Assembly: GCF_963676685.1 (NCBI RefSeq)
Contig: NC_092347.1
Location: 98,890,001 to 98,954,000 of the forward strand
DNA from: Mytilus edulis
Lineage: Eukaryota
Direction of reading: 5' to 3'
Length of the DNA: 64,000 nt
Shown: in pieces, positions 1 to 64,000 of the stretch
How the letters are laid out: each line of letters begins with the position of its first letter
Numbering within the stretch: the first letter of the stretch is position 1
Position numbers and translations under genes: made by a program
The notes under the pieces: model-generated
The model's database searches: none
Told to the model about the DNA's origin: nothing
Seen by the model: the letters and a program-made list of their open reading frames with translations, nothing else

Positions 1-2029
1 GTGTAGTACAATTTACAAATTGTAAATATTGGTAAAAATTCTGATACTTGTAGTTTTCGGTTTTAAGATCAATTAAAATGAGGTGTGTTTGAGGATTATC
101 ACAAAAAATTCAAGCATGTTGCTATCAAAAAGCAAAATTACCAAAATACTCCGATGAAAATTAAAAAAAACAAACGGATCGTCTCCAATCAACTGGCAAA
201 AATCAAATGCACAAACACAGCAAACATCAAATTTAGCAAACGTTTGCCCTTTAAGCCCCTTTAAAAGTCTAAAATATATCTCTCAAAGCATTTTTATTTT
301 ATTAAATACCGTTTTATTTCTTTTGTGTATAACAAAAACCGAAATCAAAAACATGTGTTATGCATATCAAGTTGTAAGTTTGTCTTTGCAACAGGCATGA
401 CTCTTTGGAACCACCACCGCAATGATGTGATATATATTTTATTTCCAAAGAGCAACGTTGTAGAAAATTGCTAACAAGTGTATAGTAATATGTACACACT
501 AAAAATATCTTATGCCATTCATGTAGACTTTCTGTTAACAATCTTATTTAAAAGAAATGTACTGTTTATTTTAAGGTTTTCAAAGGTTTATTGTAAACAT
601 AAAGTCTTCATTATCGTAACGTTTTGTATACATAAAAATACGATTGGTGAAACGAGTTTCTTTAGGACTTAGCCCATAAGAATTTCGAAAATTAAGGTAA
701 ATTGTCAGCAAGATGTGCAACCGGTTACTAACAAGTTTATTCAGTTCTCTCATCTGGATAAATATAGGATAAATTTAAAAAGTTCTTGAGCGTGTTTTGA
801 TTAGATCCATGTTGCTCAGTCTTTTTCTTCGTTTTGAGTTATACTTCTTTGTCCACGTTGTACTTAAAATCGTCATCTCAGTATGTTTATTATATAATGT
901 TATTGAGGAGTATTTTGTAGCCGAGAAACGTGTCTAGCGTAAATAATTCCTAGACTAGTATATTTTGTTTAATCAACTGGTCGATAGTACTGATTATAGA
1001 GGTTTCCTATCTGATGGCACCAACAGACCAGTAGTGAAATATCATTGATATGATCATTGTTATATTCTAACCACTTGTACACGACTTAGAATTTCATCCC
1101 TGAGGAAAAACTTACCGTAGTTGTATTCTGCAAAACCTTTCGGAATTGTGGATGCTTAATGCTCATAACATTTGAAATTGATTCTGTTTGATACATTATT
1201 TGATTGCTTGATTGGTTGTTGGTTGCTTAACGTCCAGTGGTAAATATTTTATTCAGGTTAAGGATGATAACAAACTAATACAAAATAAGATAGCTAGGTC
1301 TTGAAAAAAAAGCGTATCGGATTAAGGACTGGATAATTTAGAATGTTACCTGCATATAAATATTATTATTTTGGAAAGGGAAAGACATGTTGCCATGCAA
1401 AAGGTCAGCAACGTCCCCTCAAAAAGTTGTTTCAAAGGTTCCTAACGTGCAAAAAGCATTGTAATCTCTTTTCATCGGGCATCGAAATTAACTACCCCCC
1501 CCCCCCCCCCTAAGTCCGGATGTGAATGCGTTCTTGAACAAATCGCACACACAAACAGACGCCTCACTTTGGCAATGATTTGACTTCTGGAAACCCACAG
1601 TTTAATATTTCTACTCCTCATTTACCCTTGGGGTTAGATTGCGTGACTTATTGCTACTGATTGTCCTTTGTAGACGTGCGTCTTTCATACAATGTACACA
1701 ATTATAAATATGTGATAATGTTTTTTATTTCTTTTTTATTAGTTTGTCCTTTATCGACTTATGAGTTACATTGCCGTCTCTAATGAGCCATTATACATGT
1801 TATAGTGCCACAAGCGTTTAGACGCCAAGAATCCCTGTATAAGATGTATACATATCGGACATTAATTGAATTTTGTCGAAATAAAGTCAGTAACTAGATC
1901 AATTTTCTCAAGATTTAAACTTGATAAATCATGACAAATGAATTGTGAAATCGGCCTATGCACAAAGGTTGAATACAGTTTTGTAAAATATTTATACCTG
2001 ATCACATTATCATTTTTTTTGACAGTTTT

Positions 2030-3380
2030 AATGCTGATATGGTAATATTTATAATTAACAGTTTTCAAAACTTTAAAAGTTTGAAATACTAAGGCTTTTC
2101 TACAACAGGAATAGATTACCTTAGCTGTATTTGGCAAATGTCCTCAATGCTCTTCAACTTCGAACTTTATTTTGCCATTATAACTTCCTTGGATTCGAGC
2201 GTCACATATGACGAAACGTGCGTCTAACGTTAATAATTTTTTTTTTATCTATGATTTAATTATTTACAAAAACTGGGTCGAAGATTATCATTGATATGGT
2301 CATATTTATAAATAAACAGTTTGCAAATCTTACCCGGCCATATCCACTTGTATTTTTGTCCATCTGATGATTTAAACGTTTTTTAACTGACTTTTATAGT
2401 TCGTTCTTATGTTATACTGTTATATCACTGTCCGAGGTTAGGGGAGTATGGGATCCCGCTAACAGATTTAACCCCGCCACATTATATAGATATAGGAAGA
2501 TGTGGTGTGACTGCCAATTATTATGTACATTATGTATGTATGTGCCTGTCCCAAGTCAGGAGCCTGTTATTCAGTGGTTGTCGTTTGTTTATGTGTCTCA
2601 TGTTTGTTTTTCGTTCCTTTTTTATACATACAAAGGCCGTTAGTTTCTCGTTTAAATTGTTTTACATTGACATGTGGGGGCCTGACTATGCGGTATGGGC
2701 TTTGCTGATTGTTGAAGGCCGTACGGTGACCTAGTGTTGTTAATTTCTCTGTCATGTTGGTCTCTTGTTGTCTTATTGGCAATCATACCACATCTTTTTT
2801 TTTAACATTGAAATTTTTGACATACTAAGGCTTTTCTACCTCATGAATAGATCACCGTAGCTGTATTTGGCAGAACTTCAAGGAATTTTGGTCCTCAATG
2901 CTCTTCAACTTCGTTCTTAATTTGGGCTCTTTTAACTTTTTGTGAATCGAGCGTCACGGATGAGTCTTTTGTAGACGAAACTCGCGTCTGGCGTTAATAC
3001 AAAATTTTATCCTGGTATCTATGTGAGTATATTTAGCAAAACTGGGTCGATGCAACTGCTGGTGGAGATTTAATTGCCCAAAGGTATTATCAGCCAAGTA
3101 GTTAGCACTCTTGTGCTGATATGATATTAATAAATGACCAGTTTACAAAACTTTAAAATTATGAAATACTAAGGCTTTTTTATTACCTCAGGAAAAGATT
3201 ACCTTAGCTGTATTTGGCAAAACTTTTCAGGATTTGGTCCTCAACGCTCTTCAATTTTGTACTTTATTTGGCCTTTTTAACTTGTTTGGATTCGAACGTC
3301 ACTGATGAGTCTTTTGTAGACGAAATGTGCCTCTGGCGTAAATACATAATTTTCTCTTGGTATCTATGATGAGTTTATTT
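2030..3380 (+). mobile_element. Tandem array of ~345 bp retrozyme-like units with degenerate hammerheads, interrupted by another repeat at ~2335-2805
   Basis: Repeated AATACTAAGGCTTTT..GATTACCTTAGCTGTATTTGGC..CTCAATGCTCTTCAAC units. Hammerhead copies at ~2197-2230 (core deleted), 2951-2994 (CGGATGA variant) and ~3296-3339 (altered stem III). Confidence 0.78.
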
Positions 3381-4679
3381 ACCAAGGACACATTGATGAA
3401 ACTATTTCTGCTTTTCGGCATGTTGTTTTTATCGATTAGGCAAACGCATCTTTCATTCAGTTGTAGGGTGACAGCATGGATGTAAAGCAAAATTTCTGTC
3501 ATCAATTAAACATACTTAATTGTTTCTGGTAGCTATAAATGCATGTACTGTATCATAAACAAAAATGTCTGAGATTCTAATGATACCACAAAAGTCTTCA
3601 AATAATTTTTTCCTAAAAGCCTTCTGAAGTAGATTTTGTATAAGCTTCTATTATCAATCATTTTGGAGTTCAAAATACTCGTTGGTTTTCCACGTTTTAA
3701 ACTCGTGATGTTACGCTCACAATATCTTCACCAAAACCCGTATGTTAATCGTATTGAACAGCAAAATGATTGGTAGTCGTTGTGGAACTTGGTGTCGATT
3801 TGTTTTGTGCTTCACTACTCGATTAAGAGGTTTATATGTTTATTGTTGATAATAAATGCGTGTAAACATCTGATTGTCTTTTTTGAGTTTTGAACAGCGG
3901 TATACTAATGTTGCCTTTATTTGTAGTGGTGTCTTATTATTGCTGTTTTGTTATCGTATACGCACACATTCGTTTTATTTCAATGAGTAACTTTATGCAA
4001 TCCTCTGTGTAAATACTTAATACGTGTGCCTGCTCACATTTCCACATCTATGGCTATTTAACAGCAATAACTTTTTTTCTCTATAAAACTAGTTTTTTTA
4101 ATTTGTTATAATAGTAATGTTCTTCTTATATAATTATTATGTCAATCTGCAAGAGTGAATAAATTCCCAAACAAACATGATGATTAATATTGTATTAAAT
4201 CATATAATTTTTAAGTACTAAAAACAAGTAAAAAAAGCTTGTCATTTATATAAGAAGTGAAGTACGAGAATGCATCCAAACTAGCAATGTTCCTACTTCT
4301 CCTTGACCTATGAAGTTCTGGTCTTTATTATTGAAATTTTTTTGCCTAAAGTGGTCTAAGTATATACACATCTTTGACTTTTAAATTCTTATTAAGTATG
4401 TGTTCTTTTTTGAAGGACTTTCAGGACAAATCCAATTGATAAACCACATAGTCAGTTTGTAGATTTAAACTTTTTTAAGAATTTGTGGGTTTTGTTTTAA
4501 TTGTTTAACCACATTGCTTACAAGCGTTTTAGAAAAGGGAAAATTTGTCCATAATCTATGACTTTCAAAAATTTACGATAATGAAAAATTATAACTTCTG
4601 TCACAAAGAAAAACAATGACAATCAATTATTGATTGTAAAGAATTTTCGACACAAAGAGGAATAAATTACTTTGATTGA

Positions 4680-4786
4680 TTTGTGGTAATATGTATAATA
4701 CATCATATTTCATTATGAAAAGAACAATATATAAGGGTTCTCGAACCATACATTCAGCACAACACTGTACCATCGCACAAAATCAA
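4680..4786 (+). promoter_or_regulatory. Core promoter and non-coding exon 1 of paralog 1
   Basis: TTGTGGTAA..TGTATAATACATCA block, TATATAA 4728-4734, Inr-like CATTCAG (~4756), donor caa|gtaagt at 4787; block conserved upstream of all five paralogs. Confidence 0.8.
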
Positions 4787-7654
4787 GTAAGTTTCTTTAC
4801 AAAATTAACTATATTCATGATATTGTCTGTTAATTTAACTGCTCCATCGCAATTTATAGTATTCAACTTTTGACGATTTTTTAAGTTGAGAAAATTATGT
4901 CTTTGTCATTTTAGACAATCACACGATATTTGTGTTGTTACTACTATAAGTTTGATAAAATATTTTTGTATCACTAAACAATGCATTAGAAATCAAGAAG
5001 TCAAAGCTTACAGCAGTCAGCAATAAAATATCCACTTTTCTTTGAGATGAAACTTGATATTTAACAGTTCTTTCATTTCTAGATAAAATCAATGTATTTT
5101 AAATGACCTGCTATTTCTATGTCCTTTGTGGTCGTCCTTTTGTGAAATATTCGGCTTTGAGTGTTCCATATGAAGGACAATTCAGAAAAACTCTCTTGAA
5201 GCACAAAATTTGTTAAGTGTTATTTTCATTTCTATCGTGAGTATTATAAAAGTGCAAAATAATATAAATTATCTATAGAAGAACAACATGATACATAGTG
5301 TCAACTAGACCAATTTCTAATAAAAACAATATTATATTAGTAAAGTGAGATCGAAAAGGTAAAACCAAAATAATTGTTTGACAAAAATGAACGTTTTAAG
5401 TAGGTAAAAATTAGTTAAAAAAACGTCAAAGCGATTTATGAAGTTTGGAAAATATGCAGATGAAAACCCCATGATTACCAAAGAAATTATTACACGTGCA
5501 ATTCAGTTATATAAACTACTTCTAAGTATAAAATTATTCGGTTTACAATTTGTCATGAGCTAAATCCACTAGAGTATGAAAAACGCACCAAAAACAGTGA
5601 TATTGCTTCTTTCAAGGTTTTATGCTGTTCTAAAGATGGATATTTTTCAAATGGTGCAATTTTGTCAAAAAAGATGCAAAAGACGCCAGAGTGGAATTAA
5701 ATATTATAAGTAGAAATAAAAACTGACAATACCGTGACAAAAACGAAATGCGACAAAAAGAACGAAACAAAACTGTAAAGAACATTTTATGTGATTTTTT
5801 ATCATTACATAAATCTATTGGCTTGAATAACAATAAATTAAGTTTACTCATTATCAAAGGCTGTAGGGTGACCTGTTATTGTTTATACGTTTGTCTTTTG
5901 GTGCTTGTGAATAGTTTTCCAAATGGTAATTGAACCATAGTTTTATATAAATGTTTATTTAAAGCACATATCGAAAACTATTTTGAATGAAACTTCAATA
6001 TGTTCAATTTGATGTCTTCGACCCAATGACGTTTTGACATTACCATAGTTTGATATATTTATTTAAGGTAAATATCAAATACAATAGTTTTGAGTGAAAT
6101 TTCAATATTATCAATTTAATATCTTCGACCAAATGACTTATCGTTTTGACATTACCTTTCTATAGTGAAACTAACAATACATATCTGTGATTACTGTTAC
6201 CGACACTTGGACCTACTCCTTGAAGTCTGATAAAATACAATAAATTAGAAGGGGGAATTATCTCATGGGCCATACCACTAGTCTGATGTTTACAATTGAA
6301 TTCAGACCATGAGATAAAGGGCTGTGTGTTTTACGTAGAATCACTCTACAGATTAATAATGTAATCACGTAATAAAACATCTGTAGCCTTTCTTTAGCGA
6401 AAACTACAATAAAATCACTGTGAAAATATGATGAAAAAACTTTATGTATGACAACTTTTACTACTGATTGGCACACGAATGAAAGACATTTGTGCAAACG
6501 AAACGGTCAAACTTTACAACACACTATTGTTTTGGGGGTTCTCTTATTAGAGGTTTCTCAACATCTTCCGAACGAACGAAAATTGACCTACCTTGACGTA
6601 ACTTGCCGTAACGAAAAAAGAGGGAGCATTCATTTTGAGTCGTAGACATATTATATTGACTTGATATATATAATATATGTAATTGATCAATAAATTATGG
6701 CGAGGAATATAAAATATTTAGACCCAGGACAGCAATGTGTATGGTTTATATTCGTACAAATTTTAGTATTTATAAAATTATTTTATTTCGGTTTTTTTTC
6801 GTTGAGTTTTAATGGCATGCTGTATATGTTTCTTCGGTTTATATTTTTCTTATTTTTTCTATTTACTGTAGGAATAGAATTTAAAGAAAACGAACCTTTT
6901 AAAAACTATGTAACTATCAGTTTTGTTGGTGCAGTAGCACTCATACTTTCAACAAGAATACACAAAACTCTATTACTTTATGATTGATCGAATGCACCTT
7001 TATATTTCTGTAACTAATTCCAAAAATAATTTAAAGCAAGTCGGACCAATTGGACATTTTTTGTTTGGTGCTTATTTCTAGAAGACATAATTTACCCAAA
7101 CTCACCATCCTTTATTCGATCCATATTTATAAGGGATGTATGGATATTTTAAAAGAAAATACTAAACTTGTGTCATCTAAAAAACTTTTTAATCCTTTTA
7201 CAAACACTAATCTCGTCGGGAAATACTTGTCACAGAACGTTAAACATCTAACAATCAATCAAATGAAATGCAAACCAGACGCCCGATTGTTTTTAACAAC
7301 ATTACAAACTGACATGTTCTTTTTAAATTGATAAGGGAGATAAATCAAACGCATATATTCGACATGTAACCAAACGAAACTCAACGTAAGAATACGTAAC
7401 ATGCAACAGCAGAAAATAAATTGGAACATCGATGTTTAACCACAAAATTAAAATGCAAGGTGGTAAAAAGACTATGCAATTGTTTACCGTTGTCTTTCAA
7501 CACACTACAATATCGCTAAACATTTATTGTGGATTTTATGATCTAAATAACTGCTCCTTAACGCTACGTTCGTAGAGTTTCGTTCGTTCGTAAGATGTTG
7601 ACAAACCTCTATTAAGTACTCTGTAATAAAAAAAAAAATCTTTTCTATTGAAGA

Positions 7655-9340
7655 ATGCAGATCTTAGTCGGTATACTCCTGGTTATTTGTAGCGCAGTCA
7701 GCGCATCCTATAAAGGAGGATATGGCGGTTATGGAGGTGGATACGGAGGATACGGAGGTGGATTCGGTGGTGGGTTCGGAAGAGGATACGGAGGATACGG
7801 AATCGGAGGTGGTTACGGAGGATATGGAATCGGAGGTGGATACGGAGGATATGGAATCGGTGGTGGATACGGAAGATACGGTGGAATCGGAGGTGGATAC
7901 GGTGGCGGATACGGAGGCGGATATGGAAAAGGAAAAGTTGTTGTCGTTAAAGGATATGGTGGTTATGGTGGTTTAGGAGGTGGATATGGTGGTTATGGTG
8001 GATATGGTGGCGGTTATGGTGGACTAGGAGGTGGATATGGTGGTTATGGTGGTTACGGAGGTGGATTAGGTGGTATTGGAGGAGGATATGGTGGTTACGG
8101 TGGTGGATACGGATACGGAAAGGGCAAAGGTAAGATATTGTATACTTTAAATTATCATTTGACAATTACTTAATGTATAGATTGTATAGGTTTTATTCAT
8201 TCATTTGTTTAAAGCCTATACAGGTTTCTGTCAGAATGTCAAAGGATACAATACGCCTTCTTAAAAGGGAATATACATTGCAGCCGTCAAATAGATGACA
8301 TATATAAAAACAATATAAAAGTTTTGTTTTATCCCTATTGATTTCACTTACGTTCTAAGAATCCGTAGGAAGTCAGTATCAAACCACATTAAATATGGTG
8401 TAAATCATCATTTACATGTTCAGGACTAAATTCTTTGTAAAAATATTCAAGGGTTTTGCAAGGGTAAAAAGTGAGACGTTTTAATTCACAAACAAACTGT
8501 AGATTCTTCAGAGTTGAATTATTTCCCTTGTTTAAAATTATCCGAGTTTAATACTATGACGTAAACATAAAGTAAGGTTGACTAGATTATTGAATTATTG
8601 AATTTTTGATATTTTAAACAGATATCATTACAGGTAATCTTCACACTTTGCAAGAAGTGAGGTGACTGACAAAAACATTAGTTTCGTCAAAATAAACAAC
8701 AGAAAGTAAAACTAAGTACGCAAAACTTCGGAAGAAATTAGCCAAGTGAAATGCAAACAGTATTATTTAACTTGAATTTGATTATATGTGATATAGCTTT
8801 ATTGTTAAAAATGAAGATGTATTATCAATGCTTATACCAAGCCATTCGTTTGATGTGTTTGGGCTTTTGATTTTGCATTTGTTGAGGTACTTTCCGTTTG
8901 GAATTTCAATTGTAGGCCGCTTTTATGCGTATATAATAAAAAAAAAAAAGGAAACACAAAAAATGTAAAATATAATTTTGTTTAAAAAGTCTGATTAAGT
9001 ACAAAATCAACAATGCAAAATGATAAGTGTTATTGTGCCATGGTAAATGTTTGTTTATACATTTGTTTTGTCAGTATAATCGAATTTTATGCGATTGTTA
9101 TACAAGTGAGAGGTTTATATAGCTATTAAACCAGGTTGGATCCACCACTTTCTAGTTCCAAGACACGAATATTATAGGTGTTGTCCATTCGTTTGATGTG
9201 TTTGAGCTTTTGGTTACGCCATTTGATTAGTAGGGACTTTCCGTTTTGAATTATCTTCGGAGTTCAGTATGTTAGAGATTTTACTATTTTCGTAAAACCG
9301 ATGTTATAAGATATTTTCATTTTATTTTGCAGGATATTAA
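7655..9340 (+). CDS. Secreted glycine/tyrosine-rich structural protein, paralog 1 (shematrin-like), 160 aa; coding exons 7655-8129 and 9333-9340
   Basis: Signal peptide MQILVGILLVICSAVSA followed by SYKGGYGG and GGYG/GGLG repeats. Acceptor ttgaag|A-ATG; phase-1 donor AAAG|gtaag at 8130; last exon ttttgcag|GA TAT TAA gives ...GKGKGY*; AATAAA at 9395-9400. Same structure in four other paralogs. Confidence 0.9.
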
Positions 9341-10923
9341 ACAGACTCTCATCCAATAGAACTACAAAGGATATTATTTTTTTACATTTATGATAATAAA
9401 ATATAATCATGCATTGCATTTGTGTTGTCGTCTTCTTTCATAAATTTATTATACTGTCTTAGATTCAAGCACCTTCACTCTTGTCGAGATGAATTGTCGT
9501 AAGAAGAAAACGCATTATTATAAAATCAATATTGAGCTAAAATATTTCTCTAGATCATGGAAATTAGTTGGAATTCATCATATATGTAGATAACTGGTAA
9601 CGTATCGTACCTTTAACGAACGCAACCACGACTCTGTTGCACTTTGATGTTTCTGCTGTTTCGTTGTTTACCTTTTATATTTGATTTGTTCCCTCACTTT
9701 TAGTTTGTTACGGTACCCGGATTTGTTTTCTATCAATCAATTTATGATTTTCGAACAGGGGAATACTACTGTTGCCTTTATCAAAGCGTTGTCTGTAGCA
9801 CACCCTATTGATAATATGACACTGATAAACTCTTTACATCCTTTAAATTACAGAATGGAGTAATCCTTTCTCATGATTGCATGTATGCCTTAACACAACT
9901 TTCTCGATTTTTTCGGAGGGTAATTATTAACAAGAGAAAGATGCATTTTAAAAAATCATGAAACGAAAACGACAAGACAATGAATTTAAAACAACGAAGG
10001 ATATATCTTAAAAAGTAAAGTATTTATGTTGACCCCTGATATAAAACCTGATTATATAAAATGTCAATAAAAATAAAATGGCGTACCAAAAAGGCTACTA
10101 ACAACAGAATGTAAAAATATCCTATAATTGATCAAACTGAACAATTACAAAACTCCATGTCCCGTGTCCTGTAAATTCATTTATTATTTATGAAATGTTC
10201 GATTATGTTGAACACTAAGGATTTTCTCCTGTTGAAGTCTACCTTAGCCCTTGTTTTTGGCTGACATTATCTGTCCTTGCGGTCATAAAACTTTCGAGTC
10301 AGTTTTTTTGTACTCATACTCGAAAATCAACCAATGAAATTGCTTGATTTCTTGTTCGAGCATGATTTTTGTGCTCCAAGCACTGAGCAAAGTTTTATGC
10401 CTTCAAGGCCTGGAATAAAGGTTTGTTAAGCTCTTCAGTGTCGTATTTTTTACGGCTTTCCAACTATTCGATGAGTTTTATTAAGACAAAACAGGCGTAG
10501 GGCGTACACATTTATACGCCCGGGTAATACTCGCATGCGTCCAGCACATCTATATCGGACCCAATAATATTTATGGATATTTTCAAACAACACATAAGAA
10601 CTTTTTATATATATTTACATCTAAGGGGGACTCAAGTTGCCGAATTTCCGTTGATAAGCATAAGCTTGCTATATGATGAATTTTACTTTCCGTGATTTTA
10701 TCTCTTTAATGAATAATTCAAATATTGTTGACATGATTTAACAAACTTTAGTAAAATTGTCCGTTTATAAATTTATGAATTCTTAAGAAACTAAAGTTTC
10801 AACTCCCTCAGGCAAAGTTGGCTTTAGATGAATTTGGCTATTTATTTAAGGTATTTTTGACATATAGCTCTTCAACGGTTTCGGCAACTTATACATCTTC
10901 GGATTTCAAATGTTTGGCTTTAA

Positions 10924-10965
10924 GCGTTCCTGATGAAGGTAAATCCAGAAAAGCGCTTCGGACGC
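10924..10965 (+). ncRNA. Second-family minimal type I hammerhead ribozyme (Penelope-type)
   Basis: GCGTTC-CTGATGA-AGGTAAATCCA-GAAA-AGCGCT-TC-GGACGC: stem I GCGTTC/GGACGC, intact core, palindromic AAGCGCTT stem III, UUC triplet; sits in a ~10720-11000 repeat. Confidence 0.75.
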
Positions 10966-13900
10966 AAGAAATTATTCAACGTGTTGTTTTCAATTTTTTA
11001 ACTTATAACATTTGGACTTCATCTATTCCAACGACTTTGGAATAACATATTCCACATATACATTTAGTGTGTTTTAAATTTTGAATTTAAAAGTTGTCAA
11101 TACGGACCGTTTGAGAGATAAATTGTACGACAGAAGACATTTTTTTTTATTTCCCCCCTGTTGCACATTCATTTCTATGTGACAAAAAACGCAGTTGCAT
11201 TGCAAACCCTTGTTTAATCAATACTCCAGGATACGATTTTCTATAATGATTTTTGTGATGGACTGTAACTGCTTTCAAGGAAGCTATGGCCCAGTAAATT
11301 GTTAAAAAAAGAAGAACATAAGTCATCCCGTCATGCACAGACCCCATCATTATTTAGTTGACGTTTTCGAATATCTGTAAGATAGATGGCCACGGATATG
11401 CCGCAAAAGGACATTCAAACTCATAAGTTGGAAATAAACTGATAAAAGCCAATCAAGATAACGAAAAAAAGACAAAAGAAGAAACAACAGGATACAAAAG
11501 ATAACATACAAAGCTAGCAACTTACTCACGAACCTCACTAAAAACCGTAGTTGACATTAGGTGCTACGGTAGGTATGCATACCGCAATTGTCTGAGAAGA
11601 GAAATTGTGAACACACCAAATAATTAGTAAACACGATCTAGAAACAATATCTGAATACATGAAACTGTAGTTCGATTCTTAGAAAGAGTTTTTTTTAATT
11701 ATTTTTACCAATTTATGTTTTTCTATTAAGCGTATATATGAAAATGAATAAATAATGAAAAAAAAAATGGATCGGGACGATGAGATGTAAAGGTTAACAT
11801 AAATTTGTTTATAGATAGTTTTCTTACAAAGTTTTTCAAACACATTTTGAGTTAATTGGTAGTTATCATTACAACTAAAATAGTGTTTTTTTTTATAGTA
11901 CCGGACAGGATAACACTTTACTCATGCCAAGTATTTCTTTATTTGAAACAAAGATAAATGTTCTGAAAAGTGTTAATTTAACAAACATTAATAAGGGAAA
12001 TCAATACCACCTTCAAAGGCTTTCATGTACTACTGGAGCATAACAAAACACAAGAGTATGAGGGGTATGGAATCTAGGTACTTACATTATTTATCATCTT
12101 AAGAAAGCTTAGAATATTCCTGTGTTTGTCTCTTTTCACTAAACACCTTTACTTAGTTGAAGGGCGAACGGTAGCCTAAAATTTGTACTTTCTGTGTCAT
12201 TTGGTCTCTTGTGAAGAAATGTCTTATTGGTGATCATGTCACATTTCTTTTATATGAACTTTTAAGTTGTTTTTTTTGGTGATAAAATCCTTCTCTTTTC
12301 TTTATGCCATGTGTTTTTCTATGATGACATGTTTGTTTGTTTTATAGAGTGAATTAGAAAATTACACTACGTTTACTGCTAGACCCCTATTTTGGACATT
12401 TTTACTTATTATGTCTGTTTGTTCTGTTGGCACATTTTGGTCTTTTTTAATACAAAAATATGCGAGTGTCATACAAGTGAGGGGATAAACTAGCTATATC
12501 ACTAGGTTGAATCTACACATTTCTACATACGCAAATGCCTGCACCACGACAGTCAGGAATATGACAGTTGTTATCAATTCGGTTGATATGTTTAAGCTTT
12601 TGATTTTCCCATTTGATAAGGGACTTTACAATTGATTTTTTTCTTGGAGTTCAGTAGTTTTGGTATTTGACTTTTCATATATTGGAAAAACATCTACATA
12701 TTGACAATGAAGATCGGTTGACATGTTTTTACTTTTTCATAAGAATTTATTTTGTCAACATAACATAATTTCATGTTGTAATGTTACACTATTGTTTCAG
12801 ATAAGGGTGAAAATTGATGCATATTAAATCTTTTAAACCCGCTACATGTGTTGGCACCTGTCCTATATAAGTTATGAATCTGATGTTCAGTAGTTGTTGT
12901 CTGTTGAAGAGGTTCATTAGTGTTTATCGTTTTTTTTATATATAGATAAGACCGTTGAATTTCCCGTTTGAATGATTTTAAACTAGTCATTTTTGGGGCT
13001 CTTTATAGCTTGCTGTGAGTCAAGGCTACGTGTAGAAGTCCGTGCTATGACCTATAATGGTTTGCTTTTACAAATTGTGAATTGGATGAATAGTTTTTGT
13101 CTCATTGGTACTCAGCCACATCTTCTCTTTTGTCTGTTTGTCTCTTAATTTTTTAGCCATAGTGTGGTCAGTTTATTTTCGATCTATGAGTTTGACTGTC
13201 CTTCTGGAATCTGACGCCGGTCTTTCTTATATCTATTTACAACAAAATGACAAAAATAAAAGACTTAAACGCAAAAAAAAAAGAAAAACGTAAAGACAAC
13301 AGTCGTATACCGCTGTTTAAAACTCATAATTCGAGGAAGCTAAAAAAAAATACGGGTAACAATTTATTATCGAGGGATACACAAAAATACACTGAAATAC
13401 AAGAAAAGCAAATGCCAATACAAATGGACACGGAAAAAAGTAAAATCACAAAAATACTGAACTTAGAGGAAGATCAATTGGGAAAGTCCATAATCACATG
13501 GCAAAATCAAATAACAAAACGCATCAAAAACGAATGGACAAAAACTGTCATATTCCTGACTTGGTACATGCATTTTGTTTTATAGACAAATGGTGGGTTG
13601 AATTTGGTTTTATAGCCAACCCCCCGCTTGCACATCAATTTAAAGAAAAAAACACGCTATAATTACTACACTACGTTACAGGAATACAGTACAGACTAAC
13701 GAAAAACGATCAACACAGAGAAAAACACGAATAAATAATACAATACAGTCAAATTTTGGTAAACCAAATACCGAATTAACAGATTTTTCGGTCGATTCCG
13801 GCCAAGTATTGAAGACTCATTTGTTTCTCTATAAAGTTCCTTATGTCGTCAAAATTACGATATAATTATATAGTCACTTTACTCTTTATTATATGAATTA

Positions 13901-14790
13901 TTACCTGGCGAAACTGGTTTGTTCAATTTATTTAAAAGTGTAACAGTATCTATCGATATCCAATAAAAACAAATTGTTTATACAAGATGTGTTTTTATCA
14001 ATTAGAAAGGTGTTTGACCGTGAACTTAAAATTGAGCTAATTAAACCCTTTTAAAATACAATAAATGCAGTGTAAGGCAAGATGATGTAAGACCGAACAC
14101 ACATTAAAAACATACAACAAAAATCAAAAACCCTGTAGACGAACCTCGAGTAACTCGACTATATTGACAAATAAGACATATTATGTGAAATATACCGAAA
14201 ATACAGACTTCAAGCCTCATACGAAATAAACAGACAACAACTCAGCAAAGAATAACTTACAGGACCCACATGTATAATGAAGTAGCAACAACATACTAGA
14301 AAACGGGATATATTAATACCAAACTACGTCATGTCCAACAGCGAACATGTAGTTAGTTTAAAAGAACGCTTGGAATTAATTCATGTTGATAAGCAATTCA
14401 AGATCATAAGTACTCGTAATCAATTGCTCTAGACACAAGTGTGATATTTTATAATCACACCAACAGAAACAAAGAAATTAAGTTTCATAAAAAAGGGACG
14501 AAAGATACCAGAGGGACAGTCAAACATAATGGCTGATATTGTCAAGTAGTTAAACCTTCAAATCAAAAGTTTAATTTCAAAACGTTGACTTCATACAGAA
14601 TGAAGCTAATGAAATAACATTATTCGGAAGACATGAAGTTGATTCCACTTCCTTTCTTTAGCAATTATGTTCGAATAATAACCGAAGATTTATGATAGAC
14701 AAATTCAACACAAATTCAAAGCATGGTTATATTTTATGTCAGAAATATAAGAAAGAATATCTTTATCCATTTTTTTGTAGAAATCAGCGT

Positions 14791-16664
14791 TTAATATCCT
14801 GAAAAATAAAAAAAAGATAAATAATATAGTTTAAGACAACATAGGCTTTATTCTTATCATTTTGTGTTGTATTGGCGTTTATGTGTTTATGACAATTTAT
14901 AAATTCAGTGAAATCAACAAAATTCATTATATAAATAGCAGATAATCATTTCGGAGATCTTAAAATATAAGATCTGAATGTTATTGTATCTCTTCTTTAT
15001 TTAATAAATGACATGAAAGTAATTTACGACAAACGAACCGAGGAACATTTTTAAGAAGAAGCCATTATTACAAAAAGGGGAGGTTTCTTGTTTTGGTCTT
15101 TTTTTATGAAGCCCAACAAATATATATCTTTTATTCAAGTATTGATCAAATACCTATGACATGAAGTATAAGCCTACATAATGGTTTGCTCACCACGGGA
15201 GATTTCAATACTGTTAATTTAATACTGAAAATCATTTTAACGATCTGCATGTTCAGATTAGAGTATCAAATGTTATCACATCTATGTAAGTCTTATTTGG
15301 GTAAGTGCATAAATACACGGTCGGCTGATTGTAGTTTCTTCCTCTAATCAGATATTTCGGTATAATCCCTATTCTATTTTTTTCATCCCGAACATATAAT
15401 TTTGTTTTTACTGCAGTTCAGCGTTTCCTTTCATAGATGATGTGCTTTCCTCTATTATATTTTGTACCCGGATTTTTTTACCTCTCAATTTATGACGATT
15501 GAACAGAGATATACTGTACTACTGTTGCCTTTTAAGATAGGTGTTAGGATCTTACATAAATTTTTGTTTGAAAATATTGATTGATATGCTAAACTTGTTC
15601 CTACGTAGATATAACTGATAAACAAATGACAATTACAATAGCTTCTTCTTTCGATGTTTTGATTCGAACTGTGTTTACAAACATCTTAAAGTTCTGTGTT
15701 GTTTGTATTCTTTCTTCTTCGTGTTATTTCATGCGAGTGGTAAGGTTTTTTTAAGGAAGAAGTATACTATGGATTTCTGATAACAACTTTGCATATGTAT
15801 TCTGTAATTTTACTATGAATAAGGCATGCTGTCAATTGTATATAGCAATGTATGCAGAAGTAAGGTAATGGTATGTTAATATCACAACGGTAAATGAACA
15901 CATATATGTAAATCATTAGTTGACCAAAACAAATCCAGTTAAGAAATAAAAGTTTTAAAATTATTTGAGGCAAACATTATCTTACCTTTGCCCTTTCCAT
16001 ATGCATAACTATTCAAACCACCATATCCACCTAGTTTACCACCTAATCCACCTCCGATTCCTCCTAATCCACCTCCGATACCACCAAGTCCACCTCCGAC
16101 ACCTCCAAATCCACCTCCGATACCACCAAATCCACCTCCGATACCACCAATTCCACCTCTGATACCACCGATTCCAACACCGTAACCACCATATCCTTTA
16201 ACGGGTACTTTTACAACAATAGCTTTTTTGTATCCTTTACCGTATCCGCCATATCCACCCCCGAGTCCACCTCCGAATCCGCCACCAAGTCCAACTAATC
16301 CTCCTCCGTATCCACCCCCGATTCCATATCCTCCGTATCCACCACCGATTCCGTATCCTCCGTATCCACCTCCGATTCCGTATCCACCACCGTATCCACC
16401 ATATCCTCCTCCATATCCACCTTTACCGTATCCACCATATCCTCCTCCATATCCACCTTTACCGTATCCACCAACTCCAATACCCCACAATCCCCCTCCT
16501 AATCCTCCTCCTAATCCACCTCCTAATCCACCTCCTAATCCTCCTCCTAATCCTCCTAATCCTCTTAATCCTCCACCGTATCCTCCGTATCCGCCATATC
16601 CTCCTTTATAGGATGCGCTGACTGCGCTAACGATAACCAGGAGTATACCAGCTAAGATCTGCAT
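14791..16664 (-). CDS. Secreted glycine/tyrosine-rich structural protein, paralog 2, 228 aa; coding exons 16664-15986 and 14798-14791
   Basis: Signal peptide MQILAGILLVIVSAVSA; GGLG, GGYGI and GGIGG blocks; KKAIVVKVPVKG motif. Donor AAAG|gtaag at 15985; last exon ttttcag|GA TAT TAA. Confidence 0.88.
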
Positions 16665-18207
16665 TCTAAATAAATAATACTTATCTATATGAAACCCTGT
16701 TTAGATATTAACAATATAAAGGTACCTTACAGTTAAAGCTGTAGCGGTAAGAACATTGTTAACAGCTTTAGTATAATGAATCTATATTCAAGTGTTAAAA
16801 AAAGATCTGCATTCTGCAATAGCCCAGATATCTATAAATTAATGATATTTATAAAGAGAATTTTAAAGAATTTCGAAACTCATATAAATGAAGTAAAATT
16901 TGATTAAAATTAAATGTTTATAATGTATATGCAAATATAGGCACCACTAGCATGCCGCTGTTCAAAGGTCATCAATCGATTAAGAGAACAAAAAAAAAAT
17001 CCGAGTTACAAACTAAAACTTGGGGAAACACATCAAATATAAGGGGAAAACAACGAAACAACAGAAACACTGAAGTGCAAAAAAAACAAACAAAGGACAA
17101 TGCAATATACTTAGAAACAAAATATAAGATAACAACTGCAATATTCCTGACTTGGCACAGGACAAATCCGATGATCTTTACCAAAAAAAACATTAAAAGT
17201 AAAATTGATCGCTAATATTATGCACTTATGTTTAAAAAAAAAAAGACCACAGAGGATTAATGATATCACAGTTATTGTTCAATACGACACGCATACAATC
17301 CTCTTTCTAATTTTTGTAAATTAAATTGTAAAAATTCAACTTAATATATAGACCCCAGATAATTTTACCAATCTTAAATATTTACATAACATGTTTATGT
17401 TCTCAATTTTATTTTATAAATGATTTTTATCAGACTTCGTCGGATACTCCCAGGGTCGGTAAAAATGTCAACAGATATGTTTTGTTTGTTGAAATTATTT
17501 CAAGTCACAAAGACATTTTCAAACGATAAATATGAATGACGTTATGTCATTCAATTCAATCACGGTTGAGAGGGTTTTTTTTATTGAAGTTTGCCTACAA
17601 CTTTTTAAAATTTTATTTAGAAATGATTAGACAATTTTTGTCACTTGTATTATTTCAAACTTCATACATTAACCATGTTAACTAAACTTGTTCTCTAAAA
17701 AAATATCACTTCTTGCAAATACCTTTATTTTAATTGTTCAATCAATTTCATCTCACTTTTGATAATGAAATCATAAGAATGTTAGATATTAACATGGTAG
17801 ATTTTTTAAACTATTGATAATACACTTTCCGTTGCCATTTCTAGGACTTATCAAAATCGTTAAAAAAATTCGTTACATCAGTTTTCATCTAGAGATAAGA
17901 AAAGACACGTTCAACTTTAAATAATTTTGAAAAACACTGCCAGTTCATTTTCTTTGTCGACAAAGCGGGCTTTAGCCCAGCTACATGCCTGCATTCGAAG
18001 AAGTAGTTTAAAAGAGGGACGAAAGATACCAGAGGGACAGTCAAACTAATAAATCGAAAATAAACTGACAAAGAATGGCAATCTTAAAAGAGAAGATTAG
18101 AATGGTATATAGTCTTGATTTCATTAACGATTAATAGGTTCTTTGACTACTAATGTTTACTAATTTTTTGGTATTTCAAAAGATGTGCAGTATTTACTTC
18201 TACGAGA

Positions 18208-18297
18208 CAGAATATCAATTTAACTTCATCAGAATATCAATTTAACTTCATCAGAATATCAATTTAACTTCATCAGAATATCAATTTAACTTCATCA
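18208..18297. repeat. Minisatellite, 4 x 22 bp
   Basis: CAGAATATCAATTTAACTTCAT repeated, in intron 1 of paralog 2. Confidence 0.92.
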
Positions 18298-18502
18298 ATG
18301 GATGCTTTCCCTTCATAATTGATTTTGCATCTTATCGAAATACTTTTTGTTTAAAATTTGCAACACTATTATCTGGTCAACTGTCTATAACTAGAAACGT
18401 AAAATGTTCTCAATCTAAAACAATCGACAAAAAGTTAAAAACTTAGATGGAAAAGTTACACAGAATAGAAGTTAATCTAACAGTGACCATATAATGACTT
18501 AC

Positions 18503-18620
18503 CTGATTTGATACGGTGGTTCAGTTATGTGCTGAATGTACTTGCTATTGGTTCTAGACGTCTTATATATATTGCTCATTTCATAATACAATTTGATGTA
18601 TTATACATTTTACCACAAAT
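18503..18620 (-). promoter_or_regulatory. Core promoter and non-coding exon 1 of paralog 2
   Basis: Reverse-strand TTGTGGTAA block, TATATAA 18569-18563, TACATTCAGC, donor cag|gtaagt at 18502. Confidence 0.8.
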
Positions 18621-18917
18621 TAATCAACATTAATTATGCATTTTTCTGCTGAAAATTATTTAATACGTCCGCTTTATCAAATTATAGGTTTTAATGTAAA
18701 AAATAATAATTCTACATTTTTTATGTGTTTTTCTAATCACAGATTGGCTAATGTTGCACTTTTTTAATTGTTTTTGTTAGCAAAAATAAAAGACGTTTAC
18801 ATCAACATACGATTTTTAATATCCACTTCATATGAATTTCTAAATCATACACAATTGTTAAAAAGTGGACCTATAAATTAACCATAATATTAATTCCCCA
18901 AAAAAGAAAGTGCCTAA

Positions 18918-19580
18918 GGTAGCACTCCACAGTTAGGTGTGTAGTTTCGCATTTTGGCCCCTGTGGATTTTTCAAATATAAGAGCTAGTGTGCAATAAAA
19001 TTCATTTTTGGATAGCTGAGTATTAAAATAGCCTTTGCATTGGGTTTATATGAACATCAAGATTTTGTAATGTATGTAATATAGGCTGTTTTCTGTATGA
19101 CAGTCCGTATTTGCATGTCCCTACCATACATTTGTCCGGCAATTATTGCAATGTTTTTTTCCAACTTTTTATCGCACGAACTTTGTGATTGGATTTTACG
19201 AAAAAATGAGGCGAAAGACACCCATTTTTTATTTGATCATTAGGAAGATTTATGAAAACAGTTTCTAAAAAGGTATCCCTCAAAGGCATTGAAATTCTAG
19301 TTTGATCAAAATTTTGGGGGGATATGTGACATGTCAACCCCCCTTTTTGCAATATTTTATGGTAAATAAATGCAGAATGTTGCCATGGATACACATAAAA
19401 GGAATTAATTTTCACTCTTTTAACTTTTGAAAATCAAATCTATGGAATATACTGATTACATACATATGCACATGTACAACACAAACAGTTAGGTTAATGT
19501 ATTAGAAATCCAGGAATAGGAGATGATAAAACATTTTGTGGCTCATTTTTAATTTTATTTTCTAACTGTGGAGTGCTACC
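18918..19580. mobile_element. Non-autonomous TIR element (Kolobok-like) upstream of paralog 2
   Basis: TIRs GGTAGCACTCCACAGTTAG ... CTAACTGTGGAGTGCTACC, flanked by TTAA-like CTAA and TAAA. Confidence 0.8.
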
Positions 19581-20559
19581 TAAACAATGAGTACGAGTAA
19601 GTAAAACAACTTCCGAAGGGTTTTATGACTCGAAATAAGCATGTGAAATGTATGGCAGGATCAAACATATCTTTGACGTCCGACCCCTGCCACTAATAAT
19701 ATTAGGTAGTAATCCATGTAAGAATTATTCCAATTCCAATTTTGTGATACAATTTACGTAAAGCTAAAAGTGTTTGATTTTGTTTGATTTAGTCCAATAT
19801 TCGTTTATATGAAAGGTATGCTCAATACTGCCTTACCAGAGAAATTTATTGAAATATATTTCATAAATGTTATATAAGTTATTATTGGAGTTATCTTCCT
19901 CAAAATTAGTTCAATAATGCATTGATTGGCATTGATTCATAACCGGATAAAGGTCAATGAAAAAAGGGTAAACATTTGTTTATGGAAGAACAATTTAAAT
20001 GCAAAAATAAAGAAAAAAAACCGGGTATACTGCTAGAACGTCTATGAATTAACTTACGGAACAAAAAAGTCAAAAGCCGAACGTAGGAAACCCGGTAAAT
20101 TGTGTAGAGGTATGGCGCTATAAATTGATGATAGCATAGATGAAAAAACAAATACATTGAAATGCAGACAATATTTGTAAACGACAATAGAAATTCAAAT
20201 TTTGTGAATTTTACGTTAAGCTACATGTATACGTTTTTTATGTTTTTTTTATTTAAGTTGCAATATGGGTGTATATGAAAGGAATGAACAATAATTTCTA
20301 TTTGCTGCTTTAACAGGGAAAACAACGGAATATATTTCTGAAAAGTTCTTTAAGTTATTATTGGAGGTATCTCCCTCAACAGTAGTTTAATAATGCACTC
20401 AATAGAATTAATATATAACCCGGTAAGCGTCACTGTAAAACGGATAAACAAGAATTTTAAAAGTGTAATTTTATATCTCTCCAAAAAAAATTATATTTTA
20501 TAGATTTTTGCTAGAATGTTTTTATTCAATGGTATTTCAGCAGTAGAATAACAAAATGC

Positions 20560-20945
20560 TTAAACCCCTGTAAACTTATAAATTATATGTATGTAAGCCA
20601 GACGCGCGTTTCGTCTACGAGGAACCGAACTCGTTAGTACCGCTCAAATAAAAAAATTAAAACCTTCTATAACAGTAAAAAGTCGAGGAGCATTATGAAA
20701 CTCCAATTACAAAGGATTTTTCAAATACAGCTAGCTAAACTCATACAGTATATGATTCTTGATGCAAAACTCCTGCGTATTTCGCATAACATCTTTGTTT
20801 TATAAACAGTAGACTTATAATCATGACCCTATCAATTTTAATTCTGGTCTGGATGATAATACGATCGGGTAAGGAACCTTCAACAACAATGGCATTGACC
20901 AAGTGGTTGTAATAAACTCATCATATATACACCGATTAAAATGTT
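20560..20945 (-). mobile_element. Degenerate retrozyme-like copy
   Basis: GCCAGACGCGCGTTTCGTCTAC at ~20598-20619 plus diverged body motifs of the family. Confidence 0.55.
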
Positions 20946-22484
20946 GTAGCTAAGAGGATGCTGTCCACTATTCACCTTTACTTTGAAATATACGAATACT
21001 ATGTACTAGAATTATAATTGACATATCGACTGAACTATGTCATAATAAAAAAAATATATTCGGATCTTCGGTCACTTTTTTCAATTCATATGAACGCCCA
21101 AAAATGATTTCAACTCAATAAAATTAAGAATGGGAATAAGGACTATGTCAAAGAAAAAACAACCCGACCAATTAGCAGAAACCAGCCGAAGGCCATTGGT
21201 GTATTCATGATCATCATTTATCAAGATTAAGTCGTTAGGTAATTGATCAAGTAACTTAAATCTTATCTCATCTCTACAAAATTCAACACATGTCCGACAT
21301 GTATACATCTTGTGAGAGGCTTCTTTATTACGTTGTTCCTTAAGCGGTTAAATGGATCATTAAATACGGAAGTCTTATTAGTGGGTTAAGGACAAACATT
21401 TACCTGATCCCTAAAATGAAACAACAAAATAAGAGAAAAAGACTGAACAAAAAACTAAAAGACAGGGCAATGTGTAACACATCAATCTCAGTGATGTATA
21501 CTTTACTCTATCAATATTTCCTTATTTCATTAACAACCAGAAGTCCAGAAGTGAGATTGGAGTAAACTGCAGTAAAATTGTTTCAAGTTACGAAAACGAC
21601 TGATCAGTTTTACGCTTTGAATTCTATATACGTAAACTACATGTAGGTGTACTGTTCCTTCAAAACAATTAATTTATTCAGTATAACATTAAGTTAAAAT
21701 GTTCAGGACGAATCTTCGAAAGTCATCGATATGGGTCATAACTCTTTTACATTTAAATGTCGTCCGACTTAAGAATATCGATAAGACTCATCAGTGATTT
21801 TCGTATTCTCTCTATCGGGTTACATTTGTTGATCAGGACTTCTACACTACCCTACTGCTGATCAAATGGATTCAAGACGTTAAAAATATTAACCTTTTAA
21901 ATATTTATCCATATGTTTGTGTATTTATAATAATAATTTTACAAGCATTTTATTTGGTAGTATGGTTGAACGTGTTAATAAATCATTACAGATGAGACAA
22001 GGAAGCTATTAAACCAAGAGTTCATACAAATAATTCAAAGAACACCAATAAATAAATTACAACAACTCTCAAACAAACCTTAAATATACTACACCAGGAT
22101 GATTTTATCAAATAATAAAGTAGGAGAATGCCACCAAAATTGTAAGGTTGAAGTCTCCTTCAATAAACTTTTTATGTTTTACAAACATTTGACTTTCAAT
22201 TTTCAAGTTAAGGCAAAACCAGATAAAAACCCAGGATGCAACAAATATTTAATTACCACATTTATAAAATGCTAAGTCATTTAATTTTTTGTCATAAAAG
22301 TTATTGGAAAGTTAAGATTTTTATTGATAATTTTTTGTTGTTGTAAAAAGTGCAACATTTGCCAATCTGTGGTTTAAAAACATTCATCAAAAATGCAAAA
22401 TGATTGCTTATTACATTAGAAAACAAGTGTTTGTTTTAAATAATTTTAAGCATAAAAAAAATTGCATAATTAATGTTGATTAAT

Positions 22485-22601
22485 TCGTGGTAATATGTAC
22501 AATGATACATCAAATTGTATTATGAAATTAGCAATATATAAGGCTTCTAGAACCAACAGTAAGTACATTCAGCAAAATACTGAGCCACCGTACAAAAACA
22601 G
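22485..22601 (+). promoter_or_regulatory. Core promoter and non-coding exon 1 of paralog 3
   Basis: GTGGTAA block, TATATAA 22535-22541, TACATTCAGC, donor cag|gtaagt at 22602. Confidence 0.8.
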
Positions 22602-23439
22602 GTAAGTTTCTATATTGTCAGTGTAAATTTAAGTTCTATTGTATTAACCATTCCATCTAGATTTTATATTTTTGTCGATTTTAAAGATGGAGTATACATT
22701 TGCCATTCAGAACATTTAAACATTTGTCACGAAGATAGCGTTGCAATTGAAAATCTAAAAAAAATATTTCCTTGTCGCCAAAAGATTGATAAATTGAAAA
22801 CATGCATTCTTCAGTCGTTAAAGATAATTTTTTATTGAAAGTAAATGTGGCACATCTTTTATTGATACCAAAAAGCAAATAAATTATAAGTAGTTTACGA
22901 ACCAATTATCCTTTCATTTTCAAAGATAATATACAATTTTAATCTTTCAAAAAGCAGTACTTCTTGGAATGTTTCTGGGCTAAATTCCATTTCTTTTGAC
23001 AAGGAACATGAAGTGGTAGAATTATTTATAGTTAAACATGTCATTTTATCTCTAGAATTAATCTGATGTAAAAATAATTTAAATGATTTTTTTGAGTTCT
23101 ACAAATAGTTTTTCATTATCGAAAATGAGATGAAATAGGGGGAAATTAAATAAAAAATTTCATATGGCTTTTTCACTTTATATTATCAGTATATACCTGA
23201 ATCACCATTATAATCTAAAAAAAAATTCTATCTGACAAATTATATTTGCTGATTTCTGATGCGGTACGAGATAGTAGAAAAACATATACATTGTGTATCA
23301 TTTAACTTAACTTTATACCTCCGACAAATGTTGTCACATGATATGATACAGATTACGTTTTTCTAAAATTCATTGCAACAGTGATTAAGTTAGATGTCTT
23401 ACATATAAGGGGTTTTATATAGTCTTTGTTACTGTGACT

Positions 23440-23795
23440 AACTGTTTACAAAACTATGAATTTTTCGAAAAACTAGAGATTTTTTTATCCCAAGAATAGA
23501 TTACCAGGCCGTATTTGGCATAATATTTTGGAATTTTGGGTCCTCAATGCTCTTCAACTTTTTGTTTGTTTGGCTTTATATATAAAATAAAGAAGATGTG
23601 GTATGAAAGCCAATGAGACAACCGTCCACAAGAAACCAAACTGACACAGAAATTAGCAAATATATGTCACCGTATGGCCTTTAACATTGAGCAAAGCCCA
23701 CTGTTTTCGAACTTAGCGTCACTGATGAGTCCTATGTAGACAAAACGCGCGTCTGGCGTACTAAATTATAATCCTGGTACCTTTGATAACTATTT
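23440..23795 (+). mobile_element. Retrozyme-like copy in intron 1 of paralog 3, with a nested repeat fragment
   Basis: Same family; hammerhead at ~23716-23759 with GAAA mutated to AAAA; a repeat-A fragment is inserted at ~23582-23700. Confidence 0.7.
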
Positions 23796-24182
23796 ACATC
23801 AATATCGTCACGAAAGGCTGACACAGGATGATTTCAATTGATTGTTATAACCAGGTACATGATTATTAGGTTTTCATATGTATATCAAAATCAAAATCAT
23901 TCTAAATCTAGACAGTATTCAGCAAAAGTGTTACTGCATAAATTTAGTATTATTAAGAAACGAAATTTCAATATATCAGTTTCTATTGTTTGACCAATTA
24001 CTGTAATTTCTGCCATCGTTTTGATCCTTATTTATCTAGCTATAGAGAAAACACAAACAATAAAAAACATTTATCATTTTTACCAATCCTGCCAATCATA
24101 GTCAAACTTAACTTCCGGCTTTTGTATTCGAGATTCTCTTATTAAGTACTCTGAAACTAAGAAATTTCTTCTCTATTGCAGA

Positions 24183-25717
24183 ATGCAGGTCTTATTCGGA
24201 ATTCTCCTGGTTATCTGTAGCGCAGTCAACGCATCCTATAAAGGAGGATATGGCGGTTACGGAGGTGGATACGGAGCAATTGGAGGATACGGAGGTGGAT
24301 TAGGAGGTGGATTAGGAGGTGGATTAGGAGGAGGATTAGGAGGAGGTTTAGGAGGAGGATTAGGTGGAGGATTAGGAGGGGGATTGTGGGGTATCGGAGT
24401 TGGTGGATACGGTAAAGGAGGATATGGAGGAGGATATGGTGGATACGGTGGAATCGGTGGTGGATACGGTGGATACGGAATCGGCGGTGGATACGGTGGA
24501 TATGGAATCGGTGGTGGATATGGTGGATATGGAATCAGAGGTGGATACGGAGGATACGGAATCGGTGGTGGTCTAGGCGGCGGATTCGGAGGTGGACTCG
24601 GGGGCGGATATGGCGGATACGGTAAAGGATACAAAAAAACTATTGTTGTAAAAGTACCCGTTAAAGGATATGGTGGTTACGGTGTTGGAATAGGTGGTAT
24701 CGGAGGTGGATTAGGTGGTATCGGAGGTGGATTTGGTGGTATCGGAGGTGGATTTGGTGGTGTCGGAGGTGGACTTAGTAGTATCGGAGGTGGATTAGGA
24801 GGAATCGGAGGTGGATTAGGTGGTAAACTAGGTGGATATGGTGGTTTGAATAGTTATGCATATGGAAAGGGCAAAGGTAAGATAATGTCTACTTCAAATT
24901 ATTATTAAACTATCATAATTTCACTGGATTTCTATTGCTCAACGAATAATGTTTATTCATATATGTGTTTGGTTACAGTTATCATATTGATATATCATTG
25001 TTTAACTTCTACATACATTGCTTTATATTGTAAAATTGATGACATGTCTTATTCAGAGTAAAATGTATCAATCTATAGTTTGATTTCCCCATTACTGCGG
25101 AATACATATGCACATTATTTTGTCAGAATTCCACAGTATGCGACTACCTATAACAAAATGTTACCATATAAAATAAAAGAAAGTTCCCATTAAAACATCG
25201 ATGAAATATGCTATTGCAATTATTATCTGTTTTCTAACTATATCTACTATATATAAAGTTTGAATAGATTCCATATTCTTAACAAATGTTAGTTATATCC
25301 CTACATACATCTGTACTAATTATGGTCTGGATAAACCAATATGATTATGAATTATATTAAAATATTAAAAGGGAGTAAACAAATATTAGAAGTATTTATA
25401 TAAATTGTTAGGCTACACAAAAAACTAAAATAAAAAAATATTGACCTGCACATTTTGCAATATTGGCAGAAGGCTTCTTCCTAAACACACGGCGTGAATT
25501 GCTTAAATTTCGTTCATCAAAAAGATAACATCGTTCAAATCTTATGTTTACACAGTTCCGAAATAAAAGTTTTGTCCTTTTTTGATACAATGAATCAGAT
25601 TGAATTCACGGACTCAACAAGTTGACATAAATACAAAAATGAGAGCAAAAATGATAACTTCGTAAAGCTAATTCTACACTGTAAATATATATCTGTTTGT
25701 TTTTTTCAGGATATTAA
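24183..25717 (+). CDS. Secreted glycine/tyrosine-rich structural protein, paralog 3, 233 aa; coding exons 24183-24876 and 25710-25717
   Basis: Acceptor ctattgcag|A-ATG; signal peptide MQVLFGILLVICSAVNA; donor AAAG|gtaag at 24877; last exon tttttcag|GA TAT TAA. Closest to paralog 2. Confidence 0.9.
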
Positions 25718-26057
25718 ACTCTGATTCCTACCCAAAGGCGGATAAAGACTTACATTCTTTTTTATATTTCTGATAAAAAATATAACCATGCATTGAATTT
25801 GTGTTGAATTTTTCTATCATAATTCTTCAGTCACCACACATGCTACATGGTTTGAAGAAAAACGAAGTGATCTGAATTGCCGTGGCAAAATAAATCAATT
25901 TCATGTCTAAATTTTTTCCAGATTATGTTATTTTTACCATTACCCTACCGATTGTCTTATGATAGTTTGCCATTGATGACAATAAGCTTAGAATATTAGG
26001 TATTATCAACAGCTAGCTTCCATTTTACTAGTAAAAATGATGCAAAGGATATTAACA

Positions 26058-26714
26058 TTGATTACCTTACATTCTTCTTATTGTTGAATTCGAAGCGATC
26101 AAAGTGTTGTTTTTAAATTTGTGGTTTCCATGTTGGCTTAGTAGCAACATATCACTGTAAAATAAATTGAAGGTCTTAATTGTGTATGGTGGTTACCGCA
26201 TCTTTAATTCTTAGTGGTAACTTAAGAAATAAAACTAAACACAGTGGTAATTTATTGCTCTTTATTTTACACCAGTTTGATTACCTTACATTCTTCTAAT
26301 TGTTGAATTCGAAGCGATCAAAGTGTTGTTTTTAAATTTGTGGTTTCCATGTTGGCTTAGTAGCAACATATCACTGTAAAATAAATTGAAGGTCTTAATT
26401 GTGTATGGCGGTTACCGCATCTTTAATTCTTAGTGGTAACTTAAGAAATAAAACTACACACAGTGGTAATTTATAGCTCTTTATTTTACACCAGTTTGAT
26501 TACCTTACATTCTTCTAATTGTTGAATTCGAAGCGATCAAAGTGTTGTTTTTAAATTTGTGGTTTCCATGTTGGCTTAGTAGCAACATATCACTGTAAAA
26601 TAAATTGAAGGTCTTAATTGTGTATGGTGGTTACCGCATCTTTAATTCTTAGTGGTAACTTAAGAAATAAAACTAAACACAGTGGTAATTTATTGCTCTT
26701 TATTTTACACCAGT
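26058..26714. repeat. Tandem repeat, 3 x 219 bp
   Basis: ATTACCTTACATTCTTCT at 26061, 26280 and 26499; units nearly identical. Confidence 0.92.
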
Positions 26715-27949
26715 AAAGCTTGTTCATTTGAATGCAATATTGTTTATGAGGCAACTTGTTAAGGCCTTGTAAAAAGAAATATGTTTCTATAATTTTTATG
26801 TACTTCTTTGACCATATTTACCCAAAAAAACTTTGTTTGTACGAAACTGTTTAATAAACTTGCAAATAAAAAAAAAAGGCTTAGAAAAGTGACATCTTTG
26901 AGTGTAGTACGCTTTATGAATATTTCTTATCAATTGAACACTAACAGGTTACCCGCCCATAATTGTTAAAAAACAAAATATTTCGGAATGTTCAAACAAA
27001 ACATCTGGAATATTTTTCCTGTGATGCTACTTATAATTCCTTTTTCTTGTCGAATGTTAAACAATAATATAAAGAAGCTGAAATTATCATGGAACTTCTC
27101 TAACAGCTTTATAGATTATCTCCTGTCAATGAATAAATCAAATGTTGGTGACTTATTACTTGAAGCCAACAAAAAAATATTTGATAATTATTTCAACGTT
27201 TCTACACCTCTCTGTTATGAGCACCAGTGTGTGAATCGAACAGACTCTAGTTCAACTGAGTTGACACGGCCTTGAGATTATAAATATAGATTTGCGTAAT
27301 TAAGAATGCGTAGAACTGAAAATAATATATAAAAAAGAAGATGTGGTATGATTGTCAATGAGACAACTGTCCACAAGAGACCAAAATGACACAGACATTA
27401 ACAACTATAGGTCACCGTACGGCCTTTAACAATGAACAAAGCCCATACCGCATATTCAGCTATAAAAGGCCCCGATCAAACAATGTAAAACAATTCAAAC
27501 GAAAAAACTAACGGCCTTATTTATATAAAAAAATGAACGAAAAACAAATATGTAACACATAAACAAACGACAACCACTGAATTACAGGCTCCTTACTTGG
27601 TTTGTTGATGCTCATATCGAATCATTCAATGGGGTTTATATTTAACAGCGTGATGTGTTTCATGTAAATTAGATACATTGGAGATTCAGATTTGAATTTA
27701 TTGTCATCAGTAAATGCATTTTCAATGAGATCAATTTTGTATGTTATTTTATCTTGTTTTAAAACATAAGCCAGCCTATTTATTCTATTCATTCTATTCT
27801 GTTATATCAATATTACGAGCGAAGATTATATGAAAAATAGATGTGCTTTATATTTAGCTCCTTTTTGTCTGTGCAATTTCAGGGAAAATAAATCGTAATA
27901 ATAAACCGCTGTATTACAGCTACTTGCAGCGGTTGGACGAGAAAGTAAT

Positions 27950-28425
27950 CTAGCGCACACAATATCGTTTGTTATGAATGAGGAACATATCTATATGAAA
28001 TCAATAGGTTGTAGCTAAAAATCCTCCACATGCTGTTGATAACTTTTTGGTAATGATTTATTAAAATATCCGTTGATATTTGTGGCATATATAATATATT
28101 TAACAAAAGTTTAATGACGGCTCCAAGTTCGTACGACTATTGGTACGGTAGCAAAGCGGGAAACCTAATACAAGATATTCACAGCTAAGCGCACACAATA
28201 TCTTTTGTTATGAATGAGGAACATAGCTATATGAAATTAATAGGTTGTAGCTAAAAATCCTCCACATACTGTTGATAATTTTCAGTAATGATTTATTAAA
28301 ATATCCGTTGATATATGTGGCATATATAATGTATTTAACAAAAGTTTAATGACGGCTACAAGTTCGTACGACTCTTGGTACGGTAGCAAACCGGGAAACC
28401 TAATACAAGATATTCACAGCTAAGC
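27950..28425. repeat. Tandem duplication, 2 x ~236 bp
   Basis: AGCGCACACAATATC at 27952 and 28188. Confidence 0.85.
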
Positions 28426-28449
28426 TTGCTTTAGGCCAGACATTTCTAT

Positions 28450-28640
28450 CTCGAAATTGACAATAAGGATCTGTCTAAATCTATATTTCACGACAAAGGA
28501 TATGATTTCAATTGTTACATTGTAAACTTTCATTTCTTTGTATCAACAACTTCAAACAATGTTGATATTTCCAAGCTCATACGTTACACAAGGACTTGTT
28601 TGTTATCCATGATTGAGTGTAACTGTTCACCAAAAAACTA
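28450..28640 (+). mobile_element. Decayed Penelope-like RT fragment
   Basis: Reads LEIDNKDLSKSIFHDKGYDFNCYIVNFHF..ISKLIRYTRTC, similar to the PLE motif LEID..LYDKRDDFNF.IVNFPF..SQLIRYSRAC. Confidence 0.6.
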
Positions 28641-28659
28641 TTGCTTGCAGTATCGTTAA

Positions 28660-29070
28660 TATAAAAAAAGAAGATGTGGTATGATTGACAATGAGACAAC
28701 TATCCACAAAAGACCAAAATGATACAGACATTAACAACTATAGGTCAAAGCCCATACCGCATAGTCAGCTATAAAAGGCCCCGATAACACAATGTAAAAC
28801 AATTCAAACGAGAAAACCAACGGCCTTATTTATGTAAAAAAATGAACGAAAATCAAATATGTAACACATAAACAAACGACAACCACTGAATTCCTGACTT
28901 GGGACAGGCACATACATAAATAATGTGGCGGGGTTAAACATTTTAGTGGGATCCCTACCCTCCCCCTAACCTGGGACAGTGGTATAACAGTACAACATAA
29001 GAACGAACTATAAAAATCAGTTAAAAAAGGCTTAACTCATCAGATGGACAAACATACAAATGGACGTGGT
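28660..29070 (+). repeat. Abundant interspersed repeat A (longest + copy)
   Basis: AAAAAAGAAGATGTGGTATGATTG..GAGACAACT..AAACGACAACCACTGAA. Further copies at ~2335-2805(-), 12830-13125(-), 27330-27600(+), 29675-29965(+), 41125-41290(+), 42290-42600(-), 50630-50905(+), 60135-60415(-), 61790-62062(-). Confidence 0.8.
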
Positions 29071-31349
29071 CAATGTCATTCATTAAAAAAGATATACTTA
29101 ATCTATTTGGTGTTGGATGTGTAATGATCAATATTACAGTATTGATTATTTAATGAGTTGTTCAAACTGGTTTTCGGAAGCTGCAGCTACTCCCAAATCT
29201 ATAATTTTGTATGTTCTTATATTGTTCTTTTAAAACATTGGTGCATGTTATGGTAGGGTTTTGAGCAAACATGTTCACCTCGGTACAATGTGTATGTGCC
29301 TGTCACATATATGGGAGCAGTCACACAGTGACTGTTGGCTTCGGTATACTCTATTGCTTTGTGCATACATTAGGCCATTAGTTTTCCCCTTTTTCACTAA
29401 ATTGTCATTTGAGATATTTTTGATGATATACATTTATATGCAGTATGGGTTTCTATCATTGTTTACGGTCGTGCAAAGGTCCTTAGTGTTTATGTTCTAC
29501 GTCATTTGGTGGAGAATTAGCAATCATATAATATATTGTTACATTTGGTGTAGACATGACTATAACTTACCATTATAGTCAATTTCGGTTCTCATTTGTT
29601 TTTTCTGTGGCCACGAATGATTTTTGGTCAAATTGATTGTGAGTATTTCTCCAGAAACTACCATTATAATAATAGGGAGATGTGGTATGATGGCCAATTA
29701 GGAAACTCTCCACCAAAGTTCAAATGTAGTGGACGTAAGCAATTATAGGCCGCTGTAGGGCCTTCAAAAATGAGAAAAATTCATACCGTATGTCGGCTAC
29801 AAACAGCCCCTTCGTAAAACATATGAATCATCTCCATTTCAAAAAGTTACGTTCTTATGTATAACAATACGAAAAACAAATATGATAGACATGAACCAAC
29901 AATAACAACTGAACACCTGACTGGTGCCAGTCACATAAAGAATGTGGTTGGGTTAAACAGGTTTTTAGAGCGATCAGCCCTCCACCGTATGTTTACTATG
30001 GATTTTATTTCTTACCAATATATTTATGCCTTATAAGTTTTATTTCTGACTAGAACTTAAACCAAAAATATTTTGTACATATAACAGTAAGATTTTTAAT
30101 TGAAATTCAGAATTATTGACAAACTTTATTTTTAGTTTTGTTGTCGTCTATTCAGTATAACTCCCGTTTCATGGATACATTATTTATTTACAAAAAAAAA
30201 ACAAAAAATACAAAACCATACTAAAAATATTAGTTATGTGGACATAATGAAAACATCAGAGTGAAGATATTTATCATTGAGTTTAACCTTGGATACAGGT
30301 ATGATAGGAGTCCGGCTCCACACATTTAACCCGATATGTTCGCTGGTCATTCACACTCCATGTGATTTAGTTTAACAACAGACGGTATGGATTGGCAAAG
30401 AGAAAAATGGGTATGCATGTAACTGAACTCAGAGGAAAATCCAATCGGAAAGTCCATAATCAATTGATGACCCCACTAAATTGTATGCCTGTACCATGTC
30501 CAAACTTCTGATCATGTATTGTTCTTCGTTGTTTGGCGTTGTTTGTATGGCTATCTTAAACTTTTTATTAAAACTAAAAGAAAGAGAATAGCATTCGAAT
30601 TTATCTGGTCTGAAATTTTAAGCAATACTTTATCAGCGTTTTGACACGTAATGCTTATTTATGAAGCTTCTCTGTGTATAATTTATTTGACTTGATGTAA
30701 TTCCTTAAGTCATCATCATCACAATATTTTGATGTATAACAAAAATATGCTTGGTTTAATGAGTTTTAAAAGTGGAAATGTTAATATTTTTATACAAATT
30801 GGAAACAATAAATTGTCGGTAGCTTTCTCATCTTGACTGATATCCGAGAATGAAATTCGCAACATCTTTGATCAAATTATGAATTTTGATATGCTTTCTA
30901 TGGAGACTTTCGTTGACTTTTAGTAAAATTATCTTATGTAATTATCATTGTGTGTGTCTTACTTTGGTATCAGGTAAATCGTTGTATTTAACCGTCGTAG
31001 TAGTTTAATTGTCATTTAGAATTAACCAGTTTTTTTGCTAAAAGGCATTTGGACAAATTAACCCCTAAGAAGATTAATAGATGTCAGACACGTGTTGTGT
31101 TTTGCTGAGATGAGATAAGATTTGATTTTTTTACTAGATCATCATAACCACATCATTAAACCTTGATACATTATGACCGTGAATGTCATAAGTGGAAGGA
31201 AAACAGCCGAGGCATAATTTAGATAAAATGTACCTAAAGGATTATTTTTGTATTATTATACAATTCACTTCATTTTATATACAAAAAATAAATGAATCTT
31301 TTTGTTCAAATTCAGAGTACTAGAAATGACCAGAATAATGTTGACATGT

Positions 31350-31600
31350 TCGGTGTTGACATGTTTATCAATTGTATGGTCAATTTTATAAGTTTCCTGT
31401 TGACAAAACTATGATTTACTTATCCCAGAAATAGATTACCTTATCTGTATTTGCCACAACTGTTTTGGAATTTTGATTCCTCATGCTCTTCAAATTTTTA
31501 CTTGTTTAGCTTTTATAACTATCTTGATCTGAGCGTCACTGATGAGTCAAATGTAGACGAAACGCGCTTGTGGCGTACTTAATTATAATCCTGGTACCTT
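31350..31600 (+). mobile_element. Retrozyme-like copy with hammerhead core
   Basis: GCGTCACTGATGAGTCAAATGTAGACGAAACGCGCTTGTGGCGT at ~31533-31576 (cleavage triplet mutated); absent from the paralogous block near 48000. Confidence 0.7.
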
Positions 31601-32776
31601 TAAAAACAAATAATAGAGTATACCAAAGAATGAGCCAATATTTTGAGAATACACATATGCAGTAATTTCCCTGAATGGAGATGGGTGGCGTTCTGGTTAT
31701 CTATCTAAACTGCCAATTTTAAACAGCTGATATTTTGTAGAAAGAATAGTTCTTAACTTCCTGTGTTCAAACACTAACTCGCTAATAACTCTGATTTGAA
31801 TGTAATAAAGCTCTGTTTTTATTTTTTTTATCATTGCAAAGTCTACTATTGTAAAGTCGTTGATCGTTAGTTATTCTGAAATTTACCCGTGGAAAGAGTT
31901 TACAATTACTATTGAAAAAAAAATTCAAACAAGAAACCCGACGGTCTTATTTATGTAGAAAAGGAGACATGATTAACACGTATTAACCACTTACAAACGA
32001 CAACTACTGAACAATAGGTTCTTGATATACATTGTTATACTTAATTTGTGGTTTTTGTGTCATTTTGTGTTTTCAGGTAATCAAAAAGTAAAATAACAAA
32101 AACACCAAACACCGAGGAAAAATTACAATGGAAAGTCTATAATCAAAAGGCAAAATCACAGCCAATGGATAACAACTGTCACATTTTTGACTAGGTATAG
32201 ACAAAGGCCTTGTCAATTTGAACCAAATAATAAATTTCAAGCACAAATGGTGTTTTCTGTGGGAAAAAAAAAACTAATGAAATATTGCTATCCAATTCAA
32301 TGATGCATATAAGCATGCAAACAAAGCTCCCTTAAATGGAATTATCATCATTCTGTTTTCTCGCATTCCATAAGCGAAACTATCTGCCGTCAAAGAACCG
32401 TGTGAGCTTTTTTCGTTTAAGCCAGTGCGTTGAAAGTTTATTTTCGACTCGTGAGATCGAATGTTTCTTTGTAATATTTTGCTTGCCCTTCTTGGTTATC
32501 CTTCGGTCGTTGTTAAAACTGTGGAGTTGATAACGCACAAACTCGTTCTACTACATTAAATGTATTTTCAATTTAATATTGAATGATTTGTGGCCCTTTG
32601 TAAACTGTTGAAGATTTTGTTTTGTGCTTGATTACATCAAACAATTGCTGAGCGATTCAAGAGTTGATATATACTATTAAGGTCTTTAACGGTCAACGAC
32701 TGTATATTAGAATCTTTATTTAGTTTTTGTAGTTTTCTTCTCTTAATATTGCTGATATTGATGTCAATTTTACTTG

Positions 32777-33838
32777 TACAACTCGTCTAAACATCAACCC
32801 AACAATGTTAGATCTGTAAATTTGCTTTCGCAAATTTTTGGTTCTTCCCTCGCCGGGATTCGAACCCTTGCTACTGTGATATCGTGACACCAAATCGCCT
32901 GCACTGCAGCCGTCCCGCTAGACCACACGACCACCTGGGCTCTCAAAAAAAGAGCTTTCGGTGGTCATGTGTTACCTTTCCACGTCAGTTTTAATCTAGC
33001 GGCGTACTACAGTACATGATATATAAGGCATGAAGATGTTATTGTTACAGATCAGCTAAATTATCTATAGTAAATCCTACAAATTAATGTAAGATACAGT
33101 CACAGAAAATAATTATATTCATAAGTACGTCTGAGTCAGTGACAACCCTACAACAGATGTATCCATCGGATCGCCATCAATGATGGTGATACATGGCTGT
33201 GTACATAATGTATATACAACTCGTCTAAACATCAACCCAACAATGTTAGATCTGTAAATTTGCTTTCGCAAATTTTTGGTTCTTCCCTCGCCGGGATTCG
33301 AACCCATGCTACTGTGATATCGTGACACCAAATCGCCTGCACTGCAGCCGTCCCGCTAGACCACACGACCACCTGGGCTCTCAAAAAAAGAGCTTTCGGT
33401 GGGCATGTGTTACCTTTCCACGTCAGTTTTAATCTAGCGGCGTACTACAGTACATGATATATAAGGCATGAAGATGTTATTGTTACAGATCAGCAAAATT
33501 ATCTATAGTAAAGGATCCTACAAATTAATGTAAGATACAGTCACAGAAAATAATTATATTCATAAGTACGGCTGAGTCAGTGACAACCCTACAACAGATG
33601 TATCCATCGAATCGCCATCAATGATGGTGATACATGGCTGTGTACATAATGTATATACAACTCGTCTAAACATCAACCCAACAATGTTAGATCTGTAAAT
33701 TTGCTTTCGCAAATTTTTGGTTCTTCCCTCGCCGGGATTCGAACCCATGCTACTGTGATATCGTGACACCAAATCGCCTGCACTGCAGCAGTCCCGCTAG
33801 ACCACACGACCACCTGGGCTCTCAAAAAAAGAGCTTTC
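32777..33838 (-). repeat. Tandem array (~2.4 units of 438-441 bp) with three tRNA-like Pol III heads
   Basis: Near-identical units start at 32777, 33215 and 33656. Minus-strand GCCCAGGTGGTCGTGTGGTCTAGCGG (A-box-like) ... GGGTTCGAATCCC (B box) at ~32846-32940, 33284-33378 and 33725-33819. Confidence 0.8.
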
Positions 33839-36169
33839 ATATATATATATAATTAAGCATTATTCTTTCTGTAAAAATAATCAATATTTAACTCGTATTG
33901 AAAAATGATTCTTTATTTGTGTTCGGGTTAAATATTTGAACTTTAATTCTTACTAACATGGGTTACACTACGGGTGGTGTTGTGGAGCAGGATCTCCTTC
34001 GATTCCTGAGTACCTTAGATCAACTCCCACAAAGCTAGATAATACAATTAATTATCTAATTACTACTTCAATTACATATTAATATGTATTATAATTTTGA
34101 CTGTTATTAATATAAGTTAGATGAGTCATTCAAATCTAATCTTGAATTCATCCAAATTCTCTTAATTTTCGGAACACATTTTAGAAATTTATATGGGACG
34201 TCACTTTGGGCGTTGCATTGACTCTGGCTAACAGGGCTGTAATTTTGTAATTTATTCATTTTTTATTCTATAGCTAGTCACCACTTCAGTTTAATCATGT
34301 ATATCTATTATATAGTCATTTTATAAAATTTACTGTTTTCAAAACTATGTATTATTCTTGATTATGATGATGTTTTGTCCCAGGCGGATAACCCTGGCCT
34401 CCCAACTTTTTGGAACGTTTGGTCCTTGTCGATCTTCAACTTGGTAGTTGTTATGGCTTTCAAACTTTTTTTTTTATATCTGAGCATAGTTTTATGTGGA
34501 CGTAGCGCGCGTGTGGTGTATACAAATATTTTTGAACCTGTTACCTTTGGATGGCTATTATTCGTTTGTTTCTCTGTCCTATATTTTCTCCAATTTATCT
34601 GTTTATTTATTGTAACCTTGTCATGTAATGTTGTAATTTGAATGTTATAATTACACTGCCATTACAGTGGAAGGTTTAGCATGCCACAAAACCAGGTGCA
34701 ACCCACCATTTGTTCACAAAATGCCCTCTACCAAGTCAGAAAAATGGCCATTGTTACATTATAATTCGTTTTTTGTGTGTTACGTTTCGGCGTTGTGTCT
34801 CTGTTGTGTCGTAGTTCTCTTATAATTGATACGTTTCCCTCAGTTTTAGTTTGTAACCCGGATTTGGTTTTTTTTCTCTATCGATTTATGAATTTTGAAC
34901 AGTGGAATACTACTGTTGCCTTTATTTGCCTTTATTTATATTGAAGAAGAATACACCTGCGATATCGCGGGTCCACAAATAAATAGTACCTACGCCTGAA
35001 TTTGTAGTATACGTATTGTTATGCTGATTTTAAGGACACAGTGTTCTCTGCTTTAGAAATCTTTCTAGTTTAAACTTATTTTATTTGCAAAAGTAGCAAA
35101 AGGGATTGGACACAAGTTATAACAACATAAGTGACGTTCCCTCCCTGAAAGAAATCTTTGTTCGAACCGGTCCTGGTTTTCTAACTACAACTCGAAACTA
35201 TAGGTGACAATGGTAAAATATAGTAGTATCAATCCCTGTATAATGACGACGTGCAATACAAAAAATGACAATGACCCATGTATATAATTAAATTCAAAAT
35301 ACACCGTTTGATAATTCATCTTATAGAGGTGGAACGTACAGATTAGTAAACGGGTGACATATACTATTAGTATCGGTATCGGATTCGACCCGAAACTTGT
35401 TAATTATTATTGGTAATATTAATTATATGGAAAACAAAATGACCTGGAATGATGTAATTTACAATGCACTTTATTATTTATACATATTATAAAGTTGAAT
35501 GCTTTGGGTCGTCGTGTATACGCCATGACGGCTAACAAATCGGACCGCTTTGTTTTGTAAATAATGTAATTTTCTAATAAACAAAAAGGGTTAGTTGCAT
35601 TGATACAATTATTTCTGAGAAAATGAGTAAAACGACAAAAATGAAACTTTCTCCTTCTTTTGGTTTTGTTTAGTATTACTGAATTTTGAGCTTTCGTAAT
35701 TACGGAATATCCAAATCTGTGACGTATACATAATAGCTTAATATGTAGATTCTAACAAGTATTGAAAATATAAGGGTTATACGGAATGAAGCGTGGATGT
35801 TGCGTTAAAATTGTTTTTAACCTACTATGTCTGTTTTTGTTGTTCACAAAATTTTTAAATATTACGGAACTATAATAAACACCAAGATATTTATCTGGCT
35901 ATAAAACCAGATATAACCCATAATTCTCTATGGAACAACACATGTGTATTCCACTCCTTCTGTGGATTGATAACCGGTGCTTCTGTTATCTACAAGTTCG
36001 GTAATTTTGTTAATTGGTTTTCAATAGTATTTGCTAACACAAAATTTTCATGACGTGCAAAGTTTTTGACTTTCAAACATCTATAAATTATGAAATAAAA
36101 AAATTACATTGATCAAGTGTTCGTTAAAAATAGTTATCAGCATAAAATTGCATAAATTATTTTGATGAA

Positions 36170-36278
36170 TTTGTGGTAACATGTATAATACATCATATTT
36201 TTTTTTATAAAACGAACAATATATAAGGCTTTTAGAACCATACATTCAGCACAACACTGGACCATCGCACCCTATCAA
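36170..36278 (+). promoter_or_regulatory. Core promoter and non-coding exon 1 of paralog 4
   Basis: TTGTGGTAA block, TATATAA 36220-36226, CATTCAGCACAACACTGG, donor caa|gtaagt at 36279. Confidence 0.8.
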
Positions 36279-36904
36279 GTAAGTTTCTAAACAAGTTAAA
36301 TTTTCATGTTAAATAAAGTTAAGAAAGATTTTTTTAGTTTTAATTATGAACAGTATTTAACTTTTTGTCGATTCTGCAGGAGAAGACCGTTTGTCGGTCT
36401 ACACGTTTTGTCCATTACAGATGTTGCAATAGAAATTATTTATATACGATGTTTGCTTATTGCTGAACATGCAAAAGGAATGAATGACTCGGAGCATGCA
36501 GTCTTTGGCGATCAAATGTCCCCTTTTCAAAGAAAAATCTGTGAACATTTCTTACCTTTTATTAATACCAAAAGGAAAAAAATGATAAGTACTCAAGAAA
36601 ACCTTATATTATTTCTTTAACGACCTTTTTTGTAGTTATTAAAAGAGGTAAGTTAAACCGTCAAATTATTTCTAAATAGCACGCTGTACTTTTTTCAATA
36701 CATGCATTTTTCCTGAATAAAATTCACTTAATGCGTCCTGGCTAATGAATTATAAATGATTTTCAGAATTATTTTTATCTATATAAGCAGATCATTTCGT
36801 TCTATCATATCTAAATAAAAGCATAGGTAATGCATTGTAAAGGCCATGTGTGAGTTGCATAAAAGGGGCAATGAAAAGTAAATTGTCAATAGTAAAACAA
36901 AATG

Positions 36905-37185
36905 ATTACAGCCGATTTTATTGAGTGTGTAGCCAAAGGTAATATCTTTTGCATTGGTTAGCTTGCTTGTTAACTGAACCGTGAAGTCATTACTAGATCA
37001 TGTATACTACCCTCCTTTCGATGTAGCCTAGTTCAACAGAAAGATTAATTGGTTATCTGTTGGACTAGTCTACTCTTAAAAGAGGGCAGTTTATCTGACC
37101 TAATAATGACTTCACGGTTCAGCTAACAAGTAAGCTAATCAAAGATATTACCTTTGGCTACACACTCAATGAAACTGATTGTAAT
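36905..37185. mobile_element. MITE with ~85 bp TIRs in intron 1 of paralog 4
   Basis: TTGAGTGTGTAGCCAAAGGTAATATCTTT..CTGAACCGTGAAGTCATTA is mirrored by TAATGACTTCACGGTTCAG..AAAGATATTACCTTTGGCTACACACTCAA; empty site in the paralog 5 intron (~53480). Confidence 0.8.
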
Positions 37186-37257
37186 ACTGTCAAGTAGACG
37201 TATTTCTAAAATTGTAGATATTAAATTAATGAAAGTTACTTTAAATATTTAAAGAAT

Positions 37258-37705
37258 TAGAATGAAATTCAAAACAGTGTGGCTGTGGCCATTGATTGAC
37301 ACATTAAATTCATCCATTGACTGGGACAATTTTCGTGAACGTTTGTATGTAACGACCACTGTTCACGACGTACCTACGATAGACATTTAAACTGTGGGGT
37401 CACCAAGGTTTCTTAACGCCTTTAATTATAAAATAATTCGAAAAATTAATCAGGAATAACCTTTATGTTTTGATTTATATAATTTATATAAATCAAAACA
37501 TCGTGTTATTTCTGATTATTTTTTTTCGAATTACTTTATTAATGTTTTGAGAACCTTTGGTGACCCCATAGTTTAAGTGTCTTTAAAAAGTACTCAGTGA
37601 GCAATGGTCGTTACATACAAACGTTCACCTAAATTGTCCCAGTCAATGGATGAATTTAATGTGTCAATCAATAGCCACAGCCACACTGTTTTGAATTTCA
37701 TTCTA
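37258..37705. mobile_element. Foldback/palindromic MITE (~450 bp, almost entirely inverted repeat)
   Basis: TAGAATGAAATTCAAAACAGTGTGGCTGTGG... mirrored by ...CCACAGCCACACTGTTTTGAATTTCATTCTA; symmetry centre near 37482; TA ends; absent from paralog 5. Confidence 0.85.
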
Positions 37706-38300
37706 TTAAAATATAGCTGTTTGCAAGAAGTGGTCATCCTTTGAAATAACAAATTTAGGCAATGTTTGTACCGATGAAAATAAATTGTCTATTAAATAAA
37801 CGTCATTTGAATTAATAGTACATTCTGTACATCTATGTCAATAAGACAGCAATACAAAAAAACACACAAAACAAACGACATCTAGTTGTCACCGTCCTGG
37901 ACAACAAGAAATACTTTTTTTTCAAAATCACATCAATATTATCCATGAGATCTGCTCTGGAGATTATATCAGTAAATGATTGATACGGTGTGTGATGTTG
38001 GAAAACCCATATCATACACACTTAATTATACCTCTTGTAGATGTTTCCCCTGTTAAGACATAAAACGTTTTAGGTCGAGTGAAACCTTTAAATCTGGTAT
38101 GCATGTAATAATTAGGTTTTAACACAATTTGTCCAGTTCTCCAGTTGTCAGCCATCCATATTCAGTGTCTAATTGTTTTTGCCTAAATTACTGTATGAGA
38201 CAAAAGATATCAAGTGTTAATTCTTTTGTAAGATCTTTGAAAAAAAGAAGCGGAAGACACAAAATTGTAAATAGATTTCTTAAGTCGAAGAGGCACTAAT

Positions 38301-38356
38301 AGGTACTAGGATTATAATTTAATACGCCAGACGCGCGTTTCGTCGACATAAGACTC
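38301..38356 (-). mobile_element. 5'-truncated retrozyme/hammerhead fragment
   Basis: AGGATTATAATTTAATACGCCAGACGCGCGTTTCGTCGACATAAGACTC matches ~51811-51859 almost base for base. Confidence 0.8.
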
Positions 38357-38362
38357 CTTAGT

Positions 38363-38404
38363 TTAGGGTCAGGGTTAGGGTTAAGGTTAGGGTTAGGGTT
38401 AGGG
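38363..38404 (+). repeat. Interstitial telomeric repeat (TTAGGG)x7, two units imperfect
   Basis: TTAGGG TCAGGG TTAGGG TTAAGG TTAGGG TTAGGG TTAGGG, a few bases after a retrozyme hammerhead fragment. Confidence 0.9.
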
Positions 38405-39299
38405 TTTAAACACATTGTTTTTCGAATAATCGAAAGAGTTGCAGTATAAAGAGAATACATCTAAGTTGTATCGAAATATACATTTTATTTTAGTAGGTAC
38501 AAAACATAGAATAAAAATGCACGACAAAAACGTATATTTTTTCTGTTTAATAGCCTTTAAAAAGCAAATTCCTAAGATAACTGAAATTCAAGTTTGAGTT
38601 TGGGCTGTTATCTTACTAGCTATAATGAAACAACAAACAGTTATAATCGTTAACCATTTAGTTAACTAAAACAAAAATGGATCACAGGTTTATTCCGACT
38701 TACCGACATTAACGGTTATCCCATTAAATAAGAAAAATAAGTGCTTTATATCCACGAACAAGGTCTGATTTAGTCTGTTACTGTTATAACAGATTTTAAT
38801 CGCTCGCTCTAACACACCATCTTGATCATTTTGTTATGCTTAAACGGACTGAATTGCCTAAAATGACTATCAATAAGAAAAGCGTCTAAAACATGCAAGT
38901 CTAAAAAAGTTTGAAAGTTTTTCTCTTGCAGTAAATTCAATCATTTAAGTTGATCAGGCAAAATGACCGTTTCAGACTAAATTATTGCTTCTAGTGTAAT
39001 CTAGTGTCGCGTATCTTTAATCTTCTGTTCAAATTTAAATTCACAACAAGAGATACAATATTGTATGTTTTACGTAGAAAACATTAAATTAAAATACTCT
39101 ATCACACAAAGTCTAGAGTTGAAGTTGTGACCATTAAATAGTATTTACGATTATTTTTACTCGTAAGATTGTTTTGTAAAGAGCTACTGATTACCACATG
39201 CACGATCAAGTTTTGAAAACTTTACCTCAGAATGTTATTTTCAAAAATCTGAAACAATCTCCAATTAAATAATCTATAATATTTCTTGACTATTACAGA

Positions 39300-40376
39300 A
39301 TGCAAATCTCAGTTGGTATTCTTTTGGCTATCTTTGGCGCAGTCAGCGCATCCTATAAAGGAGGATATGGCGGTTACGGAGGTGGATACGGAGGATACGG
39401 TGGTGGACTGGGAGGATTAGGAGGTGGATTAGGAGGTGGATTAGGAGGAGGATTAGGAGGAGGATTGTGGGGTATTGGAGTTGGAGGATATGGTAAAGGA
39501 GGATATGGTGGATACGGCGGATATGGAATCGGAGGTGGATACGGAGGATACGGAATCGGAGGTGGATACGGAGGTTACGGAATCGGAGGTGGATACGGAG
39601 GATATGGCATCGGAGGTGGATATGGTGGATATGGAATCGGAGGTGGATATGGTGGAATTGGTGGTGGATACGGAGGATATGGAAAAGCCGTTGTTGTGAA
39701 AGTACCAGTATCTGTAGGATATGGCGGTTATGGTGGTATCGGAGGTGGATTCGGTGGTGTCGGTGGTGGATTCGGTGGAATCGGAGGTGGATTAGGTGGT
39801 ATCGGAGGTGGATTAGGTGGTATCGGAGGTGGAATTGGTGGTGGATATGGTGGTTTGAACAGTTATGCATACGGAAAGGGAAAAGGTAAGATAATGTCTG
39901 CTTTAAAAAAAAAAATTCTGACTAAATTTTATGGATCAACGGATGGTTCACATTATTAATTGGTTTAAATACATATTAAATATTGACGTATCATTTGCTA
40001 ACTTCTGCATAGATTGTTGAACATTGCAATATTGATGACATGTCTTATTCAGAGGGAAATACTTGATTAAATTGTTGTCAGTTTCATACATACATTCGTG
40101 TTATTACAGCAGTCGTTGTTAGAATTTCACATGATGACATTTCTGCCGAAAATGGGAGCCGTTATATTTAAAAAAAAATACTTTGATTCATTAAACATTA
40201 TATCAAACTTTTGTTTTCTCAAGAAAAAAATATTTCCTCTTCTAATTTTCTATTGTCTTAGATTGATTTAACTGAATAATGAATTTGACATAAATACGAA
40301 ACTTCAAACCATTATATGAACTCCATAAAGCCAATGCTATGCAATTAAATATATTTTTTGTTTTGCAGGATATTAA
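39300..40376 (+). CDS. Secreted glycine/tyrosine-rich structural protein, paralog 4, 197 aa; coding exons 39300-39885 and 40369-40376
   Basis: Acceptor tattacag|A-ATG; signal peptide MQISVGILLAIFGAVSA; donor AAAG|gtaag at 39886; last exon ttttgcag|GA TAT TAA; AATAAA at 40434-40439. Confidence 0.9.
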
Positions 40377-43300
40377 ACACAGATTACCAAGCTAAACGGA
40401 CGAAGAATGATGAACTTTTTTTTACATTTTTGAAATAAAATGTAAATATTGTATTGAATTTGTGTTGACTTTTTCTATTATAAATCTAATGTCACTGCAT
40501 AAACTGAAACACGAGGTAGACGCATGTCTAATTGAATTGTTATAAGGAAAAAACTCTCAGATCAAAATATTCATGACCTCAATTAGTTGTTTTCCATTTC
40601 ATGTAAATAAACTCATCATAGGTAGACAAATGAAGATATAGTATGAGCGCTAACGAGACAAATCTTGATCCAAGTCACAATTTGCAAAAGTAAACCATTT
40701 TAGGCCAAAGTACGTCGTCAACACCGAGCCTTGGCTCACAACAAACAGCGAGCAATTAAGGTCACCAATAATGTCTAGACTTAATAAGTGTAAAATTAGC
40801 GGTCTAATATATTTTTTTTTTTATAAAAAGACGGGAAACACTTATGGGATATATGATGAATGTATTATGAAAAATGACTTCATATATTTAGGCGGTATGA
40901 TAAAAAGAAAATCATACCGCTTATTAACTCAACTTTGATTTGAAGGTCTATTTTTTATCAGCATTAATCACAACCAAATGTATTTAAAAAACGTAGTAAA
41001 AAATATCATATTCGTGTCTCGGCAGCAAATGTGTTATGATTAAGTCATTGGTGTACTTTAAAATAAAAATAAAATAATTTAAAGCAATTCCTTTGGTACA
41101 GTTCATAGGTGAAAATAAGTACACGTGGTATGATTGATTGCCAATGAGACAACTATCAACCAAAGTTCAAATGAAGTCGATATAAACAGATATAGACAAC
41201 CGTACGACCTTCAACAATCAGAAAAAACGCATACCCTATTGTCGGCTATAAAAGGCCCCGACATGAAAAATAAGAAACAATTCAATTAATAAAACTAATG
41301 ATCTTACTTACAACAAGCCAGCAACAAACACTTAATTTCATAAACATGTATAAAGTTTAAATAATACATTAACAGGATTTTTCAATATTCACAAACAGCT
41401 ATTTTTTGTGAAAAAAACTAATAACACTTTGGGAAATATGGTTTGTTCGAAGTACTTTCTTAAATTCCGTTTATCAGGAACGATTATCTATCTAATGTCA
41501 ACTTTACACAAAGAATACGATCAAACAATAACAAACACCACATATTGTTTTATGTTCTGTGTACAATCTAATTAAATATCTTTCGAAACTTATATCAATA
41601 AGAATGTGTGATAAGAGTGCCAATGGGCCATTTCCATCCAACTTGAGACTAGAATACTAATGAATACTAACAAAATAACACTACAAACGAAACATGGAAA
41701 TGTAAAGACAAAACGAAAGGCCTTCGGAAATATAAATCACCTCACATTATCAGCGATAAATGAGTAAATGAATAAGACAAACAAATGTAATCTCAAAGAT
41801 AAAATTGTGAATGGAAATGGGGATTATGTCAATGAGACAAGAACCTGTCCAAACAGGAGATAACAGTTGAAGGCTACCATTAGGCCTTTAACGCAGCGAG
41901 AAAATCCCGCACACGAAGATAGGCATCAGATGGCCCCTAGATAAAATGAATGTGTAATAGTTCAGTGAAAATGAACGTCATACATAACTTCAATATATAT
42001 ATATTAACTTAAATTAAAAAAAAGACGAACAAAGGTCAGATAATCATAACCTAGGACAGGGGCAAAGATGCAGCGGGGTTTAACATGTTTTGTGAGATTT
42101 CAACTGTTCCCTAAAACCTCTAGCCAATGTAGAATAAAGAAACGCATACGCTCAGTAACAATCAGTTTAAAAGAAGTCCGAGTCCGATATTAGAATAGGT
42201 ATCAAAGAAACTGAAAAAAATATCTGATTTGTTTCCGGAATTAAAAGAGATTGATAATATGAATATTTAGGAAGGTAGGGCGTCCACTAAAATGTTTAAC
42301 CCCGCAACAATCTGTATGTGCCTGTGTAAGGTCGGTAGCATGTGATTCAGTGTTTGTCGTTTGTTTCTGTGTTACATATTTTTTTTTCGTTCATTGTATG
42401 GTAAATAAATTAGGTCGTTGATTAGTTGTTCTCGTTTGAATTGATTACATTGGTAATTACGGGGCCTTTTATAGCCGAGTTTGCATTGCTCATGTTTGAC
42501 GGCCATACGTTGAACCTTTGTTGTTCATGACTGCATCATTTGGTGTCTTGTGAAGAGCTGTCTCGTTGGTAATCATACCACGTCATCTTGTCTTTTTATA
42601 TAATTATGGGTCAAACGTAAAAGCTTATATTTTTGGCGGTCATCAAACATACCTGAATAATATTTTAGTACGCAAAATTTTCGGTTCGTCAACACATGAA
42701 AAATTAAGAATCATTAACGACACTAATGTAACTGCACTAAATGCTTATTCAGACAAATAAAGTAAATAAAATGGCTTACTTTTTCAAAATTGTTATTTGG
42801 ATAGAGAGTTGTCTCATTGGCACTCACACCACATCTTCCTATATCTAAATAAAGTGAAAAGTCAAAAACAAAATGTAAACATTGTGACAAACTGATAAAA
42901 ACTAACAAAAAAGAAGAAAAAAAAATCCAAATTATACAAAAATGAAAACAATACTGAACTTGTAACGGTTCAGAAATGCTATAACTGCAACTTTCAAACC
43001 ATATGCATGCCAGTACTGGCTTCTTTGTCGGTGACACTTTCAAGAAAGTATAATGATTTTAAAATACAGTTTATTTGTTTACGCCAAATGTGTTCTATTC
43101 AAAATCCGTGGAGAAAACACTTTAATCCACCAAAAACAGATACTAACTAATTGGCAGTATTTACATTAACAGTAACCATGTTGCTGCACTATATATCTTT
43201 CTGTTCATACGACATTCTATGACTTGTATATTCTTTCATGATTTCAACAAATAACGGCAGATATGTTCCATTGTCAAAACCGCAAATGTAGAGCAGAATC

Positions 43301-44349
43301 TGATTAGTTTTCCAGAGCACCTGAGATAACTTCTAATTATTGTTGCTTAGCTTTTCGGTTTCTGTATTGTGCTTTACTGACTGTTCATTGTCGATTCGTT
43401 TGTTTTCGTTTTTCTTTGTTAATTGAGTCTGGATACTAGTATCCGTAATGTAACTTAAAGCTCAATTTTTGTCTTTTGTTATAAATAACTATTTAATCTG
43501 AACATTAAGCTGTACGATCGTCATCATGGTGTCTAACTATATATAGCTAGATCTATACGATAAAAAAAGTAATAAAGCGTTTACTTTACATTTCATTAAA
43601 TGAACGTGTCACAAATTGATAACAAGTCTCTAGTTATTCTATGTGTTTTATGTATTCTTCATTATCTATGGTTTTTCAGGTTACAGTATTGTAATAGACT
43701 GCTCCATCTGCTTACATGCAAAACAGCTGATTTTTGAAAATAAAAATAAATTTATTTATATGTTCATATCATGTATGTACTAATATGAAATTGTCATTTA
43801 ATCGAAAAAAAAGTAGGTCATGCTACGAAGAATTAAAAGTTACGTAACACTGAAGTCAAAACAATTTTTTGTCTACTTTCTGTTTTCTGTTTTACTATAG
43901 GACGCACCACTTCTAGTAAACATGATATCTTTCCAATTTCCTGGATTGATATTCCTAAAAACATTCTTTTAAAAAAATATCTATATCTATGTTTCAATAG
44001 TCCATTTTCATATACATTTCCCTTTCCGTAATCGGTCCCGTCTTTTATTGTCGTAGTCACGTCGACATCATAGCACCAAGACAACGAAGTAACACCTTGA
44101 TGTCTGAGGGTTTTAGCTGTTCCCCTAATGAATCGTTAGTTTCTTTCCGAGATACTTTATCGTAGGATTTTCGGCTTTCCTCTACCAGGAATACAGCTGG
44201 GCATTTAGTGGTATCGGTTCAGATTCCAAGTATGTCCTCTCCGGTTTCCCTTCGTTGTCTACGCATTTGTGCGGCATCCGGGGTGACCTTATCCTTTATT
44301 TTGTATATAGTGTTTTTTTATATTATGCATTAATATATATTATTTTCTT

Positions 44350-46980
44350 ATATTTTTTAGGATGAGCGAATCAGGTCTGTGGATGTGTTCGTATGCTATA
44401 TTATATTGTACTTATTGTTTTGGTGAAGGTTAACTTTCTAGTAGTAAGACCCGGCCAGGCTGGAAAACTGGATAGGCAAATGTTCACATTAAATCTGTAC
44501 CGATACAGTGTTTTAAATGTCTTCCTTTTTACACCATAACCCATGATGGTGCTCCTACTAAAGGAGGAAGATACAGCGCATACATACATTAACAATAGAT
44601 TGCGCGGCAATGAAAGTCAATGAACTGAAGAATATCTGAGATTAAGGGGATAGGTGTAACACACATGAAAAGAAATGAATAAGTTAGGTTGTGCACTGCT
44701 ATTGACATGTTAAATCTTCCGCTTGACCCAGATATGTGTACTAACCGGCTCACAAACACTGTTGCAGAATGGCTGAAAAGTAACGGGATCGACAACATGT
44801 CTTCTTTACAAGGCTTAACCAAGGATCTCTCTAACATTCCGAATGCGTCATTGTATGATGTTTTTAACTATCTGATGTATAAAACTTCAAATTAATACTG
44901 TCGAACGTTGAAGGCATACAAATCTTCTGAAGATTACCGTTTGTATTTCGATTGTTATTACTGAGTTGAACAGTTTGTTTATATTTTTGGCTGCCATCAA
45001 ACCTACACAGAAAGACAAAACATATCTTAATATGTGCTGGAACATAAAGGACAATGCTGGTGATGTGAAGGCAGCTTATTGCACATGCATAGGAGGGTAA
45101 ATACATCATACATGTAATCAGCATCCCATCTTTCACTTTCACCTATAAAATGGTGCATTATAACTTTCTTAATAGCCATTAGAAATCAATTTTGTCACGC
45201 ATACATTTATATTTCAGAATCACTTGAGGAAAAGAGATAGATATGTATATTGATCAGAACAAATGGCTTAAAAAATGTGACATTAAATGAAAATGAAGAC
45301 TTTCTGTATCTGTATGAATACGTTTTCAATACCAATACTGGCTTTAATACAACAGTTTGAGAACGCCGCCGATTTATTGACTAATTCAAAAATTTACATA
45401 GTTCATCTTAAAGCTGTCCTGGCATGCTTCAAAACTAAAATAAAAACACTGCTAAAAATAAGACTACATGTATAACCGTTTTCTTTTAATTACATAATAT
45501 CAGCTTATATTATATTTTAACAAGCACCGTTCCTGATGAAGCCTTTTTCTTCAGAAAATTAAGGATGAAACAAAATACTGCCAGTGATACACCTTGAATA
45601 CAGAAAACAAAATGTATATACTTATTTTTCATTGTCATTCCCCTAAATATTAACACAACAATGTTAAATCTGCAAATTTGAGGAAGCAGACTCAAGCTTT
45701 TAAGATATCGAAACTACACCACATGTACTGTGTCCAGCACACTAGACAATTTGACCCCCTAGGCAAAAGGAATTCAGCTTTTGGTGGTCGGGTGATAATT
45801 CATTTTATGGTTATACAAAGTAAATGTATATAGGTAATAAGTATCCATTCATAGACGTGTATTATCATCAAACTTCCTTGTATTTGTAAATCTTAAAAAA
45901 ATGAAGTTACATATGTACCTGTATAGAATTTGAAGAATTTGTTGGCTTTCATAATGTCATTCATGAGATTCTTTCTCTTCATGCTACCAGTGTCCATCAT
46001 ATTATCTGTCAGAGAATCCATTTGTTCCATGCTAATGTCTGTTTGCGTAGATATACTAGTAGTATATACTTTAAATCCCCTCTTTTCAGCAGATTAAGTA
46101 TGGTCCGCAACCACTGAAAATTTGTAAACATACTAATATTGAGCAAATGTACCAAGAGTGTACTGATGACAGATATTTTGTAGAAAAATATAGATATACG
46201 ATATTGGGTGAAATTCTATGGATATCGCGCATAAAACATTAGATGGTTACATGTAGCGTAGTCCAAGGCTCCATCTGTAAGGTACGGTGGTATTTTCAGC
46301 ATCGATAAAATGATTCACAGAAATTAAACATTATTTACAACAGATCAAATGAACAGCTCCCTCATTCAACTCTTAAAAAAAGTTCCTACAGGATGGCCTC
46401 TACATGATACTGTATAGAATATTTATTACATGTATACAGTACATGTACATGTAATAATCAGATTTCTTCTTTCAAATACATTGATGTGTTTTACATCTTT
46501 TAGAAATAGGCAGCACTTATATTTGTCTAGAATAAATCAATATCGTATTTAATAATTTCCCTGTTACAGTAAGGGAATACAAACAAACCCAAACAAATAA
46601 GTCAATTTAGAGGAGCTTGCCTCTTGGAATTAACCCCCCTTCTTTTCGGGAGTTTGGCGTGATGACTTACATTCGGTCAATGCCTTGCTTTTTCATATAT
46701 ATTTACCAGTTATAACCTTTAATTTCTTCACAGAAATGTGGTGTTGCCTGAAGAGGTTGGTCTGTTGATGTGTTGGTTCCATTGACAGTAACATACGCCC
46801 CAACATCCCTCCATACTTGATCGTCAAATTCTTCAGTTTCAGTGGTCGTGATAATGCTGGTTATGGTTTATACAGCTATGCCAAAGGGAATTTTCTTTGA
46901 TTTGTGCACTATGTGCTTTGATGGGGTAGCTAGGATTGGGTATGGATGTATGGTTGTAGGTCTTTCATCAACAAATTGTT
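44350..46980. mobile_element. Decayed two-gene DNA transposon (ISL2EU/KolobokP-like): SWIM-finger gene on +, THAP-transposase on -
   Basis: Plus strand: KAYKSSEDYRLYF (~44910-44950) and GDVKAAYCTCIGG|gt (~45059-45097). Minus strand: FVDERPTTIHPYP (THAP end, ~46975-46935), DH..TQTD..KFYT|G (~46105-45919) continuing as GVSLAVFCFILNFL (~45594). Stops and frameshifts present. Confidence 0.6.
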
Positions 46981-49228
46981 ATTGATGTAGAAAGTGTTAA
47001 AACGTCCAGAGTGATGATATTAACCATTGGGTTGAACCCTGGATACAGGTATGATAGGATTTCGGCTCCAAATATGTTACCCGATATCTAGCAGATGTAA
47101 CGTCAATTACAACCGCTGATAACTCACATCCTATGTCACCCAACAAAAGTATATGCATGTACAATGTCCAACTATCTAGGTCATGTGTTGTTCGTTATTG
47201 TTTCGTTTTGTTTGCATGGCTCTCTTATACGTTTTATCAAAACTAAAAGAAAGAGGATCGCATGCGACTTTATCTGGTCTGACATTTAAAGCAATATTAT
47301 ATCAGCGTTATGACTCATAATGATTACTTGTGAAGCTTCTCTGTGTATAATTTATTTGACTTGATAATAATTTGATGAGTAACACAAATATGCTTGGTTT
47401 AACGAGATTTAAAAGTGAACATGATAGTGTTTCTATATAAATTTGAAACAATAAACTGCAGGCAGCTTTCTCATCTTGACAATATTCGAGAATGAAATTG
47501 GCAACTTCGTTGATAAAATTTGGAAAATCATCACCGAATTTTGATATGCTTTCTGTGAGGTCTTTCGTGGAATTTTAGTATAAGTATATTATATAATAAT
47601 ATTTGTGTATGTCTTACTTTGGGATCAGGTTAATCGTTCTATTTAATCGACGTAGAAGTTTAATTGTCATTTTGAATTAACCAGTTATTTCCTACAGGCA
47701 TTTAAACGAATTAACCCTTTGCAAGATCATTTTAGATGTCTGACACGTGTTGTGTTTTGCTCAGGTGAATTAAGATTTGATTTCTATTACTAGATCATCA
47801 TTACCACACAATTAAACCTTGATAAATTATGGCCGTCAATGTCATAAGTGGAAGGTAAACAGCTGAAGCCTTAATTTTAATAAAAATGTACCTAAACGAT
47901 TAAATTTAGTTATGCATTTTTATTTAATTCAATAAACTCTATATACAAAAAACAAATAAATCTTGTCGTTCAAATTCAGAGTACTGAAAATGACCAGAAT
48001 CAGGTTGCATATAAAACAGACAATAGAATGTAGCAAAGAGAGAGCAAATATTTTGAGAATACACATAATTATGAAGTATCTGCTCTGTGTGGAGATAGGT
48101 CGCGTTATGGTTATCTATCTAAACTCTGAACATTAAACAGCTGATATTTTTTAGGAAGAATAGTTCTGAACTTTATTTGTTCAAAGAATATATATGAGAC
48201 ACGTGTTGTATTTTACTGATATGTGATAAGATTTGATTTCCTATACTAGATCATAATTACCACACCATTAAACCTTGTTAAATTATGACCATGAATGTCA
48301 TAAGCTGAAGGTACATTGAGTCGTTCTCCTAAAAGAAAATGTACCTAAACGATTATTTAGATTTTTTTTAGATTACCAAATATATATAAATACTTCGAGA
48401 ACACACATATGCAATGTTTGCTTTTCATCAAGATGGGTTATGTAAAGACAATAACAACCAAAACCAAGGAGTAAACAAAGACTCACAAAATCAAAGGACA
48501 TTTACATCAACAGTTATAAATAATAGATTAGAAACAACACGAACGAACTCCACTAAAAACCGGAAGCGAAATAAGGTGCTCCGGAATGTGAGCATTTCCT
48601 GCACTGTATACTGTTATTTATCTATACTCCAATGTGCTGATATTTTGTCGAAAGAGTAGTTATTAACTTCATTCATTCAAAGACTGATTCGCTTGTTCCT
48701 CCGTGTGAATGTAATAGTCGATTCAATACAGATCTGATTTTAATTTATGTTTCATTGCAGAGTATTCTATTGTAAAATCATTGCTCGTCAGTTATTCTAA
48801 GGTTTACCCATATATAGAGTTTACAACGTGTCAAACAATTCATACCAGGAAACCAAAAAACCACCACCTAATAACCACACCAACAAACGACAACCACTGA
48901 ACAATAGACTCTTGACCATGTTGACTGACAAAATACAATGTATCATATAATGTGTGGTTTCCCAGCATATTGTGTTTACATACAAGCAAACCCCTTGTTC
49001 AATTGAAACAAATAATATATTTCAAACAGATTTTGTTAAAAACAAATGAAATCTAGCTATATTATTTAAGGATCAATATATGCAGGAACTCAATTCTCCC
49101 GTTATATGGTTGTTTTATCATTTGTTTTCTCGAATTTAATATGCGAAACTACCTTCCGTCAAGGCACGTTTGATCATCTTTTGTTTTACTTCAACAGCTT
49201 ATTTCAAACACCTTTATTTTTCTCTTAA

Positions 49229-49500
49229 GGTGGTACCTAACACTACAGGGAGATTACTCTGTAAAATCAGCATAACGTTTTAATGACGTTGTGTTCTTAA
49301 GGGGATATTAAGCTTCACAATGATCAAAATGAGTGTTTGTCAAACTGCTAGATAACCAGTGTAATTTTTCTGATTAAACGGTTGGTTCAATTTTTTTGAT
49401 TTTTTTATATTTTTGTCAAAGGGTCAAAGTAAATACTTTGTCAAAATTTTAAGAAAATTAAACGAGCCAAATTAATTTTAGTTCAGTGTTAGGTACCACC
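49229..49500. mobile_element. MITE with TTAA target-site duplication (Kolobok-like)
   Basis: TTAA|GGTGGTACCTAACACT ... AGTGTTAGGTACCACC|TTAA; perfect 16-bp TIRs, purine-purine 5' terminus. Confidence 0.85.
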
Positions 49501-50088
49501 TTAAAACGTTATAGCCAATAAAGTATGTCTACATTCTTTTACTGAAAATTGCAAGATGTGGTTTGATAGAGAATGAATTACTAAACTATTAATAGCGTTT
49601 ATGTTCCAAATGTCGTAAATAAATTCCCGTTTCCTTTTCGAATCATCACTCACTAAATAAGACTTATTACGAGGTTTTTATAACATAAGTAACATAACGG
49701 GTGATACTTATGGAGCACGATCTGCTTTCCAATTTCGGGGGACTCGAGATCACCCCCAGTTTGTTATGGACTTCGTACTGCTCAGTCTTCAGTTTTCTAT
49801 GTTGTGTTTTGTGTACTACTGCTGGTTTGTTTGTTTGTCTTATCCTTTTAATCCACGGCGTTGTGAGTTTATCATCCTACAGGTAGTAGGTTTCTCGTAT
49901 GGCTAATCACCAGGCAGAGTTAATAGAATCTGATTACGTAAACCCAAGATAGGGCCTTAAATGCCGTCCGAAATGAAGAGGATAGATGAGGTAGGTGAGT
50001 TGTGAGTTTATTATTTAAGATTGAATATCCCTCTGGTATCTTTCGCTTCTCGTTACACATTGATATTGATTTTCACATCCAATGAGTA

Positions 50089-51149
50089 TCTATACTATTA
50101 AACGAGAAGACCTCATTTTGGGTGTCGCTTCTCTTCTTACCACAATAAATTAATCAACACGCCTCTGTGTCCTATAGGTACAGTGCATAGTCGCATTTGA
50201 CATCCATTCATATGATTATTCAGATTGAGTTATTTTGGGAGAAAATCGAGAAAAAGGGCATCCGGATATTGTCCCGTCATTGGACAAAATTTTAAGTCAG
50301 ATTATACTTCCGGTTTGCGTTTTTCTGTATACTTTGAACATACATATACTACGAATAAAGTGTATTTTCAGAATTCTATCTGCTATCATTTTCAAGTTTA
50401 CTATCCACGGTGGTCACAGAGTTTATTAAATAGAGAGGGTCTGTATACTATATCAATGACCACCATGGATCGATTAGAAAACTTAGAATTGAAAGTAAAT
50501 ACACTTTATTTATATAGTGAATGTTCATAATATACAGATAAGCGCTAAAATTATTCATGTGCACTTTTGATACCTTTTCTGAAATTCTCCAGTCATTAAA
50601 TCTTTTACAAAATTCATTGATTACAAAAAAAAAGAAGATGTGGTATGATGTGGTATGATTGCCATGTTGACAACTCTTCACAAGAGACCAAAATGACACA
50701 GAAATTAACAACTATAGGTCATCGTACGGCCTTCAACAACGAGCAAAGACCATACCTCATACTCAGCTTTAAAAGGCACCGAAATGAAAATGTAAAACAA
50801 TTCAAACGAGAAAACTAGCTGCCTTATTTATGTACAAAAAATGAACGAAAAACAAATATGTAACGCATAAACAAACGACAACCACTGAAGTACAGGCTCC
50901 TTACTTAAATGTTCATAACATACTAAATGTATATTCATATTGAAATTGATAGAAAACCACACATTGGGAATTTTGGAAATAAAGGAGGAGGGATTAAAAA
51001 AAACATTTTCCTGTCCCCAATAACCTATGATTTATGATAATTTTGCTGAAATTCTCCAGTCATTCAATATTTCACAAAATTCTACCAACAACACTTTACA
51101 TACTTTAAACTACGCTCTGAATACCCGCGATTTCGCGGGGGTGTTCTAG
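50089..51149 (+). mobile_element. Non-autonomous Helitron with nested repeat A
   Basis: A|TCTATACTATTAAA 5' end; 3' hairpin CCCGCGA-TT-TCGCGGG near 51124-51139 followed by CTAG|T; no TSD. Confidence 0.8.
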
Positions 51150-51518
51150 TATATGTTTAAATCACGTGAATTGATTTCTGAATGGGTTTCAGGGAAATCT
51201 GGTGTGATTTTCCCGTACAAGAAATTTGATAGTATACAATTTGTAACTCACTGAAAAAGAATGATCAATATACTAATGATGCCTATATTTATATTAATTA
51301 AAGAACCTACGCTGTATTTTCATTCTGAATTAATAGTATTCGTATTGTTATGCTGATTATAAGGTGGACAGTGTTCTCTGCTTTAGAATTCCTTGTGTGT
51401 ACCCGTCTTTGTATTTTTTCCACAACTAGAAACGACATGTGACAATTGAAATATTTAAAAGTGCCTATCCCTGTACAATGTATAATGACGAATACTGTTT
51501 TTACTATGACCTGTGTAA

Positions 51519-51987
51519 ATATCAAAATATTTATAAAGCCAAACAAGTACAAAGTTGAAGAGCATTGAGGATCCTTTATTCCAAAAAGTTGTGCCAAATA
51601 CGACTAAGGTAATATATATGCCTGGGATAAGAAAATCCTTAGTTTTTCGAAAAAATCTTTTGTAAACAGGAAATTTATAAAAAATGAACACATTATTGAT
51701 ATTTATGTCAACACCGAAGTGTTGACTACTGGGCTGGTGATACCCTCGGGGACGAAACGTCCACCAGCAGTGGCATCGACCCAGTGGTGTTAATTGTTAT
51801 CAAAGGTACAAGGATTATAATTTAGTACGCCAGACGCGCGTTTCGTCTACATAAGACTCATCAGTGACGCTAATATCAAAATACTTATAAAGCAAAACAA
51901 GTTTCAAAGTTGATGAGCATTGAGGATCCAAAATTCCAAAAAGTTGTGCCAAATACGGCTAAGGTAATCTATGCCTGAGATAAAATG
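51519..51987 (-). mobile_element. Retrozyme-like non-autonomous retroelement (~1.3 units of ~354 bp)
   Basis: Direct terminal redundancy (ATCAAAATA..AAAGTTGAAGAGCATTGAGGATCC near 51521 and 51875) around a hammerhead; absent from the paralogous position upstream of gene 4. Confidence 0.8.
51827..51870 (-). ncRNA. Minimal type I hammerhead ribozyme with intact core
   Basis: Minus strand GCGTCA-CTGATGA-GTC-TTATGTA-GAC-GAAAC-GCGC-GTC-TGGCGT: stem I GCGTCA/TGGCGT, CUGAUGA and GAAA core, stem II GTC/GAC, short palindromic stem III, GUC cleavage triplet. Confidence 0.85.
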
Positions 51988-52247
51988 CTAAATCTCTAAT
52001 ATAACATTTGATGGTGCAGCAGACAGAGATAGAACGTACATATTAGGTAACAGGTGGCATATATTATTGTTATCATTATCGGATTCGATCCGCCAGTTGT
52101 AATGCTGACACAGATTTTTCATAACGCGCAAAATATGAAAGTGTTTGACTTTCAAACATTTATGAATTATGAAAAAAAATTTACACTAAAAACCCGTATT
52201 TTGATCAAGTGTTATCAGCATAAAATTGCATAAATTATTTTGATGAA

Positions 52248-52354
52248 TTTGTGGTAACATGTATAATACATCATATTTTATTATGAAACGAACAATATAT
52301 AAGGCTTCAAAAACCATACATTCAGCACAACACTGGACCATCGCACCATATCAA
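52248..52354 (+). promoter_or_regulatory. Core promoter and non-coding exon 1 of paralog 5
   Basis: TTGTGGTAA block, TATATAA 52296-52302, CATTCAGCACAACACTGG, donor caa|gtaagt at 52355. Confidence 0.8.
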
Positions 52355-52656
52355 GTAAGTGTCTTAACAAGTCAAGTCTGTGGAATTGTTAGAATAAGTG
52401 TAGAAAACCAATTCTTCCATTTCCAACTATGAACAACTTTTAACCTTTCGTCGATTCTGAAAGAGAAAATATTTTGTGTTTGTCGTTCTAGATGTTTTGA
52501 TCGATGCAGGTGTTGCATTGGCAATAATTTACACAATATACTAGCTTATTGCTAAACGATGCAAAAGGAATAAATGAGTCGATACATGCTGTCGTCGGTG
52601 ACGTCGAACAAATGTCCCTTTTCCATTGACACATTTCTCATCTGATATTAATGCTA

Positions 52657-53152
52657 ATATGAGGCAGGCATTACCTGTGAATGGGGACGAAGTTTGTTTA
52701 AATTTATTTTTTTGTATTTTAAATATTTGTTAAAAAAAAAGATACGGAAATACCGTAACGTTTCCGATTTTGGTTCTGTTGTTAGGGATTTTACTTGTGA
52801 CGTTATTTAAGTTATGACGTCATGTTCAATGTAAAACAAAGAAACGCAATGCATCAGGTAGGCCTAACGTTTATTCATACCAAAGACAAAGAATGATTAA
52901 AAATGAAATATTGGTATTGTGTTCCTTGAGTTCCTATATTTTACTAGACTAATCAAAGTCTCACGACAACAAGACCGGAAGAAGGAAGTAGAGTTATGTG
53001 TTCTGCGCAGATCCGGAAATTAAAAAACACGACAAAAAAAAATTGAACGATTTTGAGTTCATTAGTACAATGAAAAATTCGGGAAATTTTCCCGATTTTT
53101 TTTTTTTTTTTTTATTGAATTTTCTACTGTAATAGGGGACTTCGTCCCCATA
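52657..53152. mobile_element. Probable TIR element inserted in intron 1 of paralog 5
   Basis: ATGGGGACGAAGT (52681) and ACTTCGTCCCCAT (53139-53151) form an inverted repeat; the segment is missing from the aligned intron of paralog 4. Confidence 0.6.
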
Positions 53153-53682
53153 TAAAAAAAATGATAAGTAGTAAATAAACCCTATTATTCTTTCATGAAT
53201 TAAAGACTTTACACTTAGTAACTAAGAAGTGATCTGTTGAACCGTCACATTATTTCTGAATTTCACGCTGTACCTTTTCTAATACGTACATGCATATTCC
53301 GTTATTAAATTTCATTTATTGCGTCCTTTCAAATCGACTGGAAATGATTTTCAGATTAATTTTACATTTTATACGCAAATCATTCCGTTCTATTATCTAA
53401 ATAAAAGCATATGTGATACATTTTGAAGGAGAACTATAAAAGTGGCAATGAAAATTTAATTGTCAATGAGAAAACAAAATAATGAATACCCTCAGGTATA
53501 CATTAATAAAAGTTACATAAGATGATTGAAATATATTAAAATGTAGGTGTTTCAAGTGGTGGTCCTTCTTTGAAATAACAAACTAAGGCAGTACTTGTAC
53601 CGATTAAAATAAACTGTCTTTTAAATAAATGCCATTTAAATTATTCTGAGTTGCTGTTAATGTCAATAAGACAGCAATCAAA

Positions 53683-54325
53683 ATTTATAAAACAAACGAC
53701 GCCTAGTTGTCACCGTACAGACAATAAAAAGAGAATTTCAAATATTTTGTTTTTCAATATCACACCAACTTGATCCACGATATATGCTCGGGGATTCTGT
53801 AAGTAAAGGATCGATGCTGTGTGTGATTTTGGAAAACAATAAACAATTCATTATACCTCTTAAGTATATGTTTGAATTTTCCCCTGAACAGTACACAGGA
53901 AAATATTTTGGACCAAAAAAAAGTTAAATAGTATTAAATTGGAAGCAAGCTACTCCAACCTATTGCATATACAGAATTTAAAAGCTATCCGAATTCTACA
54001 ATATTTATAAAACAAACGACGCCTAGTTGTCACCGTACGGACAATAAATAGAGAATTTCAAATATTTTGTTTTTCAATATCACACCAACTTGATCCACGA
54101 TATATGATCGGGGATTCTGTAAGTAAAGGATCGATGCTGTATGTGATTTTGGAAAATAATAAACTATTCATTATACCTCTTAAGTATATGTTTGAACTTT
54201 CCCCTGAACACTACACAGGAAAATATTTTGGACCAAAAAAAAATTAAATAGTATTAAATTGTAAACAAGCTACTCCAACCTATTGCATATACAGAATTTG
54301 AAAGCTATCCGAATTCTACAATATT
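53683..54325. repeat. Tandem duplication, 2 x 320 bp, in intron 1 of paralog 5
   Basis: ATTTATAAAACAAACGACGCCTAGTTG at 53683 and 54003; single copy in paralog 4 (~37870). Confidence 0.88.
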
Positions 54326-54804
54326 AAATGGTATTGCTTTGAAGGACAATGTAATACCAAATATATTACAATTCTCTGTTACACACATTAATTTCCATTT
54401 GTTGGAATTCAAACAGGATAGTTTTGCTTGGTAAAAAAAAAACCTTTTTCAAACTACAAAATTACGACTGTTAACATATCCACATATATTACCCTGCTAT
54501 CCTTTGATTTTGTGGAGGTTTTTTCGTTGCTGGTAATATTCGTTTATAATCATTGTGTAATTTTCTGGTGGATTGTTTCATCTTACAAAATCACGTGGCT
54601 GTTCACAATATACTGTCTGGGTCTTATCCATTATCAATTAGGGAAAAACGGTAACCTGTAATGCGAAAAACAAATATGTTACTTTTTTAAAATAATTTTC
54701 TAATTGTCAAAGATTGTACAATCTTTAATTCAATTTAAATATATCATGAAACTGTATTATTTGCGCAGTTGCTTTTTATAAAATAAAAATTTAAATAATA
54801 TTTA

Positions 54805-55250
54805 AAATAAACTGACAACTCCATGGCTAAAAATGAAAAGGACAAACAGACAAACAATAGTACACATGACACAACATAGAAAACTAAAGAATAAACAACA
54901 CGAACACCACAAAACATAGGGGTGATTTCAGGTGCTCTGGAAGGGTAAGCAGATCCTGCTCCACATGTGGCACCCGTCGTGTTGCTTATGAGATATCAAA
55001 TCTGGTAAATAGTCTAATAAGGTAGGTCACATTTATGAAAGGGAAGGGGATTGTAGTTACGACGTAAGGAACATATCTGATATCATTTGTGAAACGGTTA
55101 TTCCATAGCGGTCAACCAACTCGTGATGGCGTCCGTAAAATTTACGAAGAGATGATTTCAACTTCACCATTTTGAACACTTGATTTAATAGCTTCCTTGT
55201 TAGCAACAACCCTCTATCAAGAAAAACATGATAGGAAATGCAAGCACGGG
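54805..55250 (-). mobile_element. 3' fragment of a Penelope-like retroelement (end of the RT ORF plus 3' UTR)
   Basis: Minus frame 55248-55057 reads RACISYHVFLDRGLLLTRKLLNQVFKMVKLKSSLRKFYGRHHELVDRYG..*, resembling the C-terminal region of mollusc PLE RTs (recognised from memory, not searched). Confidence 0.65.
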
Positions 55251-56011
55251 AAGTAAGAGTTGCAGTATAAAGAGAACGATTCTAAGTGATATCGAAATTA
55301 AAACATTTTTTTTTTTAGTAAACACGGAATATTTCAAGATTTTGTATAATTCTTTTTTGAATATATAGCAATTTCCTTAGTACTTTGCGATGACTGAAAT
55401 TCAAGTGAGCGTTTGGACTTTTTTTTATCTTTCTAGCTATAATTAAAACAACAAAATCTTTTACCATTTATTGGACTTAAAATGTAGTTGTATATATAAC
55501 AAGATTAAAGGGTTTTTCAAAATTACCAAAATTGACAGTTATCCCATTAAATATGAAGAAACATATATATCTTAAAAGTGCTGTAATATCCTAGAACTGA
55601 AAAAAGTTTTGAAGTTTTTCCCTTGCAGTAAATTCAATCATTTGACTTGATCAAACTAAAATGACCGTTTCAGACTGAATTCTTGCTTCTAGTGTAATCT
55701 AGTGGCGCGTATCTTTAATCTTCTGTTCAAATTCTATAAATTCACAACATGAGATACAAGATTGTATGTTTTACGTAGAAAATTAGTATATTCAAGTACA
55801 CAAAGTCTTTAAAAGGATTGAAGTTGTGACCATAAAATAGTATTTACGATTATTTTTACTCGTATAATTTTTTTAAAGAGCTACTGATCACCACATGCAC
55901 GATCAAATTTTGAAAAATGACAAAACTTAACTTCAGAATGGTATATAAAAAAAACTGAAACAAGCTCCAATTAAATAATCCATAACTTATATATTTCTTG
56001 ACTATTACAGA

Positions 56012-57076
56012 ATGCAATTCTCAGTTGGTATTCTCTTGGCTATCTTTGGCGCAGTCAGCGCATCCTATAAAGGAGGATATGGCGGATACGGAGGTGGATA
56101 CGGAGGATACGGTGGCGGATTAGGAGGGGGATTAGGTGGAGGATTAGGAGGAGGATTAGGAGGAGGATTGTGGGGTATTGGAGTTGGTGGATACGGCAAA
56201 GGAGGATATGGTGGATACGGCGGATATGGAATCGGAGGTGGATACGGAGGATACGGAATCGGAGGTGGATACGGAGGATACGGAATAGGTGGTGGATACG
56301 GAGGATATGGAATCGGAGGTGGATACGGAGGATATGGAATCGGAGGTGGATATGGTGGATATGGAATCGGAGGTGGATATGGTGGAATCGGTGGTGGATA
56401 TGGAAAAGCCGTTGTTGTTAAAGTACCAGTATCTGTAGGATATGGCGGTTATGGTGGTATCGGAGGTGGATTCGGTGGTGTCGGTGGTGGATTCGGTGGA
56501 ATCGGAGGTGGATTAGGTGGTATCGGAGGTGGAATTGGTGGTGGATATGGTGGTTTGAACAGCTATTCATATGGAAAGGGAAAAGGTAAGATAATTTCTA
56601 CTTTAAATGATTGTTTTATCATTATTTTTCTGACTGGAATTTATTGATCAACGAATTGTTTACATTCCTTAATTTGTTTGAATACATGTTAAATATCATT
56701 CGCTAACGTCTGCCTAGATTGTTTTACATGGCAAAATTGATGACATGCCTTATCCAGGGGAAATACTTGATTAAATTGTTGTCAGTGTCATACATACATT
56801 CGTGTAATTACAGCAAAAAGATTGTGCAAGTTTTTTTTTAAAGAATTCCACATGATATATTTCTTTTAAAAAGGAAAACGTTATATCTAAAATACTCTGA
56901 TTCATAACACCTAATTTCAAACATTGTTTCTCGAAAAAAAACTAATATTTTCTCTTCTAATTTTATATTGTTTTAGATTAATTTAACTGAATAATGAATT
57001 TGAATAAATACGAAAACTACAAATTATTAGCCAATGGTATGCTATAACATTTATATTTTGTTTTGCAGGGTATTAA
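56012..57076 (+). CDS. Secreted glycine/tyrosine-rich structural protein, paralog 5, 193 aa; coding exons 56012-56585 and 57069-57076
   Basis: Acceptor tattacag|A-ATG; signal peptide MQFSVGILLAIFGAVSA; donor AAAG|gtaag at 56586; last exon ttttgcag|GG TAT TAA (synonymous Gly); AATAAA at 57132-57137. Confidence 0.9.
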
Positions 57077-57692
57077 ACGCAGATTACCAACCTAAACGGA
57101 TAAACAATGATAAACTTTTTTACATTTTTGGAATAAAATGTAATTGCTGTAGGGATTTTGTGTTGACTTTTTCTATCATAGATTTAATGTCACTGCACCA
57201 ACTGAACATGTTGAAGTCATGAACCAGTAATAAACACTGAACTTCTTAATCCTGTATATAGTTTAATACATAAACAGGATTATCCTAATTAACAGCTCAT
57301 CTTCACAAACAGCTCAATTCTGTTAAAATACATAATATAACACTTTGGAGTGTCTATGAGACAACTCTCCTTCCTAGTCAATAAAATGTAAAAAAAAAAT
57401 AACAGTTATTATTCAAAGTAAAAACACAGAGCCTTGGCTCACACCGAACAGCAAGATATCAAGGGCACACAAATTACTATTTAAAAACACTTTAAACAGG
57501 AAAACCAACGGTCTTCTCTATATAAAAACAAGATAAGAGAAACACCTATAAACAACACCTTCAAACGACAACTGTTGAACAACAGGCTCAGACAGGTTCA
57601 GATATATCCGGATGTTTCTTTTGTGGAAGATAAAATAAACTGTCGCTGCTACATGCTTTTATTCACATAAAAGGTTCCAATTGGCATGGTAG

Positions 57693-60600
57693 TTAACCAA
57701 TTATGCTCGATCCCCCAGATCCACCAATACTACAATGTAAGTGTATAAATTACAAATCCAGAAAAAATAGGTGTCGAGAAGTAATTGCAAGTCTCAAGTA
57801 CGCTTTTGTAAATACAGATTTTTATATGAAAAAACAACAGATTTTGTCTACCAAAAAAATGTCAACTACAGATAATTTTTATTTATAAATTTAGTGCATT
57901 CACATGTACTTAGACGTTTTAATGTATCTGAACCGAAGAAAAGGTGGTGGATGATAACTACGCAAAATTCAAAACTAATGAAATAGGAATAGAATCCCAC
58001 CAAAACCTAGGAGTGAATATGTGTAATCTGGGAGTGTATATGTGTTCTCCGGGAGTGAATCAGTGTGATCCAGGAGTGTTTAAGTGTGATCCGAGAGTGT
58101 TTGTGTGTGTAATCCGGGAGTGTGTGTGTGTAATCCGGGAGTGTGTGTGTGTGATCCGGAAGTGTGTGTGTGTAATCCGGGAGTGTATGTGTGATCCGGG
58201 AGTGAATATGTGTGATCCGGGAGTGAATATGTGTGATCCGGGAATGAACTTGTGTTCTCCTGGAGTGAATAGAAAAAACAAAAAAATACTTAACTCCGAG
58301 GAAAATTCAAAACTCAAAATCAAAAGCTCAAATACATCAAACTAATGAATAGCAACCGTCATATTCCTGAATTGGTACAGGCATTTTCTTACGTAGAAAA
58401 TTGCGGATTGAACCTGATTTTATAGCTAGATAAACCTCTCACTTTTATGACAGACACATCAAATTTCATTATATTTTCAACGATGCGTGAGCAAAAGAAA
58501 CCAGACATAATAGGTAAAAATGTCAAATATACAGCAGTCAACATTATTTAATAATCTTTTAAATCATAAAAAAACAAAACAAAATTTTAATATGCATCAA
58601 AGAAGCACAAAATGGCATGAATTTCACATAGTACAGTAACACAACGACGGGATGTATAACTACAGAGCCATGCCATACATGTAACAAAAGGCAAATAGAC
58701 AAAGCACAAAGCAAAAAATAAAAGACGAGTAGCAAACAAGTTTTACAATAGCTCAATAACTGGATTTATAAGCACAGAGTCACGCCACATGAATACGAGA
58801 ATAGCACTAACAAAAATGACCAGACGTACAAGTACCACAAGCATCTTAATCACAACAAAAACAAACAAATATGTAACAACTATGTGTGATACGGGAGTTA
58901 ATTTGTGTGTTCCGGGAGTGAATATGTGTGATCCAGAGGTTAATTTGTGTTCTTTTAATGTGATTTAGTGTGATCATGGAGAGAATTTGTGTGATCCGAG
59001 AGTGATTGAGTGTGATCCGGGAGTGAATATGTGTGTGATCCGGGTGTGTATGTGTGATCAGAAAAAGAATATGTGTGATCCTGGAGTGTATGTGTGATCC
59101 AGGAGTGAATTTGTTATCCAGGAGTGAATATATGTGATCGGGGAGTTAATATGTGTGATTTTGGGAGTGCATGTGTAATCTGGTCGTGAATATGTGTGAT
59201 CCGGGAGTCAATGTGTGTGATCTGGGAGTGAATATATGTGATCCGGGAGTGAATATGTGTGTGATCTGGGATTGTATGTGTGCATGACCTGGGAGTGAAT
59301 ATGTGTGATCCGGGAGTCAATGTGTGTGATCTGGAAGTGAATATGTGTAATCAGGGAGTGAATATGTGTGATCCGGGAGTGTATATGTGATCTGGGAGTG
59401 ATTTTGTGTTCTCCTGGAGTGAATATGTGTGATCCGGGAGTGAATTTTTGATCTGGGAGTGAATTTGGTTCTCCTGGAGTGAATTTGTATGATCTGGATA
59501 GACAGAACAATATGTATGTTTTTGTTACAATTAGGAAAAGAAGAATTGTTTCCCTATCTTATTTTCCTATATGCTAGGGTTTCGTTTTCATAAACTATAT
59601 GTTTTAATAAGTATATAACTATTGCTGACCTCTTTTCGCATACAAAGTAAAAATGCAAGTCACACGAATGATCATTCCAGTGAAGTTTACCATCATCGTA
59701 TATACGAGTATCGAGACAGTTTTCTCCTTTGTGTCCATTTGGTTCATGTGGCCCCCAATCAGTTATATCAAATTCATGGTTACTAGTGCTCCAGATAAAC
59801 GTTCCTTCTGTATTGATATCATTTGCACCAAGCCAAAAATTATCTGAAAATGTTTTTCTTGTTCGTATTATCATATTTGGCCATACAAGATTTTTTTCAA
59901 GAGAAAATTGAATGTGCTATTTTTAAAGTTGAAAATTACGCTTATGAAACAGTTCTATCAAGATTGAAATATTTCACTTATATAAAATATGAAAACAACG
60001 CTTTATGCACTGCATAAGTCTGCAGCGCTTTTATTGATATACCTCCATCGAGAACACTCGAAGCCGAGTATTTTTTTTGAAAGTTAAATTGATAACAACC
60101 TAAATTTTGCCAATCTCTGTAAAGCTGAATCTCTGTATGTGCCTTTCTCAAGTCAGGAGCCTGTAATTCAGTGGTTGTTGTTTGTTTATGTATTACATAT
60201 TTGTTTTTTTCGTTCATTTTTTTGTACATAAATTAGGCCGTTATTTGTGTCGTTTGAATTGTTTTACATTGTCATTTCGGATTCTGTTATAGCTAACTAT
60301 GCGGTATGGGCTTTGTTGAAGGCCGTACGGTGACCTATAGTTGGTAATTTCTGTGTCATTTGGTCTTGTGGAGAGTTGTCTCAGTGGCAATCATATCACA
60401 ACTTCTTTTTTTTTATATTTTCCTTAACGAGGCTCGTTTGATATACTTCTTTTTTTATGATATGCTATATTATAGCACCGTTTTCTGTATCATTTCAAAA
60501 TATTTGTTTATACTACAATTACACAGATATATATATCCTCGCTGGGCTTCCTAAATGACGTATATGACTTTTTTTGGCTAAAACTACTTTTTAATACAAA

Positions 60601-63476
60601 TCGTCTTGGCCGGAGGAAATCTTTGATATTCCAAAATAGCATACAGTTAGACCAATCGAAACATTTGAAATAAGACATGTTACAAAATTGCCAATCTCAG
60701 CTGTTTATAAAGTTTGTGTCCAAAATGTTGTATGTAAACTTGAAATGTGTGGTATAATGGCTTTGATAATCAGGTACTTGTTAATTTCTTCATTTCCGTG
60801 AAAATAAAAAAGTTTTTGGGTAATCCAGGGATCATTTCTAAGTTTTTATGTCACTGCCATTTACAAAAATATTCAAGTTTACATACGACATTTTGGAAAC
60901 ATGCATTTCGACAAAATTTTCGAAGCCTGTTTGTGAGATTTTGTTTGTTTGAAAATTTCATATTAACAACATTTTTGAAGCCCAGCAACGTTATACAGGC
61001 ATAGGGTCAATACAACCTCTGAAGATCAAACACTTGAGAATATCATAAAGAACGGGTGATATTTGCTAAGTTTACTGCACGATATAGAATGTCACGTACG
61101 GATCAACTTTTTCGTGATGTTCATACTTTGTCAGTAGTAATACTATTGTTTATTTGACTATTTATACGTCTATCGATACATTGTTGTACTTACGTGTGTT
61201 ACTTGATGGCATCGTTAGAAGAAGATCCAGCAAAAACTTATTCTCATCAATGATTTCTAGTTCAGCAAGGTAGCCGTGGTGTGTGTGTTGACAAAAACTC
61301 TTGCAAAAATAAATAGAAATAGAAAAAAATAAAAACTTATTGAAATTCTATTAAACATACTTTTTTCAGCATTTTGTTCTACATTTTACACAAATATGCC
61401 CGGCTATACTAAATGTACGTGTAAGGAAGAATTCCATGTAATGTGTTTTTAAAGAACTTCAGCCTTTTTGGTAATCAATAGAACAAGTTTGTTTTACAGA
61501 ATTAAATAAATAAGTATGTGGAGTAGTAAAACTGTTTTGGAACTCAATGATATTTATTGTCATTTAGTTTTTCTTATAATAGTCATTTTCTTTTTAACAA
61601 AAGCAAGGAAAATATCAAGGCTAACAAAAACCGGGAAAATAGCAAAGCTAACAAAAACAGGGAAAAGCAAGGCTAACAAAAACAGGGAATATAGAAAGGC
61701 TAACAAAAACAGGGAAAATAGCAAGGCTAATAACAGCAAGAAGAATAGGAATATCAATATTTAACGTATTTTATATAAAACTTGACCGTCAGGAGCCTGT
61801 AATTCAGTGGTTGTCGTTTTTTTTTATGTGCTACATACATTGTATTTGTTTTTCGTTCAATTTTTGTACCGGAATTAGGCCGTTAGTTTTCTCATTTGAA
61901 TTGTTTTACATTGTCATTTCGGGGCCTTTTACAGCTGACTATGCGGTATGAACTTTTCTCATTGTTGAAGGCCGAACGGTGACCTATAGTTGTTAATTTC
62001 TGTGTCATTTTGATCTTTTGTGGAGAGTTGTCTCATTTGCAATGATACCACATCTTCTTTTTTACTTTAATATTTATTTCAGTGCATATAAACGCATGCC
62101 TGAATTCATCAACTCAACGTTAAATGAATAATATAAGATTTCACGATTTGAAACAATTATAAATATTATAATTAAAATTGAGGTTATCGAGTAATCTATT
62201 ATTACGTTGCATATATTTTTAGATTTGAACAAATGATTTGCGTATGTACCTGTGCATCTGACCAAGTTTTGTTTGTGGATACAACTAAGTAACACGACGT
62301 GCCATATGGTTTCCATCCATGCTGGCATTGTGGCTCACCTATCAAAAATACAAAAAGTCATGACAACAAAACATAACATTTTTTTTTTAAAACGTCAAAC
62401 GTCACAGTTCTTTTGTCCTACATTCTAATAAAACGAGATTCGTTGCATTTTTAAGCAACTCCTTATGGTGTACTGGAAAAATCTAAATAAATTTAATTGG
62501 ATATAAGCGAGTACTGGTTCCCGGAGCTTCGTAATAAGCAATGCCTGTATTCCAGATATAAGAACCAGACAAAATGAACGCTGTTGATCTGTTTTGCTTA
62601 TTCTTTAGTTTTCTGTGTTGTGTGTTGTGTACTAGTGTGTCTGTTTGTCTTTTTTCTTTTTTGACATGACATTTGTCAGTTTATTTCCGATTTATGAGTT
62701 TGGATTTTCCTCTGGTATCTTTCGCCCTTCTTTTAGATTGTATACAATTTTGATACCATTCTCAAATTAGAGGTGTTACTAACACTCGAGCTAACACTAA
62801 CATTGGTTACGAGTGTGTGAAGATAAATAACTGATTTATATATCGCATGTTATAAAATCATTGTTTGGATGAATACTCGTAAAAAATAGTGTTTTAGAAC
62901 ATGTATAAATTAATAATATGGAAGTACAGAAAAAGTGTGTTAACGCATGCGGAAGAATATCTCAAGAACGTTTTGCGGCAGACGAGTGTCCACAATACAC
63001 AGCACTATTATTAGTCTTAGAATAGTAGAATAGAATGATATAAAAATGAATGAAAATTATATAAAATATTAATAATAATAATTTATTTTATTAAAGTGTC
63101 ACATACTTGCCTAACAAGTGATATTTAGATTTTATAATATGCATTGCACAATTATAAAAATAAGACTAATACCCAGCCTAGATAGGCTTATGAGACACTA
63201 TATATACAATATTGTATTTTACCTATATTGTTTAAATTCAAGGCCCAGTGGAACTATTGTGCTCAGTTTATAAGTTATGTTGTATCGTTAAATCGTATGT
63301 TACATATGGTAACATTTTGTAATTCACCGTGGGAAAGTACACTGAATTTTAAGACATACATTTGAAATATCTATGTCAGTTGTAGGGGATTAACTAGTAT
63401 TTTCATCATAACTTATAATATATATACCTTGAATGATGATAAATGCAAAAACGAGAAGAACACATGGGTTTTTCAT
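57693..63476 (-). CDS. Secreted C-type lectin domain protein (perlucin-like), 164 aa; coding exons 63476-63428, 62338-62250, 61299-61194, 59843-59630, 57729-57693
   Basis: Manual splicing uses GT-AG introns with consistent phases (1,0,1,2): MKNPCVLLVFAFIIIQG-EPQCQHGWKPYGTSCYLVVSTNKTWSDAQ-SFCQHTHHGYLAELEIIDENKFLL...-HNFWLGANDINTEGTFIW...WGPHEPNGHKGENCL...WNDHSCDLHFYFVCEK-SIGGSGGSSIIG*. Six CTLD cysteines, EPN and WND motifs; AATAAA at 57663-57658. Confidence 0.9.
58010..59495. repeat. ~19-23 bp minisatellite (GTGTGATCCGGGAGTGAATAT) split by a ~610 bp insertion at ~58270-58880
   Basis: Dozens of visible units in the last intron of the lectin gene; this explains the low-complexity ORFs there. 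Confidence 0.9.
61600..61745. repeat. Short minisatellite (~25-28 bp, GGCTAACAAAAACAGGGAAAATAGCAA)
   Basis: About five units in a lectin intron. Confidence 0.8.
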
Positions 63477-64000
63477 TGGCCTTGTCTTAAAAATGTAAAC
63501 GACTGACCGTAATATAGTATTCCTTATCATAAACTATAATCTGGTGACCCTAATGGAAGACAATCTAGATATTGCATTCAAGATTAAACTTATATTAGTC
63601 ATTATCAGTGTTTGAAAGTAAAGTATTGGTCTCTCATACGAACAAACAGAGGTATTTGTCAACGAAACAGCAACCCAACGACAAACAATTTGAAAAGGCC
63701 TGCTTTAACAATATACTTTGCGTATTATCAGGAGGAATTTCACTTTAAACATGAATACATAATAATAAAATCAGGCATTATTGTATGTTATCTGATTGTA
63801 TAAATCAGAGGGAGCCTAGAAATATAATGCTCTTCCGAAAATGCCCAGTTAACGTCAACCGGACTCTTTAACCTGGATTCCTGATGTCGTTCAGGTGAAG
63901 TAGGGTCACCTTAACTCTGCTTTTTGTCTAACATATGCGAACTTGATGATAGGATACATGGTGTTTAACGCCACTTTCAGCACTAATGGATATATCATGG

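What the first reader, a model, noticed from the sequence alone, without database searches (positions are those of the whole stretch)
4680..57140. Five-gene cluster of secreted GGYG/GGLG proteins with a fixed K/Y-rich head and tail
Seen: five intact paralogs with a signal peptide, an invariant predicted mature N-terminus SYKGGYGG, modular Gly blocks (GGLG, LWGIGVGG in four of five, GGYGI, GGIGG), a central Lys/Val beta-prone motif (K..VVKVPV; KVVVVK in gene 1) and a C-terminal GKGKGY. Known: pearl-oyster shematrins are secreted Gly-rich shell proteins ending in a basic motif plus Tyr, and mussels use Tyr to DOPA and Lys for quinone cross-linking. Inference: a co-regulated, possibly uncharacterised family of sclerotised structural proteins (periostracum, shell matrix or byssus) with cross-linkable ends and a variable elastomeric middle.
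Basis: partly seen in the sequence, partly recalled or inferred. Interest (0 to 1): 0.8.

Follow-up and report, generated by a model that had tools for sequence, protein, structure and literature searches.

The report
Mussel Gly/Tyr-rich mantle protein cluster
A mussel (Mytilus) chromosome carries a tandem cluster of expressed genes for small, secreted, basic proteins made of about 60% glycine and 12-21% tyrosine; they are most likely building blocks of the tanned shell skin (periostracum) or the outer shell framework, and two copies fit the never-sequenced 1979 protein "periostracin".

Summary
All five genes are intact. They share a signal peptide, the invariant start SYKGGYGG, modular Gly blocks, one Val/Lys-rich island and the ending ...GKGKGY, whose last Gly-Tyr-stop sits on a tiny third exon. 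Transcript contigs from two species confirm that splice for gene 3.

The family is larger than reported. Nine tandem genes span about 97 kb, four of them just upstream of the window. Three more diverged copies lie 7.8 Mb away on the same chromosome.

The mature proteins are 10-18.5 kDa, 58-65% Gly and 12-24% Tyr. They have essentially no acidic residues, a pI around 9-9.7, and are predicted disordered. Expression is very high in some RNA runs and absent in others.

The motif GYGIGGGYGGY occurs 19 times in the 1.37 Gb genome, always in this cluster. A 2014 M. edulis mantle transcriptome reported the same repeat in a "shematrin-like" isotig. The family is therefore mantle-expressed and was seen before, but never characterised.

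Genes 2 and 3 (18.2-18.5 kDa, 60% Gly, 12% Tyr) match periostracin (20 kDa, basic, 55% Gly, 10% Tyr plus 2.2% DOPA). This link is an untested hypothesis.

I rate it a new member of a known kind. The scan has not reported this family on other DNA.

The parts
4605..4792 (+). Gene 1 promoter block and non-coding exon 1. TATA box 4728-4735; exon about 4758-4786 (start site inferred); donor GT at 4787.
   Evidence: Conserved among all five genes. The 23-mer GTGGTAAnATGTATAATACATCA is found exactly only in this cluster.
7654..8129 (+). Gene 1 exon 2. Acceptor CAG|A, ATG at 7655, 158 codons plus 1 base, phase-1 donor.
9333..9445 (+). Gene 1 exon 3. GA-TAT-TAA completes Gly-Tyr-stop; 3' UTR with AATAAA at 9395. 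The 3' end is not mapped.
18497..18680 (-). Gene 2 promoter block and non-coding exon 1. TATA box 18569-18562; donor GT at 18502.
15986..16665 (-). Gene 2 exon 2. ATG at 16664, 226 codons plus 1 base.
14686..14798 (-). Gene 2 exon 3. Gly-Tyr-stop plus the conserved start of the 3' UTR; the 3' end is not mapped.
22410..22607 (+). Gene 3 promoter block and non-coding exon 1. TATA box 22535-22542; donor GT at 22602. Lies head-to-head with gene 2.
   Evidence: No read coverage of this short exon.
24182..24876 (+). Gene 3 exon 2. ATG at 24183, 231 codons plus 1 base.
   Evidence: Very high contig depth in runs X1 and X2.
25710..26190 (+). Gene 3 exon 3. Gly-Tyr-stop plus 3' UTR; AATAAA at 25889 and 26161. 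One contig runs on to about 26390.
   Evidence: Splice 24876 to 25710 is seen in contigs of X2 and X1. Sequence.
36093..36284 (+). Gene 4 promoter block and non-coding exon 1. TATA box 36220-36227; donor GT at 36279.
39299..39885 (+). Gene 4 exon 2. ATG at 39300, 195 codons plus 1 base.
40369..40554 (+). Gene 4 exon 3. Gly-Tyr-stop plus 3' UTR; the 3' end is not mapped.
52212..52360 (+). Gene 5 promoter block and non-coding exon 1. TATA box 52296-52303; donor GT at 52355.
56011..56585 (+). Gene 5 exon 2. ATG at 56012, 191 codons plus 1 base.
57069..57206 (+). Gene 5 exon 3. Here GG-TAT-TAA gives Gly-Tyr-stop, followed by 3' UTR; the 3' end is not mapped.

Best explanation
These are genes of a Mytilus-lineage family of mantle-secreted structural proteins with repetitive low-complexity sequence ("shematrin-like").

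How each gene is built and what it makes:
- A TATA promoter with a family-specific upstream module drives a three-exon transcript.
- The product loses an 18-residue signal peptide.
- What remains is a basic, acid-free, intrinsically disordered chain of GGY, GGL and GGI modules.
- It has a fixed head (SYKGGYGG), one short Val/Lys strand-like island in the middle, and a fixed Lys/Tyr tail (YGKGKGY).

Most likely mechanism (inferred):
- The proteins are secreted at the mantle edge as soluble precursors.
- Tyrosinase converts part of their many tyrosines to DOPA.
- They are then cross-linked, through DOPA-quinone and Lys or Tyr adducts, into an insoluble sheet.
- That sheet is most probably the periostracum. 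The larger isoforms (genes 2 and 3) would correspond to periostracin.
- The Gly modules would give flexibility. The Val-rich island could seed chain-to-chain association.

Plainly seen in the sequence and the data: tandem duplication and expansion or contraction of repeat units generate isoforms of different length and Tyr density.
For: Anatomy and conservation:
- Gene anatomy.
- Family of nine tandem genes plus three distant copies.
- Spliced transcripts at very high depth in two runs (two organism labels) and next to nothing in two other runs, so expression is strong and restricted.

Mantle expression:
- GYGIGGGYGGY, back-translated, hits the 1.37 Gb genome 19 times. All hits are in this cluster and the reversed control gives 0.
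- Freer et al. describe (GGGYGGYGI)n, n = 2-4, in isotig 17419 of a dissected M. edulis mantle transcriptome (PMC3896809).

Protein properties:
- Composition is 58-65% Gly and 12-24% Tyr. Eleven of twelve members have no Asp or Glu, and one 91 Mb copy has a single Asp. pI is 8.9-9.7.
- Genes 2 and 3 give mature proteins of 18.2-18.5 kDa with 60% Gly and 12.1-12.4% Tyr.
- Periostracin is reported as basic, water-insoluble, 20 kDa, 55% Gly, 10% Tyr plus 2.2% DOPA, and unsequenced as of 2013 (PMC3821031).
- AlphaFold predicts only the signal helix. The rest is below pLDDT 50.
- Gly codons are 94% GGA or GGT.

Indirect support for periostracum over mineral layers:
- Shell proteomics removes the periostracum with bleach and abrasion. 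The M. edulis shell proteome paper never mentions shematrin (PMC5854119).
- Perna viridis has no calcitic layer. Its mantle still expresses a shematrin-like unigene at FPKM 7066, and that unigene is not in its shell proteome table (PMC6641155).
Against: - The tissue of the expressing runs is hidden, so mantle expression rests on a motif quoted in a paper, not on an alignment to the isotig.
- No localisation within the mantle is available, and no protein-level evidence.
- Gly content is 5 points above the published periostracin value, and the mass is 1.5-2 kDa lower.
- Other Gly/Tyr-rich secreted gene families exist in this genome and could equally be periostracin. Examples are C4:90.80 Mb (57% Gly, 14% Tyr) and C4:5.86 Mb.
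- Pinctada shematrins have a similar make-up but lie in the prismatic layer (PMC3191542).
- DOPA formation, cross-linking and any role of the Val island are inferred only.
Confidence: 0.55

Rival explanations
1. The proteins are framework proteins of the mineralised outer (calcitic fibrous-prismatic) shell layer. They would work like Pinctada shematrins: secreted by the outer mantle epithelium and laid between or around crystals, rather than in the periostracum.
For: - The architecture matches the published description of shematrins: signal peptide, GnY repeats followed by a hydrophobic residue, basic charge, and a basic tail ending in Tyr.
- Pinctada shematrins map to the outer epithelium that makes prisms.
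- The M. edulis isotig with this family's motif was labelled shematrin-like.
Against: - No shematrin-like protein is mentioned in the bleach-cleaned M. edulis shell proteome paper.
- P. viridis has no calcitic layer, yet its mantle expresses a shematrin-like unigene very highly, and that unigene is absent from its shell proteome table.
- Specialists regard true shematrins as restricted to pearl oysters.
- Such Gly-rich, cross-linked proteins are poorly seen by tryptic proteomics, so their absence from proteomes is weak evidence.
Confidence: 0.25
2. The proteins are byssal thread or plaque components made by the foot glands, used as a Gly/Tyr-rich matrix between collagens.
For: - Mussel byssus uses Tyr/DOPA and Lys chemistry.
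- Other Gly/Tyr(/Asn)-rich secreted genes lie on the same chromosome at 90.80-90.82 Mb. From memory, these resemble byssal thread matrix proteins. That is a lead, not tested here.
Against: - The family-specific motif was reported from dissected mantle, not foot.
- The proteins have almost no Asn, Pro or His, and none of the domains I recall as typical of byssal proteins (from memory).
- Run X24 expresses another Gly/Pro-rich transcript but not gene 3.
Confidence: 0.08
3. The proteins are non-structural secreted Gly-rich peptides, for example mucosal or antimicrobial glycine-rich proteins of gill or haemocytes.
For: - Cationic Gly-rich peptides with antimicrobial roles are reviewed for marine invertebrates (titles listed).
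Against: - At 10-18 kDa with 12-24% Tyr, a nine-gene array and silk-like codon bias, the family fits a bulk material better.
- The evidence for mantle origin stands.
- The primers published for the gill protein encode non-Gly sequence unlike this family.
Confidence: 0.04

Closest known systems
Periostracin of Mytilus edulis (Waite, Saleuddin and Andersen 1979), as described in PMC3821031
   Same: Same genus. Basic, about 20 kDa against 18.2-18.5 kDa for genes 2 and 3. 55% Gly against 60%. Tyr plus DOPA 12.2% against Tyr 12.1-12.4%. It is the soluble precursor of a tanned sheet.
   Different: Periostracin is known only as a purified protein with a composition and has no sequence, so identity cannot be tested here. 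Gly is 5 points lower than in genes 2 and 3. The other seven cluster members are smaller (12.7-15.4 kDa) and richer in Tyr (14-21%).
Shematrins of pearl oysters (Pinctada; Yano et al. 2006)
   Same: Secreted, basic, Gly-rich proteins with GnY or XGnX repeats and a basic C-terminus ending in Tyr. They form a multigene family that varies by gain and loss of motifs and is very highly expressed in mantle.
   Different: The tail here is GKGKGY, not RKKKY, RRKKY, RRRKY or PRKKY. The invariant SYKGGYGG head and the central VVKVPV/KVVVVK island are not described for shematrins. Authors regard shematrins as restricted to pearl oysters. Homology cannot be established for such low-complexity sequence. 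Location in the prismatic layer is unproven here.
Shematrin-like mantle proteins of other bivalves (Dreissena polymorpha, Perna viridis, M. edulis isotig 17419)
   Same: [quoted passage not shown] The M. edulis isotig carries the very repeat, (GGGYGGYGI)n, that is unique to this cluster in the genome.
   Different: Those reports are transcript-level notes. They give no gene structure, family definition or function. The Dreissena proteins cannot be aligned even to Pinctada shematrins.
Lysine-rich matrix proteins (KRMPs) of Pinctada
   Same: Small, secreted and basic, with a Gly/Tyr domain thought to cross-link and a short basic tail ending in Tyr.
   Different: KRMPs have a Lys/Trp-rich basic domain directly after the signal peptide. 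Here only one Lys follows the signal peptide and the Gly/Tyr part makes up almost the whole protein.

Membership tests
Shematrin (Pinctada) | Signal peptide and secretion | tested here: met
   There is a hydrophobic N-terminus with AVSA|S, which fits the -3/-1 rule. It is predicted as the only helix. No dedicated signal-peptide predictor was available.
Shematrin (Pinctada) | Gly-rich repeat domains, GnY/XGnX with hydrophobic X | tested here: met
   Runs of GGYGG, GGGL, GGIGGGF and (GGGYGGYGI)n are present, with 58-65% Gly.
Shematrin (Pinctada) | C-terminal signature RKKKY, RRKKY, RRRKY, IRRKK or PRKKY (as listed in PMC3896809) | tested here: not met
   The tail is YGKGKGY. It is basic and ends in Tyr, but the Lys residues alternate with Gly and there is no Arg.
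Shematrin (Pinctada) | Detectable sequence homology to Pinctada shematrins | not tested
Word searches came back blank. A profile search of 1.84 billion proteins found one family fragment and two weak Gly-rich hits.
Shematrin (Pinctada) | Protein present in the prismatic shell layer | not testable with these tools
   This needs shell-layer proteomics or immunolocalisation.
Periostracin (M. edulis) | Mass about 20 kDa | tested here: met
   Mature products of genes 2 and 3 are 18.2 and 18.5 kDa. The other paralogs are 10.4-15.4 kDa.
Periostracin (M. edulis) | Basic protein | tested here: met
   pI is about 9.6-9.7, with no Asp or Glu and 5-6% Lys plus Arg.
Periostracin (M. edulis) | 55% Gly, 10% Tyr and 2.2% DOPA | tested here: inconclusive
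   Genes 2 and 3 have 60.0% Gly and 12.1-12.4% Tyr, which equals the published Tyr plus DOPA of 12.2%. Gly is 5 points high.
Periostracin (M. edulis) | Made by mantle and extracted from forming periostracum; contains DOPA | not testable with these tools
   Mantle transcripts are inferred from the genome-unique motif. Presence in periostracum and DOPA need biochemistry.
KRMP (Pinctada) | Lys/Trp-rich basic domain directly after the signal peptide | tested here: not met
   The mature N-terminus is SYKGGYGGYGG, with a single Lys.

The most novel reading that the evidence does not exclude
Genes 2 and 3 of this cluster, and possibly the whole nine-gene array as isoforms, encode periostracin. Periostracin is the DOPA-containing precursor of mussel periostracum purified in 1979, and its sequence was still unreported in 2013. 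If so, the fixed SYKGGYGG head, the Val-rich island and the GKGKGY tail would be the first sequence-level handles on how a molluscan periostracum assembles and tans.
Probability: 0.35. Interest if true: 0.7.

Novelty: new member of a known kind. Interest (0 to 1): 0.5.

Why it matters
The periostracum is the template on which bivalve shell is laid, and it protects the shell against dissolution. In the open literature I could search, its main protein in the best-studied mussel has no sequence. A defined gene family with a plausible match to periostracin makes this testable by in situ hybridisation, targeted mass spectrometry, and recombinant protein with tyrosinase. The cluster is also a clean example of how repeat-unit gain and loss plus tandem duplication produce isoforms of a biomaterial protein, while the head, tail, promoter and intron positions stay fixed. 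If the proteins instead belong to the calcitic layer, they would be the mytilid counterpart of shematrins.

Tried and rejected
Database and tool attempts that gave nothing:
- Pfam scan of two paralogs: no family.
- Word-indexed protein search with whole gene 3 and with residues 1-40 of gene 1: no hit even at E <= 1. The candidate lists were probably swamped by Gly-rich words, so these blanks say little.
- Profile search of 1.84 billion representatives: one real relative only. It is a mis-modelled M. galloprovincialis protein, VDH91888.1, "hypothetical", 86% identical over 113 residues to an upstream paralog. There were also two unrelated Gly-rich hits.
- BLASTP masks these sequences, so I aligned them without masking.
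- The protein atlas could not read new sequence.
- AlphaFold2 on the family alignment gave only the signal helix, so no fold search was run.

Literature attempts:
- Full-text search for five peptide strings of the family found no paper.
- The McDougall 2013 shematrin paper is not held.
- Supplements of Freer et al. are not held, so isotig 17419 could not be aligned.

Limits of the read data:
- Tissue labels of the sequencing runs are coded, so the runs show expression but not where.
Full report
**What is there**

The window is AT-rich (about 32% GC). It holds five long Gly-rich ORFs at 7655, 16664 (minus strand), 24183, 39300 and 56012. A self-comparison showed that each coding block comes with two further conserved blocks:
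- One lies 1.6-3.7 kb upstream: 4605-4822, 18680-18497, 22410-22614, 36093-36311 and 52212-52370.
- One lies 0.8-1.2 kb downstream: about 9320-9445, 14813-14686, 25702-25822, 40356-40554 and 57061-57180.

The upstream blocks contain an invariant TATATAAG. About 50-60 bases further on there is an invariant GTAAGT donor. This is a promoter plus a short non-coding first exon.

Directly before each ATG lies a conserved acceptor, TCTATTnCAG|A-ATG. Each coding exon ends in AAAG|GTAAG in phase 1. The downstream block begins with a pyrimidine tract and CAG|GATATTAA (GGTATTAA in gene 5). This completes Gly-Tyr-stop.

- The signal peptide ends AVSA or AVNA.
- The mature start is SYKGGYGG.
- LWGIGVGG is present in genes 2-5 only.
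- The central island is KVVVVK in gene 1 and VVKVPV in the others.

**Transcription**

One search for public runs found runs that hold about a tenth of the sampled words of a 10 kb stretch. That is roughly the exon share.

I laid four runs on gene 3:
- Contigs of X2 (the window's organism label) and X1 (a second label) cross from 24876 to 25710 with GT..AG ends.
- Summed contig depth on exon 2 is very high, up to about 18,000 in X2 and 274,000 in X1.
- X3 and the raw-read run X24 have next to nothing on the exons.

The gene is therefore spliced as modelled at intron 2, strongly expressed, and restricted to some samples.

The contigs continue 240-440 bases beyond 25950. The 3' UTR is therefore several hundred bases long, with AATAAA at 25889 and 26161.

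The short first exon had no coverage, so intron 1 rests on conservation alone. Run labels are coded, so the tissue cannot be read from this result.

**Size of the family**

The window is contig 4, 98,890,001-98,954,000, of a 1.37 Gb assembly. Six-frame searches of that assembly found two further sets of copies:
- Four gene-1-like copies lie just upstream, at 98,849,934, 98,858,820, 98,873,625 and 98,886,151. All are on the plus strand, carry KVVIVK, and have the same donor and the same third exon.
- Three nearly identical, more diverged copies lie at 91.05-91.10 Mb. They have signal peptide MKIAICLFLAICSAVSA, the same SYKGGYGG head, the island QVFVVR and the tail ...GGSKKG, with the same phase-1 donor.

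No further copy lies in the 10 kb fetched on either side of the array. The cluster is thus nine genes in about 97 kb. Gene 2 is inverted head-to-head against gene 3.

In an alignment of 11 members, the signal peptide's end, S-Y-K-G-G-Y-G, one Val of the central island, and the final Lys are invariant. The repeat blocks differ by whole units. Unit counts are 1-14 for GGGL and 2-6 for GGYGGYGI.

A 23-base promoter element, GTGGTAAnATGTATAATACATCA, occurs exactly at five genes of the cluster. Elsewhere in the genome it has only two 2-mismatch hits.

**Properties of the proteins**

After removal of 18 residues and addition of the two residues from exon 3:
- The products are 10.4-18.5 kDa, 58-65% Gly, 12-24% Tyr and 3-5% Lys.
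- Eleven of twelve have no Asp or Glu, and one 91 Mb copy has a single Asp. pI is 8.9-9.7.
- Gly codons are 94% GGA or GGT.

Pfam finds nothing. AlphaFold2 with the family alignment predicts only the signal helix, and everything else is below pLDDT 50. These are low-complexity, probably disordered chains with one short hydrophobic island.

**Organism and relatives**

Earlier notes of this scan call the genome a mussel. I checked this as follows.

The profile search of 1.84 billion representative proteins returned one true relative, VDH91888.1. It is annotated "hypothetical predicted protein, partial" from Mytilus galloprovincialis. An unmasked alignment shows 86% identity over 113 residues to one upstream paralog, embedded in a mis-modelled 338-residue protein.

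Both word-indexed searches were blank. Paralogs score E = 1e-35 to 1e-62 with the same scoring engine. The likely reason for the blanks is that correct models of these genes are missing from that collection, or that Gly-rich words swamped the candidate list. The blanks are not evidence that the family is absent outside Mytilus.

**Tissue**

Freer et al. sequenced dissected M. edulis mantle. They reported that isotig 17419, their best "shematrin-like" transcript, carries the motif (GGGYGGYGI)n with n = 2-4 (PMC3896809).

I back-translated the unit junction GYGIGGGYGGY and searched the whole genome. It gave 19 hits and none for the reversed control. All 19 lie in seven genes of this cluster. The published isotig must therefore come from this family, so the family is expressed in mantle.

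This is the best tissue evidence I could obtain. It rests on a motif quoted in the text, because the paper's supplements are not held.

**What it most likely is**

The literature describes periostracin, purified from forming periostracum of M. edulis in 1979. It is a basic, water-insoluble, 20 kDa protein with 55% Gly, 10% Tyr and 2.2% DOPA. Tyrosinase-type chemistry cross-links it. As of 2013 its sequence had not been determined (PMC3821031).

Genes 2 and 3 give basic proteins of 18.2 and 18.5 kDa with 60% Gly and 12.1-12.4% Tyr. That Tyr figure equals the published Tyr plus DOPA.

Two indirect points favour periostracum over the mineral layers:
- Shell proteomics strips the periostracum with bleach and abrasion, and the M. 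edulis shell proteome paper does not mention shematrin at all (PMC5854119).
- Perna viridis is a mytilid whose shell has only nacre and myostracum. It expresses a shematrin-like mantle unigene at FPKM 7066, and that unigene is absent from its shell proteome table (PMC6641155). Whether that unigene belongs to this family is untested.

A search of six "periostracum protein" phrases found six open-access papers. None is a Mytilus periostracum proteome.

My preferred reading is therefore this. The genes encode mantle-edge-secreted precursors. Their tyrosines are partly hydroxylated and oxidised. The proteins are then tanned into the periostracum, and genes 2 and 3 are the best candidates for periostracin itself.

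Which steps have direct support and which are inferred:
- Directly supported: the gene models (intron 1 by conservation only), expression, composition, family structure, and the mantle link through the motif.
- Inferred: hydroxylation, cross-linking, the flexible role of the Gly modules, and any assembly role of the Val-rich island.

**Why I do not go further**

The genome holds other secreted Gly/Tyr-rich families:
- Two genes of about 290 codons lie at C4:90.80 and 90.82 Mb. They have 57% Gly, 14% Tyr, many Asn, Val-rich islands, and a KK tail at a GTAAG donor.
- A small gene at C4:5.86 Mb starts its mature protein with (T)YYKGGYGKGYGG.
- Arg- and acid-containing Gly/Tyr exons lie at C2:16.62-16.64 Mb.

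Any of these could be periostracin instead. From memory only, the 90.8 Mb genes resemble byssal thread matrix proteins, which keeps a small byssal rival alive.

Pinctada shematrins have a similar make-up but are expressed by the prism-forming outer epithelium (PMC3191542). A role in the calcitic layer is therefore the main rival.

**Comparison with known families**

By architecture the family is shematrin-like: signal peptide, GnY and XGnX repeats, basic charge, a basic tail ending in Tyr, and multigene motif shuffling. However:
- The literal shematrin tail signatures (RKKKY and variants) are not present.
- The invariant head and the central island are not part of the shematrin description.
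- Specialists treat shematrins as restricted to pearl oysters (PMC5400390).
- Dreissena "shematrin-like" proteins cannot even be aligned to Pinctada ones (PMC9210306).

[quoted passage not shown] I do not file it as a shematrin. It is not a KRMP either, because the Lys/Trp-rich domain is missing.

**Tools and limits**

- The protein atlas could not read new sequence.

**Verdict**

- Observation: confirmed and extended.
- Interpretation: partly supported.
- Novelty: new member of a known kind, noticed earlier at transcript level.
- Interest: moderate, 0.5. It would rise to about 0.7 if the periostracin identity holds, which I put at about 0.35.

Noticed in passing
G000:C4:98849934, 98858820, 98873625, 98886151 (3.9 to 40 kb upstream of the window; loci L009-L012): Four more intact gene-1-like paralogs (KVVIVK island, same donor, same Gly-Tyr-stop exon) make the array nine genes long.
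   Followed up: yes
G000:C4:91048019, 91071119, 91101771 (loci L015, L016, L018): Three nearly identical, more diverged family members of 131 codons. They share the SYKGGYGG head and have island QVFVVR and tail GGSKKG. A loose end in run X2 reads like their QVFVVRGG island, which suggests co-expression. Their last exon was not located.
   Followed up: partly
G000:C4:90803001-90807000 and 90823001-90827000 (L027, L028): Two genes of about 290 codons for secreted Gly/Tyr/Asn-rich proteins (57% Gly, 14% Tyr). They have repeated GGYGGYGGGNGGG units, Val-rich islands (AIIVGG, VILVG) and a KK tail at a GTAAG donor. From memory they resemble byssal thread matrix proteins. Not tested.
   Followed up: no
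G000:C4:5860001-5864000 (L031): A small secreted Gly/Tyr protein whose open frame (signal peptide included) is about 120 residues. Its mature start is (T)YYKGGYGKGYGG and its tail GKGYGK sits at a donor. It may be a distant relative of the family.
   Followed up: no
window 23334-23837 (intron 1 of gene 3): A dispersed repeat is covered at high depth in all four runs, including those that do not express gene 3.
   Followed up: partly
window 36905-37185 and 37258-37705 (intron 1 of gene 4): Two stretches match their own reverse complement at 78% and 84%. These are long palindromic, hairpin-forming inverted repeats, possibly a foldback or MITE-like insertion.
   Followed up: no
window 53679-54325 (intron 1 of gene 5): A 327-base unit is duplicated in tandem at 96% identity.
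   Followed up: no
window 59554-59874 (-): An open exon encodes the C-terminal part of a C-type lectin domain (Pfam PF00059, E = 1e-10). It is the next gene beyond the cluster.
   Followed up: partly
window 57944-58345 and 59208-59510: Two copies of a minisatellite, 76-79% alike, read as CDPGVNMCDPGV-type repeats in one frame. They flank the region before the lectin exon.
   Followed up: no
L026:7605 (G000:C4 about 98961605, 7.6 kb beyond the window): A short open frame is rich in Gly, Arg and Trp (GGWGGGFRGG repeats). It may be an exon of yet another secreted low-complexity family.
   Followed up: no
window 4680-4710, 18594-18616, 36173-36195, 52251-52273: The conserved promoter module contains TGTGGT and the palindrome ATGTAT-A-ATACAT, next to GATTAATT. 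From memory, TGTGGT is a Runx-type core and GATTAATT a homeodomain-type core. These are candidate binding sites for the factors that drive the family. Not tested.
   Followed up: partly
run X24 on window 24783-24845: Raw RNA reads match only a short Gly-coding stretch and then run on as CCCGGAGGAATTGGAGGTGGACCAGGAGGA (PGGIGGGPGG). A different Gly/Pro-rich gene is therefore expressed in that sample.
   Followed up: no

Follow-up and report, generated by a model that had tools for sequence, protein, structure and literature searches.

Short last coding exons and shell proteins that end in Tyr are each ordinary. Many bivalve shell-framework proteins have such an end, and we found no tested reason for it in the literature. 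In a stretch of 64,000 nucleotides of Mytilus edulis DNA (NC_092347.1, positions 98,890,001 to 98,954,000; the whole stretch is hereafter the window), a sequence-only reading had pointed to five paralogs whose last exon contributes only Gly, Tyr and a stop, and had proposed that splicing installs a C-terminal Tyr kept by selection. The locus thus raises three linked questions: is the Gly-Tyr end really made, is its Tyr under selection and, if so, what could this residue be for?

The window contains five genes with Gly/Tyr-rich products (g1, 160 residues; g2, 228; g3, 233; g4, 197; g5, 193), g2 on the minus strand and the others on the plus strand (Table 1). Every one of them has three exons, a non-coding exon 1, a large exon 2 and a tiny terminal exon, so that the middle exon carries all codons except the last two. 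Exon 1, which was absent from the earlier reading, is a non-coding, ATG-free segment of 37 nt with a GTAAGT donor in all five paralogs, and it lies together with a conserved TATA box 1.6-3.7 kb 5' of each ATG. At g1, the fit of an X6 contig starts at 7654, the first base of exon 2, with 30 preceding letters unplaced. The terminal exons of g1 to g5 can be aligned over ~100 nt, and the alignment includes a poly(A)-type hexamer (+61 to +66) followed by a GU-rich element around +90. Tandem repeats (21, 219, 235, 441 and 320 nt) occupy intergenic DNA at 58010-58271, 58881-59494, 26058-26714, 27952-28425, 32777-33838 and 53679-54325.

Table 1. Features of the five window genes (window positions; coding part only for terminal exons).
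Feature	Position	Strand	Remarks
g1 TATA box and non-coding exon 1	4728..4786	+	TATA box 4728-4735, exon 1 ~4750-4786; kept in 5/5 paralogs; putative start site
g1 exon 2	7654..8129	+	ATG 7655; predicted signal peptide, Gly/Tyr repeats, YGKGK and first G of split codon
g1 last intron	8130..9332	+	phase 1, 1203 nt, GT-AG; skipped by X1 contig; fully covered by DNA-type run X17
g1 terminal exon, GA TAT TAA (Gly-Tyr-stop)	9333..9340	+	
g1 3' UTR	9341..9415	+	AATAAA 9395-9400; GU-rich element ~20 nt beyond; X1 contig matches as far as 9415
g2 TATA box and non-coding exon 1	18503..18569	-	kept in 5/5 paralogs
g2 exon 2	15986..16665	-	ATG 16664; 228-aa product
g2 terminal exon, GA TAT TAA	14791..14798	-	
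g3 TATA box and non-coding exon 1	22535..22601	+	kept in 5/5 paralogs
g3 exon 2	24182..24876	+	ATG 24183; 233-aa product
g3 terminal exon, GA TAT TAA	25710..25717	+	
g4 TATA box and non-coding exon 1	36220..36278	+	kept in 5/5 paralogs
g4 exon 2	39299..39885	+	ATG 39300; 197-aa product
g4 terminal exon, GA TAT TAA	40369..40376	+	
g5 TATA box and non-coding exon 1	52296..52354	+	kept in 5/5 paralogs
g5 exon 2	56011..56585	+	ATG 56012; 193-aa product
g5 terminal exon, GG TAT TAA	57069..57076	+	

As had been proposed, exon 2 closes on an AAAG|gtaag donor in all five genes, and the acceptors stand at the first base of each terminal exon (Table 1), as cag|GA TAT TAA in g1 to g4 and as cag|GG TAT TAA in g5. 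Splicing across the last introns (1203, 1187, 833, 483 and 483 nt for g1 to g5, respectively) gives a YGKGKGY-stop C-terminus in each case, and no hidden internal exon was found in any of these five introns. Among the YAG sites scanned, the acceptor used here has the most T-rich tract in four genes and is tied in g1. In 200 shuffles of base pairs, the T-tract acceptor pattern appeared 0.005 times on average and never more than once per shuffle, compared with five times in the window; the genome as a whole shows no enrichment (172 matches vs 294 for the reversed control), and at least 16 genome matches, among the first 100 listed, fall within 240 kb of the cluster. Altogether, these genes almost certainly splice to the Gly-Tyr-stop terminal exon, which is borne out by a junction contig from run X1 and by RefSeq models of neighbouring gene families. 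The warning that gene predictors may miss this end proved half right: GenBank P0001 and P0025 are wrong, and the ends of RefSeq P0021, P0024 and P0029 are right. The read-through tails exist with the sequences described earlier, but their hydrophobicity carries no weight because any AT-rich intron gives such tails.

We then looked for the g1 junction in four runs fitted on region 8030-9470 (61 further joints exist beyond those listed; the RNA type of the runs is a guess, and contig depth was not taken as an expression level). One 328-nt RNA-type X1 contig, which stems from another animal, follows the exon end to 8130 and continues in the terminal exon, the joining letters being exactly those predicted. 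In contrast, X17, a DNA-type run, covers 30 of 30 bins of the region and has no g1 terminal joint among those listed; X2 and X9, without cover over most of the unique g1 intron and without a join among those listed, were left out of the count. On its exon 2 side, the X1 contig is identical to g1 where A4, a sister gene upstream of the window, differs at 4 of 82 bases, and in the terminal exon it carries all seven A4 differences; this mosaic indicates an allele or a sister gene of g1/A4 type, not the g1 of this assembly. The junction evidence proposed earlier as a check was therefore obtained with the exact letters, but as one mosaic contig of a single run. For g2, an X1 contig ceases to fit at 15985 and leaves 92 letters unplaced, which roughly matches the terminal exon in length (the join is not displayed). 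A wide read comparison yielded no terminal junction among the 15 listed of its 89 joints, most of the listed joints being repeat-derived. A related transcript end in X2, a loose end at window position 7933, reads YGKGGY-stop with TAC TAG and matched the genome with none of three patterns; it perhaps comes from a gene missing from the sequenced individual.

The conserved Gly-Tyr terminal exon is broader than first reported. In 454 kb fetched around the window, we found 22 related or co-located genes spread over ~280 kb. Of the nine genes in family A, four lie upstream of the window, and all nine end in YGKGKGY. Families B (eight genes), C (one) and D (four) lie downstream and are mutually similar by tblastn; their bodies are rich in Asn, Ser, Gly, Arg and Trp, and no tblastn match links them to family A. 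The eight B genes and the C gene end in R/L/N/Q-Gly-Tyr via G|GN TAY stop, so that 18 of the 22 genes (A, B and C) reach Gly-Tyr-stop through the same phase-1 terminal exon, while the four D genes keep the intron and end in Trp via a split T|AA stop. A profile search returned 18 hits, RefSeq models from three Mytilus species among them, and these agree with the predicted ends: P0021 (M. galloprovincialis) ends in RGY, P0024 (M. californianus) in NGY and P0029 in RW, as in D. RefSeq models of the B/C/D type contain an extra exon with a furin-like RxKR/RxRR site. This extra exon rules out direct joins of exon 2 to the terminal exon in B, C and D (RRY, SY and QYLS/N ends), and it makes the RRKY read-through of D2 an intron sequence.

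Several other observations were made in and around this cluster. Between family A and families B-D lies an exon of a C-type lectin gene (window 59557-59916, minus strand; Pfam PF00059, E 1e-10). The 13 B/C/D genes (G000:C4:98965747-99126040, L013-L029) encode small predicted secreted proteins that belong to no Pfam family and match only uncharacterised Mytilus models; their furin-like site would release a cationic peptide of 40-55 residues rich in Gly, Arg, Trp and Ser, and such peptides could be matrix or antimicrobial peptides. A GA TAT TAA terminal exon with a B-type UTR at G000:C4:99043746 (L020) is separated from gene B6 by DNA in which no coding exon was found; it is a relic or else an alternative last exon for B6, in which case the GY end would be unchanged. 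In D3 (G000:C4:99115437, minus strand, L028), the repeat exon is frameshifted in this assembly and codon 81 is a stop, and database model P0025 reads the exon after the repeat exon in another frame. A Gly/Arg/Trp-rich terminal exon with GGRGGWGGGF repeats and a YRG-stop end lies at G000:C4:98961650-98961790 (plus strand, L012), its upstream exons not being located. Finally, ENA/JGI contigs (P0026-P0037 and P0044-P0059) hold a C-like subfamily with a best identity of 51% in this genome; another mytilid thus probably has the same cluster.

Is the terminal Tyr under selection? Across the eight coding bases of the 18 A/B/C genes, we counted five changes (GGG, GGC, TAC, TAG and TGA), all of them synonymous: Gly is GGA in 16 genes and GGG and GGC in one each, Tyr is TAT in 17 and TAC in one, and the stop is TAA in 16 and TAG and TGA in one each. 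In contrast, positions +9 to +14 of the terminal exon vary freely across the same genes. Over the tree, the UTRs accumulated 3.9 substitutions per site, and a clock based on them predicts 9.4 Tyr-breaking changes where none is seen (P 8e-5) and 7.2 stop-breaking changes where, again, none is seen (P 8e-4), a calculation that takes no account of rate variation, works from a gapped alignment and presumes common descent for the terminal exons of A and B. This descent is suggested by what these exons share, namely phase, position, a T-tract/AC/ATAAA motif and bases 1 to 8, with blastn finding only 25-27 nt matches between them; with two separate origins, a GY that arose twice would in turn be an argument for selection. 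In a more cautious count, 12 of 97 UTR columns are invariant across the 18 genes, which leaves a probability of only ~0.015 that the two invariant Tyr bases are so by chance. The five window genes alone show no selection (2.35 Tyr-breaking changes expected, P ~0.10), and the case that had been made from them holds only once 13 more genes with the Gly-Tyr end, located beyond the window, are added. The synonymous change in g5 that had been cited is present but lies in the Gly codon, whose two G's are splice consensus. G|G is the usual splice context; the conserved Gly is thus weak evidence and partly a by-product. Altogether, these counts argue that purifying selection has probably acted on the C-terminal Tyr.

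The same data have to be weighed against the idea that Gly-Tyr is a mere passenger, with the start of the exon held by splicing, the genes young or gene-converted and the Gly supplied by the G|G context. The TAT triplet has no coding role in D yet is kept in all four exons (P 0.17 if neutral), leaving room for a constraint at the RNA level; the mosaic of g1 and A4 in the X1 contig hints at gene conversion; and both the invariant UTR columns and the result for the window genes alone point in the same direction. Family A does carry an ATTAAA overlapping the Tyr-stop, but this is not a conserved poly(A) signal, since the B genes differ there and the contig continues to 9415. Moreover, in three of the four D genes the old stop reads TTA, a decay expected once an earlier split stop had taken over. 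Set against this, coding changes that are synonymous without exception, next to bases that vary freely and UTRs that diverged extensively, make the passenger explanation unlikely. Were it correct, the feature would amount to a short last exon of the ordinary kind within a shematrin-like cluster.

Two further proposals concern the intron rather than the residue. An intron kept near the stop could expose frameshifts in the repeat-rich exon to nonsense-mediated decay, the Tyr being incidental: after a +1 shift, translation meets a stop over 50 nt short of the junction from 118 of 138 codon positions in g1, 187/206 in g2, 192/211 in g3, 152/175 in g4 and 148/171 in g5, the shifted frames encode long Arg/Trp/Ile-rich peptides, and D retains the intron within its stop codon. 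Nevertheless, +2 shifts are caught less well (45/175 in g4 and 0/164 in A3), the conserved Tyr is left unexplained and, to our knowledge, junction-dependent decay is not established in molluscs, all of which renders this proposal improbable. Regulated retention of the intron as an alternative giving hydrophobic tails seems more remote still: the read-through frames are open for 9-23 codons beyond the donor, but the tails are dissimilar past GKI, none of nine read-through proteins occurs in a 15-billion collection, and the X1 contig skips the intron. The last intron is best read as an inherited position rather than as a device that installs the Tyr.

What, then, could the Tyr do? Gly makes up 60-65% of family A proteins, which contain 26-32 Tyr and neither Asp nor Glu, and their hydrophobic N-terminus is a predicted signal peptide (by crude hydropathy only), which suggests that the cluster proteins are secreted. 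In mussels, the periostracum is quinone-tanned and its Gly-rich, basic protein, periostracin, carries DOPA (PMC3821031); tyrosinases are up-regulated during M. edulis shell repair (PMC8194122); and tyrosinases have buried sites and are selective for flexible Tyr tags at a terminus, SG4Y and G4SGGY among them (PMC12257508, PMC9647846). These engineered tags likewise consist of a Gly linker and a free terminal Tyr that tyrosinase oxidises, although they are artificial, sit on folded proteins and were used with fungal or bacterial enzymes, so that they are only an analogy to the mussel ends (PMC12257508, PMC9647846). Taken together, tanning, DOPA, tyrosinase in repair and tag selectivity favor a cross-linking handle. 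The proteins would be secreted, and those of B and C also cleaved by a furin-type enzyme; the free terminal Tyr would then be the site oxidised first, to a quinone, by tyrosinase or peroxidase; and this quinone would form bonds with Lys, His or further Tyr residues on adjacent chains, cross-linking the predicted secreted proteins into the organic layers of the shell. If selection on the Tyr is granted, such a role appears somewhat more likely than not; the complete proposal, selection for a tyrosinase or peroxidase cross-linking site in these layers, is plausible while falling just short of probable. The argument is stronger for B and C, whose proteins contain 5-10 Tyr, than for family A, where one more Tyr at the end need not be special given the 26-32 already present in flexible Gly-rich contexts. 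Nor can cross-linking through this residue be a necessity, as 4 of the 22 genes (family D, with P0029 as confirmation) end in Trp: the terminal Tyr is dispensable for one branch.

This end in D also suits another function, in which the Tyr is selected as a recognition or protection signal. A free-carboxyl Gly-Tyr end would be read by a sorting or assembly partner, or would serve as a cap that blocks basic carboxypeptidases from the Lys/Arg-rich tail in the secretory granule. Carboxypeptidase E trims terminal Lys and Arg, the furin-like sites of B, C and D make passage through a processing pathway likely, the Gly-Tyr motif is common to three families with different bodies, and in D the place of GY is taken by Trp, likewise aromatic, following Arg or Gln. 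Yet any non-basic residue would cap, whereas Tyr is never replaced in the 18 A/B/C genes, and we met no receptor for a Gly-Tyr motif in the literature, in searches that were not aimed at one. Recognition is therefore not our favored function, though it keeps some credit.

For the cross-linking role, the composition of periostracin offers the closest comparison. The M. edulis protein, known only by composition, is basic, of ~20 kDa, with 55% Gly and 10% Tyr plus 2.2% DOPA (about 12% together), and it was reported as still unsequenced in 2013 (PMC3821031). The products of g2 and g3 (18.2-18.5 kDa, 60% Gly, 12% Tyr, no Asp or Glu) differ from it by five points more Gly, while those of g1, g4 and g5 are smaller and richer in Tyr (21% in g1). 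By composition, g2 and g3 thus fit as sequence candidates for periostracin. A bolder version would make the terminal exon an exon-encoded tyrosinase tag, a Gly-Tyr-stop and 3' UTR cassette reused by three families for the same tanning reaction, and g2/g3 periostracin itself; we regard this combination as doubtful. The cross-linking role can be tested through the sharing of the end across different bodies, its natural loss in D and the fit of g2/g3 to periostracin. The cluster is a natural experiment in this respect, with 18 genes that keep Gly-Tyr, 4 that lost it and ends set by exon structure. The exact C-terminal peptides are now available for oxidation assays and proteomics, as are revised models where some annotations have the genes wrong and two periostracin sequence candidates.

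Beyond periostracin, the cluster proteins would work like the shematrins and KRMPs of pearl oysters. Shematrins of Pinctada are basic, mantle-expressed proteins with Gly-rich GnY repeats, and basic residues followed by a terminal Tyr (PMC3896809), and their genes are reported in tandem (PMC4759782). Family A shares the predicted signal peptide and, with GGGYGGYGI, GnY repeats followed by a hydrophobic residue; its nine YGKGKGY ends lack the shematrin tail signature (RKKKY, RRKKY, RRRKY or PRKKY; PMC3896809), as Gly precedes Tyr in the KGKGY found here. Pinctada KRMPs possess a region rich in Gly and Tyr proposed to be quinone-tanned (PMC4498902) and a terminal Tyr in HHRPKKY (PMC3896809 supplement). 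A Gly/Tyr region and terminal Tyr are present here, with KGKGY rather than RKYKY, RPKKY or RRKY as the tail, and the Lys/Trp/Cys-rich domain that follows the KRMP signal peptide is absent in all five window genes. Database searches were of little help: Pfam gave no family for five of five cluster proteins, whole g1 and its residues 1-40 found no match in protein searches, an alignment search gave one Mytilus hit in 19 rows, the others being low-complexity matches, and no Pinctada hit appeared in protein searches, which low complexity blunts. In the zebra mussel, shematrin-like proteins are likewise described as not alignable to Pinctada shematrins (PMC9210306). The available portions of PMC3325083, PMC4944945, PMC4498902, PMC4897951 and PMC9923487 contain no exon map of shematrin or KRMP genes. 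In our literature search, neither the GKGKGY end nor families B-D nor the shared terminal exon turned up; older shematrin papers may show a tiny last coding exon.

The body of family A has been seen before, in M. edulis mantle isotig 17419, which consists of the (GGGYGGYGI)n repeat and a YGKGKVVVVKG block (Freer et al., PMC3896809). As printed (supplementary files 14 and 15 of PMC3896809), this isotig is without a signal peptide and ends before the C-terminus, and its authors, in the available portion of the paper, looked for the tail signature in isotigs other than 17419 and gave no gene structure. Its published matches, one with MSI31 (acidic domain) and one with KRMP4 (Trp-rich domain; PMC3896809, file 15), arise from other frames of the Gly/Tyr repeat, and the same alternative frames are also open at window 7668-7973. 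Perhaps MSI31 itself owes its acidic domain to a frame artefact.

What the first reader, a model, noticed from the sequence alone, without database searches (positions are those of the whole stretch)
38301..38404. Hammerhead/retrozyme fragment capped by telomeric TTAGGG repeats inside an intron
Seen: the antisense (cDNA-sense) strand of a retrozyme breaks off inside the hammerhead core (..GACATAAGACTC) and runs within a few bases into seven TTAGGG-type units. Known: 5'-truncated endonuclease-lacking Penelope-like elements at chromosome ends are capped by telomeric repeats in this polarity. Inference: a fossil of telomerase extending, or the RT template-switching from, a retrozyme cDNA 3' end during break repair, linking ribozyme retroelements to telomere machinery.
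Basis: partly seen in the sequence, partly recalled or inferred. Interest (0 to 1): 0.7.

Follow-up and report, generated by a model that had tools for sequence, protein, structure and literature searches.

The report
Telomere scar inside a dead retrozyme
Seven telomere repeats sit in the middle of a small, already deleted copy of a common ribozyme-carrying jumping element in an intron, likely as the scar of a DNA break that telomerase patched after the copy had landed, which is a known kind of repair rather than a telomere cap on the element.

Summary
The sequence is real and intronic, and the tract's right junction is present in three other animals. The retrozyme does not end at the hammerhead core. 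ACTC|CTTAG is a 130-nt internal deletion, found without telomeric DNA in one other copy (C6). Retrozyme sequence resumes after the tract and a 10-nt filler (17/20 to consensus), with GTTT on both sides. So the tract was inserted into the copy. This matches short interstitial telomeric sequences (ITS) made during break repair. Anchored genome-wide searches found this polarity only here. No element 3' end was attached to telomeric DNA, so Athena-type capping is not supported. One more contact exists, in the opposite polarity: at C1:126.2 Mb a 5'-truncated retrozyme and 3.5 repeats fill a clean gap in a host repeat. After removing the ascertained site, enrichment is not significant (P 0.07-0.19). 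This leaves a modest chance that telomerase sometimes acts at retrozyme 5' junctions during integration.

The parts
36205..36288 (+). Promoter (TATA at about 36221), non-coding exon 1 (about 36243-36278) and GTAAGT donor at 36279 of the host gene
   Evidence: Conserved at 74-84% in 5 of 5 paralogues of the window; inferred from conservation, not from RNA
36279..39298 (+). Intron 1 (5' UTR intron) of a glycine-rich GGYGG secreted-protein gene; holds the whole feature
   Evidence: Donor; acceptor TTACAG directly before A-ATG
38297..38300 (+). TAAT in place of the family's usual terminus; shared with the C6 copy
   Evidence: 8 copies genome-wide start this way; the only two with the deletion are this one and C6
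38301..38356 (-). Retrozyme piece 1 (consensus 24-79): RNA 3' tail, cleavage site, stem III, GAAA, stem II and the GAG end of the hammerhead core; RNA sense is on the minus strand
   Evidence: BLAST and alignments
38355..38364 (+). Joint of a 130-nt internal deletion (2-nt TC microhomology inside an imperfect ATAAGA..TC repeat) and retrozyme piece 2a (consensus 210-217, CTTAGTTT); turns the core CUGAUGA into CUAAGGA and removes the 5' strand of stem I
   Evidence: Same joint, without telomeric DNA, in L004/L066 (C6:45.0 Mb)
38363..38406 (+). Telomeric tract, 7 hexamers plus TT; its first TT is shared with the retrozyme (in register)
   Evidence: at least 4 perfect units before the filler in X3, X5, X18
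38407..38416 (+). 10-nt filler of unknown source
   Evidence: Present in X3, X5, X18; no convincing template found
38417..38436 (+). Retrozyme piece 2b (consensus 214-233), resuming where piece 2a stopped, with GTTT duplicated (38361-38364 and 38417-38420); true 5'-truncation end; last 3 nt (AAG) shared with host DNA
   Evidence: 17/20 to consensus and to the C6 copy, first 10 nt exact; 0 such matches in 1.9 million shuffled positions, and the only other match in the window is a real retrozyme; paralogue homology resumes at 38434
39299..39899 (+). Exon 2, first 200 codons: signal-peptide-like start and Gly/Tyr-rich repeats
   Evidence: Translation; GGY repeats

Best explanation
This is a short run of telomeric repeats sitting inside an internally deleted, 5'-truncated retrozyme copy, likely inserted by telomerase while a staggered double-strand break in the already integrated copy was being repaired. 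Order of events: (1, shown) a deleted variant of the ~360-nt type-I hammerhead non-LTR retrozyme existed, lacking 130 nt and its catalytic core; it survives at C6 and here. (2, inferred) A short copy of it landed in intron 1, its 5'-truncated end joined to host DNA through AAG. (3, inferred) A later break cut it at CCTTAG/TTTTTCG with a 4-nt stagger. Telomerase primed on the exposed TT, added about 7 TTAGGG units, and end joining with 10 nt of filler closed the break, duplicating GTTT. (4, shown in part) The insertion spread and is shared by animals under three species labels; the tract has since taken point changes (the TTAAGG unit of this assembly is TTAGGG in three other animals). It is likely neutral.
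For: The deletion joint exists without telomeric DNA at C6, and the two copies share their start, a rare T variant and 63/68 nt of the left piece. The retrozyme resumes after the tract at the next consensus position. In-register TT, filler and a short duplication are the listed features of ITS insertions in mammals (PMC7215372 passages and Tables 5-6), and ITS inside repeats were resolved from the repeat consensus in the same way (PMC2246262 table footnote). Other short tracts in this genome have flanking duplications (L032, L261, L129 family), so the process operates here. No enrichment beyond chance after ascertainment: 1 of 61 other representative telomeric-repeat loci touches a retrozyme (0 of 50, 1 of 11) against 1.14% retrozyme cover. 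The tract is purer in other animals, as expected of a telomerase product.
Against: No tract-free allele of this locus was seen, so the pre-insertion state is rebuilt from the consensus and the C6 copy, not observed. The break lies only 20 nt from the 5' junction. The second contact (L262) sits exactly at a 5' junction with no host bases lost, which fits addition during integration. Counting both sites, P is 0.003-0.02. The right piece has 3 changes in 20 nt, whereas the left piece has 2 in 56 against the consensus; part of it is also a perfect hairpin (TTTCGA-ATAA-TCGAAA) and may be snap-back synthesis, leaving 10 exact nt. Telomerase action is inferred; capture of telomeric DNA would leave the same letters.
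Confidence: 0.6

Rival explanations
1. Telomerase acted during integration: it extended a free 3' end at or near the 5' junction of the new retrozyme copy (the cDNA end here, the host end at C1), and the ends were then joined by microhomology. This is a modified form of the first reader's idea.
For: Both contacts found are at or within 20 nt of the 5' junction of short copies. At L262 the element and 3.5 repeats fill a gap in a host repeat with no host loss (about 20 empty copies of that repeat compared), and the repeats meet the cDNA end at AAA/CCC. Expected contacts in the searched space are 0.07-0.22 and 2 were seen. Retrozymes are reported to derive from Penelope-like elements, whose RT is related to telomerase (10.64898/2026.07.22.740005 abstract; PMC8557442 passages).
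Against: Here the retrozyme resumes at the next base, which needs two switches (off the retrozyme RNA and back) instead of one break. The two sites have opposite polarity. After dropping the ascertained site P is 0.07-0.19 (0.17-0.43 by coverage). 0 of 128 other ends and no telomeric hit at four further anchors.
Confidence: 0.2
2. The tract is a captured piece of telomeric or telomere-like satellite DNA copied or ligated into the break, with no telomerase at the site.
For: The genome holds several telomere-like satellites. The tract end plus filler matches a 24-bp telomere-like minisatellite at 14/16 (L137), which also has TCAGGG units.
Against: Three unrelated loci match the filler equally well in the same 2.7 Mb. 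The exact junction occurs 3 times genome-wide against 8 for the reversed control. That minisatellite mostly has two perfect units in a row, not seven.
Confidence: 0.14
3. Athena-type capping as first proposed: a cDNA broken in the hammerhead core was healed as a new telomere and later became internal.
For: The polarity (G-strand after the cDNA strand) fits. The site is 1.15 Mb from the assembled end of C4.
Against: The core junction is a pre-existing deletion. The retrozyme and the old intron continue beyond the tract. The element has no telomeric repeats of its own and none of about 25,000 estimated 3' termini lies beside telomeric repeats.
Confidence: 0.03
4. The tract arose by slippage from the retrozyme's own TTAG seed, or is an assembly artefact.
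For: TTAG lies just before the tract; two units are variant.
Against: No TTAGGG unit exists in the family consensus. No other copy has repeats at this seed (2 hits, this one and a non-retrozyme subtelomeric site). The tract is in contigs of three other animals.
Confidence: 0.03

Closest known systems
Short interstitial telomeric sequences (ITS) inserted at double-strand breaks (Nergadze et al. 2007, PMC2246262; horse/human study PMC7215372; passages seen)
   Same: [quoted passage not shown]
   Different: Here in a bivalve-type genome and inside a hammerhead retrozyme; no empty orthologous allele seen; no telomerase-RNA-derived flank shown.
Non-LTR retrozymes of mussels (Cervera and de la Pena 2020, PMC7229834; passages seen)
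   Same: ~350-390-nt repeats with a type-I hammerhead; the family here has ~360-nt tandem monomers and the same kind of core.
   Different: This copy is about 88 nt of element, has lost 130 nt and the catalytic core, and is split by telomeric DNA. I did not compare it with the published sequences.
Endonuclease-lacking Penelope-like elements (Athena, Coprina, Terminons; PMC8557442 passages; capping of 5'-truncated ends recalled from Gladyshev and Arkhipova 2007, not read)
   Same: Hammerhead-bearing Penelope-related element next to telomeric repeats; G-strand follows the cDNA strand.
   Different: Not terminal; the element carries no reverse-complement telomeric repeats; its 3' end is not attached to telomeric DNA; the tract is inside the copy and unique.

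Membership tests
Short ITS from break repair | Short, well-conserved (TTAGGG)n at an internal site with unique flanks | tested here: met
   7 units, 1.15 Mb from the contig end; junction unique
Short ITS from break repair | Interrupts a previously continuous sequence (empty allele, orthologue or repeat consensus) | tested here: met
   By consensus and the C6 sister copy; no empty allele of the locus itself among the rows shown
Short ITS from break repair | Bases in register with the repeat at the break; end-joining marks (filler, duplication, deletion) | tested here: met
   TT in register, 10-nt filler, GTTT on both sides; two bases in register is weak on its own
Short ITS from break repair | Made by telomerase (for example a flank copied from telomerase RNA) | tested here: inconclusive
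   The filler junction gave 3 genome hits, none longer than chance; the telomerase RNA gene was not identified
Non-LTR retrozyme (type-I hammerhead) | Tandem 170-400-nt monomers with a CUGANGA..GAAA..UC core, no ORF | tested here: met
   For the family: ~350-365-nt tandem monomers with intact cores. Rfam gave no hit at gathering score
Non-LTR retrozyme (type-I hammerhead) | Intact ribozyme in this copy | tested here: not met
   Core reads CUAAGGA and stem I is lost; G5 is an invariant core base (recalled)
Non-LTR retrozyme (type-I hammerhead) | Self-cleavage and circular RNA | not testable with these tools
   Reported for mussel retrozymes in PMC7229834 (passages)
Athena/Coprina-type telomere attachment | Located at the chromosome terminus | tested here: not met
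   1.15 Mb of sequence follows; intron homology continues
Athena/Coprina-type telomere attachment | Element 3' end carries reverse-complement telomeric repeats and attaches to G-rich overhangs | tested here: not met
   None in the consensus; 0 hits within 61 nt of the family-1 terminus
Athena/Coprina-type telomere attachment | 5'-truncated end capped by telomeric repeats | tested here: not met
   The element resumes after the tract and joins host DNA at 38434-38436
Athena/Coprina-type telomere attachment | G-strand repeats follow the cDNA strand, recurrently | tested here: not met
   Polarity fits at this one site; the only other contact is reversed

The most novel reading that the evidence does not exclude
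Telomerase occasionally joins in retrozyme/Penelope integration, adding repeats to whichever free 3' end is exposed at the 5' junction (cDNA end at C4, host end at C1). Ribozyme retroelement insertions would then be one source of interstitial telomeric sequences in bivalves.
Probability: 0.17. Interest if true: 0.65.

Novelty: new member of a known kind. Interest (0 to 1): 0.3.

Why it matters
As it stands this is a clean invertebrate example of telomeric-repeat insertion at a break, a process described mainly from mammals, with its history readable from a sister copy. I found no paper holding both 'hammerhead' and 'interstitial telomeric', within the library searched. It gives no new function. 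If the weak excess of tracts at retrozyme 5' junctions held up across bivalve genomes, it would show telomerase acting on integration intermediates of Penelope-derived elements far from chromosome ends, and that is testable by computation alone.

Tried and rejected
Rfam scan: no hit; the hammerhead call rests on core motifs. Folding 66-nt pieces did not give the hammerhead as the lowest-energy fold even for an intact copy: uninformative. One search found nothing, but its gap was one base too short to catch this site, so it counts only as a partial negative; replace it. The 56-kb paralogue is no empty allele: it has a different element at the same place and no homology from about 38046 to 38434. 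My first guess that exon 1 lay at 39018-39063 or behind a TATA-like motif at 38443, which would put the site upstream of the gene, was dropped. RNA run X23 gave 11 reads, mostly diverged paralogues in exon 2, with no joints; no RNA holder was listed. The idea that the filler is read-through of telomerase RNA got no support. The TAAT start alone does not mark the deleted variant: 6 of 8 such copies lack this deletion joint. One search was swamped by a minisatellite (1586 hits) and gave 1 new locus class; lists were cut at 100 rows, so the ITS census is incomplete. A bacterial promoter scan was irrelevant. Earlier scan notes: nothing. The two primary Athena/Terminon papers could not be read; PMC4700185 passages held nothing on capping; a search for Athena + capped found 0 papers.

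Full report
Setting. The window is G000:C4:98,890,001-98,954,000 in a 1.37-Gb assembly; C4 is 100,079,844 bases long, so the site lies 1.15 Mb from the assembled end. The genome looks like a mussel's (inference from 14 large contigs and the repeat family). The window holds five paralogues of a Gly/Tyr-rich secreted-protein gene. All five share a TATA box, a short non-coding exon 1 and a GTAAGT donor, and the ATG follows the acceptor. RNA did not test this.

The element. 38301-38362 matches a repeat of ~350-365-nt tandem monomers with a type-I hammerhead core on the minus strand. This fits the mussel non-LTR retrozymes of PMC7229834 (passages seen); I did not compare sequences with that paper, and Rfam gave no hit. 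In 60 evenly placed 10-kb stretches the two families cover 6,862 of 600,000 bases (1.14%) in 37 elements, roughly 84,000 genome-wide.

The junction is not a break in the core. A consensus of 45 monomers shows that the bases after GACTC, CTTAGTTT, belong to an internal site 130 nt further on. A search for the joint gave 8 hits: six are point variants of the core or unrelated, one is this site, and one, at C6:45.0 Mb, reads straight on into TTTTTCGAAAAATTTAAAG and most of the rest of the monomer, with no telomeric DNA. A looser pattern gave 9 hits and no third deleted copy. The two copies share an unusual TAAT start (8 copies genome-wide), a T variant that the other six lack, and 63 of 68 bases, but no flanking DNA. 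They descend from one deleted variant whose core reads CUAAGGA and whose stem I is gone, so the ribozyme was lost independently of the tract.

The retrozyme resumes after the tract. After 7 units, TT and a 10-nt filler, 38417-38436 matches the next 20 consensus bases at 17/20, the first 10 exactly. A match this good occurred 0 times in 1.9 million shuffled positions, and its only other occurrence in the window is a real retrozyme. A position-free test was weaker (0.6% of shuffles, 3.8% of random window pieces). GTTT stands on both sides of the insert. Homology to the paralogue's intron restarts at 38434, so the real 5'-truncation end joins host DNA through AAG. Against this reading, piece 2b is more diverged than piece 1 and forms a small hairpin.

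Other animals. The left flank runs into the retrozyme in contigs of X2, X3 and X5. In 3 of 3 DNA runs laid (X3, X5, X18; organisms B, C, A; three studies) a contig begins in perfect TTAGGG repeats, at least four units, and continues through the same filler and flank. The TTAAGG unit of the assembly is therefore a later change. The retrozyme-to-tract junction itself was not bridged in any listed piece. No tract-free allele appeared among the rows shown, but the tables were cut, so absence is not shown.

Enrichment and polarity. From ITS side: 0 of 50 representative telomeric-repeat loci (one per cluster; satellites and chromosome ends included) had a retrozyme within 200 bp (nearest 230, 390, 683), and 1 of 11 further loci did (L262). 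From the element side: 0 of 128 distinct cDNA-3' ends carried repeats. Four anchors further along gave 0, 3 (none telomeric), 0 and 0. The element's 3' terminus gave 0. Two-unit searches returned only this site for the G-strand and only L262 for the C-strand. Copies with changed anchors are missed. For 17-50 isolated tracts the expected number of contacts is 0.07-0.22; P is 0.003-0.02 for two, and 0.07-0.19 for one after dropping the site that prompted the search (one search's anchor not included in that sum).

The second site. At C1:126,216,900, 100 kb from the contig end, a 110-nt 5'-truncated retrozyme (94%) is followed on the cDNA strand by (CCCTAA)3 and a partial unit. Comparison with about 20 uninterrupted copies of the host repeat (21 rows) shows no host bases lost. 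The polarity is opposite to the one here: the G-strand grew from the host end. This fits repeat addition during integration, or a later break whose deletion stopped at the element's end.

Mechanism. The simplest history is: deleted variant; short copy in the intron; later staggered break; telomerase primes on TT and adds about 7 units; end joining with filler duplicates GTTT. In-register bases, filler and duplications are the marks of ITS insertion in mammals (PMC7215372, passages and Tables 5-6), and ITS within repeats are described in PMC2246262 (passages). Other tracts here carry flanking duplications (L032, L261, L129 family). Shown: the pieces, the sister copy, sharing among animals, the counts. 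Inferred: timing, the break and telomerase action.

Comparison with what is known. It works like, and passes the testable features of, a short ITS. It fails the features of Athena/Coprina attachment: not terminal, no telomeric repeats in the element, no 3' attachment (described in PMC8557442, passages), no cap at the 5' end (capping recalled, primary papers not read). The Penelope origin of retrozymes is argued in 10.64898/2026.07.22.740005 (first 10,000 characters read). No paper in the library holds both 'hammerhead' and 'interstitial telomeric'; searches listed nothing on telomeric insertions in retrozymes.

Verdict. A real feature, misread in its anatomy: a new member of a known kind. Interest 0.3, held above the floor by the second contact and by a cheap, decisive multi-genome test.

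Noticed in passing
L262:1404-1530 (G000:C1:126,216,800-126,216,930): Second retrozyme-telomere contact, opposite polarity: a 110-nt 5'-truncated copy plus 3.5 CCCTAA units fill a gap in a host repeat with no host loss.
   Followed up: yes
L066/L301 (G000:C6:45,001,217 onward): Sister copy with the same 130-nt deletion and start, no tract; itself interrupted by another repeat.
   Followed up: yes
L032 (C1:125.83 Mb), L261 (C1:111.07 Mb): Short telomeric tracts with flanking direct duplications of about 11 and 15-20 nt, typical of repair at staggered breaks.
   Followed up: partly
L129, L142, L146, L152: A repeat family carries a 2-unit tract between ~24-nt direct duplications and has spread it to at least four chromosomes.
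   Followed up: no
L113-L119 (C324, C534, C886, C1587, C1907): The same GC-rich sequence runs into long perfect telomeric arrays at 7 places on 5 unplaced contigs; on C324 and C886 two such junctions lie 16,331 bases apart. Possibly a telomere-capped 16-kb unit or a subtelomeric array.
   Followed up: no
C2:26.3 and 40.1 Mb; C2:28.9, C5:60.6, C10:72.0 Mb; C7:2.43 Mb: Several telomere-like satellites: a ~150-bp unit with 3-6 TTAGGG, a 24-bp minisatellite with two perfect units, and a ~74-bp unit.
   Followed up: no
L184, L187, L192-L197 (ends of C4, C6, C8, C9, C10): ~1.18-1.24-kb subtelomeric repeats with head-to-head CCCTAA/TTAGGG switches; may be real fold-backs or assembly effects.
   Followed up: no
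L107 (C5:4,369,528) and L183 (C2:66.80 Mb): A long perfect TTAGGG array 4.4 Mb inside C5; an inverted duplication with two facing tracts on C2.
   Followed up: no
window 4713-8109, 18586-15807 (minus), 22520-25064, 36205-40060, 52281-57197: Five tandem paralogues of a GGYGG-rich secreted protein with conserved TATA, exon 1 and 5' UTR intron.
   Followed up: partly
window about 54830-55254: The 56-kb paralogue has a different repeat ending at the same intron position at which the retrozyme ends here, just before a conserved TATA-like motif.
   Followed up: no

Follow-up and report, generated by a model that had tools for sequence, protein, structure and literature searches.

The locus upstream of gene 5

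The window analysed here, a 64-kb stretch of Mytilus edulis DNA on contig C4, contains five paralogous Gly/Tyr-rich genes (7.6-8.1, 15.9-16.7, 24.2-24.9, 39.3-39.9 and 56.0-56.6 kb) with signal-peptide-like starts and a conserved TATA box plus short first exon. The model of gene 5 is drawn from paralogy; its promoter is 84-93% identical to that of gene 4 and matches three further paralogs, and a Pfam search with gene 5 gave no match. Upstream of this gene lies a hammerhead-bearing repeat element that ends 309 bp before the TATA box at 52296, in agreement with the ~300 bp given by the first-pass annotation. See Table 1 for the coordinates of all features. Elsewhere in the window, positions 32777-33838 hold a tandem unit of 441 bp that contains a tRNA B-box-like motif and that we presume to be a SINE-like repeat.

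Table 1. Features of the element and its surroundings (window coordinates; unit positions are counted from the cleavage site).
Feature	Position	Strand	Basis
Retrozyme copy, ~1.3 units (unit ~+203..+355, then +1..+315)	51519..51987	(-)	BLAST to natural 355-bp unit
Terminal redundancy, copy A	51519..51630	(-)	88.6% to copy B over 114 columns
Terminal redundancy, copy B	51872..51983	(-)	Direct-repeat and alignment comparison with copy A
Private junction; likely 80-nt loss between 3-nt microhomologies	51513..51521	(-)	Inferred
Hairpin, GC-rich, 58 nt (unit +47..+104); predicted RT binding/start signal	51728..51785	(-)	Fold -29.3 kcal/mol; Naiad alignment
40-nt stretch past cleavage site; far end is the normal stop of family insertions	51793..51832	(-)	62/64 loci end at +34..+48
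Type I hammerhead ribozyme, core intact	51827..51870	(-)	Rfam, descriptor scan, covariation across families
TATA box with putative non-coding exon 1 of Gly/Tyr-rich gene 5 (context, outside element)	52296..52355	(+)	Paralogy; predicted splice donor

With the element removed, its flanks align to the region upstream of gene 4 (34996-35400) at 75-88% identity, with a difference of ~6-7 nt at the site itself. The absence of the element before gene 4 had been read as insertion after the gene duplication. The empty paralogous site fits that order, so insertion probably followed the gene 4/5 duplication, loss from gene 4 being formally possible as well.

The two parts of the element match the natural 355-bp unit of its family at 92.7% and 91.8% identity by BLAST, and the 75 genomic matches listed for the copy, self match aside, lie at 90-95%. 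Direct repeats at 51518-51548/51872-51902 and 51550-51617/51905-51972 are spaced by 354 and 355 nt, confirming a unit previously described as ~354 bp with terminal redundancy. The redundant ends are 9% apart and have none of their 5+5 variants in common, so the copy has drifted since insertion. It differs from the family majority by ~4% (mean over 59 units, 2.5%). GC content is ~37% over 51640-51828, and the element has no reading frame of at least 200 codons.

The downstream end is unusual, as it falls at +315, immediately before the next ribozyme would begin. A search for the junction pattern as a recurrent family end returned one match genome-wide, which is this copy. Six nucleotides at the junction equal unit +41..+46, the usual family end (rough chance 0.005 over 15 registers), and a 3-nt microhomology connects the two sides. 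From this sequence, it is likely that an 80-nt deletion at the junction removed a second hammerhead together with the tail. A non-canonical insertion end in place of a later deletion is possible and would fit the 5-bp direct repeat around the copy, for which we estimate a rough chance of 0.11.

Either way, the copy retains one hammerhead, while a recent preprint reserves the term “active” for elements with two ribozymes (bioRxiv 10.64898/2026.07.22.740005). Because only one ribozyme is left, the copy probably releases no circle. The ~350-nt circle that the first-pass annotation expected from this locus is therefore not supported, and RT-PCR or a northern blot for such a circle would report signal from thousands of other copies.

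The hammerhead ribozyme

The hammerhead model scan proposed in the first-pass annotation matches Rfam RF00163 over its full length (model positions 1-45 of 45, E 2.6e-6), at a score of 33.0 bits. As this is one bit under the RF00163 gathering score of 34, the scan of the window at the gathering score returned no match. A descriptor scan of both strands of the 64-kb window found a single hammerhead, the one in Table 1, and the coordinates given earlier (51870-51827, minus strand, cleavage after C51833) hold against both the sequence and the Rfam match; cleavage is predicted between 51833 and 51832. The motif consists of an open, 6-bp stem I, a CUGAUGA core (51864-51858), a 4-bp stem II with a 5-nt loop, GAAA, and a palindromic stem III. 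This helix III comprises 2 bp and a palindromic tetraloop. In published usage, “minimal” hammerheads are those without helix III (PMC7761336), so the earlier label “minimal” does not apply and a minimal Penelope-type hammerhead is ruled out. Core-like words on the plus strand (51735-51763), considered as a second hammerhead, failed the descriptor scan and are the back of a hairpin described below.

We then aligned seven natural sequences from four repeat families. Of the alignment cells, 98% are paired, and 6 of 14 pairs are altered on both sides, compared with 12-45% pairing when the partners are slid. The set consists of few, related sequences, and in a shuffle control 46 of 500 shuffles attained the pair count. 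The changed pairs cover all three stems, so the covariation in stems I and II that had been anticipated across genomic copies is present between families; among copies within one family, none at the substitution level was visible by eye. We conclude from sequence comparison that the motif is a genuine, canonical hammerhead, predicted to self-cleave. The opposing view, a DNA satellite carrying a chance or dead motif, could draw on the Rfam score below the cut-off and the lack of visible within-family covariation. However, the pairing is far above that of slid partners and copies that are dispersed, 5'-truncated and fixed at one end are unlike satellites, and we regard this view as having a negligible chance of being correct.

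The palindrome of stem III is maintained through compensatory changes across families. Two 44-mers cofold into a double hammerhead as the minimum-energy structure (-29.5 versus 2 x -9.2 kcal/mol), while the single-molecule hammerhead lies 3.5 kcal/mol above the monomer minimum, with a predicted weight of 0.0002 or less. The kept palindrome and the modelled cofold make cleavage as a dimer plausible, as had been suggested from the palindrome. However, a cloned mussel genomic repeat was reported to cleave at about 0.1/min (PMC7229834), and by analogy a dimer may not be needed.

The retrozyme family in the genome

The element belongs to a high-copy family. An exact 37-nt core occurs 6,928 times in the 1.37-Gb genome and a looser pattern 17,129 times, with no occurrence of the reversed controls; a second pattern recovers 5,581 further copies from two other families. 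The natural units of the repeat families are 355, 365, 350 and 549 bp. For mapping, we took the first 70 fetched exact-core places on contig C1 and dropped 6 overlapping loci. Of the 64 loci that remained, 19 have 2-5 ribozymes, and none carries the exact core on both strands as twin inverted arms would. Candidates for target-site duplications above 4 bp are the 5-bp repeat here and the 19-20-nt repeats near the ends of 2 of the 64 loci. A rod-like circle fold was not apparent in the family unit, for which shuffled sequences fold about as well on the hammerhead strand (z -1.1); the opposite strand gives z -2.8.

The type I hammerhead sits in dispersed tandem repeats of 355 bp, within the 150-450 bp of known retrozymes, and the units are low in GC and non-coding with no LTR structure, as judged from GC content and reading frames. 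Together with the family reads described below, these features uphold the earlier identification and support, on sequence grounds, assignment to the metazoan non-LTR retrozymes. The family is probably the published Mytilus galloprovincialis retrozyme, to which we matched it by description and unit size, not sequence.

Other retrozyme pieces occur nearby. Decayed family 1 and 2 pieces lie at 2037-2211, 2808-3345, 20582-20618, 23444-23801 (with a ~110-bp insert), 31349-31607 and 34275-34520 (~1.7 kb upstream of gene 4), and four of the six stop at the usual tail position. At 38301-38406, a 62-bp piece cut at its 5' end (a damaged ribozyme and 29 nt of tail) abuts 7.3 copies of TTAGGG, possibly through telomerase healing at a break. 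On contig C1, a fourth hammerhead repeat family has 535-570-bp units (L190-L193; G000:C1:4528063-4532217 and 4634107-4637144). Its alignment gives no clear match to the Naiad hairpin described below, and it may have another partner.

RNA reads

Reads mapped to the repeat in all four raw RNA runs (2026), at 6,027 of 8.71 million, 6,926 of 8.25 million, 9,923 of 7.34 million and 3,371 of 12.73 million. The expression is that of the family. Few reads, 39-50 per run, are at least 99% alike to this copy, and the runs may come from a related species. Reads cross the junction between units and return after 351-355 nt, as would be expected of circles and tandem transcripts alike. No pile of read ends was found at 51833 in these fragmented libraries, and coverage runs on through the cleavage site. 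First mates are 6-12 times commoner on the plus strand in the body in three runs, and the fourth run is symmetric. By library convention, this excess would mean transcription of the hammerhead strand.

Read depth is limited to repeat sequence, and no reads fell on the unique flanks or on gene-5 exon 1 in any of the four runs, in which the relevant tissue may be lacking. We found no link between the copy and gene-5 regulation. Its short distance from the TATA box, and a hammerhead core left unchanged in a copy ~4% from the family majority, could suggest co-option into the regulation of gene 5, such as through cleavage of an antisense or upstream transcript. However, an unchanged 44-nt core is expected about one time in six at 4% divergence (0.96^44), at least seven other pieces of retrozyme families lie in the window, and the flanks and exon are silent in these runs. 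Co-option is very improbable.

A fixed end and probable internal initiation

Next, we compared the ends of the insertions. In 62 of the 64 loci (one pair of which is a local duplicate), the insertion ends at +34..+48 past the cleavage site, whereas 5' ends fall all round the unit; the other two loci are mixed. By eye, sister families 2 and 3 likewise end just before the hairpin. Cleaved linear monomers, if used as templates, predict a pile of 5' ends at +1. No such excess, a potential fossil of in vivo cleavage, was found among these matches (24 at +1, 25 at +5 and 27 at -4), which argues against such templates. The 24 matches at +1 include three internal deletions and two duplicate pairs.

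Units within an array are sisters. Their p-distance is 1.8% (46 pairs) against 4.7% between arrays (1,665 pairs), they share 5.6 variants per pair against 0.46, and the nearest neighbour comes from the same array for 30 of 42 units. Divergence among copies is 0.3-0.8% in the ribozyme against 3-4% outside it, but the units were picked by that motif, and the figure is therefore not taken as evidence. Taken together, the fixed end, the lack of a +1 excess and the array-private variants fit copying that begins internally, at a single site, on an RNA whose cleavage junction is intact, as seen in vitro for a Penelope-like enzyme (PMC11167929).

That RNA could be a circle or an uncut multimeric transcript, which accounts for the intact junction equally well, and the likeness within arrays also fits local tandem duplication. 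Arrays made from uncut multimers or by duplication, not by rolling circle, could still use a Naiad start. For the anole element, uncut RNA was the dominant substrate in vitro (PMC11167929), and two adjacent 339-bp units in one of our arrays (L019) are identical, which suggests local duplication. Circles are, however, reported as the main form of mussel retrozyme RNA in the portion of that paper we drew on (PMC7229834), and private variants run array-wide, as one template molecule predicts. We consider an origin without rolling circles rather unlikely.

A hairpin shared with Naiad elements

The fixed end of the retrozyme stands directly before the 58-nt hairpin. In three Naiad families (A, B and C), a hairpin likewise follows right after the end of the pLTR. 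Over 63 positions, the window hairpin is identical to that of family C at 55 and to that of family B at 45, with local alignment scores of 101 (shuffled maximum 44) and 63 (shuffled maximum 30), respectively. A fold common to five sequences has 7 of 23 pairs changed on both sides and one broken cell. The family A element L145 encodes a 1,053-codon frame with the N-terminal GIY-YIG, CxC, DKA and RT motifs that are diagnostic of Naiads, according to the portion of the original description available (PMC8557442). Its hairpin after the pLTR end resembles that of the retrozyme, plus a 20-nt side arm. The other two families have frames of 1,007 and 1,000 codons with the same motifs, also N-terminal for GIY-YIG, and all three have many copies with open frames of ~1,000 codons.

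The Naiad ends are equally sharp. The 3' marker of family A occurs 1,944 times, and in 30 of 30 sampled loci the 3' end lies 0-8 nt past it, before the hairpin; among the 30 family A loci that match best, a short marker recovers the same hairpin in 20. Copies of the family C 3' region end before the hairpin at 3 of 3 loci. Retrozyme and Naiads thus carry a common cis signal in matching positions next to their fixed ends, as expected of a non-autonomous Naiad partner. Since the fixed end adjoins a hairpin common to Naiad pLTR ends, Naiad enzymes are likely to copy uncut or circular retrozyme RNA, with binding and initiation at the hairpin predicted from sequence.

Naiad 3' end pieces are also present in the window, from family A near 13449 (minus strand), family C near 18018 (minus strand) and family B near 34910 (plus strand), and each stops where the hairpin would start. 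At L152 (G000:C5:1347500-1352000), a ~29-nt, tail-only retrozyme insertion lies within the 3' untranslated repeat of a Naiad, and no clear target duplication accompanies it.

Our survey for partners scored 150 of 858 candidates, taken as the best GIY-YIG hits, and 50 loci were read; given this scope, another partner besides Naiad is possible. The family-1 hairpin scores 20-29 in 20 other loci (Penelope-like hits and one Naiad 3' stretch), which is within the range of shuffled sequence (maximum 29), and 41 in Naiad A. A partner with a C-terminal GIY-YIG domain (Neptune-like) was rejected, as no hammerhead or tail was shared in the 50 loci.

It could be that the retrozyme arose from a Naiad terminal repeat, that the hairpin is a relic or promoter element, and that a different Penelope-like or LINE enzyme now does the copying. 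Frog retrozymes resemble the pLTRs of Penelope-like elements in the accessible part of one report (bioRxiv 10.64898/2026.07.22.740005), the genome holds several intact Neptune-like families, and the survey covered the best candidates as set out above. The Neptune-like families that were read, however, are without the retrozyme's hammerhead, tail and hairpin and end in (TA)n runs, and TATATA adjoins 4 of 46 retrozyme ends (1 of 29 for Naiad A). Furthermore, three families of retrozymes and three of Naiads have kept both the pairing of the hairpin and its place by the fixed end. The hairpin could be a legacy of a Naiad ancestor with no present-day use, but a switch to another enzyme is improbable, and we favour copying by Naiad enzymes.

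Among the Neptune-like loci with intact frames (L133-L149), hammerhead-like motifs with altered cores lie ~60-190 nt before ends that abut (TA)n. Two such families have a second, upstream frame of ~400 codons; one was tested and had no Pfam match. Another hammerhead type occurs twice, inverted, near two inverted GIY-YIG hits at L127 (G000:C13:50919517-50922774).

A proposed replication cycle

We propose that the element is a decayed copy, with one ribozyme left, of an abundant 355-bp hammerhead retrozyme that is likely copied by a Naiad-type Penelope-like reverse transcriptase, and put the probability of this reading at roughly 0.7. In such a cycle, arrays would be transcribed on the hammerhead strand, as the family reads and their probable orientation suggest. 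The hammerheads would then cut monomers and a host ligase would close them into circles, by analogy with what was seen for mussel retrozymes in the available part of that work (PMC7229834). Next, the hairpin at +47..+104 would be recognised by a Naiad protein, which would nick AT-rich DNA and begin synthesis immediately 5' of the hairpin, at ~+40. The enzyme would pass the intact cleavage junction, travel round the template and stop at random, which would yield the 5'-truncated arrays of sister units seen in the genome. The present copy would have inserted ~300 bp before gene 5, probably once the gene had duplicated; its second ribozyme was likely deleted, and its sequence has drifted since. 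We lean, with somewhat less assurance than for the reading as a whole, towards the specific notion that hammerhead circles parasitise Naiads through this one hairpin, the enzyme binding it, starting 5' of it and rolling round a ligated circle.

An enzyme that mobilises animal retrozymes has been proposed but is not identified in the literature covered. If our proposal is true, the missing partner of an animal retrozyme is named, the start signal of Naiads is defined, and a ribozyme-free element mobilises a ribozyme-bearing passenger. The shared hairpin and sharp end point to a single protein, a single RNA signal and a single predicted start position, and if the proposal holds, a portable hairpin might make a reverse transcriptase copy a circular RNA of choice. 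As a locus, the element is ordinary, being one of thousands of copies and probably dead; the family-level pattern matters more.

Comparison with known systems

Earlier publications cover the retrozyme class, its circles in mussels and the Penelope hypothesis in general form. The portions of the Mytilus study available to us report about 5,000 ribozymes, 350-390-bp repeats, abundant circles and RtcB ligation (PMC7229834). Like the Mytilus galloprovincialis retrozyme described there by Cervera and de la Pena (2020), the present family forms low-GC tandem repeats in thousands of copies with more than one ribozyme family, and the construct Mg353 fits the 354-355-bp unit in size, which suggests identity. 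Unlike for the present family, those portions name no partner and describe neither a fixed end nor a start site; Penelope-like elements are proposed there from co-occurrence only. A supplement bears the label “Rtz 375 nt” (PMC4918200). In searches that paired retrozyme with Naiad, and Naiad with Penelope and Mytilus, no shared hairpin or fixed retrozyme end was found in the texts accessible in print; subscription papers and supplements may hold more.

Vertebrate non-LTR retrozymes, described as non-autonomous Penelope-like sequences, are, like this family, related to pLTRs, but the part of that preprint we could draw on samples no mollusc, has Naiads in coral only and describes no shared start signal (bioRxiv 10.64898/2026.07.22.740005). 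The closest parallel for initiation is the Anolis Poseidon element PAc, in the sections available: reverse transcription starts inside the RNA, downstream of the hammerhead, at a stem-loop, and genomic ends correspond to start sites. PAc is, however, autonomous and has two start sites, demonstrated in vitro, whereas the mussel family has one main end, deduced from genomic copies (PMC11167929). Naiads themselves, as far as the accessible main text goes (in which “hairpin” and “stem-loop” are absent), resemble the retrozyme in their 5'-truncated, partly tandem insertions with a fixed end, directly after which we find the same hairpin here. The two differ in what they carry: Naiads have a gene for a GIY-YIG-RT protein but no canonical hammerhead (PMC8557442), whereas the retrozyme bears a hammerhead and is without a coding frame.
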